From Azolla caroliniana (lineage: Eukaryota > Plantae > Polypodiophyta), in the NCBI GenBank assembly GCA_043228905.1, contig JBHGNT010000001.1:14260001-14324000 (forward strand): a stretch of 64,000 bases of DNA. The letters are read 5' to 3'. Made by a program: the position numbers and the translations under genes. This document shows, one piece after another, positions 1 through 64,000 of this stretch (position 1 is the stretch's first letter; every line of letters begins with the position of its first letter). The notes under the pieces are model-generated. The model made no database searches and was not told the DNA's origin. It saw only the letters and a list, made by a program, of their open reading frames with translations.

Positions 1-790
1 TAGCTAGGCATTTCGGTAGTATTAAAACATTAGATTCAATACAACCATCATTCTAGTGGCCCCATATGTGACAATTTGTCGAAGATTATGATTGGACATG
101 TGATACATGTTGCAGAGCAAAGATGCCAAGATTTCATACATATAGTTTATTGGAACCAATACCAATTCCAAGCAAGTCATGGCAATCCATTGCTCTAGAT
201 TTCATCTCACATCTTCCAGTTTCTAAGGGATTTGGTGCGATCTTGATAGTAGTAGATCGATATACGATGATGGCCCATTTCCTGCCATGTACTACGCAAA
301 TCACTAGTGAAGAAACCGCCGAAACTGTCATGCATGAGGTATGTTGGCATGATGGCCTCCCTGATAGTATTATGAGCAACCGTGAACCCTAGTCTATCTC
401 GAAATTCTTGAAGCACCTCTTCAAAATGCTCAAGGTCACTTGTAACCTCTCCTCCGGCTACCACCCGCAAATACACGGACAAGTAGAACACACAAATCAA
501 ACGCTGGAACAATATCTTCGGTGTTTTCTAAGCTATCATTAAGATGATTGGGCAGATATTCTCCCATGCGATAGTTTGGATTATCGACGATTGGGTCCTT
601 TCCATATTATCGGAAAAATCAATGATGCCGCTTTTCGTCTCGATCTACCTCCGCAACTATAGATACATCTGGTATTTCATAGTTCTCTTCTAGAACCCTA
701 TCAGGACAACACTATCCCAGGTCGTATCAAAGCACCCCCACATCCGATTGAACTTGAAGATGGACCTGAGTACGAGGTAGCCGCCACCGG
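1..790 (+). pseudogene. Ty3/gypsy (chromovirus-type) integrase remnant with start of chromodomain
   Basis: Fragmented frames: HFG...WPHM..CDTC zinc-binding region, ORF 123-392 (WQSIALDFISHLP..ILIVVDRYT), GYHPQ..GQVEHTNQTLEQYLR, GPF..VFHSSLLEPY, then DGPEYEVAA (chromodomain start). Stops and frameshifts present. Confidence 0.9.
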
Positions 791-841
791 GTCCTCAATC
801 CAAGACGACTTGTAACAATCGTCGTTTTAAAAGGGGGATAG

Positions 842-1031
842 TGTCATGATATGGCAAGATTCAAACTCATGACCTTATGTTACATGGGACGAGCCCTTGC
901 CATTAGACTATATATTATCATACCGAGAATATTATTTTCATTTATCATTTCACTATAGAAAATTAATATATATTTCCAGATTTCTCTGGAACATTCTAGA
1001 AACTTGAGGAGTACTCTCGAAAATACTATAC
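842..1031 (+). mobile_element. Truncated 3' LTR of the chromovirus element, preceded by a polypurine tract (AAAAGGGGGATAG, ~829-841)
   Basis: PPT is directly followed by TGTCATG at 842. The sequence switches to transposase-like coding DNA at ~1033. Confidence 0.7.
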
Positions 1032-2422
1032 AAGGCACTTACCCATGAACAACTAAAGGCGGAAGGTGTGCAGATGAATTGTGCAACACATGTATTTGAA
1101 TTTTTAAGAGCTAATATGTCAACGAGTGCAAGTGGTGTTTATTCCTCGCAGATCTGAGATATCAAAAGTGAATTTTGGGAAGTGATAGGGAGAAGACCTG
1201 GGAGTGTCGAGGAATTCCCGAATTGGGATCCTTCCATGTTGTTCACGATTATTCTAGGTTGGATGGTCATAGTATTGCGGTTAGGGAATTAACTTGTTTT
1301 TGCTTCCATTGTGTGTAGGGAAATTGGAGGTATTGTTTAAACAAAACATATATTCAGAATTGGGAGTATCATACATTGAACGATAAGCAAGCAGTTGATG
1401 GAGAAATAGAAAAGAATGTTGACTTCACATATCAAGGACGTGGAGATACTCTGAGTGATGTCTTAGATGTTAGGGATAATTTTGCTATAAATGCACAAGA
1501 AGGCAATTCTATATCTTGAAATGCACGGTGAAAAGAGAGATGATGATAGAAAAGAGAGAGAAGGAAGATATAGAAACCCAAATCTACAAAGATATATTAA
1601 TAAGGAGTGATGATCATAGAAACAAGAGAAAGAAGATACATAAACTCAAGCCTACAAGGATGAATTGATCACTAGAAAAACACACTACATGAATAGGCAA
1701 GAAAAACACCACAAGAAAAAAGCTCTCCCTCCTGTACCTCACTCTTCTTGCTTTATATGAAGTTCTCCTCTAGTAGATAAGTTTCGCTTGCTTTCTTTTC
1801 CACGCTTTTTTTAGAGCTTTTCCATCTCCTATTCTTAGCTATGACACAACGATCTTCTAATCGTCATATCTCCCTCATCCATGCTCCAAATTTAGAGTTT
1901 TAAAAAGCTACGGATAGCTCTCGTCATAAGCTTTCTAACCCATATTTACATGTTTGGGTGTCAAACGAGAGAGTTATGAGCGTTTGTTTCTGACTGCTTT
2001 TTGGTGGTCAGCTTTTTCCTTCTTTTACTTTTCTCCATCTCTCTTGCTTTTAGTTTGACTTATACTTGAAACCTTAGCTCGTGTTCTTGGCCTTCGGGTG
2101 TGAATGCTCCATACCTTATATTTTTGTAGACTTCAATACCTTGAATTCTAAAAACACTTTCACATTTAGCCCACCCCCTTGCTTTTTGGTGAACCATTTA
2201 TGGTGAACCCTAAGCTACTAATAAAACTAAAGGTTCTCCTTCGCCTTATTCATGGCTATAGACAAAGAAGGAGAAAATAAATAGAAAAGAAACAAACTAT
2301 GTGAGTAAAACCCCCGCTAGTCAATAGGAAAAACCTCACACTTCTAAACACACACACATACACATTGACAATTGCCATCACCATCTTTCTCCTTGTCAAC
2401 ACAAAGAAAGAGGTTACAACAA

Positions 2423-2929
2423 TTAGTATATCTTCATCAACTTTCCAAACAGAAGTAGGTCTATGTGATACATAACTCTTGATAGAAGTAAGCATGTTAA
2501 CATATGAATAAAACTTTCAAGCGACCGAACCTTTTGTACAAATACCTTCAAAGCTTCGATACTTGTCAGAATTGTCATATTTTGAATTACGTCGATCTTT
2601 GCTTCATCAACATGACTTTCTTCTTGGCACACCACATTCTCCACATTACCTTGTTTTGTATGTATGACCATTTCATCTAGAATCTCATCTCGAAAAGAAA
2701 GCAAAAATAAATCTCGTTTGGTTGAATCATTCAAGGGTTGGAAGTTGACGTCTTTCTCCTTTGGAACAACTACAATAAGTGAGACAAACTTCAAATTCTC
2801 CAACTTGATGTGGTGCTTGATGCCTTCTACTCTTATCTGTGAATAGTCATTTATGAATAACTTTGTAAACTTAAAAAAGAGAGAAATAAACCTTAGATCC
2901 TCTTCTCCTTGGACATCGTTTGAAATCAT
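2423..2929 (-). pseudogene. Internally deleted gypsy reverse-transcriptase remnant
   Basis: KHHIKL..SLIVVVPK..VNFQPLNDSTKRDLFLLSFRDEILDE (RT N-terminus) is joined directly to VDEAKIDVIQ..LKVF (RT C-terminus). The catalytic core is missing. Confidence 0.75.
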
Positions 2930-2943
2930 CTTCTTTTTCCCCT

Positions 2944-4095
2944 TTAGGGTGATATACTTTTCTCTTCAATGACTTCTTCTTCCTCCTTAGACACCGTGTG
3001 GAATGATTTGTTTTCCCTATCCCAAGAAGATTCATCAATTGTTATGCTTTCCTCTTCTTGATTGCCATTGTCGGTAGATGATTCCTTCTCCTTTATACAT
3101 TTGATTAGTTGTGGTGGATCCTTTGATGGTGATAAGTTCATGATACTCCAATCATGCATTGCAAGTAATTCTCTTTGCTCTTGATCAAATTGTTGTTGAA
3201 GAGTTGATGCCCACATAACTTTGTTGCTACTCAATGCAAATCCAAAACATAAATCATGCTCGAACACCTTCATACACTGCAACTTGGCACTTACCAATGC
3301 TTCCTTACACGCATTGATCTCCAAAAGCCAATCTCCAGCTATCACTTCTAGGTTACCTTCTTCATCTTGCAACTTCGTTGTGGGTACTTCACCATCAACA
3401 ACTTCTTTTGTCATATCTTCCATTTCATCTTGCACATATTCATCATCAACCACCATATCGCTTGTTGTATCAATAATGTCCTCAACATGATGTACATTGG
3501 CATCACCATCAATAGCATCGCTTCTCATAACAATCTCCTTGGATTCGTCTTTCACATCATCATTCTTTATATCATGGTTGTCCTCATGAACTATATGGGG
3601 GAACTCCACATTCATCACCTCTTCTTCATTGTCTCTAGAATCACCTTCATAGACATCATTATAACTCCAAAAATTAGAATAATGATATGAGGGAACCTGT
3701 TGAATCGGACATTGCAAGTAGGCTGGTTGTTGGCTCATGACTGATCCACAATTATTATAGCTTGGATTTATGGTATATGACGCCGATACTCCATATGCTT
3801 CACCGAATAACAACTTCTTCAATTGTTGATCATAACTTTGACATACTCGAAGCAAATCATGGAAAGACCTTGGGTACTTCATATGCACTTCATATTGAAA
3901 ATATGGATCTAGCCCTACTTTGAATCTTTCCATCTTGAAGTATACATATTCAACGCCTCCAACAAGTCCAATCCAAGTGGACCATATATCCAAAAACGTC
4001 TTCTCATACTCGAGGTAGCACATTGGTGAAACCATACGCAATTGGAAAAGTTCTCTTCGTAGATCTGTCGCATCGCGAACTCCATATCTTGCCAT
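2944..4095 (-). CDS. Gag-like protein (383 aa) of the non-autonomous element, with a long acidic C-terminal part
   Basis: Uninterrupted ORF starting shortly after the PBS. Capsid-like segment FKVGLDPYFQYEVHMKYPRSFHDLL, followed by a D/E-rich region. Confidence 0.7.
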   Translation of the reverse strand: MARYGVRDATDLRRELFQLRMVSPMCYLEYEKTFLDIWSTWIGLVGGVEYVYFKMERFKVGLDPYFQYEVHMKYPRSFHDLLRVCQSYDQQLKKLLFGEAYGVSASYTINPSYNNCGSVMSQQPAYLQCPIQQVPSYHYSNFWSYNDVYEGDSRDNEEEVMNVEFPHIVHEDNHDIKNDDVKDESKEIVMRSDAIDGDANVHHVEDIIDTTSDMVVDDEYVQDEMEDMTKEVVDGEVPTTKLQDEEGNLEVIAGDWLLEINACKEALVSAKLQCMKVFEHDLCFGFALSSNKVMWASTLQQQFDQEQRELLAMHDWSIMNLSPSKDPPQLIKCIKEKESSTDNGNQEEESITIDESSWDRENKSFHTVSKEEEEVIEEKSISP

Positions 4096-5203
4096 TAGTT
4101 TGATGATGAATCGGTAGATCCAACCATCAATTAATGGACAACCGTTCCTCCCGTTATACGGAAAGGATCGACCCTCCCTGGAGCGCCAAAATGAAAAGAG
4201 AGATGATGATAGAAAAGAGAGAGAAGGAAGATATAGAAACCCAAATCTACAAAGATATATTAATAAGGAGTGATGATCATAGAAACAAGAGAAAGAAGAT
4301 ACATAAACCCAAGCCTACAAGGATGAATTGATCACTAGAAAAACGCACTACATGAATAGGCAAGAAAAACACCACAAGAAAAAAGCTCTCCCTCCTGTAC
4401 CTCACTCTTCTTGCTTTATATGAAGTTCTCCTCTAGTAGATAAGTTTCGCTTGCTTTCTTTTCCACGCTTTTTTTAGAGCTTTTCCATCTCCTATTCTTA
4501 GCTATGACACAACGATCTTCTAATCGTCATATCTCCCTCATCCATGCTCCAAATTTAGAGTTTTAAAAAGCTACGGATAGCTCTCGTCATAAGCTTTCTA
4601 ACCCATATTTACACGTTTGGGTGTCAAACGAGAGAGTTATGAGCGTTTGTTTCTGACTGCTTTTTGGTGGTCAACTTTTTCCTTCTTTTACTTTTCTCCA
4701 TCTCTCTTGCTTTTAGTTTGACTTATACTTGAAACCTTAGCTCGTGTTCTTGGCCTTCGGGTGTGAATGCTCCATACCTTATATTTTTGTAGACTTCAAT
4801 ACCTTGAATTCTAAAAACACTTTCACACACGGTTAGTAAATAGTGTGCAACGCAAAATATATTAGATGCTTGGGGAAATGTTGTATCTATTGGGACATTC
4901 TACATCAAAGGTATTTTTTATGCAAGACTAGATGATTACGATTATGTGTATAGGCTATTAGAAGGCAAACCAGTGGCGTACATGTACTCTCATTTGGTCA
5001 TGTGCATCAATGTCCCAATGTCGCAATACAATAGCTGCTCAGGTTTATACACAATTAGTGCTAATGTGTATGAATGTATTTAAGAAAAAGCACTATCATG
5101 AAATCAACAATCCTGAACATACTCTTAAAATTACATAGTAGATAAGTTACTCAAAACAAGCAATTTAATTCTTCATTGATTAATCTGTCATCAAATTATA
5201 TAT

Positions 5204-8200
5204 TTATAACATCCCATTGCCAATGTCTTCAAATCGCTTGCTGGTCAGTGGAACTTCTCTACATATATGATCTGCATACCGAGCTCGGTATGGAGTCCAC
5301 AACCATGCAATTAGTTGGCAACTCAATGTTTTCACCAAGTAGTGTTCAGGCATTTCATCGGGTGGAATGAGACAGCTTCTGTGAATGTTGAAGTAATGCC
5401 AGAAATGTTCTAAATCCAAAAACGTATTGTCGACATTATAATCTGGCCAAGTGGCCCAAAAATCAGAAAGTCTTTTGAATCTTGCAACATCCTTATGCTC
5501 ACAATTCTGTCGTGTCCATTGACCCTTGAAATGTTGTCGCCACTTCGGGAAGAATCTTTCTACACACTTCCACACATCTGTGCATGGTTTTTCACTCCAA
5601 ATAAACAAATCAAAGTATTGCACAACCCACTATAGAAATTGATTTGTGTCCCTCCTTGGTGTCATATATCAAACACTTATCAAGACTTTATTAAGCTCCA
5701 AGATCAAGGCTCTTCTTTCGACTTCTAATGGTTTAGGTTTCCATTCCTGTAACTGAGCCTCTGTTACACCAATTACTGGTAGCACACGATCAATTACAAT
5801 CAACTCAAGTTTTGTCGGCATAATTGGTGTCCTTTTCCTCTTGAAACGCTTGGTCGACTGTGTTGGGCCTGGCTTCACATTCTGGTGCTCTTGTATTGTC
5901 GACTTAGTCATTAGCTTGGTGCATGTAGATACTAATCTGGTCAATATCAACCCACTGGTATCACATGCTACATCTACCTGCAAAATCAGATCATCTGTGC
6001 AACATGCTTGATCGACTTGCGTGACCAGATCAGTTCTGTCAGTTGCTACATCTACTTTCAAGATGTGGCCCTCTAAACATGTAGCAACATCAACTGTTTC
6101 CACACTGCCATCGGCCTTAGGAGCAATAGATTCAAACCTTTAGACTCTTCAACATCAGAAAACACCAACATATTCACACTCACAAAGTAACTAACAGTCT
6201 CACAAAACAACATAATGAACATGAAATATTTTCCATCATAGAAGAACATGAACATAATTATCTTGAAGAAACATCATAGAGTTCCATTACATAATGTGGA
6301 TCAAGCAACAACCAATCTCAGGTTTTACTTGTCCAAATAGATCATAGTAAAACTTCATAAACCCTAGGAAAATCACTAACAATCATATCCCACTAATAAG
6401 TATTTCGCTCCAAATCAAGAGCCCCTTGACCGAGTAATTGGTCTTGTCCCTGATTGTGGCTCCTTCTTCAGCCTTTTTCTAGCTAGTTGCCCATTTAGCC
6501 TTGCTTCTTTGACCCAATGCACAAGTGTGTCCTCCTCTGACAACCTTTCCATCACCTCAGCAACGGTTTGCACATCAACCACGTCTTGCGTTGGCTTTTC
6601 TAGTACAGTGGGATCTATTTGGACATTATCAGTAGTTGGGCTCGGTGGGGTGGAATCAAGGTTTTGGGATTTCAAGAAATGTTGCATCAAGTGTTCAAAA
6701 ACACTATTGTTGTGAACCTCAGATTCACATGTTGTTTCCAATATTTCATGGCTTTTCACATCGTTGCCTAATTCAATACCATCTTCCAAAAGAATAGGGT
6801 GGAGCTGATCTGAAGGATATGTGACAACACGACTCTTACTTTCAGCCACGTTGGGATCTATCTCCTCCTTGGTTGTAGCATCATCAACACCAGACACCTC
6901 ATGCGCCCTCCTTATTCGACACGATTCTACAACAACATGGTCGCTAATTAGCTACATCTAGCTAACTAGTTATTCTTCTAGACTATGACAGTAGCTAATT
7001 AGCTACTTCACTTAGGTATGGTACTAGCCAATTAGCTACCACTTAGCTAATTGGCTACTCCTTGTCACTATGGTAGCAACTAATTAGCTACTCTATAGTA
7101 GCTAATTAGCTAACTAGTAGCTAATTAACTACTCTATAGTAGCTAATTATTTAATTGGTAGCTAATTAGCTACTCAGCTAAAGTATGGTGGTAGCTAATT
7201 AGCTACTGTATTAAACTATGGTAGTAGCTAATTAGCTACCACTTAGCTAATTAGCTACTCAGCTAAAGTATGGTAGTAACTAATTAGCTACCACTTACCT
7301 AATTAGCTATTGTACTAAACTATGGTAGTAGCTAATTAGCTAAGTGGTAGCTAATTAGCTACTCAACTAAAGTATGGTAGTAGCTAATTAGCTATTGTAC
7401 TAAACTATGGTAGTAGTTAATTTGCTACCGCTTAGCTAATTAGCTACTATACTAAACTATGGTAGTAGCAAATTAGCTACCATTTAGCTAATTAGCTACT
7501 GTATTAAACTATGGTAGTAGCTAATTAGCTACCACTTAGGTAATTAGCTACTTAGCTAAACTATGGTAGTAGCTAATTAGCTACCACGTAGCGAATTAGC
7601 TACTATACTAAACTATGGTAGTAGCTAATTAACTACCACTTAGCTAATTAGTTACTCAACTAAACTGTGGTAGTAGCTAATTAGCTACTGTATTAAACTA
7701 TGGTAGTAGGTAATTAGCTACCACTTAGCTACTTAGTTACTCAACTAAACTATGGTAGTAGCTAATTAGCTACCACTTACCTAATTAGCTACTCAACAAA
7801 AGTATGGTAGTAGCCAAATAGCTACCACTTACCTAATTAACTACATGTTAGCTAATTAGCTACTACACTACAACCATAATAGCTACATAGTTTCCACACT
7901 TTATACGGCTTACCTAATTAGCAAGGATGTAACTAATTAGCTACAATATGGTCACAAGGAACAATTTTACCTATTAGTTTTCTCCACTCATCTGGGAGAG
8001 TTGTATTGCAATCCCCCAAACATAATGCAGCAATGCGACAGGCATATTGAAAACAAACGATATGGTATGTGTGCTGGCATGGTTCTAGGTGAACCAACAG
8101 AGTAGCAAATTTGTCGTCTATACGTAATTCGCAAGCGATGCAATGTGATTGAACATTCAATATATTGTTTCCTGGTTCTTCTTCATTTGGTAAGGGAGCA

Positions 8201-8875
8201 AGAATGTTTAGGTCCAATTCTTGTCTGCTCCTTACCATCCCCTCCGCAAAATGTAGCTGCTTCTTAAGGCGGTTAACTACCTGTTCTTGACGGAAGTATT
8301 GTTCCTTCAACGCAACTGAGAAATTTACCGATTAATTATTCCTTAATGAGGACGATACAACAACAACAAACAAGAATCATTAACTTACTCGTAGCTTGTC
8401 CAAATTGTTATCAATGACAATATTTACACCTAGAAGGTCCAGGTTCATTGAAAGAACCTGGATCTTTGTATGGAGTTGAATTTTCCGTTGGGGATCTAGC
8501 GACCCCTCAATTTCAAGCTCATGTTGAGCAACCTATTCCAGATAATGCCTTAGTAGCACATTTTCATGTACAAGTTATTTATAACATATTACATACTAGC
8601 AAAACAATAGGTAACTAAATCTTATTTCTTATTGTTGTAATTGCCAAAGTGACTTTGCTCTCCATCGCAGCAGCCAATGTTGCTTTATCTAAATCAGTCT
8701 TAAAAAACTCCAATGTCTCATAGGCTTCATGGACAATTTTTAGCATATAGCTAATCCATGTCTCACCTGTATCATCGACATTGGCTTTCATTGTGTCTTG
8801 GTGTGGCGTATACTTGCGAGTTTGTTGGGAGTCGGCAGTTGCATCATCAACTGTCCTGCTCCAAAATCTTGCCAT
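5204..8875 (-). pseudogene. Degenerate multi-exon gene of unknown function containing a RING-like Cys/His domain
   Basis: Chain of minus-strand ORFs (8615-8875, 7933-8310, 6415-6897, 5669-6103, 5204-5623). GT-AG introns are visible at 8388-8316 (GTAAGT..TTTCTCAG) and 7913-6927 (GTAAG..TTGTTGTAG). Motif CIAC-x..PCQHTYHIVC..C in 7933-8310. The 5' end is lost under the copia fragment. Confidence 0.5.
6943..7865. repeat. Array of the palindrome GTAGCTAATTAGCTAC with short recurring linkers
   Basis: Dozens of exact or degenerate TAGCTAATTAGCTA copies separated by CACTTA, TCAGCTAAAGTATGGTA or TGTATTAAACTATGGTA linkers. Confidence 0.95.
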
Positions 8876-8962
8876 TTTCTATTGCAAGCTCCCCATCTTC
8901 TGACATCTTTCTATCGATGCCTCGCCATTAATTGTCCAAGCTACCCTATACATTTCGGATTG

Positions 8963-11172
8963 CCAAAATTCAATGGTCGAAAGGGCCAAATTTTTAAAGC
9001 CTGGCAGCGAGGGAAGCAACACCGACTTCCTTTCCCCAACGAGCGTAATCGGAGCCGAAATAAGCTCGACTTGATACATTCAGATGTATGGGGATCGACA
9101 CAAAACGTGAGTCTTGGCGGGAGTCGATATTTTGTCTCCTTCATCGATGACTACACCCAGCACACATGGATCTACCTCATCGAAAAGAAGAGTGAAGTCT
9201 TCGACTGTTTTCGGAACGTCAAAAATCTTGTCGAAAGGGAAATAGGGAGGAAGATCAAGTGCCTACGGTTGGATGGCAAAAAAGAGTACTTTTCCGGCGA
9301 ATTCAACAGTTCTTTGCAACAAATGGGAATTCGGCATGAATTTAGTTGCAGGTATACATCAGAGCAAAACGGCGTAGCCGAAAGGAAGAATCAGTTGGTT
9401 GTGGAAGCAACGTGGGCAATGCTGGAAGAAAAGAGCATGCCCAAGTTCTATTAGGCCGAAGCAGTCCGAACCGCGGTCTACATCCAAAATCAGATCGGAG
9501 AAAAAGTGTCCGCACATGAGATGTATTTCGGAAGGAAGCCGAATCTATGACACTTGAGGGTTTTTAGTAGCATCGCGTATGTGCATGTGGCGAAGGAGAA
9601 GAGGAGGAAGCTGGACGCGAAAGCCGAGAAGTGTATCTTGGTCTGCTACTCGGACGAACAGAACGGTTATAAGTGTTATAACCCCCGAACCAAACAAGCT
9701 CGCGTAAGTGGCGATGTTCTGTTCGATGAGTCCGCGGCTTGGTATTTGCCTCCGATTCTGGACCTCAACTCCAATCCGAGTTCTGAAGATGAGGTCAGCG
9801 AGGATGAGATGCCTCCTAATGAATGCAAAGTCGGAACTCTTGAAGAGAGTTTGATCTCATTTCGGCTAAGTGGACTTAATGAGCGACTGAGTCGGTTTGA
9901 CCAGTTAGACGAAGAGCCGACGAGTAGTGGAGACTCAACCTGGCATTCCCCGCGTAGGGAGCCAAAGAGAGGGCTTACGCGCAAAGAAAAGGGAAAGAAG
10001 AAGATGTTGGAGTACAACATGGATAGGGACGAGTCAGATTGATGCGAATCCAAATTCGAGAAGAGCGATGACGGGCATTCAAGAGTGAAGTCCGTGTCGG
10101 CCAGAACAGCTTCAACATCGGCTAATGTGCAATTACGCCGATCTACCTGCCAGAAGAACCCTGTTGTGCGGTTCGGATACAGCGAGTACATGGCACATCA
10201 CTATGCGTACATGACACGTGTAGCGGAAGTGTGTGAGCCGGAGAGGTACGCAGAAGCGGCAAAGGAGGCAAATTGGCGTGCTGCCATGGAGGAAGAGATG
10301 AACGCACTTGTGGAGAATGAAACCTGAGACCTGGTTGACGCCCCCAAGGGTGTAAAGCCGATTGGATGCAGGTGGGTGAACAAGGTCAAGTACAACAGTG
10401 ACGGCTCGGTCAACCGATACAAGGCCCGGTTAGTAGCAAAAGGCTACGCGCAACAACACGACATCGATTATGATGAGACATTTGTGCCAGTCGCGAAGAT
10501 GACGATTGTCCGTGTTTTGCTTGCAGTAGTTGCGGCGAAGGGGTGGCACTTACATCAAATTGATGTAAAGAATGCATTCCTGCAAGGAGAGCTTGAGGAA
10601 CAAGTGTACATGGTACAACCCCCCGGATTTCACTCCGGAACGAACACTTCAGTGGTATGTCAGTTGAAGAAGTCCCTTTACGGACTAAAGCAAGCCCCGT
10701 GTACCTGGAACGCGAAGATCACGCAATGATTGCGTCGGATGTGATTTGTTACATCCAAATCGGATTCTTCATTGTTCGTCCGGCAAGGTCGACTTGGGCC
10801 GGTTAGTATTTTACTTTATGTTGATAACTTGGTCATCGCCGGCGTCGACCTAGATGAAATTGACTACGTAAACCTCCAGCTTGCGGCATCATTTGATATG
10901 AAGGACCTAGGGGACCTTCATTGCTTTCTCGGGATCAAAGTGATCCGAACCCCCGAAGGCATACCGATCAGCTAACGACATTACGTACTGAGTATGCTCT
11001 TCAAGTTTTGGATGGCAAACTCCTCTCGACAGAACCGTGAAGCTTCGCCTCAACTCCTGAAAGGTCTGTGACCCGAAAAGCTTCCGACAGATTGTTGGAA
11101 GCCTCATATACTTGACTATCACCCGGCTAGACCTCAATTACCCGGTCGGCTTGATTCGTCAGTTCATGGCGT
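8963..11172 (+). mobile_element. Ty1/copia pol fragment (integrase and RT), no LTRs, cut off by gypsy A
   Basis: [61 protein letters not shown]. Integrase precedes RT. Many stops. Confidence 0.93.
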
Positions 11173-12239
11173 TGTCGTGACGTGGCTCACCTAGAAGGGT
11201 AGCATTGCGCAGACAAAAGATAACGTGCAAGTGAGGAAGGAATCGATGGGATTATGGACGGAAGAGACGAAAGAGTAGAGATAGAGTGAATAGAGATCAA
11301 TAAGATATGACAAGATAGGATTTTTAAGGAATATAAGATATGACAAGATAAGATATAAAATAATATTTGAGAAAATATATGAAATTTATAATCATTTTCA
11401 TGAAAGAGTTACAAAATGGTTGCAAGCGTCGTTGAACCTTCAATTCTTGTCTCGCAAGTAACCAACTTCCTCTTTCTTAATAGTACACCATAGTTTTCCC
11501 TTCAATCTCTCGACAAGTATAAGATTCGAACCACCGCCCTTCCGTTGTGAGTTGAGGACCACAACCACCAAGCTAGTTCTTCTCTTCTCTTAAGAATACT
11601 TTCTCTCCCTCTTTCTCTATTATAATATATCTTTCTCTAGATCCAATATAATCCTCTCAATCTTATTTCTTGGGTTCTTTTGTCTATACTTCCTTCTCCT
11701 TTTATAGGGAAGAGATGGTTCTACATGTGGGCCATGTGGCGCACATGCAGAGAGGCTCTTGCATGCGTGCTATATGGTGCACATGTAGCACGTTTGATGG
11801 TTTAAACCATATAACACTACTTCAAATGAAAACAAGACACATATTTATATACATAATAAGTACAGGCTAAATGGTAAGGTTTGAATGCCATAAGGTTGAG
11901 GTTGTTGGTTCAAGTCCTCTTTTGCCCATGTAATTTGCTATATGGTGTGCATGTATTATATTACATGGTTTAGACTATAAAATACTACTTCAAATCATAT
12001 ATTATTTTGTAAATTATTAGAATAGGCTAAATGGTAAACTTTGAGTGTCATAAGGTAGGGTTTATTAGTTCAAGTTCTCCCTTGTTCATGTAATATAATA
12101 GATATATATATTTTTGTCTCTACATATAATGTATAATATTATCATAGTATGTTATTAACATTATAAAGGTTTATTTTATTTTCATTACGTATTTATTTTA
12201 TTGTAGACTTTTAATGTGAAGCTTTCGTACTTCACGACA
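11173..12239 (-). repeat. 3' LTR of gypsy A (1067 bp)
   Basis: Termini TGTCGTGA / TCACGACA. Abuts the G-rich primer region and hairpin at 12240-12277. Confidence 0.85.
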
Positions 12240-15200
12240 TCCAGACCCTCTAGACCTGCACATCCTCCGGCATGTGCCACTATCTTTCATCTTCATGTTG
12301 ATCTATTGGAGGAGGTTCAAGCTCAAACCTTTTCTTAAATACTTTTATCCTCTTTCCAGCTACCATGTTTAGGATTAGTGTCCCATCCAATTCACTAAGC
12401 TTATAAGTAAAGTTATCATATACTTTTCTTACTATGTAAGGCCCAAACCATCTTGCAGAGAACTTGCCAACGATGCTTATGTCGATTATCTATACTGCTA
12501 TCATACACAAGCACCCAATCCCCTTCTTCTATCTTCTTATGTCGAATTCTGTGAGTTTTATCAAAACGAATTTTATTCTTCAATTGAGCCTCTTTCAATC
12601 GTTGGGTTGCTAATTCTACATCTTCAGGCCGACGCTCTAATTGTTGAATTCTCAAAGCCAACAATTCTTCTCTGCTCAACTCTTCTCTCCATGGAATAGA
12701 TGTCCATGACATAATTGATCCTTCTATTGGCATGATGGGCTTTTGGCCAAGTACCAATTCAGTTGGCATATATCCTGTTACCGAACTATGTGTTCTCCGA
12801 TCTGCCCATAGTGCATACGGTAGCATGCGTGGCCAATCTCTTATTTTACCTTTACAACATTTCACGATTGCCTTAACTTACGCAGTTGTAAGTGATAATT
12901 TGACCCCTATCCGGGTAAAGAATTCTCTAGCTTCATCAGAGTCAAGTTCTCCTCTATTTGCAATTATTTTACCAACACACCCATAACGACATATTACATC
13001 TTCTAACAAAAATTTACATAGTACAACTCTAGTTGTTTTTTTGTGGTAGTGGTCTTCCTTCTACTTGGTTTGTGAAGTCTTCTCTTGCTAGTACTAAATA
13101 TTGCATTTGACCTTCCCCAAGTGGCATTGTCACTAGATCAACCATCCATTTATAATGCATTGATGATGAATATATTGGTTTTAGCTCATCTCGATATCGA
13201 ATAGTTGAATACCTTTGACATATTTCACAAGTTTCCATAAATTTCATTACATCTTTATACATATGTGGCCACCAATACTTTTCTTTTAACTTCATAAATG
13301 TCGCCCATATGCCTTTATGTATTGCCCACAAACTATCATGGAATTAAGTAATTAATTTTCTTTTAATATCATCCTTACAGATGACTCGAAGAGGATTTTC
13401 GGTTGGCCTTTTTGGGCGCCTCCATAGATGCCCTTCATGTAAAAAAAATTTGAATGCTCTTCTTCGAAATTTATTTAGTTGTTTCTTTGACCATGATGGG
13501 TCAGCTTCTTGAGTCTTTAAAAAATTTCCTATTTCTAACCATTGACCTTCATACTCTGTGTTTTTGAACATTATATTTACATTAAACTCAACTTGTGTAT
13601 GTTCATCAGTCCATATAAACTTCTTCCCTTTTTGTAAAAGTTGATAGAGAGGATCTGAGACATGTGCAAAGTGTGGTAACCAAATATGATAAAATACACA
13701 TGCACCTAAAAATCTTCTCACCTCTGTTACTGATTCACAAACTTCCTTCATGTTTTGTATTGCGTTAATTTTGATCGGTGAAGGCTTCCTCCCATACCAC
13801 CCACACATATGACCAACTATCAGAACTTCATTCTACCCAAAGCTTGACTTTGTTCTTGATAGTGTCAAATGTACCTACTCAAGCTTATTTAAAATACTTT
13901 CACAATCATTAATGTGATCCATCACAAACTTTCTGCAACCATTTCCAACCATAGTCTCATCTTTCTCTCTTTTTAAGCATCCTTTGATACGAATATCATC
14001 TAAAAATGGCCTATTTACCTTTTGGGATGTACTCGTGTAGAACCTTGTTCATTGCATTCATCATATGAGCAACTAAATTTGTCGCACCTTGAGGTAGAGT
14101 GCACATTCGAACCAACCCAATTGGTGTTTTCATTGTTGTGATATTGCGATTATCAATTGCTAGTTGAAACTGGTCGTATCCTAAATATAGGTCTCCCATA
14201 GAGTAAATTGCTCTCCCAACAAAAGCTTCTGTAAATTCATCAACGATCGGCCCGATGCCTACATTTCGGACTGTGACTTTGTTGACTGGTTGTAGATCTT
14301 GAATGAATCTTAGAGAGCCATCTTTCTTTGGAACTGTGAACCATCGGTTAGAGTATGGTGCATTTAAAGGCTCTAAAATCTTCATCTTGCCTTTATCCTT
14401 CGGTAGCTCTAACAATTGAGGTAATCGAGCTCTCGGTACTGCAATAGGTTTAAAATTCCAAGGAATATGAGGGATAGTAAATATTACCATTGGCGTTACC
14501 ACCTTTGGATTTGCACAACCAATCTCCTCGGTGTTGAATGCGAACGCTTTCCCATGCCTAAAGATCATGTCTTTGAAAGTCGCAATCTCTGATTGTAGAA
14601 GAAATTAACCCCCTCCAATTCTTAAGTTATTTATTGTATCCGAAGTGAAGTGATGTCCAATCTTCTCTATTGGTCGGAGCATAGGCTCAGTTGATGTTGC
14701 CTTCATCTTCTCTTCGCTACCAATAGGTAATGGTACTGCAGTAGGTTTAATCTCTTTATCTATTGCTTTATATTTTGTGTTACATAAACCTTCTACTTCT
14801 TCATATTTACAATTATACTTATCAATTTCATAATACATATCAACTGAGTTTACATGTATCTTTCTAACATTCTCATCATCTTCTTTCAAATACATTTCTA
14901 ACTCTTCTAAAGTATTTGCAAAAGAAATTTCTTCCAGAACACTTTCAATCTACACTTCCATTTCAAGTACTCCATTATCCTTCAATGCCTGCTAAAATAG
15001 ATTAGCATTCTTTTTCAAGTTCCTCTTGCATTCATACATCCTAGTCACACATATAGCACCACTTTCAGAAACATGAAATGACTTATTCATATGTTGTAAT
15101 GTCCTAGTCAAAAACTTGATTATCAAAATCATCACAATCTTTTGGTATTGAAAATCACAAAGCTCTTGCTTGTTCCTCTCATGATTTAGGCGAATTGTCA

Positions 15201-15309
15201 TAAACTGTACAGTTCGTCGTCCATCTTGGCTATGGATTTTTGCATAGGCAGAACCATTGTCAAGGACTTTGGTCTCCATCCATACTACTATGATGTATGG
15301 TTGCCCCAG

Positions 15310-17877
15310 GATTATTGGATAGGTAGATCCTTCCTGCACAAAGAAATGTTGATCTACCTCTATATCACCAATAGTAACCTTTACATTTGGGCATACACCA
15401 AATAAATCTTCTGTAACTGATGTGGCAACTTTTACTCGCCAACCATGTTGAGTATCAATTGGCCATCTACCTTTCTTGTAAAAATCAAAACTCATTATAT
15501 TTATTTCAGAACCATGATCAATAAGTGCCATCACGGGGTCTGGAACATTTCCAATCTTCACATGATGCTCAATAGTGGCTCTTGCCCAACATTTGTGAGA
15601 GTAATGGCTTCTTACATCTGTTGAATTTATCATTGAGGTTGATGCATGTTGAGAGTCAACAACGATATTGTTTGACTCGTTGCTCACCACTTCATATGCC
15701 ACCTTCGGATTTGTCTCTTTAACATGCTCATTTACTTGCCTCTTTCTTCGCACAATATCAATTATTTCATCATGAAATTCCTTTTTTACAATACCTAACA
15801 TTCTCTTAGTGTAAATTCTACTCGACTGTCTAGTATTCTTATTTCTAAAACTTTCTTTAAATCTGTATCTTTTTCAATATCAGACATTAATTTAAATGAA
15901 GGACCAGATTTACCTTTTTCGACCTTTGTGTCCATCTCTTTTCTTTTGCTTTCTCTTGTCTCATGCTTTTTGGTTGAGCCAATCTCATCATCCGGCCTTT
16001 TCCTTTTTTCTTCCACTATCACCTCATGCTCTTGGTGTTCTGCCATCTAAGCATAGACCGTCATAGCATCTACTGGAACATTCCATCCAATGTTTTTCCT
16101 TATAGAATCTCTAGCAACACGAAGGTCTTCCATCTTCATCTTTTGCTTTTGTGCGGTACTTACAACCTTCTCCTAGAATGATGATCGGGATGGCATGTCA
16201 TCGAGGCGCATTCCTGTCGTTGCCGAGTAGTACATTGTGGAAGCCTTCTTTGCTTCAGCTTCTTCAAATTTAACCTTAACACCACCATCACCAAAGTTCT
16301 TTGTAAGTGGACTTCTACTTTCAGTTAAATAAATGTTACCATTTTTCCAATACACCAAGTCTCGATTTTCCATGTCTTTATATTCTTCACAATCACGTAG
16401 ACGATGTTCGAGACTATCACACCACATCCATCGGGGTCGAAATGGTTCCCTTGACCTCAAAGTTTGACCATTTTCAAGCTTTGCCACTTTAATTGTTAGA
16501 TCTTTCATACTTTGAACTAAATCATCAAGAAAAGACTCACTCTTAGTTTCGATCATTTCGCGTGGTTGATGCACCATTTTGTGTGATGGTTCTTGACCAT
16601 GTCTTTGAACTTCGATGTTTTTATCAAGTCGATTAATGATTCCCACATGTGGTATTTGTAGCATTACACCATTCCTTTGCATTCTTTTCATAAATTTATT
16701 ACAAGCATTTGTTACCTCATTCCAATATGCCGTTATACCATCCTCGGTATTTGGCACTTCAAGTGTCCATACATCCTATCAAACTCTTTTTTTGTGTCAG
16801 CCACAGATAACCCTTTATCTTCTTTTAAGATCCATTCATGAAATGAACGCATAGTAACTTGAGAGAAACCTTCACGAGAATATCCAGACACGAGCGCTTC
16901 TTTGAATGCATTCCAATTCAAACTATGCAATGCTTGTATTTCACGAATTCTATCTATTAATTCCATTTCCACTAATTTATAAAGGTTTGCTATCATATTC
17001 ACATCATTCACACCAAACATTTCCATTTCATCATAATATATATTGACATACTTTGAGATATTTGTGCCATCAAACACACCAATCTTCTGTCAGACTTCTC
17101 GTAAGGCATGAAATAATTGATCTTGATTATTGGATAGGTAGATCCTTCCTGCACAAAGAAATGCTGATCTACCTCTATATCACCGATGATAACCTTTCAA
17201 TTTAGGCATGCACCAAATAAATCTTCGGTGACTGATATGGCTGCTTTTACTCGCCAACCATGATGAGTATCAATTGGCCATCTACCTTTCCTGTAAAAAT
17301 CAGCACTCACTATATTTATTTCAGAACCATGATCAATAAGTGCCATCACCGGGTCTAGAGAATTTCCAATCTTCACATGATGCTCAGTAATGGCTCTTGC
17401 CCAACATTTGTGAGTGTAGTGGCTTCTTGCATCTGTTGAACTTATCATTGAGGTTGATGCATGTTGAGAGTCAACAACGATATTGTTTGACTTGTTGTTC
17501 ACCACTTCATATGCCACCTTCGGATTTGTCTCTTTAACATGCTCATTAATTTGCTTATTTCTTCGCACAATATCAATTATTTCATCATGAAATTCCTTTT
17601 TTGCAATACCTAACACTTCTCTTAGTGTAAATTCTACTCGACTGTCTAGTATTCTTGTTTCTAAAACTTTCTTTAAATCTATATATTTTTCAATATCAGA
17701 CATTAATTTGAATGAAGGACCAGATTTACCTTTTTCGACTTTTGTGTCCATCTCTTGTCTTTTGCTTTCACTTGTCTCATGCTTTTTTGTTGAGCCAATC
17801 TCATCATCCGGCCTTTTCCTTTTTTCTTCCACTATCACCTCATGCTCTTGGTGTTCTGCCATCTAAGCATAGACCGT
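15310..17877 (-). repeat. Direct duplication of a ~750-bp gag-protease segment (15310-16061 vs 17125-17877)
   Basis: ORF 17197-17862 is near-identical to ORFs 15795-16046 plus 14992-15801 (MAEHQEHEVIVEEKRKR...ALIDHGSEIN). Confidence 0.93.
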
Positions 17878-19287
17878 TGTCGTGTTGCTACGCTCTAGTG
17901 TAGGAAACCAGGGCGGGATCGCAGGGGCCTTGGACAGAGGAATACCTGATACAGAGGGAGGAGCAAGGCAAAACAATGGGTCGGCAAGTACCGGCTACCG
18001 CCAAGTAGGTACGCAGTGCTCACTGGGTGAGCATTCCTCGACTCATGCTTGCCGTCTCAACGACTACCGCCGCAACGTAAGAAGAACGACCAATAACACA
18101 CTCTCGTCTGATTTCATGCCCACATTGGGCCGAGACACACACGCAAATACGCAGACGACTCACAAGCAAGGAATCGATTTAAGACAACTAGGTGAATACA
18201 ATGCTCTTTGAGATTACAACAGGCAAGCCGGTGAACGACCATGTGCAAACACCCACACACACATAGAGCACGCAGTGGAGCCTCTGCCAAAGTGCACGGG
18301 CTTCTCCCTCGAGCAGAGGCAGCCGGCCAAAACTTGCAGAACTCAACGAAAAATATGAGAGGAGTGCTTGGTTCCCAATCCTACAACACTTTGTCCTCCC
18401 AAATAGTGATAGATGTTTCAGACATCTCCCATTTTCTTTTATAGGCTGCCGAGGAGGGCCATCACATCCTGAATACATCATCTTTATTCTATGTTCCTTT
18501 GGACAGAGATACGCATCAATTTCCTAGCTAATAAATGTGTACTACCTAGTATATTTACATCAGCCGACCTATTCCTAATTATGTACATCTTATCAATACT
18601 TGTGCCCGCACGTAAGGACCGGTTCATGTGTCTTATTCATCCACTCCTCCTAAGGCCGGTTTTCTTCATGACATCAACCCCCACCAAACCACGCATCCAC
18701 CGGTATGCGTCAGAGAGGGACAAATACCAGAGAAAACCTGCTCGCGGTCACCCGTCGCTCTCCGAACCTTCGTCCGCTCCAGTCCAATCATTGCCGTTGC
18801 CCGTGCTTACCGAGTTGGGTTCGCCTTCATGCCGCTTCTTCAAGGCCTTGATCCTCTTCCTGGCTATCGGCACCGCTATTCGTGTCCTGTTGAACTCCGC
18901 AAAATGGTAGGTGCCATTTTAGTTCGCGCTCGTTATGGCGTAGGGCCCGAACCACCTCATCGCGAACTTACGCACCCTCTTGTGATGGTTGTCGAGGCTG
19001 CTATCGTACACCAGCACCTAGTCGCCTTCCTCGATCTTCTTTGGTCGTAACCGGTGCGTTTGGTCGAAGCGGGCTTTGTTCCTTTCCCTTGCTGCATGCA
19101 GCTTCGCCTTTGCCCGCTCCACGTCCTTCGGTCTTTGCTCGAGCTGTCAAATCCGCGCCGCCAGTAGCTCTTCCTGACTCATCTCATCTCTCCAGTCCAC
19201 TGCCACCCATGAGGAGATCGTTCACTCTATCAGCATGATCGACTTCTTCCCATACATCAGCTCTACCGGCATGAACCTGGTTACCGA

Positions 19288-19977
19288 TGTCGCGTGACGT
19301 GTGACACACGTGCCAAACGTCAGAATGTGCACGTCACAAGCGTGGACATGCACTGGGCCTCTATCCGCTAGTGGTTATGGATGATGGGCGGCTGAAGTGA
19401 CACACTAATGTGGTTAGAGTGAGAGAGAGAGAAACCAAAATTGAGGAAGTTTTTAAGATAGATAGATAGATAAACATATATCACCAATAAGATAACTAAG
19501 TTTTCTTATTATTAATTTTCGATTTGATACATAGACTGATTCATAGATTGTTTGATTCATCCATTGATTGATCCCCCCCCATTACACAAGCCTTACGAGG
19601 GTTTTTATAGGTTTATCTATCCTTCTAACATGCACAAAACCATGGGCTTGAACCCATGGTTTTCGGGCACACGGTTTTCCTTGTGGCATGCACAAAACCA
19701 TAGGCTAAAACCATGGTTTTGTGTACACGGTTTTGTAAGTTTGTTTCCTATGGAATACTAAATATGAGAAGGAAATATACAAAATCTAAAGCACTTAGTA
19801 GTAGCTTTAGTGGTAAGATAATTGCTTCCTATCTTAGAAGTGCAAGGTTCAAATGTTGCTTGCACCCTTCTATATGCACTTGAATGTCATCAGACCTTAG
19901 GCTAATTTTAATATTTATAATGGTGTGGAGCCACACTATTTCACAATTTCTCCCATTGGACACAAAACATCACGACA
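19288..19977. mobile_element. Solo LTR C (690 bp) inserted in integrase of B
   Basis: TGTCGCG..CACGACA termini. 4-bp TSD CCGA/TCGA. The host reading frame rejoins across it. Confidence 0.85.
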
Positions 19978-20041
19978 TCGAACTATGCGTAGTTCGGTCC
20001 GCCCACAATGCGTAAGGTAGGAGCCGCGGTCAATTCCCGAC

Positions 20042-23000
20042 TGTTGTCCATGGGACAAAAAGATAGATTAGTTAAAAGTAATATGCCGATAGGTAAGGCT
20101 AGTAGGTGAGGAAGGTAGAGTTTTAGGAAAACGCCAAGCTTTGAGCCTCACAATCAGCCCACGGCTCGACGTTGTATGAAGAAAAAAAGTATATAAACCG
20201 AGGTCGGTGTACCTCGACAAGGGGGATACCTAGATCATTCTGAGCGAAAGTACTATCATAGGAGAAAGCTTTGTACGTACGGTTTCCAGTTGAGGCCGAG
20301 TACTGTAATCACAATAAGCTTTATCATGGAGTATAAGTGTCTTCTTTTCTAAACTTCTATCTGTGTATTCTCCCGGTACTCGTAAATGAGGCTACGTTCA
20401 TTCCTAACGGGTTGTAGCCCGTGTACGATCCTTCTTCTCCTCTCTTTTCCCCGTGTAGGAGAAGCTTCCACGTAACACGATCCCTTGACAACGATAGCCT
20501 GTGGGCTCATCGAAGGTGTTTTCCAAAGGAACGGATAACATCGACTGGCATGCCCGGTTGCAGCTGTGAGATCACAACGAACTACGTTGAAGACAACCTT
20601 CAACCGCCATTACGGCGCCCAATTGCACCAAGCGGTCTACTTTCGACTCAGCGGTCACGGACCAGTCTTTCCAAGAAATATCGGAGGCTCACCAGTTGCA
20701 ATCCTCGCCACCTGCTACTCGGTCGCGACTTGATTCCACACCAACCTCTCCACCAAGCCCTCTAGAGGTCACCCACCCTGACCCTAACCCTTTTCCAGTT
20801 TTACCGGAAGATCCCGATTTCAATACCATGCCGTATCCTTACCCACGATACACTGACAACTCCGACGCGAAGTTGCACATCCGTGCCTTCGTGTCCACTT
20901 GGCAGGCCAACCACTCAACGCAACGACTCTCGCCTGCTGAAATCGAGGCCTCAAAAATCGCCGAGTTTACGCTATCCCTCGATGGACGAGTTGCGCGATG
21001 GTATTCTCGCCTCGACGAAGGGGAGTTTGTCACCTTCCAAGACGTTCGCATGTAATTCCTAGAACTGTTCCATCGCGAGGTGCCCAAACGAGAACAACTC
21101 CGAGAGTTCTTTTCCATGAGACAAGAACTGCACGAGACGGTCACACAGTTCACGATCCGGTTCCGGGATCTCTATAGACAAGTGGCCGACGATGTCTCTG
21201 CACAGCACATTCCGGATGCATTCCTATCCAACTTACGGGAGCCTCTACGAACGACTCTCGCACTTACTAATTTTTCCAACCAAATGATCGAGCAAGTCAT
21301 AGTGCGCGTCCTCGCCCTGGATCGGACACAACAAAGCACTCTCTATGAGTTCACTGCAAGGCACCCTTCCCCGGGAGGACAATGGCTTCCGCCAAGCTCT
21401 CCAATGCACAGTTTGCTCGGGATCGGGCCATCTGGCTCTCGAATGTCCTCACCAGCCACAATGTCCGATCTGCCAGTCCCGATCTCACACTGTCGAGCGA
21501 TGTGAATACAAAATGCTCAACCGCACAACGACGACCCCAGCTCGCCAGATTGAGCCTAGGGATACATACTCTCGTCAGGACGAGTGACAATCCTACCGGA
21601 ACCAAGATAACCAATGACCCTGATCGCCAGATAGGCGGCGCCGTGACGACGATTACCATCGAGACGATGACCGTTACCGAAACGACAACCGATGGAGAGC
21701 GGACGACCACCGTGATCGCTATCACGATGACCAATATCGGGAAAATGAAGATTATGATCGGTATGACGATGATCGGGATGACGGATACGATAAGAGAAAT
21801 TCCCGTAATGATTGGTGCAACTCTCGCCGAGGATCGCGCAACAACAGAAGGAATAATGACAACCATCGTCAGGACCCCCCGAAAAATGAACCGCGTAGCT
21901 TGAACGCGGCCTGGACCAACCCACCAACACACGAGGCTGGGAATCAATCACACCCCCCCCCCCCCCCCCCCCCCTACACACAGATCAGGCTGGCACCAGC
22001 AACTTGGCCACTGTTACCTGCTTCAAGTGCAACCAACCTGGTCACTACGCTACACAATGCCCAACAACAGACCGTGGAAAGGCTCCGACCGTGAATAGTA
22101 TTATGGCCGACGTGCAAAATGTCTCAACACACAGTAAAGCCCAGGCCACTCCATGGCAGGTACAGGATGAGTCCGGCAAGCAGCCAAAGAATGGAGTGAT
22201 ATGGCTAACAAAAACAATGTTGTGCGGATGCAGACAGAAATGGGAGACGCAATCATTGGAGCACCACAGTCCTCGGCACCATCCACGTCGACAGAAGATG
22301 ACCAGCTGTGGGACGCCCTTACCAGTTCTAGGATCTCCCTGCCTCTGCATAAACTCTTACCACTCTTGCCGCGTTTTCGGGATACCTTGGCTACACTCAC
22401 GGCCAACACCCATTCCACCATGCCACCTGTGCACCTGACCGAGCCAGGAACAGGTCCACCCCTCATGGATGCTCAGAATCCAGCCATAAAAATTATGATT
22501 AAAGCACGGGACCTCCACGGGTGCATAATTGACAACGGCTCTGGCGTGAATGTCATCAGCGAGGCTACCTGTCATAAACTCGGTCTGAATCAATGGGAAC
22601 CTTGCTCCTTTTGGCTTCGGATGGCCAATACACGATCGGTTCGCCCCATCAGATTAATCTGCCACCTCGACTTTACTCTAGGAGGCCACATGTTCACTAT
22701 CTCGGCCATTGTATTACGACTCGAAGCACAGGGCGCCTACCCAATGTTATTTGGCAGACCATGGTTGCGCACAACAAATATCAAACCGCATTGTCAGCGC
22801 AACATGATCTCGTTTTGCCGAGGAAAGACCAAGGTCCGGATCATAACCAAAGAACATGTAACCACGCCCCACAACACCTCGTCGTTATACGCGGAAGGGG
22901 TGCACATGCTTGACGGGTTAGCCGATAACGAGGTGGCTGACTTCCTAGAAGACCATCCCACTATCATACCCCTCTTCGAAATCGACGCCATATCGGCAGT

Positions 23001-23561
23001 AGGCACATCTCTAGACGAGGAGGTCATGGAGAATACACCTCCTCAGGACGAGCCCGATCCCACCACCATCGCAGAATTACGACACGCTCGGGACGGTTTT
23101 GAACGAGAACTCGCCATCTCCCAACGAGTGAAGGCATCAACGCTCGAAACACTGAACCTAGGTTCGGACGAGAACCCTCGCTCCCTACAGATTGCTAATA
23201 ACTTACCAGCCGGCGAACGAGCAGTCCTCATACGCTTACTCACCGATTACCAAGATGTATTTTCGGCTAAAGTACTATCATAGGAGCAAGCTCTATATGT
23301 ACGGTTTCCAGTTGAGGCCGAGACTGTAATCACTATAAGCTTTATCATGGAATATAAGTGTCGTCTTTTCTAAACTTCTACCTGTATATTCTCCCCGTAC
23401 TCGTAAATGAGGCTACGTTCATACCTAACGGGTTGTAGCCCGTGTACGATCCTTCTTCTCCTCTCTTTTCCCCGTGTAGGAGAAGCTTCCACGTAACATG
23501 ATCCTTTGACACTGATAGCCTATGGGCTCATCAAAGGTGTTTTCCAAAGGAACGGATAACA
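20042..23561 (+). mobile_element. Internally deleted Ty3/gypsy element F (non-chromovirus type, related to E): LTR-gag-PR-partial 3' LTR
   Basis: 5' LTR 20042-20540, PBS-like TGGCATGCCCGG at 20546. Gag with zinc knuckles (CTVCSGSGHLALEC, CFKCNQPGHYATQC) and protease IIDNGSG. 3' LTR remnant ~23269-23561. Perfect TSD CCGAC. Confidence 0.93.
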
Positions 23562-23947
23562 CCGACTTGTCCTTCGCAAGCTTGTACTAATGCCTTCACA
23601 ATCGGCCCATGCCCGCGCTCTACTTTCCCGTTCGCCTCCGGATTGTACGCCCTAGTGAGGTAAAGCTTAACCCCTAGCTGGCTGAATAGCTTGTTAGCTT
23701 CCTGCGCATCTAGCTCCCCCCCGGTCAGCCACGATCTTTTCGACACACCCATACCGGCACACCACTTCCTCAATTAGGAACCGACACACGGTTGTAGTTG
23801 TCTTGTTCGGCAATGCCTGGCCCTCCACACGGTTCGTGAAGTCCTCTCCGGCCAGCACCAAGTACCGCATCTGCCCTACCCCCATTAGCATCGTCACCAA
23901 GTCCACCATCCACTTGAAGTGGACAGTCGGCGGGTAAGTCGGGTGCA

Positions 23948-24969
23948 TTAGAATTAGAATTTTTATCATCCATAAAGAGGCCAATTTTGACCTATGGAAC
24001 CAGAGTATACATGTGTTCTTGATATATGTCTCCTTCCTAAGAAGGGGTATTCATATGTTGAAGCACAAAGTCTCTATGTGTTAATAAAGCATATTACACA
24101 TATGAGCTCAACCTTCTAGGTGGTCTCTTAAGTATGGATCTTAAGTTATCATTCCCTCTTAGTATGTCAACATATATTGAACGAATTGCACTATATGTCG
24201 AGCATGTGAAGAGCAAGTGACATTCATCCTCTACCATGCCTTCATTGCATACTTTACATGTCTTCAAATTGTTACATTTTGATACCATGATGCAACTTCA
24301 ATACCTAACTTGTGAGAGCGAGTGCGAAGTAGTGTAAGGGCTCTACGAGCATTGCTACTCATATTGGTAATGAGATAAGGTTGGATATGATCAATAGACA
24401 TTCTTGCTTTATATTGAGACCAACATTCAGGGTTGACATTTGCAATGTAGTATTCTAGCTTTGTCCTCTTAGCATCCTCCCACTTCATCGTTAATGATTC
24501 CACCAACCTTTCCTCAATCATTACATATTGCATAGCATTGCCTGAAAGCTCTAAACGATCATCCACACCCCATCTTCTAAACCATTTCTTTATGTCAACA
24601 ACCCAACCAGATGAGAGAATCTTACTTTTATGATTCTTTTGTAGCTTACATCCAACATTCCAAGAAAGATGTGGTAATCGATGATTCGGCATATTCTTGA
24701 CTTTTGTAATGTATTTATATACTCTTTGGAGTGCCAATAGTTCTATGGGTCGAACACCCGTTTCCAAGAGCATAACCTGGTAAGAGGTAGTGCATTTAAC
24801 TCCTAATTGCCTCCTTAAAAACATCTTTTGAATTTTCTCAATCTCGTTCCATGCATTAAGAGAGATGGTGCCACCCCATACTTCTACTCCATAAAGCAAT
24901 ACTTGAGTTACCATGGCATTGAACAACATTAATTTTACTTCCCATCCTCAAGTATCACTTTGGTTGCAT
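23948..24969 (-). mobile_element. 5'-truncated LINE (non-LTR retrotransposon) 3' end
   Basis: ORF 24264-24929 (LLYGVEVWG..IEKIQKMFLR..RTRSHKLGIE) then CKVC...EDECHLLFTC zinc-binding motif. Short (TTCTAA)2 tail. 4-bp TSD TGCA (23944-23947 / 24970-24973). Confidence 0.88.
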
Positions 24970-25049
24970 TGCAGCTCATCCCGATGCCAGACTACGGAAT
25001 GCATCTGGTAGCTCTCACAAGTCATCACGAATTGATGAACGTCCTGGTA

Positions 25050-25222
25050 CAATCCAAGCCCCCAATACTTCTCCTTCAACTGTTTGAACGTGGCCCACGT
25101 CCCGCGACGTCCGGCCCAAGGACTCTCGTGATACGCCGTTAGCAACGCCTCCTTGGGCCGGACGTCGCGGGACGTGGGCCACGTTCAAACAGTTGAAGGA
25201 GAAGTATTGGGGGCTTGGATTG
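25050..25222. repeat. Perfect 73-bp inverted repeat with 27-nt spacer (foldback junction)
   Basis: 25050-25122 is the exact reverse complement of 25150-25222. Confidence 0.95.
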
Positions 25223-28200
25223 ACTCATCACGGATGACTCAACATACGCTAATGTCTTGGATTGAGAAGAAAGGAAAGAATATGTGTGCATCTAGATTAT
25301 ATGCCGAATTTGACCAGAAGTATAACCGACTTCTGAGTGTTGATCAACGAGTTCTTGATGGAGATAAAGTCCTACTATTCTTGAAGGCAGTGGATGCGAA
25401 AGATCGGCATGAATTGGGTAACTTTTTGGAGGATGAAACACAACCAAGTGGCTTGGTAGCAGATTGGGCGGCAGTGAAGAAGGCTTGTAGCCGTCTTGAT
25501 AAGCGTCCACAACGGCAAGAGGAAACTGATATGGAGAATCCACAATCGTGGAGGAGGAAGGCACCTGTTACAATCGAGTCTAAGAAGCCATTCAAAAATT
25601 TTGATAAGAAAGCTATAGAGGAATCTGTAATAGAAGAGCTCTCCAAGAAGTTTGATGCAATATCACTAGCCAACTTAGGTCGGCGCGGGCCGAAGGGAAA
25701 AGAAGCGTATAGATGTGTATGGTGTGACAGCTTCCAGCACTCACGAAGGGAATGTGCTGACTTGAAAGATGCTATCCGCAAGAATGTTGTCTATTTGGAC
25801 GGCAACATGATTCACTCAAGCGAGACCCGGAAGCTACTACAAGTGAACTTCGGAAGAGGTGTTGTCCGCTGGAATAGTAATCGACGAACAAGAGCGTAGG
25901 AATAAGAAATAATATAAGATCATAACGCATGTAACGGTTCACGCAGGAAGCGTGAACGGCTAGATAGACCCTACGTATATAAAGGGCAGAAAACCTCTGA
26001 TAGAGGAGCGTGTAATTTTGGGAATGTAAAGAAACGTCTCATAATAGAATTCTATCTTCTCTGATTTTCTGTGTATAGCTACGGCTAATCGACTGTGTAT
26101 GTCTTGAATACCTGAGAGTGTAAGAATGTAGGTGTAACCCTTGCTAAGGATTCGGTTGTAGCCGTATCCCTTATACGCTGATAGGTTACAGGGAACATTC
26201 CCCTACGCATTACGCTTAGACGCCTATTCGTTGTTCCACACCCACGTGGAGGTCTAGGTCGAAGGACTGACCGCGGACCGTGTTCCTAATCGGCAACACT
26301 TTTGGCACGCTTGGTGATCTGTGTCTTCTCAAAGACGAGCAACGACGAATGGATGTTTAGCTGTAGACACCCTAGAGAACCAACACGACAAGACCGACCA
26401 ATAACAAGGTTCGTCACACGCCAGACAGAAGAACGCGCACGGCAAAAGCCTCGCCTGAGCAACCTCAGTACTACCTGTTGTGAGTACAAAGGTGATTCTT
26501 CGCTCTCCAAATACCTCGACGAGACGAGGGGACTACGCTCACCACAACCACCCTGTGGTCTTTCCTGACCCGCCGTAGCCCCCACCATGGCCTTTGCCTG
26601 CCCCCGCTTTAACGGCGAAACCAACGCTGCAACTCATATTCGCATGTTCCTGAATGTTTGGAATGCGAACCACATGGCGCAGAGCCTTTCGGAGGTAGTA
26701 GCACACCAGTTGAAAATGACGGAGTTCGGGTTAACATTGGATGGGCGAGCGGCGTTTTGGCATTAACAGATGGATTTACCAGCAATAACAACCTTCGATC
26801 AGCTGCAGTCCACTTTCTTGTAGTTCCTCCATTGGAGGGTTCCACAATGCGAAATCCTCGGACAGTTCTATACGATTAAGCAACTACCAACCAAGACAAT
26901 AGCAGACTTCAGCTTACATTTCCAAAATTTACGGCGGAAACTTGAACGGAGCCCCGCGGAGTATGAGGCTCGAGAAACATTTCTAGCAGCATTACGCCGA
27001 CCCTTTCGGGCAACGCTCAACAACAATAGCGTGAAAGGGGAAACGACGGATATGGCCATTGAACGAGCGTTACAGCTTGAGTTGGACGAGGAGGAGGAAA
27101 GGTTTTCTATGTCCTCCTTACGACAAGCGTTCCCCAGGACAAGGAACGCTAGTTTCGTCAAGCAATCCAGTGCACGATTTGCTTGAACTCGGGGCATTCC
27201 GCAGTGGAGTGGAATATGCGAATCCACTGCACAATCTGCCACTCGAAGGGTAACACAGTCGACAAATGCGAATACAATATGTTGAACAGAGCCACTCCTG
27301 CAGTCCGCAGCATGGACACCCAACGTCCACCACTACGGACTGAACAAAGGAGCCAAGAAGACCGACCACGGTACAGGGATCGCAACCCACGGGATGACCG
27401 GCACCACCGGAATCGCCGAAATCACAACGATTCCGAGGAGGACAAACCAGAGGATGAGGATTATCGTGGACATCCGAGTTATGCTAAAGGGGGTCGGCGC
27501 TACGAGAATCACCGACCGACAAACAAACGGGGCGGCTTCAATGGTTATCGTGGTAAGCGACGGCAATAATGAGATCATCGGCGTTACGATGAGAGCTCGG
27601 GAGATGAACGACACCAGGAACAACGACGGGATCAACAGCAACCACCACGTACGTTCCGACAAACGAGGCTAGACCGCGAGGAGCAAGTAGCACCAAGGGA
27701 GCGGCACACACCACCAGGAGCCGAGAAGGGTGAATCAAGCATCCATTGTTTTATTTGTCAGCAACCCGGACATTATGCCACGCAATGCCTAGCACACAAG
27801 GGAAAGGGGCCCGCTGTCAATATGATTACGGAGGAAGTGCAGCAAGTCACGACATGCCAGCAAACAAAAACGGTTGATTGGGCTGCGCAAGACGAGATAC
27901 GCCGACAAGCCCAAGTGTGGGTGGAAAAAGCAAACGCGACAAATACAGAACGCATGCGGAAGGAGTCCGCGAACAGAATGGAGCGAGCAGAGGACAAAAG
28001 ATCAGTCCCAGACCCCATTTGGCAGGCGTTAGTGGACTGTGAGATAACGTTAACCATGGAGAAACTGTTGTAGCTAGTCTCACGTTTCCACTAGACCATG
28101 GAAGAACGGGTGATAGGCATACTCGGGGTGAGTATCGCTACAAACCTTACAGACGTTAGCAATGGACCGCCGGTAGTGGATCAGCACAACCCGGCTATTA

Positions 28201-30762
28201 CATTAATATTACATGGACAAGAAATTCCTGGATGCGTAATCAACGACGGCTCAGGCGTTAATGTAATTAGCGCCAAAACTTGCGAGTAGTTTGGCATTTC
28301 AGAATGGGAGGCTTGCCCATTCTGGCTCTGAATGGCAGATACCCGCTCAGTACGACCATTGGGGTTAATTCGCAAAATAGGCATTATCGTGGGCGGTCAC
28401 CGCTTCGACATCTCGGCGGTCTTCCTCGCTTTGGATGCCCCAGGGGCATACCCAGTGCTTCTGGGCAGACCATGGCTTCGGGCAACAAATATCAAGCAAA
28501 GCTGGCAACACAAGTGTATCAGTTTCCGACACGGACGCACCAAGGTTTGCGTACCTACAGAAGGAAGCACGCCACAACCCAAGGGTATAACACCATTATA
28601 CGCAAAAGATATAAATATGCTGGTTGGGATGGAGGATGCAAAATTAGAGGCATACCTAGATGAGCACCCATGGATCATTCCGCTGTTCGAAATCGACGTC
28701 ATCGCAACCGCAGCTGGATATGCCACGGCCACTATGTTCCACGACGAGGCTTACGAACCAAACCCAGAGTCCATATTGGAACTCAGCAGAGCACGGGCGG
28801 CATTCAAAAGGGAAATGGAGATTTCACGACGAGTCATCGCTTCCGCCTTGGAAGAAGTAAATGTGGGTACGGAATCGGAGCCCCGTTTCCTCTCCATCGC
28901 AAAGGAATTAAGGCCGGACGAGCGAAACACGATGATCGCATTACTCACGGAATATAAGGATGTGTTCTCTTGGGATCACGAGTACATGAAGGGGTTAGAT
29001 CCCAAATTCTATCAGCATAAGATCAATTTAGCAACCGACGCGAAACCCGTCCAACAGAGCCGCTACCGCATGAACCCGAACCACGCGACCCGCGTGAAAG
29101 AAGAAATTGACAAGCTCCTGAAGGCGGGGTTCATACGATCAGTTAAACAAGCGACATAGTTAAGCCCAATAGTGGTCGTTCCAAAGAAAAACGACAAAAT
29201 ACGGTTATGCGTAGATTACCGAAAATTAAACGTCGTAACCATTACGGACGCATTTCCCTTACCCTTCACTGATAGCGTATTGGACGTCGTCGCAGGTCAT
29301 GAGATGTACAGTTTTTTAGATGGCTTCAGTAGCTATAACCAGGTACGCATGCATCCCGAGGACTAAGAAAAGACGGCATTTGTCACGGACTGGGGAGTAT
29401 ATGTGGCTGTCGTCATGATGTTCGGGCTAAAGACGGCGCCGGCAACATTTCAACAGACAATTACGGAGATCTTTGGGGAATACATTCCGACGTTCATGCA
29501 AGTTTTTTTAGATGACTTTGCGGTATATGGGAGAACAATAAACCATTTCACGCACTTACAACTGTGCCTAGAACGTTGTCGCACCGCACGCTTAAGCTTG
29601 AATCCCGCGAAATGTGTTTTCGGTGTGACCAATGGGACTCTCCTAGGCCATATAGTGAGTAAGGAGGGAATAGCGGTTGATCCGAACAAGATCTTCGTGA
29701 TTACGCAAGCCAAAACTCCGACAAACGCCAAATCGCTCAGCCAGTTTTTAGGACAAATACGGTGGCATAGTCGAATGATACGGTATTTGGCGGACTTCGC
29801 CACGCCGTTACATGCTGCTGTACATCGGACTCCTTTCCACTGGACTGCAACGGAGGATAAGGCCTATGAGGCATTTAAGATAATGCTCAGATAGGCTCCC
29901 GTCGTACAACCACCAGTTTGGGCGAAGCCATTCCACGTGTTCGTCGACGCCTCGGACATAGCAATAGGAAGTGCACTAATGCAGCTCACTGAACCAAACT
30001 GGTACCGGCTAGTATACAACGCTAGTTGTAAATTATCAACAACAGAGCGTTGTCGTAGTGTATTTCGTACACTACGTGAAAACCATAAAATAATATATCC
30101 GATTTTAGATACATATAAATAGATAAATAATATATCAAAAGAATTTATCACGTGCATAGGGCAAGATTCGAACCATGCACCTCCACGTAGATAAACCCCA
30201 ACTTTACCATTGTAATAACTTATCTTTAGTGTTAATAAATATAGATTTAATACGTATAAGACCTTTATTTACACATACCTTTATTAAAAGGTAAAAATCA
30301 TGTATTCTTTAGAGTGTGAATATTTTATTTACACGTGCCATTAAAAGTGACTCATGCACGTCTAGCGTGCATGAGCCCTATATTTAGGAAATGACAAAGC
30401 ATCACATGCACATTTAGTGTGCATGGACACTTTAGGTGAAAAAGCATGAAGCCATGCTTAGCCTCTTCCATCTTTATATAAGGAGGAGAGAAATATGTAT
30501 AAGGTTGTTGATTAATATAGAAGAATTGATCAATCTAATATATTCGTGGGATTCACGAATTTTGCCATCTAAATTACTCATATAATCTAAATATTGTTTT
30601 AAAATACACTAAACTCGTGGGATTCACAAGATTACTATCTTACTTCTCTTCCTATTATTCATAATTAGCCTTAAGTTGTATTCCTCTTCCTCCGAGTCCA
30701 AAACCTCAGCGGTTCCCACCCGACTCACGTGAACGATCCGGAGCCGAAGGGCTCGACACAGT

Positions 30763-30780
30763 TGGTGAACCCGACGTGAA
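30763..30780 (+). promoter_or_regulatory. Primer-binding site complementary to tRNA-Trp 3' end
   Basis: TGGTGAACCCGACGTGAA, 4 nt after the 5' LTR, is the reverse complement of the recalled plant tRNA-Trp end (..TTCACGTCGGGTTCACCA). Confidence 0.8.
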
Positions 30781-31204
30781 GGCGGGTGGTAAGGAGATGG
30801 AGAATCAACAAGAAGCGATGAATATGATGATGATGATGATTAAGCGGATGCAAGAAGAGCAACACACAATGTGACAAATGAAATCGGCAGTAGTGCGGCT
30901 TGTGCAAAGAAATGGGGAATTCGACGGAAAGGATGTGTCACGCTATCTACATGACTACAAGACGGAGATGATGCGATGTGGGATACCGGAAGGATTGCAA
31001 GTGATATCCTTCAGTCGGGTAGCCACGGATGAGTTACAAGAAAGAATCTTCAAGATACGGCAACAAAATCCAACATGGGAGTCCTTTGAAGAAGCTATAC
31101 GAGACGCATATGACTATCTAAGACCGAAGCAGACGAGGACATGGTCCACGAACGGCGGTCAACAGTGGGTGAGAAGCGGCCAATGACTTCCACTGAAGGA
31201 GAGC

Positions 31205-32650
31205 TTGATGCGGAAGGGTTTGGAGATGCATGAAAAGTCGCAAGTCGACATTGAAGGGGAGCTTAAAACCAAACCAAAGTCGAGGCCAACAAAGGACGAG
31301 GAGGAGGAAGATCGAGGACGAAAGGGTATCCCCACACCGGTTCCAGAAACTTTGGCGGTTGTGCCCGTGCACCAACGTGAGACCGGAGAGACGGGATGTG
31401 TCGGCGGAAAGGTGGAGGACCGGAAGGGCGACGAGGAAGACAAAGTAAATGAGCACGAACGAAGGGATTCCTTCACCATTGTTTCGGAGACTTCGGTAGT
31501 CGAGCCCGTGTGTCGACATAACACCGAAGATAAGGAAAGTGGCGGCAACGAAACGAAGGTCGAAGCCGATGCATACGAAGGAGAGATAGCCAAGGAGGTG
31601 GCTATGGGTGAAACAACGGAGGACGATAATACCGTGGATTCCTGTCCACTAATTCTAGAGACTTCGGCGGTTGTATTCGAGAACCAACGTGAGACCGGAG
31701 AGACAGGAGGTGGCGGCAAGAAAGGTAAAGTCGGAAGCCGGTTCAGATGGAAGGTGATCCGGACGGGATTCCGATCCGAAAGAAAGCCGAACCGGGTGAA
31801 AGGGGATTCAGCCGAAAGACGACCCGAAAGAAAGCCGAACCGGGTGAAAGAGGATTCGACCGAAAGACGACCCGAAAGAAAGCCGAACCGGGCGAATGAG
31901 GATTCAACCGAAAGTCGACCCAAAAGAAAGCCGAACCGAAAGGAAGAGAATTCGGTTGAAAGACGACACAAACGAAAGCCGAACCGGGCGAATGAGGATT
32001 CGGTCGAAAGACGACCCAAAAGAAAGCCGACCCGAAAAGGGGTCGACTCGGTCAAAACTGATCGACTGAGTCTGACTTGGCCGAACGCGAATATGGATGG
32101 AAGCCGACCTAGCCGAAAGCTGATCGGACGAGACCGATCCGGAAAGAAGCCAATCCGACTCAACCAGAGGTTGGACCGGTCGAGGCTGGTGAAAACGAGG
32201 AAAAGAAAGCCAACCGAAACCGAAACCGATAGATCGAAACCGGGCCGGAAGGAGACCGACTCAATCGAAACCGAACAACCGATTCCGATTCGGCCGAATA
32301 CGAATCCGATCGGAAGCCGATCAAACCGAAAGTCGATGAAGACAAGAAAGAGGCCAGTAAAAGACACTACCACGAATGACAAGGGCCAAGAATATGACGA
32401 GAGAGAACAAAGAATATGGTGGATCGGATGGCAACAATGGTTCGGGTGGAAAGAATGGGTCTACTCAAAATGGAGAGACAAAGTTGACATAGCGGGACAA
32501 ACGGAGGATGAAGGGGAGACAACGAGCATCGGCAACTTCGGCACATACCGGAGGATGTGCGGGTTCGGAGGGGGCGAGTGTCGTAGTGTATTTCGTACAC
32601 TACGTGAAAACCATAAAATAATATATCCGATTTTAGATACATATAAATAG
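31205..32650 (+). CDS. Low-complexity charged ORF (481 aa) with 16-aa tandem repeats, running into the 3' LTR
   Basis: About 5 copies of RKPNR..EDS.ERRP (48-bp unit, ~31777-32040). No recognisable domain. Confidence 0.35.
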   Translation: MMRKGLEMHEKSQVDIEGELKTKPKSRPTKDEEEEDRGRKGIPTPVPETLAVVPVHQRETGETGCVGGKVEDRKGDEEDKVNEHERRDSFTIVSETSVVEPVCRHNTEDKESGGNETKVEADAYEGEIAKEVAMGETTEDDNTVDSCPLILETSAVVFENQRETGETGGGGKKGKVGSRFRWKVIRTGFRSERKPNRVKGDSAERRPERKPNRVKEDSTERRPERKPNRANEDSTESRPKRKPNRKEENSVERRHKRKPNRANEDSVERRPKRKPTRKGVDSVKTDRLSLTWPNANMDGSRPSRKLIGRDRSGKKPIRLNQRLDRSRLVKTRKRKPTETETDRSKPGRKETDSIETEQPIPIRPNTNPIGSRSNRKSMKTRKRPVKDTTTNDKGQEYDEREQRIWWIGWQQWFGWKEWVYSKWRDKVDIAGQTEDEGETTSIGNFGTYRRMCGFGGGECRSVFRTLRENHKIIYPILDTYK

Positions 32651-35274
32651 ATAAATAATATATCAAAAGAATTTATCACATGCATAGGGCAAGATTCGAA
32701 CCATGCACCTCCACATAGATAAACCCCAACTTTACCATTGTAATAACTTATCTTTAGTGTTATAAATATAGATTTAATACATATAAGACCTTTATTTACA
32801 CATACCTTTATTAAAAGGTAAAAATCATGTATTCTTTAGAGTGTGAATATTTTATTTACACGTGCCATTAAAAGTGACTCATGCACGTCTAGCGTGCATG
32901 AGCCCTATATTTAGGAAATGACAAAGCATCACATGCACATTTAGTGTGCATGGACACTTTAGGTGAAAAAGCATGAAGCCATGCTTAGCCTCTTCCATCT
33001 TTATATAAGGAGGAGAGAAATATGTATAAGGTTGTTGATTAATATAGAAGAATTGATCAATCTAATATATTCGTGGGATTCACGAATTTTGCCATCTAAA
33101 TTACTCTTATAATCTAAATATTGTTTTAAAATACACTAAACTCGTGGGATTCACAAGATTACTATCTTACTTCTCTTCCTATTATTCATAACTAGCCTTA
33201 AGTTGTATTCCTCTTCCTCCTAGTCCAAAACCTCGGCGGTTCCCACCCGACTCACGTGAACGATCCGGAGCCGAAGGGCTCGACAACGTAACTATTCCAC
33301 AACGGAGTGGGAGGTGCTAGGGATGATCTATAGCATCAATAAATTCCGGCGTTATTTATTAGGAAGGAAATTCACGTTCCACGTGGATCATTCGGCGCTG
33401 CTGTATTTGGTGGAGAAACAAGCCCTGACGGGGAAATTGGCGTAGTGGATGCTGCTGCTCCAAGAATTCGATTTCATAATCCAGCATCGACCAGGGACAC
33501 AACATGTAGTGGCGGATTTTTTGAGCAAACTCGAGAATCGAGAAACAATATAGAAAGATGACGACGATTTTCCGGACGTCGATATCCTGCGGGTAGCAAC
33601 ACTAGCAGAAAGAACGGAATCGACCTTTCCGGACCGGTGGCTTATGCAAATGAAGTACTTTTTGAGTACAGGACTGCCTCCACCACAATTACGCACGGAC
33701 GAGAAGAAACGACTAGCCGTCCGAAGCCGTCACTTCTGCCTCGTCGAAGGCGTTTTATATCACAAAGGAAGTGACGGCATTTGGCGACGTGGGGTACGTC
33801 AAGATCAGAAGGAAGCAATTTTACGGGAGGCACACTGCGGCACGACAGGCGGCCATTACGCGGGCAATGTTACAGCCCGGAAAGTATGGCAAGCGGGCTT
33901 ATGGTGGCCAACAACGCAGAAGGACGCATTCGAGTATTGTAGAAAGTGGGATTTGTGTCAACAGATGGGCCAACTCGCGGAGGGCGCAAGGATGCCACAC
34001 CATCCCGTATTACCGCTAGACCCCTTCCAAAAGTGGGGATTGGATTTTTGTGGGCCCCTTCACACCAGCGGCAACCCATATGGGCAATAAATACATATTG
34101 GTAGCCACGGATTATTGCACCAAGTGGGTAGAAGCAAAGGCACTACGGGAAAATATGGCGGCCATCACAACCAGATTCCTTTACGAGCACATCTAGTGTT
34201 GGTTCGGCTGTCTGATTGAGCTCATCAGTGACCAGGGGAGTCATTTTCTCAATACGGGGGTTCGGGAACTAACACATCATTACGCCGTAGTCCATAAGAA
34301 GAGTACACCATATTATCCATAGGCGAATGGATTAGCAGAATCCACCAACAAGACGTTGCAGACCATTTTGAAGAAAATCGTCAATGAAAATAGAACAAAC
34401 TAGGATACTAAATTACAGAGTGCGTTATGGGTGTACAGAACCAGCTACAAAACAAGCATACAGTCAACACCGTTTCGACTAGCGTTTGGGCTGGAGGCTG
34501 TGATGCCGGTCGAATTTCAGGTACCCAGTTTGCGAATTTAGGTACGGAACCGACTATCAAAAGCCAAGTCGGAGGAGGTATGGCTCCACCAACTCCTCGA
34601 ACTCGGAGAAAAAGGCGTACATAGCATGGCTGTGTTGGAGCAGGAACAGCGACGACGTAAAGCGTTTGTGGATCGACATCGGAACGCAAAGGAAAAGGAG
34701 TTCGCCGTGGGTCGAGCGGTGCTAGTTTTCCAAACTCACATGGGCCATATGCCAGGGAAGTAACGATTCCGCTGGACCGGCCCATACTAGATAATTGGAG
34801 CGGAACAAGGCACGTTCCAACTAGGTACGCTGGTCGGGGAAGTAGTACGGCAAAAGGTGAATGGGTTTCGGCTCAAACCTTACCTGGGCCCTACGCCACC
34901 TAACCCATTCACCGCCGAATAGGACAGAGCCGAAGAACCCGCACCGTAAATGAGCGGCCCCACTTGCACCATAATGTAAAAATAGGTTGTAGATAACCGT
35001 TATGAAGAAAAAAAGAAAAAAGAAGAAGACAAGATAGCGACTATTAAAACGACTAAAGGCATGCACAAACTCCTAGTTCAAGAACACGCGGCACCACGAT
35101 GGCTCCCCTAAGCCACAAAAGGAAGGAAATAGAAGATTTTCTGCACAAAACAGAAACCCATCTTCTAGCTATCAGCGCTCCCATCGTTGCTCCCCCTCAC
35201 CTTCTCCTCCATCCTATCACAGAGCTTTAGCCCACCGCAACCACCAATCTCCTTCCCACGAACCTCCTCTGGCG

Positions 35275-38003
35275 ATGCCGATCTTCATCTCTACTGCCTT
35301 ATGCCGATGGCTCGTGGAGAAACGCTTGGATGGGTACATCCGGGTCACAGAAGAACCCCCACACCCGGATGCCATGGACATCGCCAGGAAGCTTAACATC
35401 GACACGGTCACCAACTCCTCCATCAGGAAGAAGTTGGACCTGTCATCGCTAGAAAAAGGCATTTCGAAATCCCTCCTACAGAGGCGCTGCAGCGATATTT
35501 CGGGCCATATTCCTCTACCGCCAAGGCCTATAGAACGAAGCCGATTCCAGATCCCTTCTTCCGTGAAGTTTCCAAGTTCCTGCTAGAAGTTGGTTGTGTA
35601 CATGTCAACGCATATGGGATGCCGAAGCAGAAGGCGGGCATCATTATCGATACCTTTGAAGGGCGTGCGGTTGATTGGGGGGTCATCACAGGGCCGACGT
35701 TAAGGGAAGGCCTGCACACGTATCAGGCAGGCAAAAAGCTCAGGCCGATCATACAACAACACCTTACGGTACTATTCCCACCCCCAGGCCTGCCGGCACC
35801 GCAACCCAGCCGACCCACGCAGGTTAACGGAGTTAGCAGCCCGAGAGTGGGAAGAGGAACCCCAACCCGCCCAGCCAGACCCGCGGACAACAAATACCGA
35901 CCAGCCGGACACACGGATAACACAGGAGGAACAACCGGCACATTCCGTAGAAGCAGCCCCAGAGCCAGACACCGAAACACAGCAGGATAGCCCCAGACCG
36001 AAACAACATAGATTGGACAGGAAAGATGGGCGGGGGTTGGTCAAAGACGTCCCCACGGCGACAGAGACACCGACCGAAGGTGATGGCTCCACAGCTACGG
36101 AACCCAATACGACCTTCGAAATCATTCAGGAATCACGGCCTATCATTACGACCCAGTCCCAACGAGGGAAAGCCGTATTGACGGCGGAAAGCGAGATTTT
36201 GGCATATCCGGATATCCCGGATACCGCCCAGGATTTCATCGCCCTCTTATAGTTCGGAACTTCTTTCGAGCTCATGGAATTCTTGGCAACACAATAGGTC
36301 AAAGCCTCCCAACGAATGGCCGAAGAGCATGCGGAACACCAGATGATCGAGCGCGCCCTAACACAAACGGCGGAGAGCGACGATGAGGACCGGTTAGCCA
36401 GGGTCGGTAGATAGAGGAACGTCGGGGTACGCCGAGTGGGGATGGAGATATCCCCATTAAACACGGCCCTAGTCGAAGTCGATAGGGAACAGGCAAAGGT
36501 CAACACGGGCACCAAGGAGATGGCCATTAAAAATAAGAATGTCTGGAAGAAGGTGAAACTGACCCAAGCCGAACTGGAAAAAGCTAACAAACACATCACG
36601 GAGTTGGAAGCTAATGCGACTACGGCGCAACACGCAGCTCCGCCACCAAGACACGCCATCGCCGCTTTAAAGGAAGAAATTGAGGCTCAGACCGCCATCA
36701 CCTCAAAAGCGAAAAGGGTCGTGCAACTAGCGGAATCAGAAATTGACCACCTTCGAGCTGAACTACGCCAATCCTCAGACAGAGAAAAGGAGATACGGGC
36801 TAAGGCCGGAAGGCAGTAAAAACCCTTGAAGAGAAACTCGCTACGGACGTAGCTGAACACATCCGGACAAAAGATGAAAACGCCCAATTACGGGAGGACG
36901 CGAAGAAATCGGAGGCGGCAATCGCGGGACTCCGGGCCTTATTAGAAAAACAGAAGGTATGGTTCAACGAGCAGCTGGTGGTCGAACAAGAAAAAAGGCA
37001 TCAGCTCGAAATCCGCCTAAACAATGAAATGGGGAAATTAGAAGAACAACATGCAAAGGAAGCCCAGCTGTGGGCAGGCCTAAAGGCCACGTATGAAGAA
37101 GCGACGACGATTAAACAACAAGAAATTGCAAACCTCCAGAAGTCGATGGAGGATGCACACAACCGTTGCCATGCCATCACAAATAACGTGCGTATCCTTC
37201 TCCAAACAAATCGGGAGAGGCTCACAACGCAATTGAAAACGGTGCTGGACAAATGATGGATGGCGTGGGCAACCCAAGGAGTGGAATTGCAAGCGTATCG
37301 TGTGGACTGGGAGAACCGGTGAAAAGACGGCCGAGGGTTCTATAAACTAAATGAGGAGAGCATTGCGGACCTAGCACAAGACTATCGTGCGCTAGCGAAC
37401 CAACACTCCGAAGAACTCGCGCAGCTCTTAGATGATTTTGGTGAAAGCCAGGAGGAGCTACTTCACTAGATCACACAAGCCGGTAACACCCGAACAAATG
37501 AGGAATCCAGCGTGACGCCAATTCCGGGCACGGCCGAAGAAAAGGAACCTCAGGCCTGATCACCAGAAATTACAATGACGGTGAATAGCGTGGACCGACG
37601 AGCGGAGTCCCCCACAGTACCAAACAGTGAAACCACTGCCCAAGAGGAGGTTCATCCGCACGAACCCACGCTATCATCGGACCACATGGAGAACGATGCA
37701 GGCTAGGCGGAATCGCCGCCCCACTCCCCGGTACGAACAAAGACGGCCGACACCACGGAGGAAGTAACGATTGAGACAGAACCGCGGCCGACTGCCAGCA
37801 CGACGATGGTGGAGCCCAACCCACTAGCTCAAGAAGAGCCCATCGTACCCGGACCGCCCACACACGACGACTGCGACACCGGGAGAAACCAATCTGACCA
37901 AACAGGAGAGCCACACCACGATGCACCTACGGGCCCTACGTCGCTTCCGGACGCGAACGCCGCAGCAGAGCCAAACATTTGGGCCATTTGGGAAGAGGAT
38001 TAA
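35275..38003 (+). pseudogene. Degenerate extra ORF between integrase and 3' LTR of element E (coiled-coil-rich)
   Basis: Consecutive sense ORF fragments 35275-35586, 35619-35990, 36013-36252, 36436-36819, 36978-37256 and 37806-38003 with heptad-like E/K/Q/A-rich stretches. Confidence 0.65.
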
Positions 38004-41000
38004 CGGGATGGGTCCGACGTGCCAGGGCACTGTCCCACAGGCGTGGTAGGTGTTGTCCGTCGGAATAGTAACCGACAGACAACAGCGTAGGAATAAGAAA
38101 TAATATAAGATCATAACGCATGTAACGGTTCACGCAGGAAGCGTGAACGGCTAGATAAACCCTGCGTATATAAAGGGCAGAAAACCTCTGATAGAGGATC
38201 GTGTAATTTGGGAATGTAAAGAAACGTCTCATAATAGAATTCTATCTTCTTTGATTTTCTATGTATAGCTACGGCTAATCCACTCTGTGTGTCTTGAATA
38301 CCTGAGCGTGTAAGAACGTAAGTGTAACCCTTGCTAAGGATTCGGTTGTAGTCGTCTCCCTTATACGTTGATAGGTTACAGGGAACATTCCCCTACGCAT
38401 TACGCTTAGACGCCTATTCATTGTTCCACACCCACTTGGAGGTCTAGGTCAAAGGACTGACCGCGGACCGTGTTCCTAATTGGCAACAAGAGGTGGACTA
38501 AAAAAGATTGTAGAAGAAGAAGATGCAAGGCATGTGGAAGCTATGCACTATGCCGCTTCGGCTGGGATACGAGTTGGAAAAGAAAATCTTAAAATGATCA
38601 AGCCAGGAGCTGGGTTTTGCCCAACGGTCTTCGAGTGCGAAGAAAAAGGCAAAATCAATTTGGAGAATCTAAACCTTGCTGACCGAAACGTGCGACGAGC
38701 TACCGGATGGTCAGATGCAATCGACGAAAACACAAGCTTTGCGGAGGTTGTGTGTGACACCTATGAAGCCCTTGTCGAAGAGAAGAGGCAAAGAACCGAT
38801 GAAGAAGATGGCACATCAAAGCGTCCTAACACGAGGAACGGAGGGAAAGAAGGGCCACCCCAACCTATCCCAAGAAAAAAGATTGGTGAAACAAACATGA
38901 AGCCCGGTGGATCGAGGCAACCTGCTCGGATGGGAGTCGAAGAATCAACAAAGAAAGGAAAAGAACGAGTGGCACAGACTTACAAGCTAAGGTCGAACAT
39001 AGAACAAACAACTAACTTGCGGAAGGTCCTTAAGGAGAAGGTTTTAGACAGTCATGTCAACCTTACCTTGAGAGAGCTACTTGGGATCGCGAAGAAGGAG
39101 TTCCATGATACTATCGTGGACCTTATTAAAAGGAAGCAACAACAATCTGATGAAGAGGAGGTGAAAACAAGTTCCATAACCATGGCAAGATCAGAAGAGG
39201 AGGAAGAAGAAGAAGTGGTGGCGGATAGCCATTACTCTCGGCCTCATTGGGCAAGAGCGACAACGGAGACGCCGATGAAGATTGGGGAGAAGAAAGAGAC
39301 CGTGGTCGCTTTGATTGACCATGGCTCAGAGATCAACCTCATGTCGACTGAGTTCTACAAGAAAGGAAGATGGCCGATTAATACAAACCATGGATGGAAG
39401 ATTCGAGCAGTGACGAAGGCCACAGAGGACTTGTATGGAGCTTGCCCCAATGTTAAAGTCACAATCGGGGATGTGGAGATTGATCAACACTTCTTCGTGC
39501 AAGACTCGGCTTCGCATCCTATCATCCTAGGACAACCGTATATAACATCGTCCCGGATGGAGACCAAGGTGTTCGATAATGGAGCAGCCTTCACGCGCAT
39601 CAAGAGTCTTGATAGTAAAAGATCTGTTCAATTCCTGACGGTGCGAGCTAATCATGAAAGGAACCGAGATAGCCTTGGAGGCGAATGCTCGTATTTTTAA
39701 ACTGGACTATTGAAGCATGGGGCACAAATAGTCCGAGCAATCATAAGTCCCCACAAGGAAGCAGAGTGCGTGGATTGCAAGGAGAAGCAACATGCGTCAC
39801 ACCTAGCAGCGCATGCAAACTAAGACTACTCAACAAGAAGGAAAAGTGTCAGATACAAGACTTCGAGGAGGTGCTGAAAGAAGAAAGCATAATCGAAGAA
39901 GAAGAATTCGTGTCATATATTCTGGAGGAAGCCTCATTTAACGACACCATCGGCGAAATCGAGGAAGTCATGGACTTGAGCTATCCTCACCCTCAACATG
40001 TGATTTCGGTTAACTCCGTCAACATGTATACTATCATCGATGAATATCATCAAGGCATCTTGATAGAGGAAGCCAAAGTCAACGCAAAATATAAAACCGT
40101 GGATAGGAAGATCAAGCTAGTTGCAGTTCCGCTACCGGAAGATAGCTGGCAAAAGATGAAGGAAGTTGCAAAAGATCCAAGCTTAAGGAACCCAAATACA
40201 ATTGGTCACGTCTTCACTGAAGAGACGAAGGGAAAGCTCCGAGTTGGAAGGGAGGATTTCCTCCTTCCTGAAGAGGAGCAAATGTTCCGCGAAATGCTTG
40301 AAAGACATGGGAAGGCTTTCTCATTTTTCCCACAAGAAATCGGATGTGTGAATCCAAGGATGATAGAACCAATGGTGATCTTCACAGTGCCGCATGTACC
40401 TTGGAATTTGAAACCGATACTGGTCCCGAGAGCACACCTACCAAAGCTGATCGAGCTCTTAAAGGAGAAGGTGAGGATGGGAATTTTGGAACCGTCAAAC
40501 GCTCCTTATTCTAATAGATGGTTCATGGTGCCAAAGAAGAATGGATCGTTGCGATTCATTCAAGATCTTCAACCTATCAACAAGGTGACAATTCGGAATG
40601 ATGGAATCGGTCCAAGTGTGGATGAATTTGTCGAGGCATTTGCGGGCCGGTCCATCTACTCCATTGGTGATCTCTACTCTGGCTACGATCAATTCCAGTT
40701 GGCGATCGACAGTCGTGACATTACAGCCATGAGAACTCCTATCGGGTTGGTGAGGATGTGTACCTTACCTCAAGGTGCGACGAACTCGGTGGCTCATATG
40801 GTGAATGCCATGAACAAGGTCTTGAAGGATTGCATCCCGGATATCACGATGCCATTCTTCAATGATATCCCGATAAAAGGATGTTCGGATGAAGAGAAGG
40901 ATGAATCAAAAGATAAGGATGGATGTAGAAAGTTTGTCGTGGATCATATGAAAGATTGGGAGAAGGTGCTCCAAAGGCTCGAAGATGCCAATTTGACATT

Positions 41001-43194
41001 TTCGGGAGAAAAATCCACATTCGAGCAACCGGAGATCTTGGTGGTAGGTCACTTGTGTGGAGCATACGGTCAGAAACCTTCGCCATCCAAGGTGAATGCA
41101 ATCCAAGACATGAAAGAAGAATGCATAACCCAAACGGAGGTTTGAAGGTTCCTTGGAGCATGCGCGTTTTATCATATTTGGATTCCACACTACACCCACA
41201 TTGCTGAGCCATTATATGGTCTACTAAAGAAGAAGCGGATGTTCGAATGGACAAACGAGCATACAATCGCCATCCAAAGGCTGAAGAAATTATTGATGGA
41301 GGCACCTACATTACGGAAAGCAAACTATTCATACAGCAAGCCCATTTTCGTGACCGTGGATTCTAGTCCAATCGGAATTGGATGGGTTATCAACCAAGAA
41401 GATGAAGATTGCAACCGATATGCAATTCGGTTTGGCGCGAAAGTGTTAAGTGGCAAGCAAAGAAGGTATGCCCAAGTGAAGAGGGAGTTATGGGGAATTG
41501 TCTCGGCAATCAAATCTAATCGTGGTTACCTTATTGGAGTAGAAGTCATAATTGAGACAGATTGCCTACCAATTTTGGGTATGATATCTGGTTGTAATAC
41601 ACCGGATATTTCCATGTTGCGTTGGATTGCATATATCAAATCACTCAACCCGGAGATCCGTCATGTAGCTAGGAAGCGTAATGTCATTGCAGGCATGCTA
41701 TCACGAGCGAGATACGACGAAGAAGAAGATCGAAATTCTGATGAAGATGATGTTGGCTTGGATTTCTTTGCAAGTTCCTACGCTCGGGTGCTAACTACTT
41801 TCATAGAAGAGGATTACGAAGGCGAATTCGTGGAGATCGGGAAATACTTAAGTTCTCTCCAAAAAGATGAATCATGGTCGACGGAAGACTTCCATCGAAT
41901 TCGGAAGAAGGCATACAAGTATTTCCTTAAGGATGAGCTCTTTGGAGTCATGCAAAAAAGAAGAATGGGACTCCAATGAGAGTTGTCTGCAAGCTAATGT
42001 CTGAATTTCATGATAGTGTTTTTGCAGGCCATCGAGGAATATGGGCTACGTTTGCGAAGCTTAAGGAGAAATATTGGTGGCCGGGCATCTACAAAGATGT
42101 AGCAGCTTATGTGGAAACATATAAGGAATGTCAGATGTTTTTGAATATTCTCCATCGAGATGGACTTCATCCGACTTACCCGTTGGCTATGCATTATAAG
42201 TGGATGGTGGACATCGTGATGATGCCAATGGGGCGATGGCAGATGAAGTATCATGTGCTCGCGAGAGAGGATCTTACCAATCAAGTTGAAGGGTGAGCAT
42301 TAAGAACTAAGGAGACATCATCGGTATGTCGATTCCTTCTTGAAGATGTTATTTGCAGATATGGATGTGTCGGCAAGATAGTGGCTGATAGAGGCGAGTT
42401 GGACGCCAATGAAGTTAGAGAATTCTTCTCGAGGATGGGAATCAAATTATCTCTTACCATGGCGTATAATCCGGAAGCAAATGGGAAAGTGGAACGTGGA
42501 CATGGACCGATTGTGAAGGCTCTAGTGAAAGCTTGCCAGGGGAAAATAGGAGAATGGTCGTGTCTATTGCCATTTGCACTATGGGCTGATAGGACTACTC
42601 ATAGCACGGTGACGGGATACATGCCGGTAGAGCTCATATTCGGACAAAAGCCGATAATGCTTGTAGAACAAAGTATTATTTCATGGTTTGCATTGCCATG
42701 GCAAGATTAGATAAGTAAAGAAGATCTTGTAGCATTGAGGATTCGACAATTGGAGCGGAATTTGGAAGATATAGAGGTCGCTAAAGCGCGGCTAAAGAAT
42801 GCAAGGCTAAAGAACAAGAAAGACTTCAATAAATGACATCGACTTCGGCCGAGGAAAATCGTTGAAGGAGATTGGGTGCTAGTCTATGACAGTAGTCTAG
42901 ATAACCAACATAGTACGGCTCAAAAATTCTCACAACGAGGGTTTGGGCCATATGTGGTGAAGAAAGTGGAAGATAATGCAACATATCATTTAGTAGAACT
43001 GGATGGTACACCGCTTGCCTTGCCAATTGTCGGTAAAAGAATCAAGATCTTCAAGAGAAGAGCTAGAATAGAAATTGGATTCAAAGCTTTTGACGATTCA
43101 GTCTTAAGCATCGATGAAAAAGTATAGTAAACAAAAGTGGAGCCTCACCAAAATTGGCACATACCGGTGGATGTGCAGGTTTGGTGGGGGCGAA

Positions 43195-44509
43195 TGTCGT
43201 GTGAATCTTCACACACTATGTAAAAAAATAATGAAATAATTATTATAGATTAGTTTAGTAGCTTACTATAGAAAGATGGATATACTCAAGAGCTTCAAAA
43301 CATATTTTACTATATACAAAATGGAGAAATACATATCAAGTTATGTGAGAATGAAGTTTGAGAAGATAGGGAAATTAGAACTATCCCACATAAATAGGAA
43401 ACTTAAGGCCCTGGCTATATAAGCACCTTGAGCTCCCTCATTTTCCATTTGTGCTAAGAGCACTTTGGCCACTTTGTCTTGATGGATGATGGTGGCCAAG
43501 TTCCCAAAAATCGGAAATCGGCTAGTAAGCAAATTCGGAAACTAGTCGGTATGCAAACTAGAAACTGGCCGGTATGTAAATCCAAAAACTGGCCGGTATG
43601 CAAATTCGAAAACCGGCCGGTAAGCAAATCCGAAAACTGACCGGTGTGCAAACCGGAAACCGGCCGATAAGCAAAACCGGAATCCGGAAATTGGTTGGTA
43701 TGCAAAACCAGAAACCGGTCGGTATGCAAAATCGGAAACCGGCCGGCCGGTAAGCAAAACTGGAACCGGAACCGGCCGTGAAGCAAAATGGAACCGGCTA
43801 CCAGACGAGGTTGGACGCGAACGAACGGAAGATTGGATCGTGCAACAAACTAAAGTAAAGTGAAGAGAACTAAAGTAAAGGCCATGTGAACTAAAGTTGG
43901 AGTGCATGCAAAAAATAAAGGTGATGTGGAAGGTGTGCAACAAAAAGGTGGAGATCATGCAACAAACTAAAGTAAAGTGAAGAAAACTAAAGTAAACGCC
44001 ATGTGGGATGCATGCAAGGGAAGGAGAGAAAACAGAAGAAGGAAGAATCCGTGAATCAAGGGGTCTAATCACTCATAATTCCTAATTTCCATGCGGGGGA
44101 AGGAAGTTATCTCTCAAGTAAACCATAATTTCCATACGGAAGCAATCTCTCTAAAAATCCTAAATTCCTTAGAAAATCCATCTTACTCATAACCCTAATT
44201 TTCCATACGGAAGTTATTCAACTCATAAAACCATAATCTCTTATCAGAGCCAATAACCCTAAATCTCTATGGAATCCATATCTTCGTTTCTTCTAATCTA
44301 TTATTCTAGTAATCTCCTTAAGATAAAACTTTTGTAATCCCAATCGTAGAATTGATTGTAATTTTTCTTTTCCTTTTATTAATGAAATTTGTGAATCTTT
44401 CTCATTTTGTATTAATTGTTTAATATAATCATACGAATCTGATATCTTCCGGTCGGAGGCCCCAGGGTCCTTCCTTAAGTTCACGTATCCTCGTCGTATT
44501 TTCACGACA
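43195..44509 (+). repeat. 3' LTR of element D (1315 bp) with an internal ~21-bp tandem array at ~43510-43800
   Basis: TGTCGTG..CACGACA termini. Repeated AAACCGGCCGGTA(T/A)GCAAA units. Confidence 0.85.
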
Positions 44510-45558
44510 CCGGTTTCACGCTTTCCATGCCGAATCTTTGGAGCACCTTTGTCACATATTTTTCTTGCAACACCCACAACAATTTCTTTGTTCGATCCCG
44601 AACAATATGCATCCCCAAGATTTGCTTTGCCAGACCCATATCCTTCATCAAGGACGATTTGCTCAAGGCCTTCTTCAGCACTCGGATTTTCGTATGCTCA
44701 AGATCACCTTGCAGGAATGTGTTTTTCACATCCATCTGATGTAGATGCCACCCCTTCGCCGCTGCCACCGCCAGTAAGACACAAACGGTAGTCATCTTCG
44801 TGATTGGTGCGAACGTCTCATCATAATCAATGTCGTGGTACTGCACATAGCCCTATTAACGAACCTGTCGGTGTTGTATTTAACCTTGTATACCCACCCG
44901 AAACCGATCGACTTCACTCCTTTCGGTACGTTGTCGACAAGCTTGTGGTTGTGTGTCGCAACCACCGGGTTCTGTGACTCGGGATGATCGGGGTGACAAG
45001 GCGTAATCGTAGATGGTACGATGACAAGAAGCCGAGAAGCTGAGATAAAAGCGACGTTGTCGCGAAAAGAGTTTTATTTGTAAAACAACCACTTACAATA
45101 TTTATTTGCCAAAAGTTACTTGGCAAGACTTGAACTCACAAACTCTATTTGAGATAGACCGCTTCAATCTCTTTGGTTTCTATTTATTTGTCTTTCTCTT
45201 TCACTTTATATATACTAAATTTATATTACAAAATTTGATTACCAAAAGAAGTTGGTCTAAGAGGATTCGAACTCATGACCTTTGGCTTGCAAAGAGATGT
45301 CTAAGATACACCACTTCAACTTTTCCTTTTCTTGTATTTGTTGTCTTTTCTTTAACTCTTGACTTGATTTATGCAGGCCACCATCTTCTTTGGCGAGCTC
45401 TGCATCCCACACCCATACGAGCTTCTTCACTTGCTTTTCCTTCCTCTTCTTCTCCTTCTTCCCTCCTTAGCCACCATGGGCGTGGCTTATATAGGGTGGT
45501 CAACCGCCCTACCACCTTCTTGACACCGTTGACAAATCGCCTCATGTAGGTGGTTGGT

Positions 45559-45596
<38 letters not shown>

Positions 45597-46650
45597 TTTA
45601 CTATTATTTTATTTATTGATTCTACAAATTCGATTTTGTAGTTCTACATTTGAGAAATTATAGAAATAGCCCTCACTTAATTTTGACTCCCCCTTTTGAC
45701 ATAATTACATTTGTGTCCCAAGTAACATTAATCCTTCCGAAGCTTGTATCTTGGGCTCCTAAACTCCAATTCACGAATCGAAAATTTGCACATGCTCCTC
45801 GTCAAAAGCTCATTATAGGAAATTTATTTCTATAGATTTTTGACATTGTTTTGACATTGTGAAGCAATAACTTCACGACAACATCCACTAAATCCCATGT
45901 CTCATTTTCCTTGAGTCCGTGCATCTCTTCCTCCATAGCGGCACGCCAATTTGCATCCTTCACCACTTTTTCATAGCTCTCTAGCTCGAGCATTGCCACC
46001 ACTTCGTCATGTACGCATAATGATGCACCATGTACTCATTATACCCGTACCTTTTCACGGGGTTCTTCTGGCGGGTGGATCAGCGTAACTTCTTGTTAGC
46101 CGATTTCAAGGGCCTCATGGCCGGCTCGGACTTCGTTCCCAAAGGTCCATCTTCGTTCTTTCTAGAGTTGGATTCGCCCCGATCCAACTCTTCTCTGTCG
46201 GTGGTGTATTTTGACATCTTCTTCTTCCCCTTTTTTCTGCGCGTGAATCGTCTCCTCGGTTCCTTACGCAGGGAGAACATGGTTGATTCTCCACTACTCG
46301 CCAGCTCGTCATCTAGCTGGTCATGCCGACTCAGTCGTTCATTCGACCCACTTAGCCAAAATGAGATCGGACTCTCATCTAGAGTATATAATCCTTCTTC
46401 ATCTTATGCGCAGATCGTTTTGGGCTCACTAGCCTCATCCTCCGGAATCAGGTCGGAATCAGACATCGAAGTCGGTAGAGAGTACCATGATGCCGACTCA
46501 TCAAATTCGACATCTTGGCTCACTGAAACTTATTTTCTTCGGGGGTTATAGCACTTATAACCCTTTTGCTCATGTGAGTAGCCGACAAGGATGCAATTCT
46601 TCGACTTCGGGTCCAGCTTTCTTCGTTTCTCATCCACACATGCACATAGG
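44510..46650 (-). mobile_element. Degenerate Ty1/copia IN-RT fragment, interrupted by a solo LTR
   Basis: KLDPKSKNCIL, NWRAAMEEEM, ENETWDLVDV|PKGVKS rejoining across the insertion, [20 protein letters not shown]. Confidence 0.85.
44932..45880. mobile_element. Solo LTR (949 bp) of the TGTCG..CGACA lineage
   Basis: TGTCGAC..CACGACA termini. 4-bp TSD ACGT/ACAT. The copia frame rejoins across it. Confidence 0.88.
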
Positions 46651-49600
46651 TGTTGAGCGAGCAAACTCAATCGAATCCAAATCGGTTGAATAAGCTAGAG
46701 CCGGATCGGTATCCGGAACGGAGGACCGGATCGGGTTCCGGATGATATCCGGAACCAGGAGCCGGATTGGATTGAAACGAGTAGGCCGTTAGAGGCCTAC
46801 GGGTCCAGCCTAGTATGTAGGCATATTTTTGGGAGTCAGTGTTAGTCGCTCGTATGAGCATTGAAATACCTGTCAATACTTCTGTGAGTCCTTTATGGAC
46901 TTATATAAAAGTGCTCTCTGAGCACCTTCTATGTACACAGAAGATTATTATTTTAGAATAGAGTTTTATGTTATGCTCTCTCTCTATCTCTCCCGTGTAT
47001 GCTAAATATTCTCAAGCTTCCATTGAACCTGTGTTTTCTATTCTCTGTTGTTGCCCGGCTAAACCGATTTTTTCAAGCTTCCGCACGCTAACTTTTACAT
47101 GGTATTAGAGTGCGAGGTTTAAGACTCCTTTGCAGCTGACAGACGCTTTCAAAGACAAACCCTAACACCCAGTGAAGAACAATAGAGAACCGAAATGGAC
47201 AGGGGTATGGCAAGTTCACTTCCCATAGAAAAGCTAGACCGTAGCAACTATGCATCCTGATCATATAAAATGCACGAGTACCTATTGGGGCATGGATATT
47301 GGAGTTATGTGGAAGGAACCAATGAGGTAGCACCGGCGCCGACACACAAACTTCCCGGCATGGGAGCAAGGAGCGAGCCGAGTATTGTACTACCTCACGT
47401 CCGGTGTGCACAATCAGATGCTCAGCTACTTCAAGGATGCAAAAACACCAAAGGAGGCCTAGGAAAATCTACGGAAGATTTTCGCCGCAACTACCACAAC
47501 CCGTAAGTTGCAGCTTCGGCAAGAGTTGAACAACATACGGCAAAGACATATGTCAGTTACAGACTACACCACCAACATTAAGGAGATTTGTGAGGCCCTC
47601 AGATCGATCAACGTAGCAGTGGAAGAAGACGAGATGATCCTGATCTGTCTTGGTGGTTTATCACAACGGTACGGACCAATCCAGATGGCCATTTGCTCCC
47701 GAGAGAATCCATCGTCCTTCTTCGACTTACAATCCCTGTTGATAGTCGAAGACAACCACGCGAGAGGGTCAAGAAGCACTCAATCAGACAGTTGGATGAT
47801 GTTCACGGAGGCGGATCGGCCCCGTGGGTGTGGAGGACGAGGTGGATCGGCATGCAATGGAGGCGGCTGGTAAGAGCAAAACCGAAGGCACAGAGACGGT
47901 GCCGACATCAGTTCCAGACCCTCCACGAGCAGGGGGAGTCAAGTCGGAGCCAGAAACAGGCAATCGAAGGCCGACACGAAATGTCGGTACTATGGCAAGA
48001 AAGGCCACCAAGAAAGCGAGTGCTAGAAGAAGCGCACCAATTCTGACAAATCCGGATCTAGCAAAGCTAGTCGGGAAAACTGGCAAAGTTCGCACTATGC
48101 AGAAGGATCGGAAGGATCCAGAACCAGGAAGACCAGTAAAGGGCCAGCCTTTGTGATGAATCACAAGGCTAACTCGATGAAGAAGATTACTTCCAAATCG
48201 GAGGAACTGTGGTCTATGATTCCAGAGCATCCAACCACATGACGAGCCATGAAGAGTGGTTCTCTTTTTTGGAGAAACCGAAACAATTGGGAATCGTCGA
48301 AACTAGAGATGACACCCCTCCATGGTTGTTTACGTACCCGTATTTAACATAAAAATATGTATAATACCTCATAATTTGTATAGCATGTATTATACCTCAA
48401 TGTTGTTCAACCAAATATCATGTACATTTGTCCGATATGGTATTTAATGTACTTTTGAAAAACAAGTATAATACGTATTTATAAAAAAATGTAAGTTAAA
48501 CCCCAACAAAAAGCAAAAGAAAAAAAAATTAGTGAAAAAGAAGCAAAAAAGAAGGAAGAAAGAAGAACAGACAAGATGACGACAAAGAAGAAGACGAAAA
48601 AGAGAGAAAAGAAGACGGAAACTTGTCTTGTCTCTAAGTGTAATAATCGCAGAAGATAGAAGAAGAAGGATGATGAAGAAGATAATGACGAAGGGAGAAA
48701 AGAAGACAGAAACGTAAAGTGAGTGCGATAATCGTAGAAGATTCCTCAATCTATAAGGGCATAATCGTAAATAATTGCAATTTGAAGTAGAATATCGTGA
48801 TACACAAACTAATTTATAGCACAAGTGAATGTCGACATTCATATTAATAAGTATTTTAGGATGTGAAATGTTCAAATGTCTTATATGCATTTTAGGATGT
48901 AGAACTATAATGTCCATCACAAAATTGTGTAAACATAGATGCTTTTTACAATATTACAAATCTTTTTTGAAATATAAGTAATTTTCAAATTCTAGAAGTA
49001 TTTAACGTACTATACATATTTTACGTATTTTATAAGTATTTAACATATTAAAAAACAAATTTAACGTATTTTTAAATTGGGAGGTACTATACGCGTATTA
49101 ATACGTTAAATACGTATGGTATCTGTACCATATCTAACATACCTAACAACCTTGCACCGCTCACCCGGTTGTGCATGTCGAAGAAGTCCCTTCATCGAGG
49201 AAGAAGGCCGGATAATCGCGCAAGGGCAGTGAGAAGGGAGGATGTTCATCCTCAACACTAATGACGTCGGCACCGCCATGTTTGCCAAACGACAGAAGAT
49301 TGAATCAAACATTGATCTCTGGCATAAGTGGATCGGCCAAGTCAACTACCAGAGGCTTCAAGATCTGCAATTGAAACAAGTTGTGTTCGGAATGCCGAAG
49401 TTTAGTGGCCGGAAGACCCAAATATGTGAAGCCTACCAACTCGGGAAGCAACACCAGCGTCCATTCCCCACCGAACGAAACTGGAGCCATAACAAGCTCG
49501 ACTTAATCCATTCGGATGTATGGGGATCGGCACAAAACGTTAGTCTTGGCGGGAGTCGGTATTTCGTCTCCTTCATTGACGACTACAACCAGCACACGTG

Positions 49601-52150
49601 GATCTACCTCATCGAGAAGAAAAGCGAAGTCTTTGACTGTTTTCGAAACCTTCAAAGCTTAGTCGAAAGGGAAACGAAGAGGAAGATCAAGTCCTTGTGG
49701 TTTGATGGCAGAAAAGAATACTTTTCCGTCCAATTCAACAACTATCTGCAGCAAAAAGGAATTTGGAGAGAATTCAGCTGTCGATACACACCAGAACAAA
49801 ATGGTGTGACCAAGAGAAAGAACCGGTCGATTGTCGACGCGGCAAGGGCAATGTTGGAGGAGAAGAGCATGCCCAAGTTCTACTGGGTTGAGGCGGTCCA
49901 AACAGTCGTCTATATCTAAAACTGGATCGGGGACGAGGTGTCAACACATGAGTTGTACTTCAGGCGAAAGCCGAATTTCAGACACCTTCGGATATTCAGT
50001 AGCATAGCATATGTGCATGTACTGGATGAGAAGCGGAGGAAGTTGGATCCGAAGTCGAAGAAGTGCATATTAGTCGGCTAATCACATGAATAAAAGGGAT
50101 ATAAGTGTTATAACCCCCAGACTAAATAGGTACGAGTACGTCGAGATGTCAAGTTTGATGAATCGGCATCATAGTACTCCCTACCAATTCCAGAGGATGA
50201 GGCTAGTGAACCCGGAGAGGTTCAAGAAGAAGATGAAGGATTCGGTACTCTAGATGAGAGTTCGATCTCATTCCAGCTAAGTGGACCGAATGAGCGGTTG
50301 AGCCGGGATGACCAGTCGGATGAAGAACTGGCAAGCAGTGGAGCCTCTGTCGTGCTCTCCCCACGCAAGGAACCGAGGAGACGGTTCACGCGCAAAATGA
50401 AGGGGAAGTAGAAGATGTTGGAATACGATATCGGCAGTGAAGGGTCGGATCAAAATGAATCTGACCCCAGAAAGGAAGAATGTGGATCTTCTGAACGGAA
50501 GTCCGAACTGGCCAAGGGCCTCAAACCGGGTAACGAAAAGTTACGCCAGTCAACTCGTCAGAAGAAAACCGTCATGAGGTACGGGTACAATGAGTACATG
50601 GTGCATCACTATGCATACATGACTAAGGTGGCGGAAGTGTGTGAGTCGGAGAGCTACAAAGAAGCAGCAAAAGACGCAAATTGGCGTGCTGCTATGGAGG
50701 AAGAAGGTCACATGGGACAGTGTAAACCGATTGGTTGTAAATGGGTATATAAGGTGAAGTACAATGCCAACGGTCCGGTCAACCGGTACAATGGCACGGT
50801 TAGTGGCAAAGGGATACACACAAACTCATAGAATCAACTACGACGAAACCTTCGCTCCGGTAGTGAAGATGACGACGGTTTGTGTGGTCTTGGCTATTGT
50901 TGCGGCAAGGGGGTCGCATCTTCATCAAATGGACGTGAATAATGCATTTCTTAAGGGAGACCTTGAAGAACGGGTCTATATGATCCAACCCCCCAGTTTC
51001 CAATCGGAGATGAGCAAGTCGGTAGTGTGCCGACTCATGAAGTCGCTTTACAGTCTGAAGCAAGCCCCCCGAGCTTGGAATGAGAAGATCACGCACCGGT
51101 TGCATAAGATGGGGTTTGCGGCCTCAAAGTCTGACTTGTCATTTTTCAATTGAACAGTCCGGACGTTCCGGTTTGTATCCTGTTATATGTAGATGAATTA
51201 GTCATCACCGGACCCGAACTCAATGAAATCGGCAGAGTGAATTCCCAATTGTCGGACGCATTTGAAATGAAGGACCTGGGGGACCTTCATTACTTTCTTG
51301 GGATCGAGGTGATCCGGACCCCCGATGGAATATTGCTTTCATAAAGACACTATGTGTTGAATATGATGTACAAGTTCTGCATGACGGAATGCCGACCGAT
51401 CTCCACACCCCTGGACCAAAACCTGAAGCTACATCCCGACTCTGGTCCGGCCTGCGATGAGAAACGGTTCCGAAAAATTTTCGGAAGCCTTATATACTTG
51501 ACGATCACCCAACCCAACATCAGTTATCCAATTGGGGTGATCAGCCAGTTTATGCAAAAGCCGACCGTGGAGCACCTTCAATGCGCACATCGACTATTGC
51601 GATATGTGAGCGGCACGAAGGACCGGGGACTGTTATACCGACACAGTATAGTTGGGAAGCTAGTTGGATATACCATTGTCGACTATGCTGGTGATGCATT
51701 GGATCGCCAATCCACCTCCAGTTATATGTTTTCTCTTGGTTGCGCGGTTGTTGCATGGAGCAGCAAAAAGCAGCCAACAGTGGCTCTGTCGAGCATTGAG
51801 GCTGAGTACCGAGGCGCTACCATTGCCACCTCTGAAGCCATCTGGCTTTGGCGACTGCTGCGAGACCTCCAAATCGAGGTGCCAACCCCGATCCTGATCT
51901 ACTGCGACAACGTCAACAACATACAACTTGACAAGAACCATGTATTTCATGCTCAGACAAAGCACATAGAGGTGCATTATCACTTTGTGAGTGAGCGGGT
52001 CCTGAGTGGTGAAGTTGAACTTCGGTATGTTAATACAAGTCGGCAGGTTGCCGACATCTTCACCAAGCTGCTCGGATTGGACCAGTTGCAACACTTTTCC
52101 GAAGTTGTTGGGTCTACAACATCTCGACGTGCCGCACTTGAGGGGGAGAA
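46651..52150 (+). mobile_element. Ty1/copia element G: 5' LTR 46651-47099, gag-pol; 3' LTR not found
   Basis: TG..CA LTR followed by Met-type PBS TGGTATTAGAG at 47100. Gag (YLLGHGYWSYV, CRYYGKKGHQESEC), IN (LDLIHSDVWG), RT (LLYVDEL), RNase H (WSSKKQPTVALSSIEAEY, KHIEVHYHFV). Confidence 0.92.
48321..49154. mobile_element. Non-autonomous hAT-like DNA transposon (MITE, 834 bp)
   Basis: TIRs CATGGTTGTT / AACAACCTTG. 8-bp TSD CACCCCTC/CACCGCTC. AT-rich interior with subterminal TACGTA/CGTATT motifs. Interrupts the copia G protease (DDTP|HPV). Confidence 0.85.
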
Positions 52151-52482
52151 TGGATGGCACCGAACAAGGAGTCAGAGAGGAAGAAAGAACCAAGGGGGGG
52201 AAAAGGAGGCCAAGCCGATCGAAGGAGTGCTTGGCTTTGTCACCGGGTGCTCCTGGTTGTACTCCTTGTTTCTCTGCTTATCACTTGTCGATTGAGTTTC
52301 CTCTCCTATTGGGGTTTCTATATTGTTCTTACTTGTTCCATGTTAACCGTGCCTGAGCTCGCATCTTAAGTCTGGTTCCGACCATTGTTGCTTGCACGTT
52401 TGAGTCTGCAACCTCGTGCGTCTGCCGTTGTTTCTCGGCTTCCCGACCAAGCCTGAACCGGCATAGATATCCGGACCGATCC

Positions 52483-55400
52483 GGAGAAGAATGGCGTGCG
52501 GAAGCAATGTAGGAAAACCGAACAATAGAAAATGCAGGTTTAATGGAAAGCTTAGGTTTACACAGTACGCATAGGAGAGACAGAGAGAGAGTAACACAAG
52601 AACTTAAATTCGAAAAATAATACTCAAATCTGTACATAGAATGTGCTCAGTGAGCACTTTTATACAAGCCCTGACAGTGGGCTGACACAAGTACTGACAG
52701 TACTTGACTACTCATAAATGAGCCTCGACACTTACTCCCAAAACTATTCCTTACGAGGAATATCTTTCTAACGGCCTTTCGGTCTACGCACCGATACGGC
52801 CTTTCTACGCACCGGTCTGCGTACCGGTTTTATGCACCCTGTCTACGCACTGGTTACGCATCGTATTACGCACAAATGTTGAGCTTGTCTCTCAACACTC
52901 CCCCTCAAGCTCAACTTGAGGTTCCGCCTGCTCTGCCGGACCTACGCTCCGGCTTCTCCTAGCTCCACGCCTCGCTCGCGCTCCTCGGCATGTTCGACTC
53001 CACGCGCTTCGACCCTTCTGGTCGGCTTGTCTACTCCCACCGCCCTTCACAGGTCCCTTGCTATCGCAGTGTTGGCGCTTCTCCTGCTGCCTTCTTTTCC
53101 GCTTGGCCCTCAGTTGATTCAGTGTATCTGAATCAAACATCCGAACCGACTCAGCTACCTCTGATCGGTTTTCGCTCTCGTTCGAGCTCTCATCCGAGTT
53201 GGCGGTCTCCAACTCGTCTCCGGTCTTCTCGCCCTTGACGGCGTCATCTCCCCCATGCCTGGTTGGCTTTGGCTCGTTCTTTCGGCTACTCCCCTTGTGT
53301 CCGCTTTCGGACTCTACCGCGGATCTGCTCTCGGCTTCTTCAGCCTATCCGAGGTCTTTTCCGCTCCTTTCCTACTCCCTTTCGTGGTCATCTGGGACGT
53401 TTCTCCCCCTCAAGTTCGGCACATCGAAGTGACGCAACCCAAGCGCACCCGAAAATTGCCGCAACTTGTCCAGACCAAGAGGCTTGGTGAAGATGTCGGC
53501 GGTCTGCCGATCTGTCGGAACATATTGAAGTTCGACTTCACCAGAGAGGACACGCTCACGAACAAAATGGTAGTGCACCTCAATGCGCTTGGTCCGTGCG
53601 TGGAAGACGGGGTTCTTCGCGAGTTGGATGCTGCTGAGGTTGTTGCAGTAGATCGTCGTTGGATCGGACACCTCCACCTGCAGATCCTTAAGTAGCCACT
53701 TCAACCATATGACTTCGCATATTGCGACAGCCGCTCCTCTATACTCGGCTTCGGTGCTCGACGGTGCAACTGTCGGCTGCTTCTTACTACTCCACGCTAT
53801 CGCAGCACTCCCAAGAGAGAACGCATGTCCGGACGTGGATCGGCGATCGGCGACATTGCCGGCCCAGTCGGCATCAGCGTAGCCGACTAGCGACGGGGCT
53901 GTATCGGTCCGATATAGCAGTCCGCGGTCCTTAGTACCGCTTACGTACCGCAGTACGCGTTGCACACACTGAAGGTGCTCCTTGGTAGGTCGCGCCATGA
54001 ACTGACTGATCACCCCGACCGGATAACTGAGATCGGGTCGGGTGATGGTCAAGTAGATAAGGCTTCCGAGAACTTGTCGGAACCTTGTCGGATCGAAAAC
54101 CTTGCCGGAATTGGGGCGAAGCTTGACAGTTCTGTCCAGAGGAGTGGAGACGGACTTACAGTCTGTCGTCCCGAATTTGAAGAGCATATTCAGCGCATAA
54201 TGACGTTGACTGATTAGTATGCCTTTGGGGGTGCGGATCACTTCGATCCCGAGGAAGTAATGAAGGTCCCCCAGATCCTTCATGTCGAATGATGCCGCAA
54301 GCTGGAGCTTCACGCGGTTGATCTCACTTAGGTCGGCACTGGTGATGACCAAGTCATCAACATAGAGTAAAATACTGACCGGCCCGAGTTGACCTTTCCG
54401 AATGAACAACGAGGAGTTCGATTTTGACTTCGCAAAGCCCATCCGACGCAATCGATGCGTGATTTTTGCATTCCAGGTACGCGGGGCTTGCTTCAGTCCG
54501 TAAAGGGACTTCTTCAATCGGCATACTGCCGACGTGTTCGGTCCGGAGTGAAATCCGGGGGGTTGTACCATGTACACTTGGTCCTCAAGCTCACCTTGCA
54601 GGAATGCATTCTTTACATCCATCTGAAGTAGGTGCCACCCCTTGGCCGCGGCTACTGCGAGCAAAACACGGACAGTCGTCATCTTTGTAACCGGCGCGAC
54701 CGGCGCGAACGTCTCATCGTAGTCGATGCAGTGTTTTTGCGTGTAGCCTTTTGCCACTAATCGGGCCTTGTATCAGTTGACCGAGCCGTCGGTGTTGTAC
54801 TTGACCTTGTACACCCACCTACATCCGATCGGCTTCACACCCTTCGATGCGTCAACCAGATCCCAAGTCTCGTTTTCCGCCAATGCGTGCATCTCTTCCT
54901 CCATCGCGGCGCGCCAATTCGCGTCCTTCGCCGCTTCTGCGTAGCTACCCGGCTCACAAACTTCCACTACACGGGTCATGTACGCATAGTGATGCACCAT
55001 GTACTCATTGTATCCAAACCACACAACTGGGTTCTTTTGGCGGGTAGATCGGCGTAATCGGCCATTTGCCGATGTCGAGGTCTTCTCAGCCGGCGCGGAC
55101 TTCGTTCTTGAAGGCCCGTCGCCGCTTCCCTCGAAGTCGGACTCGCATCGGTCTGACTCGTTCCTATCCGTGCCGGAATCCGACACCTTCTGCTTCCCTT
55201 TCTCTTTGCGCGTAAGCCGTCTCCTCGGCTTCCTACGCGGGGAATGCACGACCGAGTCTCCACTACTCGCCGGCTCTTCATCGGACTGGTCGTACCGACT
55301 CAGTTGTCCATTCGGTCCACTTGACCGAAATGAAATCAGACTGTCTTCGGGGGTTCCGATTTCAAGCTCAGCCGGAGGCACCTTGGCCTCGCTGTCCTTA

Positions 55401-58197
55401 TCGTCAGAACTCGGATTGGAGGTGAGGTTTGGAGTCGGAGGCAAGTACCAGGACGCAGACTCATCAAACACAACGTCGCGGCTCATGCGCGGTTGTTTGG
55501 TACGCAGGTTATAGCACTTATAACCCTTCTGCTCATCCGAATAGCCGACCAAGATACACTTCTCGGCTTTTGCGTCCAACTTCCTCCTTTTCTCCTTCAG
55601 CACATGTACATACGCAATACTACCGAAAACTCGTAAGTGTCACAAGTTCGGCTTTGTTCCAAAGTATAGCTCGTGCGCCGACACTTTTTCTCCGATCCGG
55701 TTCTGGATGTATACCGCGGTTCTTACCACCTCAGCCCAATAGAACTTGGGCAAGCTCTTCTCCTCCAGCATTGCGTGTCCAACTTCCACAACCGACCGAT
55801 TTTTTCTCTCGGCCACGCCGTTTTGTTCCAGGGTGTATCTACAACTGAATTCGCGCCGAAATCCCATCTGTTGTAGATAACCGTTGAATTGACCGGAAAA
55901 GTATTCTTTTCCGCCATCCGACCGCATGCACTTGATCTTGCTTCCTGTTTCCGTTTCCACGAACCCTTTGAGGTCCCGGAAACAGTCAAAGACTTCGCTT
56001 TTCCTCTCAATGAGGTAGATCCACGTGTGCCGCGTGTAGTTGTCGATGAAGGAGACAAAATATCGGCTCCCGCCAAGACTAACGTTTTGTGCCGGCCCCC
56101 ACACATCAGAGTGTATCAAGTCTAGCTTGTTCCGGCTCCAATTACGCTCGTTTGGGAAAGGAAGTTGGTGTTGCTTCCCAAGCTGGCAGGCTTCACAAAC
56201 TTGTGCCTTCTGGCCACTAAAATTGGGCAATCCAAACACCACTTGTTTCGATTGCAGGTCTTGAAGCCGCTGGTTGTTGACATGGCCTATCCGTTTGTGC
56301 CATAAGTCGATGTCCGACTCGACTTTTTGTCCCTTCGTGAACATTGCGGTGCCACCGTCAGTAGAGTCGAGGATAAACATCCTCCCATCTCTGCGCCCTT
56401 GCGCAATAATACGGCCTTCTTCCTCAATGAAGCACCCAAGATGCGTAACCCGAACCTGCATCCCCTGGTTGACAATCTGGCCGACCGACACCAGATTCTT
56501 CGTGATGGTCAGGATGTGTAACACATTCATAAGTTTCCCTTTCTGCCCGACATGGCTCAAGGGGACTTCACCGACATTCGCGATCGGATGCGGAGTGTCG
56601 TCTCCAGTTGCGACTACTCCTGGTTGCGTCATTTTCTCAAGGTATGAGAACCACTCCTTGTGGCACGTCATGTGGTTTGACACGCCGGAGTCGACATACC
56701 ACACCTCGTTTGATTTCAGGGCGGACTATTTCATTGAGTTTGCTTCGTGTCTCATCACGAAGACTGACCCTTTTCCGGCTTTTCCGGATCCTTCGGCGTA
56801 GTGCGATCGCTGCCGATTTCCTTTGTCAGTATGTCCGGAACCAGACCTCTCCGACTCGGCGCGCTTCTTCCAGCACTCGCTCTCCCTGTGGCCTTTCTTG
56901 CCACAGTACCAGCATTCCGTGGCGGATTTCCCTTTCTAGTTCTCGTCGCCTCGACTTCCCCTGTTTCTGGAGGGTCCGGAATTGCTGTTATCATCACTTC
57001 GTTGTGTTCTTCCTTGATCCCGTCAACCGCCTCCATTGCGTACCGACTCGCCTCGTCCACCACGACCACGGGGCCTTTCTCCCTCCATGTACAACATCTT
57101 GTTGTCGGTGTGCATGCTCGTCGACGCACCTGCGTGGTTCTCCTCTACCAGGAGCATCGACTGTAAGTCGAAAAAGGACGGCGTATTCTCCCGGGTACAC
57201 ACTACAGTTCGGAACGCCCCAAACGTCAATGACAAACCCCCGAGACAGACCTGGACCATCTCACTTTCCTCGATGTTCACATCGATGGAAGCTAAGGAAT
57301 CGCATATGTACTTAATCCTCGAGGTATAGTTAGCCACCGACAAATCGCGTTGCCGTAGGTTGCTCAACTCCTGTCGAAGCTAAAGCTTCCTGGTTGTGGT
57401 GCTCGCGGCAAAAATCTTCTTTAGATTTTCCCATGCACCCTTCGACGTTTTTGCATCCCGAATGTAGCTTAGCAGCTGTTCACCCACACAAGACGCGAAG
57501 CAGTATAGCACTCTGCTCGCCGATTGTTCCCACGCCGGGAAGTCTTTGTGTGTCGAATCGGGTGCTGTGTCATTTGCTCCATCAACATAGCTCCAATAAC
57601 CATGTCCGAGCAGGTACTGGTGCATCTTGTAGGACCAAGATGCGTAGTTGGTTCTGTCGAGCTTCTCCGTTGGAAACGAGCTAGCCATTCCTCTGTCCAT
57701 CGGTTTTCTTGTTCTTCTTCGTTGGTTTTTCCTTCAAGCAAAGTCAACTACAGAGGTTCTCAACCCTCGCGCTCTGATACCATGAAAAGAATGGCGTGCG
57801 GAAGCAATGTAGGAAAACCGAACAACAGAAAACGCAGGTTTAATGGAAAGCTTAGGTTTACACAGTACGCACAGGAGAGACAGAGAGAGAGTAACACAAG
57901 AACTTAAATTCGAAAAATAATACTCAAATCTGTACATAGGATGTGCTCAGTGAGCACTTTTATACAAGCCCTGACAGTGGGCTGACACAAGTGTTGACAG
58001 TACTTGACTGCTCATAAATGAGCCTCGACACTTACTCCCAAAACTATTCCTTACGAGGAATATCTTTCTAATGTCCTTTCGGTCTACGCACCGATACGGC
58101 CTTTCTACGCACCGTTCTGCGTACCGGTTTTATGCACCTAGTCTATGCACTAGTTACGCATCGTATTACGCACAAATGTTGAGCTTGTCTCTCAACA
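52483..58197 (-). mobile_element. Near-complete Ty1/copia element H
   Basis: ~415-bp LTRs at 57783-58197 and ~52483-52897 with few differences. PBS TGGTATCAGAGC (tRNA-iMet, 57771-57782), PPT TTGAGGGGGAG (52898-52908). Gag, PR (WYVDSG), IN and RT-RH (LLYVDDL; 53372-54757) with a few disruptions. No TSD found. Confidence 0.95.
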
Positions 58198-58282
58198 CTT
58201 TCCGACTCCTTGGTCCGAGACCCCCGTCGTCCCGCCCGCTCTAACACGCGCACGCGGAATACCACGAGAATGTTGGAATCAG

Positions 58283-59830
58283 ATGTTGGTAGAAGCGGCA
58301 AGGGTGATGCTTGAGGAGAAAAACATGCCGAAATTTTATTGGGCCGAAGCAATTCGGAAAGCCGTCTACATCCAGAATTGGATATCGACCTCAAGAACAA
58401 AGGTGTCGCCGCACGAGCTGTACTTCGATCGGAAGCCAAATTTGGTATGCCTTTGGGTGTTCGGTAGCATTGCATATGTGCATGTACCGAAAGAAAAACG
58501 AATGAAGTTAGATGTGAAAGCTGAAAAATGCATTCTCGTCGACTACTCGGATGAATAGAAGGGTTATAAGTGTTAAAACCCCCAATCGAATGCGGTCCGA
58601 GTTACTTGAGATGTCGTTTTCGATGAATCAGCATCTTGGTACTTCTCTCCACCCGAGTCCGAGCCAATTGTTGTAGATGATCCGGTGGAATCGGGAACAG
58701 AGAGAAGCGTCGTGGAATCCGAACAACCTGATAGTCTGACTTCTCTCCAGATGAGTGGATTGAATCCAGACTCATTGAGCCGGAGTGGTCAACCGGATCA
58801 TGAACTGTAGAACTGAAAAGGAACCTCTAAGGAAGGGGTCGAGGTCGGCTCAGAAGGCCACGAAATCGGCGAATCAGGAATTGCGCTAATCCACCTGCCA
58901 AAAAAACCCATGAAGAGGTACGGGTACAATGAGTATATGGTGCGTCATTATGCGTACATGGCAAAGGTGGCAGTCGTGCATGAGCCGGAGAGCTACGCTG
59001 AAGCGGTTAAGGATCCGAACAGGCAAAAGGCCATGGAGGAAGAGATGCACGCACTCACAGAAAATGAGATGTGGATTTAGTGGATGTACCGAAAGGAGTG
59101 AAGTCGATCGGTTGTCGGTGGGTATACAAGGTCAAATACAACACCGAAGGCTCCATCAATAGGTACAAGGCCCATTTAGTGGCAAAGGGCTACGCGCAGC
59201 AGCACGACATCGACTACGATGAGACGTTCGCGTCAATCGCAAAGATGACAATCGTCCGTGTGTTGCTTGCAGTGGCAGTGGTGAAGCAGTATCATCTACA
59301 TCAAATGGATGTAAAGAACGTGTTCGTGCAACATGATCTTCAAGAGCAGGTGTATATGGTTCAGCTCCCAAATTTCAGTCCGGAATGAATACATCGGCAC
59401 TATGCCGATTGAAGAAGTCCTTCTATGGACTCAAGCAAGCCCCACGTGCCTAGAACGCGAAGATCACACAATGACTACGTTAGATGGGGTTTGCTCTGTC
59501 GAAATCGGACTCTTCACTTTTCATCCAACAAGGTAAGAATACTGCTCTATGTGGATGATCTTGTCATCGTCGACGCCGACCTAGACGAAATCGGCTGCGT
59601 GAAATCCTAGCCTGCAGCATCATTTTAGATGAAGGATCTTGGAGACCTTCACTACTTCCTTGGGATCGAAGTGATCTGAACCCCCGAAGGCATATGTGTT
59701 GAGTATGCTCTTCAAATTCGGTATGACGGAATGCAAATCTGTATCAACTCCTCTAGACCGAAATGTGAAGCTTCGTCGGAAGCCTTATATATCTGACCAT
59801 CACCCAACCGGACCTCAGTTATCCTTGATG
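58283..59830 (+). mobile_element. Degenerate Ty1/copia IN-RT fragment
   Basis: EAARVMLEEKNMPKFYWAEA, YKAHLVAKGY, HQMDVKN, LLYVDDL. Many stops and deletions. Confidence 0.88.
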
Positions 59831-59832
59831 GG

Positions 59833-60168
59833 GCCATCGGCGTTGTACTTTACCATGTACACCCACCTGCATCCGATCAGCTTCACACCCTAGGGGGTGT
59901 CAACTAGGTCACATGTCTCATTCTCAATTAGTGCACGCATCTCTTTCTCCATTTGCGGCCTTTGCCGCCTCTGTGTCCTTTGTCGTTTCGTCATCTGTAT
60001 CCAACATCCGTCCGCCATCCGGCTTGTCAGCTAATCTGGCATCCAGTCCGAAACCCAGTCCGAAACTTAGGCTCATTAGCCTAAACGGGCCTATCCGGTC
60101 GGATAGTATCCAACCCGACTTGCGGCTTGTCCAGCCGACTGGCCCATGTTGAGCTTGTCTACTCAAAA
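59833..60168 (-). mobile_element. Inverted copia RT scrap plus LTR-end remnant
   Basis: Reverse complement gives ENETCDLVD..GVKLIGCRWVY. TGTTGAGCTTGTCTACTCAA at ~60147-60166 resembles the LTR end of H. Confidence 0.6.
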
Positions 60169-60859
60169 GCTTGGCTATTGTGCATGTCCCAATATCCACT
60201 TACTAGCGACACTAAATTAATTCCAATAATAGTGGAGATTCTTTTTTTAGATGGAAGTGATAGAATTGTGTTTTCATAAAGAGAGAGAAATTTCCTTCAC
60301 ACTCTCATGGGTTGAAAATCACCCATGCAACCAAAAATTCATGTAATACAAATGAATTGGATTAGTGATTCTTGAAGCTCGAGAATTTTGTGAAACAATA
60401 TCGCAATTAAGAACTCTATGAATTTGAGAGAAATGTGTGTATGGATGGGATTGGAGTGATCCTCTATGGAAAAGAAACTTGAATGTGATAGAAAGTGGAG
60501 TATTGTAGTAGGGAGTGATTTTGATGCTTATGAACTCATTTAGGGCAAAATATGCATAATCACTAAGATTTCCCTCTTGTTCTCTAATGCCCTACATTGC
60601 ATCAAACAAACCATGAATGAAATTAATTGTATGGAAGCAATGATGTGGATAGCACACAAAGGGATGAGCTCTAGAGAGAGAGAGTGTGTGTGTATACATA
60701 TATGAATTTTATCATCCTCCAAAATAAATGAGAGAAAACAAGAGTTTACATGTATGTTGGTCATTTGGTAAGGTTGCCCAACAAAGACATGAAGCTCATG
60801 GGTTGAATCCCTACATTCCATAACTACAATGGCATCTAATCATTTAAGAGGATATATAT

Positions 60860-61700
60860 AGAGTCTTAAAGAATTAAAGAATTGGGTTTCGAACCTAAGA
60901 CAAACTTCGTAAATGACAGTTTACCACTATGGTAAACTAATTAAGAGAGAGAAAGAAATCAAAGACTAGTCAAATTTATCCTAGGTCAGGAAGTTATAAG
61001 GAAGGAAAGAACAAAGGTCTCCATACTCATCTAAATAGAAGAACATCCCAAAGGGTTGATAAAGATATGTTGATGAACCATGTTGATAGATTATGAGATA
61101 ATTACAATGCTTCTAGTAATTAAATAGGATATGTGTAAGGAGTCTTAAAAAGGTAAGGAAATTGTATTTCAAACCTAAGACGAACTTAGTAAATGATAAC
61201 TTAACACTAGGGTAAACTAATTAAGAGAGAGAAAGAAATCAAAGACGAGTCACATCTAATGTAAAAGAAATTAAAATTTTATTTATCCTAGGTTAGGAAG
61301 TTATAAGGAAAGAACAAAGGTCTCCGTACTCATCTTAAAAGAAGAACATCCCAAAGGGGTGATAAAGATATAGTAAACAATCCAACAAAGATGAACTATG
61401 TTAATGAACCAGGTAGATAGATTATGAGGTTGTAAAACAATTTCAGTAGTGTTCTCAAGATGACCTAGATAGACAACAACATGGTGGCATTAGTGACAAA
61501 ATTGGGAAGGTCTCCATACTCATCTAAAAAGAAGAACATCCCAAAGGGGTGATAAACATATATGTAAACAATCTAGCAAAGATGTGAACATGAATGGTGT
61601 CGATAGAGTATGAGGTCGTAAAACAATTTGTGTGTTCTCAAGGTGACCTAGATAGACAACAATATGGTGACATTTGTAGCAAAATTTGAAAGAGGAACAT
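60860..61700. repeat. Degenerate local tandem duplications downstream of the AP2/ERF gene
   Basis: A ~280-300-bp unit occurs at ~60860 and ~61140. GGTCTCC(A/G)TACTCATCT..AGAAGAACATCCCAAAGGG occurs three times (~61016, ~61319, ~61509). Confidence 0.8.
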
Positions 61701-62068
61701 TGAAAGGAAGTTATAAACATATAGTGAAGGATTAGGTAGTAGGTACTTGAGAGAGGAACAAGTAAGGTCGTTATACTAGATGAACTAAATGTCATTTAAG
61801 GGATAGGGCCTTGCTAACTTCACAAGAAATACCCTAAAACTCCATGGATCAGAGACACTTCCTGGGGTTCTCCAATCGCCATGGGTCAAACAAACCCCAC
61901 CCAAAACACAAAAAAGATGAGGAAAAAGGGTTTTGAGGCAACTAATGGCGAAAGGGGAACCGTGTGAAAGCATCTATAAGGGAACAACACTGCCCCCTAC
62001 CTAACCTTCAGTATTTTGCTGAAACTGAGTGGGTTTTCTCCCATAAATTGCCCACATTTTCATGGAAA

Positions 62069-62965
62069 TTAAGGCAAGTGGATGACGTTAGAGTCCAGGT
62101 CGGACTGGAGCTCACTTAGTGTTATGAGATCCGCCTCCCAAATTGCAACCCCCTCATTGACATTCTGCCGTGGAGGATCAGTTCGAGATTCCGATACCGA
62201 TTCCGAGTCGGAATAGGTATCCTGATATTCCTCTAGGTAGGGCGGTGCCGAAGAAGAGGTAGATTGGAGCGCCCCTTCCCCTGATAGGAAAGCTGCCGCC
62301 ACTGCGGAAGCGGCGATGGATCGGACCTCCTTTTTGAGCATGCCCAGGTCGGACTTAGATTTTCCTATGTTGACCCTAGAGAGGTAGAGGTTGTTGCTAA
62401 AATTGAAACCCTTATAGCGGCCGTGGCAATTGGCAGCACCTCCTCCACGTAGTGCTATCGAGGCCGCTTCGAATGCGCATGCAGCTTGCTCGGCACTTGC
62501 GAATGAGCCGAGCCACACTCTGTCACGGCTCCGGGGAAGCCTGATTTCCGAGACCCAGCGACCCCAGGAGCGGCGTCTCACGCCCTTGAAACGTTTGGAA
62601 TGGCAGGATGTGGAGGTGATCTGGTGCGATGTGCCCATGATCTCTGCAGGTGTGTAGGGGCTCAGGAGCCATGCATTGGGATTGGGGGTGGGGGTTGGGT
62701 GAGATGTGGCCACATTTGATGTGCCAGTGATGGGAGGTGATTTTGCAATGCCAAGTGGCAATGTGGTTGTAGTGATGGGGGTTATCCCCGTCCCCACAGC
62801 AATAGGAATGTTGCAAACCTTCGGCAAAAGGGCGGCATTCCGAGGTGATCTGGTGGAGACTCCGGCTGTAGTTGTGGTAGATGGAGATGGAGATGGAGAT
62901 GGAGATGGAGATGGACCAAGGGAGGACGTCTCTCTCTTACTAAGGATGCTCTTCTTCACCTTCAT
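62069..62965 (-). CDS. Intronless AP2/ERF transcription factor, DREB-type (298 aa)
   Basis: Intact ATG-to-stop ORF. AP2 domain RFKGVRRRSWGRWVSEIRLPRSRDRVWLGSF..AEQAA..F.AA..ALRG..FNF, with WVSEIR typical of the DREB subfamily. S/P/T-rich N-terminus and acidic C-terminus. Confidence 0.93.
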   Translation of the reverse strand: MKVKKSILSKRETSSLGPSPSPSPSPSPSTTTTAGVSTRSPRNAALLPKVCNIPIAVGTGITPITTTTLPLGIAKSPPITGTSNVATSHPTPTPNPNAWLLSPYTPAEIMGTSHQITSTSCHSKRFKGVRRRSWGRWVSEIRLPRSRDRVWLGSFASAEQAACAFEAASIALRGGGAANCHGRYKGFNFSNNLYLSRVNIGKSKSDLGMLKKEVRSIAASAVAAAFLSGEGALQSTSSSAPPYLEEYQDTYSDSESVSESRTDPPRQNVNEGVAIWEADLITLSELQSDLDSNVIHLP

Positions 62966-63051
62966 CTTAGTGTAGGGCTCTTTTATCGATGGTTGTAAGA
63001 ACTCTATGTACCCTGGGTACTAGGCAGCTTCATATGCTTGTTCAACTTAAA

Positions 63052-63052
<1 letters not shown>

Positions 63053-63088
<36 letters not shown>
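63053..63088. repeat. (TG)18 microsatellite ~90 bp upstream of the AP2/ERF start codon
   Basis: Direct reading of the sequence. Confidence 0.97.
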
Positions 63089-63089
<1 letters not shown>

Positions 63090-64000
63090 TATTTTGTAAA
63101 GGGACGACAAACTCACACACACATAGATATACATATATAAGTAACTATGCAATTTGCTTGCTTATGTGTAAAAGAGATGTAAAGATAAGAACTCTTCATT
63201 GCAATTTGCGTCGGTTGTACTGATATTGCAATTGCAATTTGCATGTTTGCTTTCATGAACTTTCCCAAACTGTTCCCACCCTTTCCTTTTCACACCATTG
63301 ATGATTAGGGAATGAATGACCAATGTGTTTATGCTTGTTAGATAAGGTTTGTTATGTTGACCCCCACTTGTCAATCAATGTACCAAGAAGAGATAAAACC
63401 CAAGCAACAAACATCAAGATCTGACGTATTGGATTTAATCCAAAATTTAGACATCCTACTTACATAGGCACGCGTATCGTTATAAAAGATCTCTCATTCT
63501 ATCCATGTAGTTGACGATCCACATCTAGTTGCACATAGAATATAATGACATTGTGATAATCTAGAAACAAGTGACAAACGTCCACTTGCACATAAAATAT
63601 AGTAAAATTGTGAGACTTGTAAGAAACAAATTGTGACCAAAGAGTGACACGTGTTTTTAATGAAAAGACCTAAAATATGCAATACAATATTCTCGTCATT
63701 ACTATGGCGACACTGTACACATGCTCAAAATTTTATAATGGTATGTATCTTCACGACAATTACGCTTATAATGCTTTTTATCTCCTAAAATATCGAATTA
63801 GGTAAAACATTTCTAATTGAATCACGATTCTACAATTAACACCACCTAAAAACTAATATTATACCTCATTAAAATGCTAGGAAAACATTTGAACATCCAA
63901 TATTCATTTCTAGATTCATATCATTTCCCATCTATCATTCAAACATGTGAAGGATTCATATGTTAAGTTCATTGAAACAAAAGTCACTTCTAGAAGCACC

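Follow-up and report, generated by a model that had tools for sequence, protein, structure and literature searches.

To our knowledge, promoters of small-RNA genes have been described in LTRs only where they serve to transcribe tiny non-coding elements. Cassandra TRIMs of vascular plants are non-autonomous and are transcribed from 5S-derived A and C boxes (PMC7215508; PMC10886601). Helenus TRIMs (TRIMp3; Kojima 2024) are non-coding, 311–1263 bp long, and carry a tRNA part proposed to act as promoter; their proposed origin is a SINE2 inserted into an LTR, the only plant case in the accessible text is Selaginella, and 'not a few LTRs' in Repbase are said there to hold part of a tRNA (PMC10886601). 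Boundary functions of TFIIIC sites are described for the IR B boxes of S. pombe and for the ETC sites and HMR tDNA barrier of S. cerevisiae, with B-box-only sites acting as barriers and insulators in yeasts (PMC3395662), and mouse B2 SINEs form boundaries as well (PMC8136502). Among Gypsy elements, Phygy shows an NCGN target bias and has no chromodomain, Tcn1 has a chromodomain and primes itself, and mosses host both (Neumann et al. 2019, PMC6317226). A term search of the main text of that paper found neither 'tRNA-like' nor 'polymerase III', and our literature searches, with very limited coverage of subscription papers and Repbase notes, turned up no account of modules like these in the LTRs of moss Gypsy elements.

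Here we analyzed a 64-kb stretch of Azolla caroliniana DNA (hereafter the window) in which tRNA-like A-box/B-box modules had been noticed in several LTRs. Going by the accessible parts of the papers above, these modules share with Helenus a tRNA-like sequence in LTRs with conserved boxes A and B and no functional tRNA, and with Cassandra the promoter boxes of a small-RNA gene fixed in both LTRs of a plant element. Unlike in Helenus, they occur in gag-pol elements of 5.6–7 kb and their derivatives. The hosts belong to two distant Gypsy clades, most modules lie antisense in U3 next to a TATA box, and some LTRs hold two or three. Unlike in Cassandra, the boxes are of tRNA type (A/B), and their orientation is incompatible with making genomic RNA. 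Neither family could take these elements in: for Helenus/TRIMp3 the boxes agree, but size, coding content and a transcribing position do not (element d is 3.2 kb long), and for Cassandra the Rfam scan gave no 5S match and the boxes are tRNA-type. What sets this case apart is that tRNA boxes occur in the dominant Gypsy families with coding capacity, oriented in a way that is not compatible with a promoter of element RNA.

Modules and host LTRs in the window

The host LTRs and their modules are as follows.

831–841, PPT of chromovirus (a), with an integrase/chromodomain remnant upstream
842–1035, + strand, 3' LTR of Tcn1-type chromovirus (a): U3 up to the TATA box, truncated just after it (~1035)
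857–910, − strand, antisense module of (a), A box to B box (T8–62), at LTR offset 16–69; 24.5 bits, G19–T54 distance 35 nt
11173–12239, − strand, LTR A, 3' LTR of a Phygy-type element; PPT from 12240, TATA box at ~11700–11707
11522–11575, − strand, sense module of A, ~130 nt downstream of the TATA box; 28.4 bits
11864–11917, + strand, antisense U3 module 2 of A; 28.7 bits
12023–12077, + strand, antisense U3 module 1 of A; 12.7 bits here, 17.4 in L182
19288–19977, − strand, solo LTR C, Phygy-type; 4-bp TSD with one mismatch, TATA box at ~19602–19610
19802–19856, + strand, antisense U3 module of C; 15.2 bits here, 20.0 in L186
30051–33285, + strand, non-autonomous Phygy-type element d; LTRs 30051–30758 and 32579–33285 (98.9% identical)
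30164–30217, − strand, antisense U3 module of the d 5' LTR, A box weakened; 18.5 bits
32692–32745, − strand, antisense U3 module of the d 3' LTR; 18.5 bits
43195–44509, + strand, Phygy-type 3' LTR without any module, sixth Gypsy LTR of the window, used as control
44932–45880, − strand, solo LTR e, Phygy-type; TSD ACGT/ATGT, TATA box at ~45487–45494
45126–45179, − strand, sense module 2 of e; 14-nt deletion in the window copy, spacing 39 nt in relatives
45263–45322, − strand, sense module 1 of e; 24.4 bits with widened spacing, spacing 40 nt

All of the motifs quoted in the preliminary description were located, with position and strand as quoted, and the module of element d does lie in both of its LTRs. 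The comparison with shuffled sequence proposed there was passed: a two-box matrix trained on nine nuclear tRNA genes of the same genome gave 10 window matches of at least 15 bits; 30 local shuffles averaged 0.83 (maximum 3), and the reversed window had 1. Seven of the 10 are modules named earlier; two further named modules score below 15 bits (12023–12077 at 12.7 and 45126–45179 at 13.0). Each of the five host sequences is a true LTR: its ends read TG..CA, and family copies show PPT/PBS and TSDs. They do represent five LTR families, but not five unrelated elements, as A, C, d and e all belong to one Phygy-type group (NCGN 4-bp target sites, RT-RH-INT order, no chromo match) and only (a) is a separate chromovirus. 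The latter shows the Tcn1 traits of a chromodomain-type integrase C terminus (read by eye), self-priming and a 5-bp TSD; its family copies extend to ~440 bp and include the self-priming site. Element d has a tRNA-Trp PBS, a PPT and a TATA box at ~30475, and its family includes gag-RT-RNaseH-integrase members.

Relative to the host element, the modules of (a), C and d and two of those in A are antisense in U3, whereas A 11522–11575 and both e modules are sense and downstream of the TATA box. In LTR A, module 2 is a tandem duplicate of module 1 (~168-nt unit, 73% identical), and the TATA box is bracketed by the sense module and the two U3 modules, all directed away from it. The same layout was seen in a family unrelated in sequence to LTR A (S13_92454). 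LTR e has no U3 module, and the A box of its sense modules is degenerate; in module 1 the variable-loop/B-box part is strong and the A part reaches 4.1 bits. The tRNA-like A-to-B spacing described earlier does not extend to the e modules (G19–T54 39–40 nt, versus 35–36 nt in tRNA); it holds for the genome matches below.

The modules are present across aligned copies of all five families (30 copies each), including 30/30 for both (a) and C; the B box of module 1 of A is deleted in one of 30. Sporadic SINE insertions were rejected as their source, the modules being family-fixed and having no TSD or tail of their own within the LTR. Also rejected was identity as tRNA genes or pseudogenes. ARAGORN and Rfam each called no tRNA in the window, ARAGORN called none in 27 LTR loci, and the best Rfam tRNA score, in one of nine loci, was 26.5 bits (threshold 29). 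None of eight folded modules formed a cloverleaf (z −1.8 to +0.7), while the host tRNA-Trp control did. Other Rfam matches in the window were sub-threshold and of hairpin or microsatellite type.

Distribution and conservation of the boxes

Genome-wide, a strict A-box/B-box pattern gave 2,877 matches, versus 0 when reversed. Spacing was 53–54 nt in 97 of the 100 matches listed (49–63 allowed), and the middles differ. Of 30 loci inspected, 28 are Phygy/Tcn1 LTRs with the module antisense. A module of at least 15 bits was found in 8/8 intact Phygy and 7/7 intact Tcn1 elements (15/15 together), versus 0/17 with PBS-Met (Copia-type) and 0/7 with a TGGC-PBS (0/24 together). Three S10 'LTR pairs' with modules were dropped as repeats of a tRNA-Glu array, and a search of viral contigs for the Phygy integrase found nothing. 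The modules mark two distant Gypsy groups, Phygy-type elements and Tcn1-type chromoviruses, gag-pol members included.

Module-bearing families have members of 5.6–7 kb with RT, RNase H and integrase. The modules sit at the outer edge of U3, some LTRs holding two or three, and every module family has a TATA box, 115–300 nt inward of the antisense U3 module. Because most modules are antisense in U3 and upstream of this Pol II TATA box, they point away from the start site of their element and cannot drive genomic RNA. In Tcn1, moreover, the PBS can pair, apart from one bulge, with LTR sequence ~35 nt downstream of the TATA box, and this self-primer marks the Pol II start. These features and the coding members do not fit the earlier idea of a Cassandra-like Pol III promoter of element RNA. 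Sense modules in the A, e and S13_92454 LTRs and the short non-autonomous members (d, C) speak for such a promoter, of the kind proposed for Helenus (TRIMp3), but for the modules as a group we consider it highly improbable.

Conservation was compared among nine Phygy-d subfamilies chosen by LTR terminus alone. The A box (0.86), positions 44–48 (0.92), the B box (0.88) and the TATA box (0.94) exceed the spacer (0.63) and other U3 sequence (0.64), and the same mask placed elsewhere equals the boxes in only 3 of 512 placements. Conservation in the 12 nt that follow the B box (0.94) matches that of the boxes; part of this conserved stretch could therefore reflect a different factor or a signal in the RNA. 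In eight young Tcn1 subfamilies, the B box is invariant in 11/11 columns and its CpG retained in 8/8, but the A box, at 0.79, does not exceed other U3 sequence (0.87), and the two-box mask is unexceptional (65 of 286 placements elsewhere reach it). The expectation that boxes are more conserved than neighboring LTR bases held for Phygy and failed for the Tcn1 A box.

A B box adjoining the Tcn1 PPT/LTR junction has 1,535 genome matches, versus 0 in the control. An integrase tree took in copies from this genome and from public metagenome records; in the latter, 5/5 relatives with at least 60% integrase identity have the module at the same position. L341 and L348 also carry it there, L348 in full. 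Two deeper copies from this genome, including L272, have the B box only, which would follow if the core function were binding to that box.

Not every lineage keeps the module intact, and active lineages are among those that lost boxes. One Phygy clade has no U3 module (4 of 10 integrase-anchored LTRs, including the control at 43195). In family d, 11 of 30 copies have a T at B-box position C56, a change with at least three origins, and C56T is common to both LTRs of some elements; family d has transposed with a broken B box. The window copy of (a) carries C56T as well. In yeast, this cytosine is reported, in the text accessible to us, as essential to TFIIIC binding. The module-free clade, C56T in d and the degenerate A box of e count against necessity of the module.

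These losses, with C56T repeatedly arising and inherited in d, would also fit hitchhiking relics of SINE heads, or sequence conserved as a Pol II-factor site or for its nearness to the LTR end instead of for TFIIIC. The Tcn1 module, within 70 nt of the LTR end, lies where sequence is conserved anyway. But the Phygy-d module lies 105–320 nt from the end, and there the inter-box spacer diverges as fast as background sequence, whereas the two boxes and their spacing persist; the same geometry recurs with unrelated middles in two distant clades. We therefore regard the relic or Pol II-site explanation as unlikely. The conservation pattern points to a DNA-binding role, and the B box of young copies (GGTTCRARTC) matches the B-box consensus of TFIIIC boundary elements.

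A SINE-like repeat and the origin of the modules

The window also holds an old copy of a dispersed SINE-like repeat.

60746–60943, + strand, old copy of the ~200-nt SINE-like repeat
60757–60811, + strand, its tRNA-like head
60885–60939, − strand, second tRNA-like module, facing the head

The repeat has 418 candidates genome-wide and is SINE-like in being dispersed, with a tRNA head at the 5' end and an A-rich or simple-repeat tail; its flanks are mostly (GA)n and the TSDs ambiguous. Its head is 0.83 identical to the U3 module in a different family of chromovirus LTRs, compared with 0.87 among SINE copies, and SINE–LTR identity falls to 0.31 in the sequence preceding the SINE 5' end. The modules were likely captured from tRNA-derived SINE heads, an exchange that could have run in either direction, and several independent captures may have occurred. 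When module spacers were compared with possible donor tRNAs, the sole notable match was that of family L210 with tRNA-Arg-TCT (z 4.5, the best of 418 comparisons, with others up to 3.9, against an incomplete set of 19 host tRNAs).

Candidate TFIIIC sites beside the LTR promoter

Since the modules are family-fixed, have no TSD or tail, beat shuffles and have conserved boxes in Phygy, the earlier proposal that LTRs keep tRNA-type TFIIIC sites fits the sequence, and of the roles offered for them, insulation appears the best fit by position. The explanation we prefer, at a little under even confidence, is that the modules are tRNA-type promoters in Phygy/Tcn1 LTRs, likely taken from SINEs and likely kept as a TFIIIC boundary or open-chromatin anchor. 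TFIIIC on the module would act next to the LTR Pol II promoter: a new insertion, often into repeat-dense silenced chromatin, would place such a site between flanking host DNA and its own enhancer and TATA box. LTRs of the A and S13_92454 types would have candidate sites on both sides of the TATA box. The benefit would be modest and replaceable, because some lineages lose the module. TFIIIC binding, and any boundary or promoter effect, is predicted here from sequence. C-to-T decay at CG/CHG sites, an indirect measure of low power, was no lower in the module–TATA stretch than elsewhere and so gave no sign of a methylation shelter, and literature searches found no plant TFIIIC boundary activity. 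In the accessible accounts, the described boundary sites likewise use a B box, with or without an A box, as a non-coding chromatin element (putative in our case); those sites are host loci or free SINEs and were assayed directly, whereas here the predicted site lies inside a retrotransposon promoter. The conserved bases 3' of the Phygy-d B box resemble the extended ETC B box, as described there, only loosely.

Compatible with this boundary explanation, the modules could function as Pol III promoters with antisense, outward-directed transcripts that matter, for example for copy-number control or a nucleosome-free LTR edge. Transcripts would start in the 3' LTR and cross the PPT and the end of integrase, or extend from the 5' LTR into flanking DNA. 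Most families keep an A box and exact tRNA spacing, needless for TFIIIC on a lone B box; AT-richness upstream of T8 resembles that in front of host tRNAs, but these LTRs are AT-rich in general; and one module is common to an amplified SINE-like head. On the other hand, there is no conserved T-run terminator (in 6/7 intact Tcn1 5'/3' contexts it is absent within 200 nt, or distant), and the A box is weak in e, d and the B-only copies. Such transcription seems to us a minority prospect.

In HIV-1, a tRNA-Lys3-like stretch at U3-R matches the primer tRNA. In yeast Ty3, as far as the accessible text goes, genomic-RNA U3 holds a sequence complementary to the primer tRNA, the 3' part of a bipartite primer-binding site, and our antisense modules lie exactly at the place of this second site (PMC5371799). 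A similar pairing site could aid end pairing and strand transfer, and several Phygy A boxes match the D loop of primer tRNA-Trp over 7–8 nt. Yet Phygy modules are not Trp-specific (duplex rank 2–18 of 19 host tRNAs, longest exact match 5–8 nt), sense copies cannot pair, and modules are present in Tcn1 elements, described as self-priming without a tRNA PBS (PMC6317226). With no specific primer-tRNA complementarity, a Ty3-type bipartite PBS was rejected, and a pairing role is very unlikely. We give hardly any credence to modules as landing pads that draw Ty3-like integrases of other elements or guide the cDNA ends of their own element toward Pol III sites: LTR (a) is interrupted after its TATA box and not immediately ahead of the A box, and within the tRNA-Glu array Tcn1 insertions are 140–650 nt away from tRNA genes, at no fixed distance.

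The exchange between a SINE-like family and an LTR is a traceable case, and even if neutral, the modules remain a cause of false positives in searches for tRNA-like and Pol III motifs. Two distant autonomous Gypsy clades may have repeatedly domesticated tRNA-SINE heads as portable TFIIIC boundaries beside, and at times on both sides of, the Pol II promoter, a cis-encoded anti-silencing device seeding thousands of heterochromatic TFIIIC sites; we hold this to be possible, with the balance somewhat against it. TFIIIC insulation has been shown in yeasts and suggested in mammals. If TFIIIC binds the modules, the chromatin boundary is part of these retrotransposons themselves, and TFIIIC sites in LTRs, numbering in the thousands, would be more common than those in tRNA genes.

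Modules in the window and across the genome

The window, from a 523-Mb plant assembly, is built of nested, stacked LTR retrotransposons, and its right end holds an AP2-domain gene. Judged by the kinds of element, described below, the plant is probably a moss. The preliminary description had quoted tRNA-type A-box and B-box motifs at tRNA-like spacing (modules) in five sets of LTRs, and all of these motifs were found.

842-1035: truncated chromovirus LTR (a)
11173-12239: LTR A
19288-19977: solo LTR C
30051-33285: non-autonomous element d, with two LTRs
44932-45880: solo LTR e

Neither ARAGORN nor Rfam called a tRNA in the window. For scoring, we built a two-box matrix from 9 nuclear tRNA genes found in the same genome (9 for the A part, 8 for the 3' part). 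At ≥15 bits it gave 10 matches in the window versus a mean of 0.83 (maximum 3) in 30 local shuffles; the reversed window gave 1. Seven of the 10 are named modules; the other three are a tRNA-like head at 60757, a B-like site within LTR C and a match at 27179. Two named modules fell below the threshold (12.7 and 13.0 bits).

Genome-wide, the pattern TRGYNNARTGGY..GGTTCRAATC had 2,877 exact matches versus 0 for the reversed control. Lengths of 49-63 nt were allowed, and 97 of the 100 matches listed measured 53-54 nt, the tRNA distance; their middles varied between families. Inspection of 30 loci identified 28 as Phygy- or Tcn1-type LTRs, judged by terminus, PBS/PPT or shared flanks, along with one tRNA-Leu gene and one locus without a class. 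A B box beside the Tcn1 PPT junction matched 1,535 times (control, 0).

Host families and conservation of the boxes

Genome searches returned 2,730 candidates for family a, 685 for A, 1,558 for C, 3,758 for d and 265 for e, and the best 30 of each were aligned. A, C, d and e share a tRNA-Trp primer site (the host tRNA-Trp was identified in the genome), 4-bp target sites with an NCGN bias, and no chromodomain; this target-site preference and chromodomain absence are given as Phygy features (PMC6317226). Some d members encode RT, RNase H and integrase. In family a the integrase has an end of the chromodomain type, target sites measure 5 bp, and the primer site is complementary to a stretch of the element's own LTR some 35 nt past the TATA box. 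By these features, on which the clade names rest, a is Tcn1-type and the other four are Phygy-type. Modules occur throughout the aligned copies except for single-copy deletions (for two A modules, among the copies listed). Sporadic SINE insertion is ruled out, since the modules are present across family copies and have no tail or TSD of their own in these alignments.

Searching by structure alone, in 1.06 Mb of contiguous DNA and in fetched elements, gave 45 LTR pairs, or 43 after removal of two duplicates. Modules of ≥15 bits were present in 8/8 Phygy, 7/7 Tcn1, 0/17 PBS-Met and 0/7 TGGC-PBS pairs; four pairs were unclassified. The Phygy count was not blind, as two pairs had been fetched because they belonged to the families and three came from regions picked around known d copies; minus those five, it is 3/3. 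Anchored on integrase, the count is more mixed, with modules in 6/10 Phygy 3' LTRs (3/7 minus three known d copies); three further integrase matches, outside the 10, had no LTR found. The four module-less Phygy LTRs, among them the one at window 43195-44509, group as a single clade in a quickly built tree. Of ten integrase-anchored Tcn1-like LTRs, eight had the full module and two the B box alone.

Several other features were seen. TGGC-primer Gypsy elements (window 25860-38488, S1 246393, S5 65814) lack a purine tract before the 3' LTR, and have no A/B module. In LTR C, a CCATGG-centred inverted repeat is duplicated upstream of TATA (19600-19700) and holds a strong lone sense B-box match (16.2 bits). 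The window also contains a tandem array of 52/33-nt units inside an element (6950-8000), a near-perfect GC-rich palindrome of ~170 nt (25050-25222), 16-nt tandem units within the long open frame of element d (31720-32080), 24-nt tandem units inside the module-less Phygy LTR (43510-43750) and, at the margin of the repeat block, an AP2-domain open frame (62072-63016, minus strand) beside a (GT)/(CA) microsatellite hairpin.

For conservation, nine Phygy-d subfamilies were chosen by LTR terminus alone, to avoid circularity. Mean pairwise identity was 0.86 for the A box, 0.92 for positions 44-48, 0.88 for the B box, and 0.94 each for the 12 nt after the B box, TATA and the ends, versus 0.63 for the spacer and 0.64 for other U3. 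A two-box mask placed elsewhere equalled the boxes in 3/512 placements; the subfamilies are akin, so neither this figure nor the identities are independent counts. Among the eight Tcn1 subfamilies compared, the B box was invariant, CpG included, whereas the A box (0.79) was less conserved than other U3 (0.87), and the mask was unremarkable (65/286 placements). The check proposed initially, whether the boxes are more conserved than neighbouring LTR bases, came out positive for Phygy-d and negative for the Tcn1 A box. In family d, the B-box cytosine C56 is T in 11 of 30 aligned copies; the change arose at least three times, and some elements have it in both LTRs. In yeast, TFIIIC is reported to need C56 for binding (PMC3395662); the inherited loss of this base counts against necessity of the module.

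Layout and possible function

In element orientation, the modules of a, C and d and two of A are antisense in U3, with a TATA box 115-300 nt inward. Downstream of TATA, in sense orientation, lie the A module at 11522-11575 and the two e modules; in e the A box is poor and the spacing is 39-40 nt. The layout of A, two antisense modules plus one sense, all directed away from TATA, recurs in a second family, S13_92454, where the modules score 31-40 bits and are unlike those of A in sequence. Another chromovirus LTR (L272) opens with a 16-base antisense B box, right at the integration end.

Pol III promoters were one of the roles suggested initially, but a Cassandra-like promoter of the element RNA does not fit: the modules cannot make genomic RNA, as most are on the wrong strand, a TATA box is present and coding members measure 5.6-7 kb. 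Covariance scoring and folding found no tRNA fold in the modules. A second primer site of the Ty3 type is disfavored, because Phygy modules show no particular match to the primer tRNA (tRNA-Trp ranks 2-18 of 19 host tRNAs in module pairing) and self-priming elements carry the module too.

Judged by sequence, the bases kept are those that TFIIIC would read on DNA, and the module sits where the host flank meets the promoter. TFIIIC-bound B-box sites act as barriers and insulators in yeasts (PMC3395662), and mouse B2 SINEs mark chromatin boundaries, where a role of TFIIIC has been suggested (PMC8136502). On the strength of the retained bases, their position and these precedents, we tentatively favor the module as a candidate site at which TFIIIC would form a boundary or open-chromatin anchor between host flank and LTR promoter. 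One indirect C-to-T decay test, of low power, revealed no methylation shelter in the module-TATA stretch. Outward Pol III transcription from the modules would fit the retained A box and spacing, but no terminator is conserved, and we consider it unlikely. We also doubt that the modules are hitchhikers or are kept for another factor.

Origin, relatives and precedents

The head at 60757 is part of a dispersed ~200-nt repeat (window 60746-60943, plus strand; L413-L420 elsewhere; 418 genome candidates). Besides its tRNA-like head, this repeat has an A/(GA)n end and, facing the head, a second tRNA-like module. This convergent double head is unusual, and insertions of the SINE-like repeat often lie in (GA)n. 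The repeat's head also occurs, antisense, at the U3 end of an LTR family (1,642 candidates) whose integrase is closest to that of locus L348. Identity between LTR module and repeat head is 0.83, compared with 0.87 among repeat copies; outside the repeat, upstream of its 5' end, it drops to 0.31. This is the kind of SINE-LTR exchange proposed for Helenus (PMC10886601), and here it may have run in either direction. Comparison with host tRNAs found no clear donor for the other modules, from which we infer that several captures probably occurred.

Among tRNA genes themselves, about 64 tRNA-Glu genes and many degenerate copies occupy 200 kb of contig C10 (12.40-12.60 Mb; L291-L310). Single-isotype arrays exist for Lys(TTT) with Asn(GTT), Ile(TAT) and Arg(TCT) (L151/L158/L159, L168 and L169/L170), and tRNA-Trp clusters lie on contigs C5, C8 and C16.

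Searching with a Tcn1 integrase alignment yielded 80 metagenome loci, of which 62 extended far enough downstream. An antisense module at the LTR start was found in 5/5 loci with ≥60% integrase identity, 1/19 at 50-60% and 0/38 below. Three of these loci (L331-L333) may be close kin of this genome's families. In the integrase tree, nine module-positive rows plus L344, which has a weak module, form one well-supported clade. Its sister group is mixed, with full modules in L341 and L348, the B box alone in L272, and no module in L340 and six further rows.

Part of a tRNA is present in quite a number of Repbase LTRs (Kojima, PMC10886601); that paper's supplement, as far as searched, lists no moss. 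The openly available literature searched contained no earlier report of such modules in moss Gypsy LTRs. Cassandra and Helenus are precedents for small-RNA promoters in LTRs, yet the modules described here belong to neither, by size, coding capacity and orientation. The modules themselves are real, and TFIIIC binding is their candidate function.
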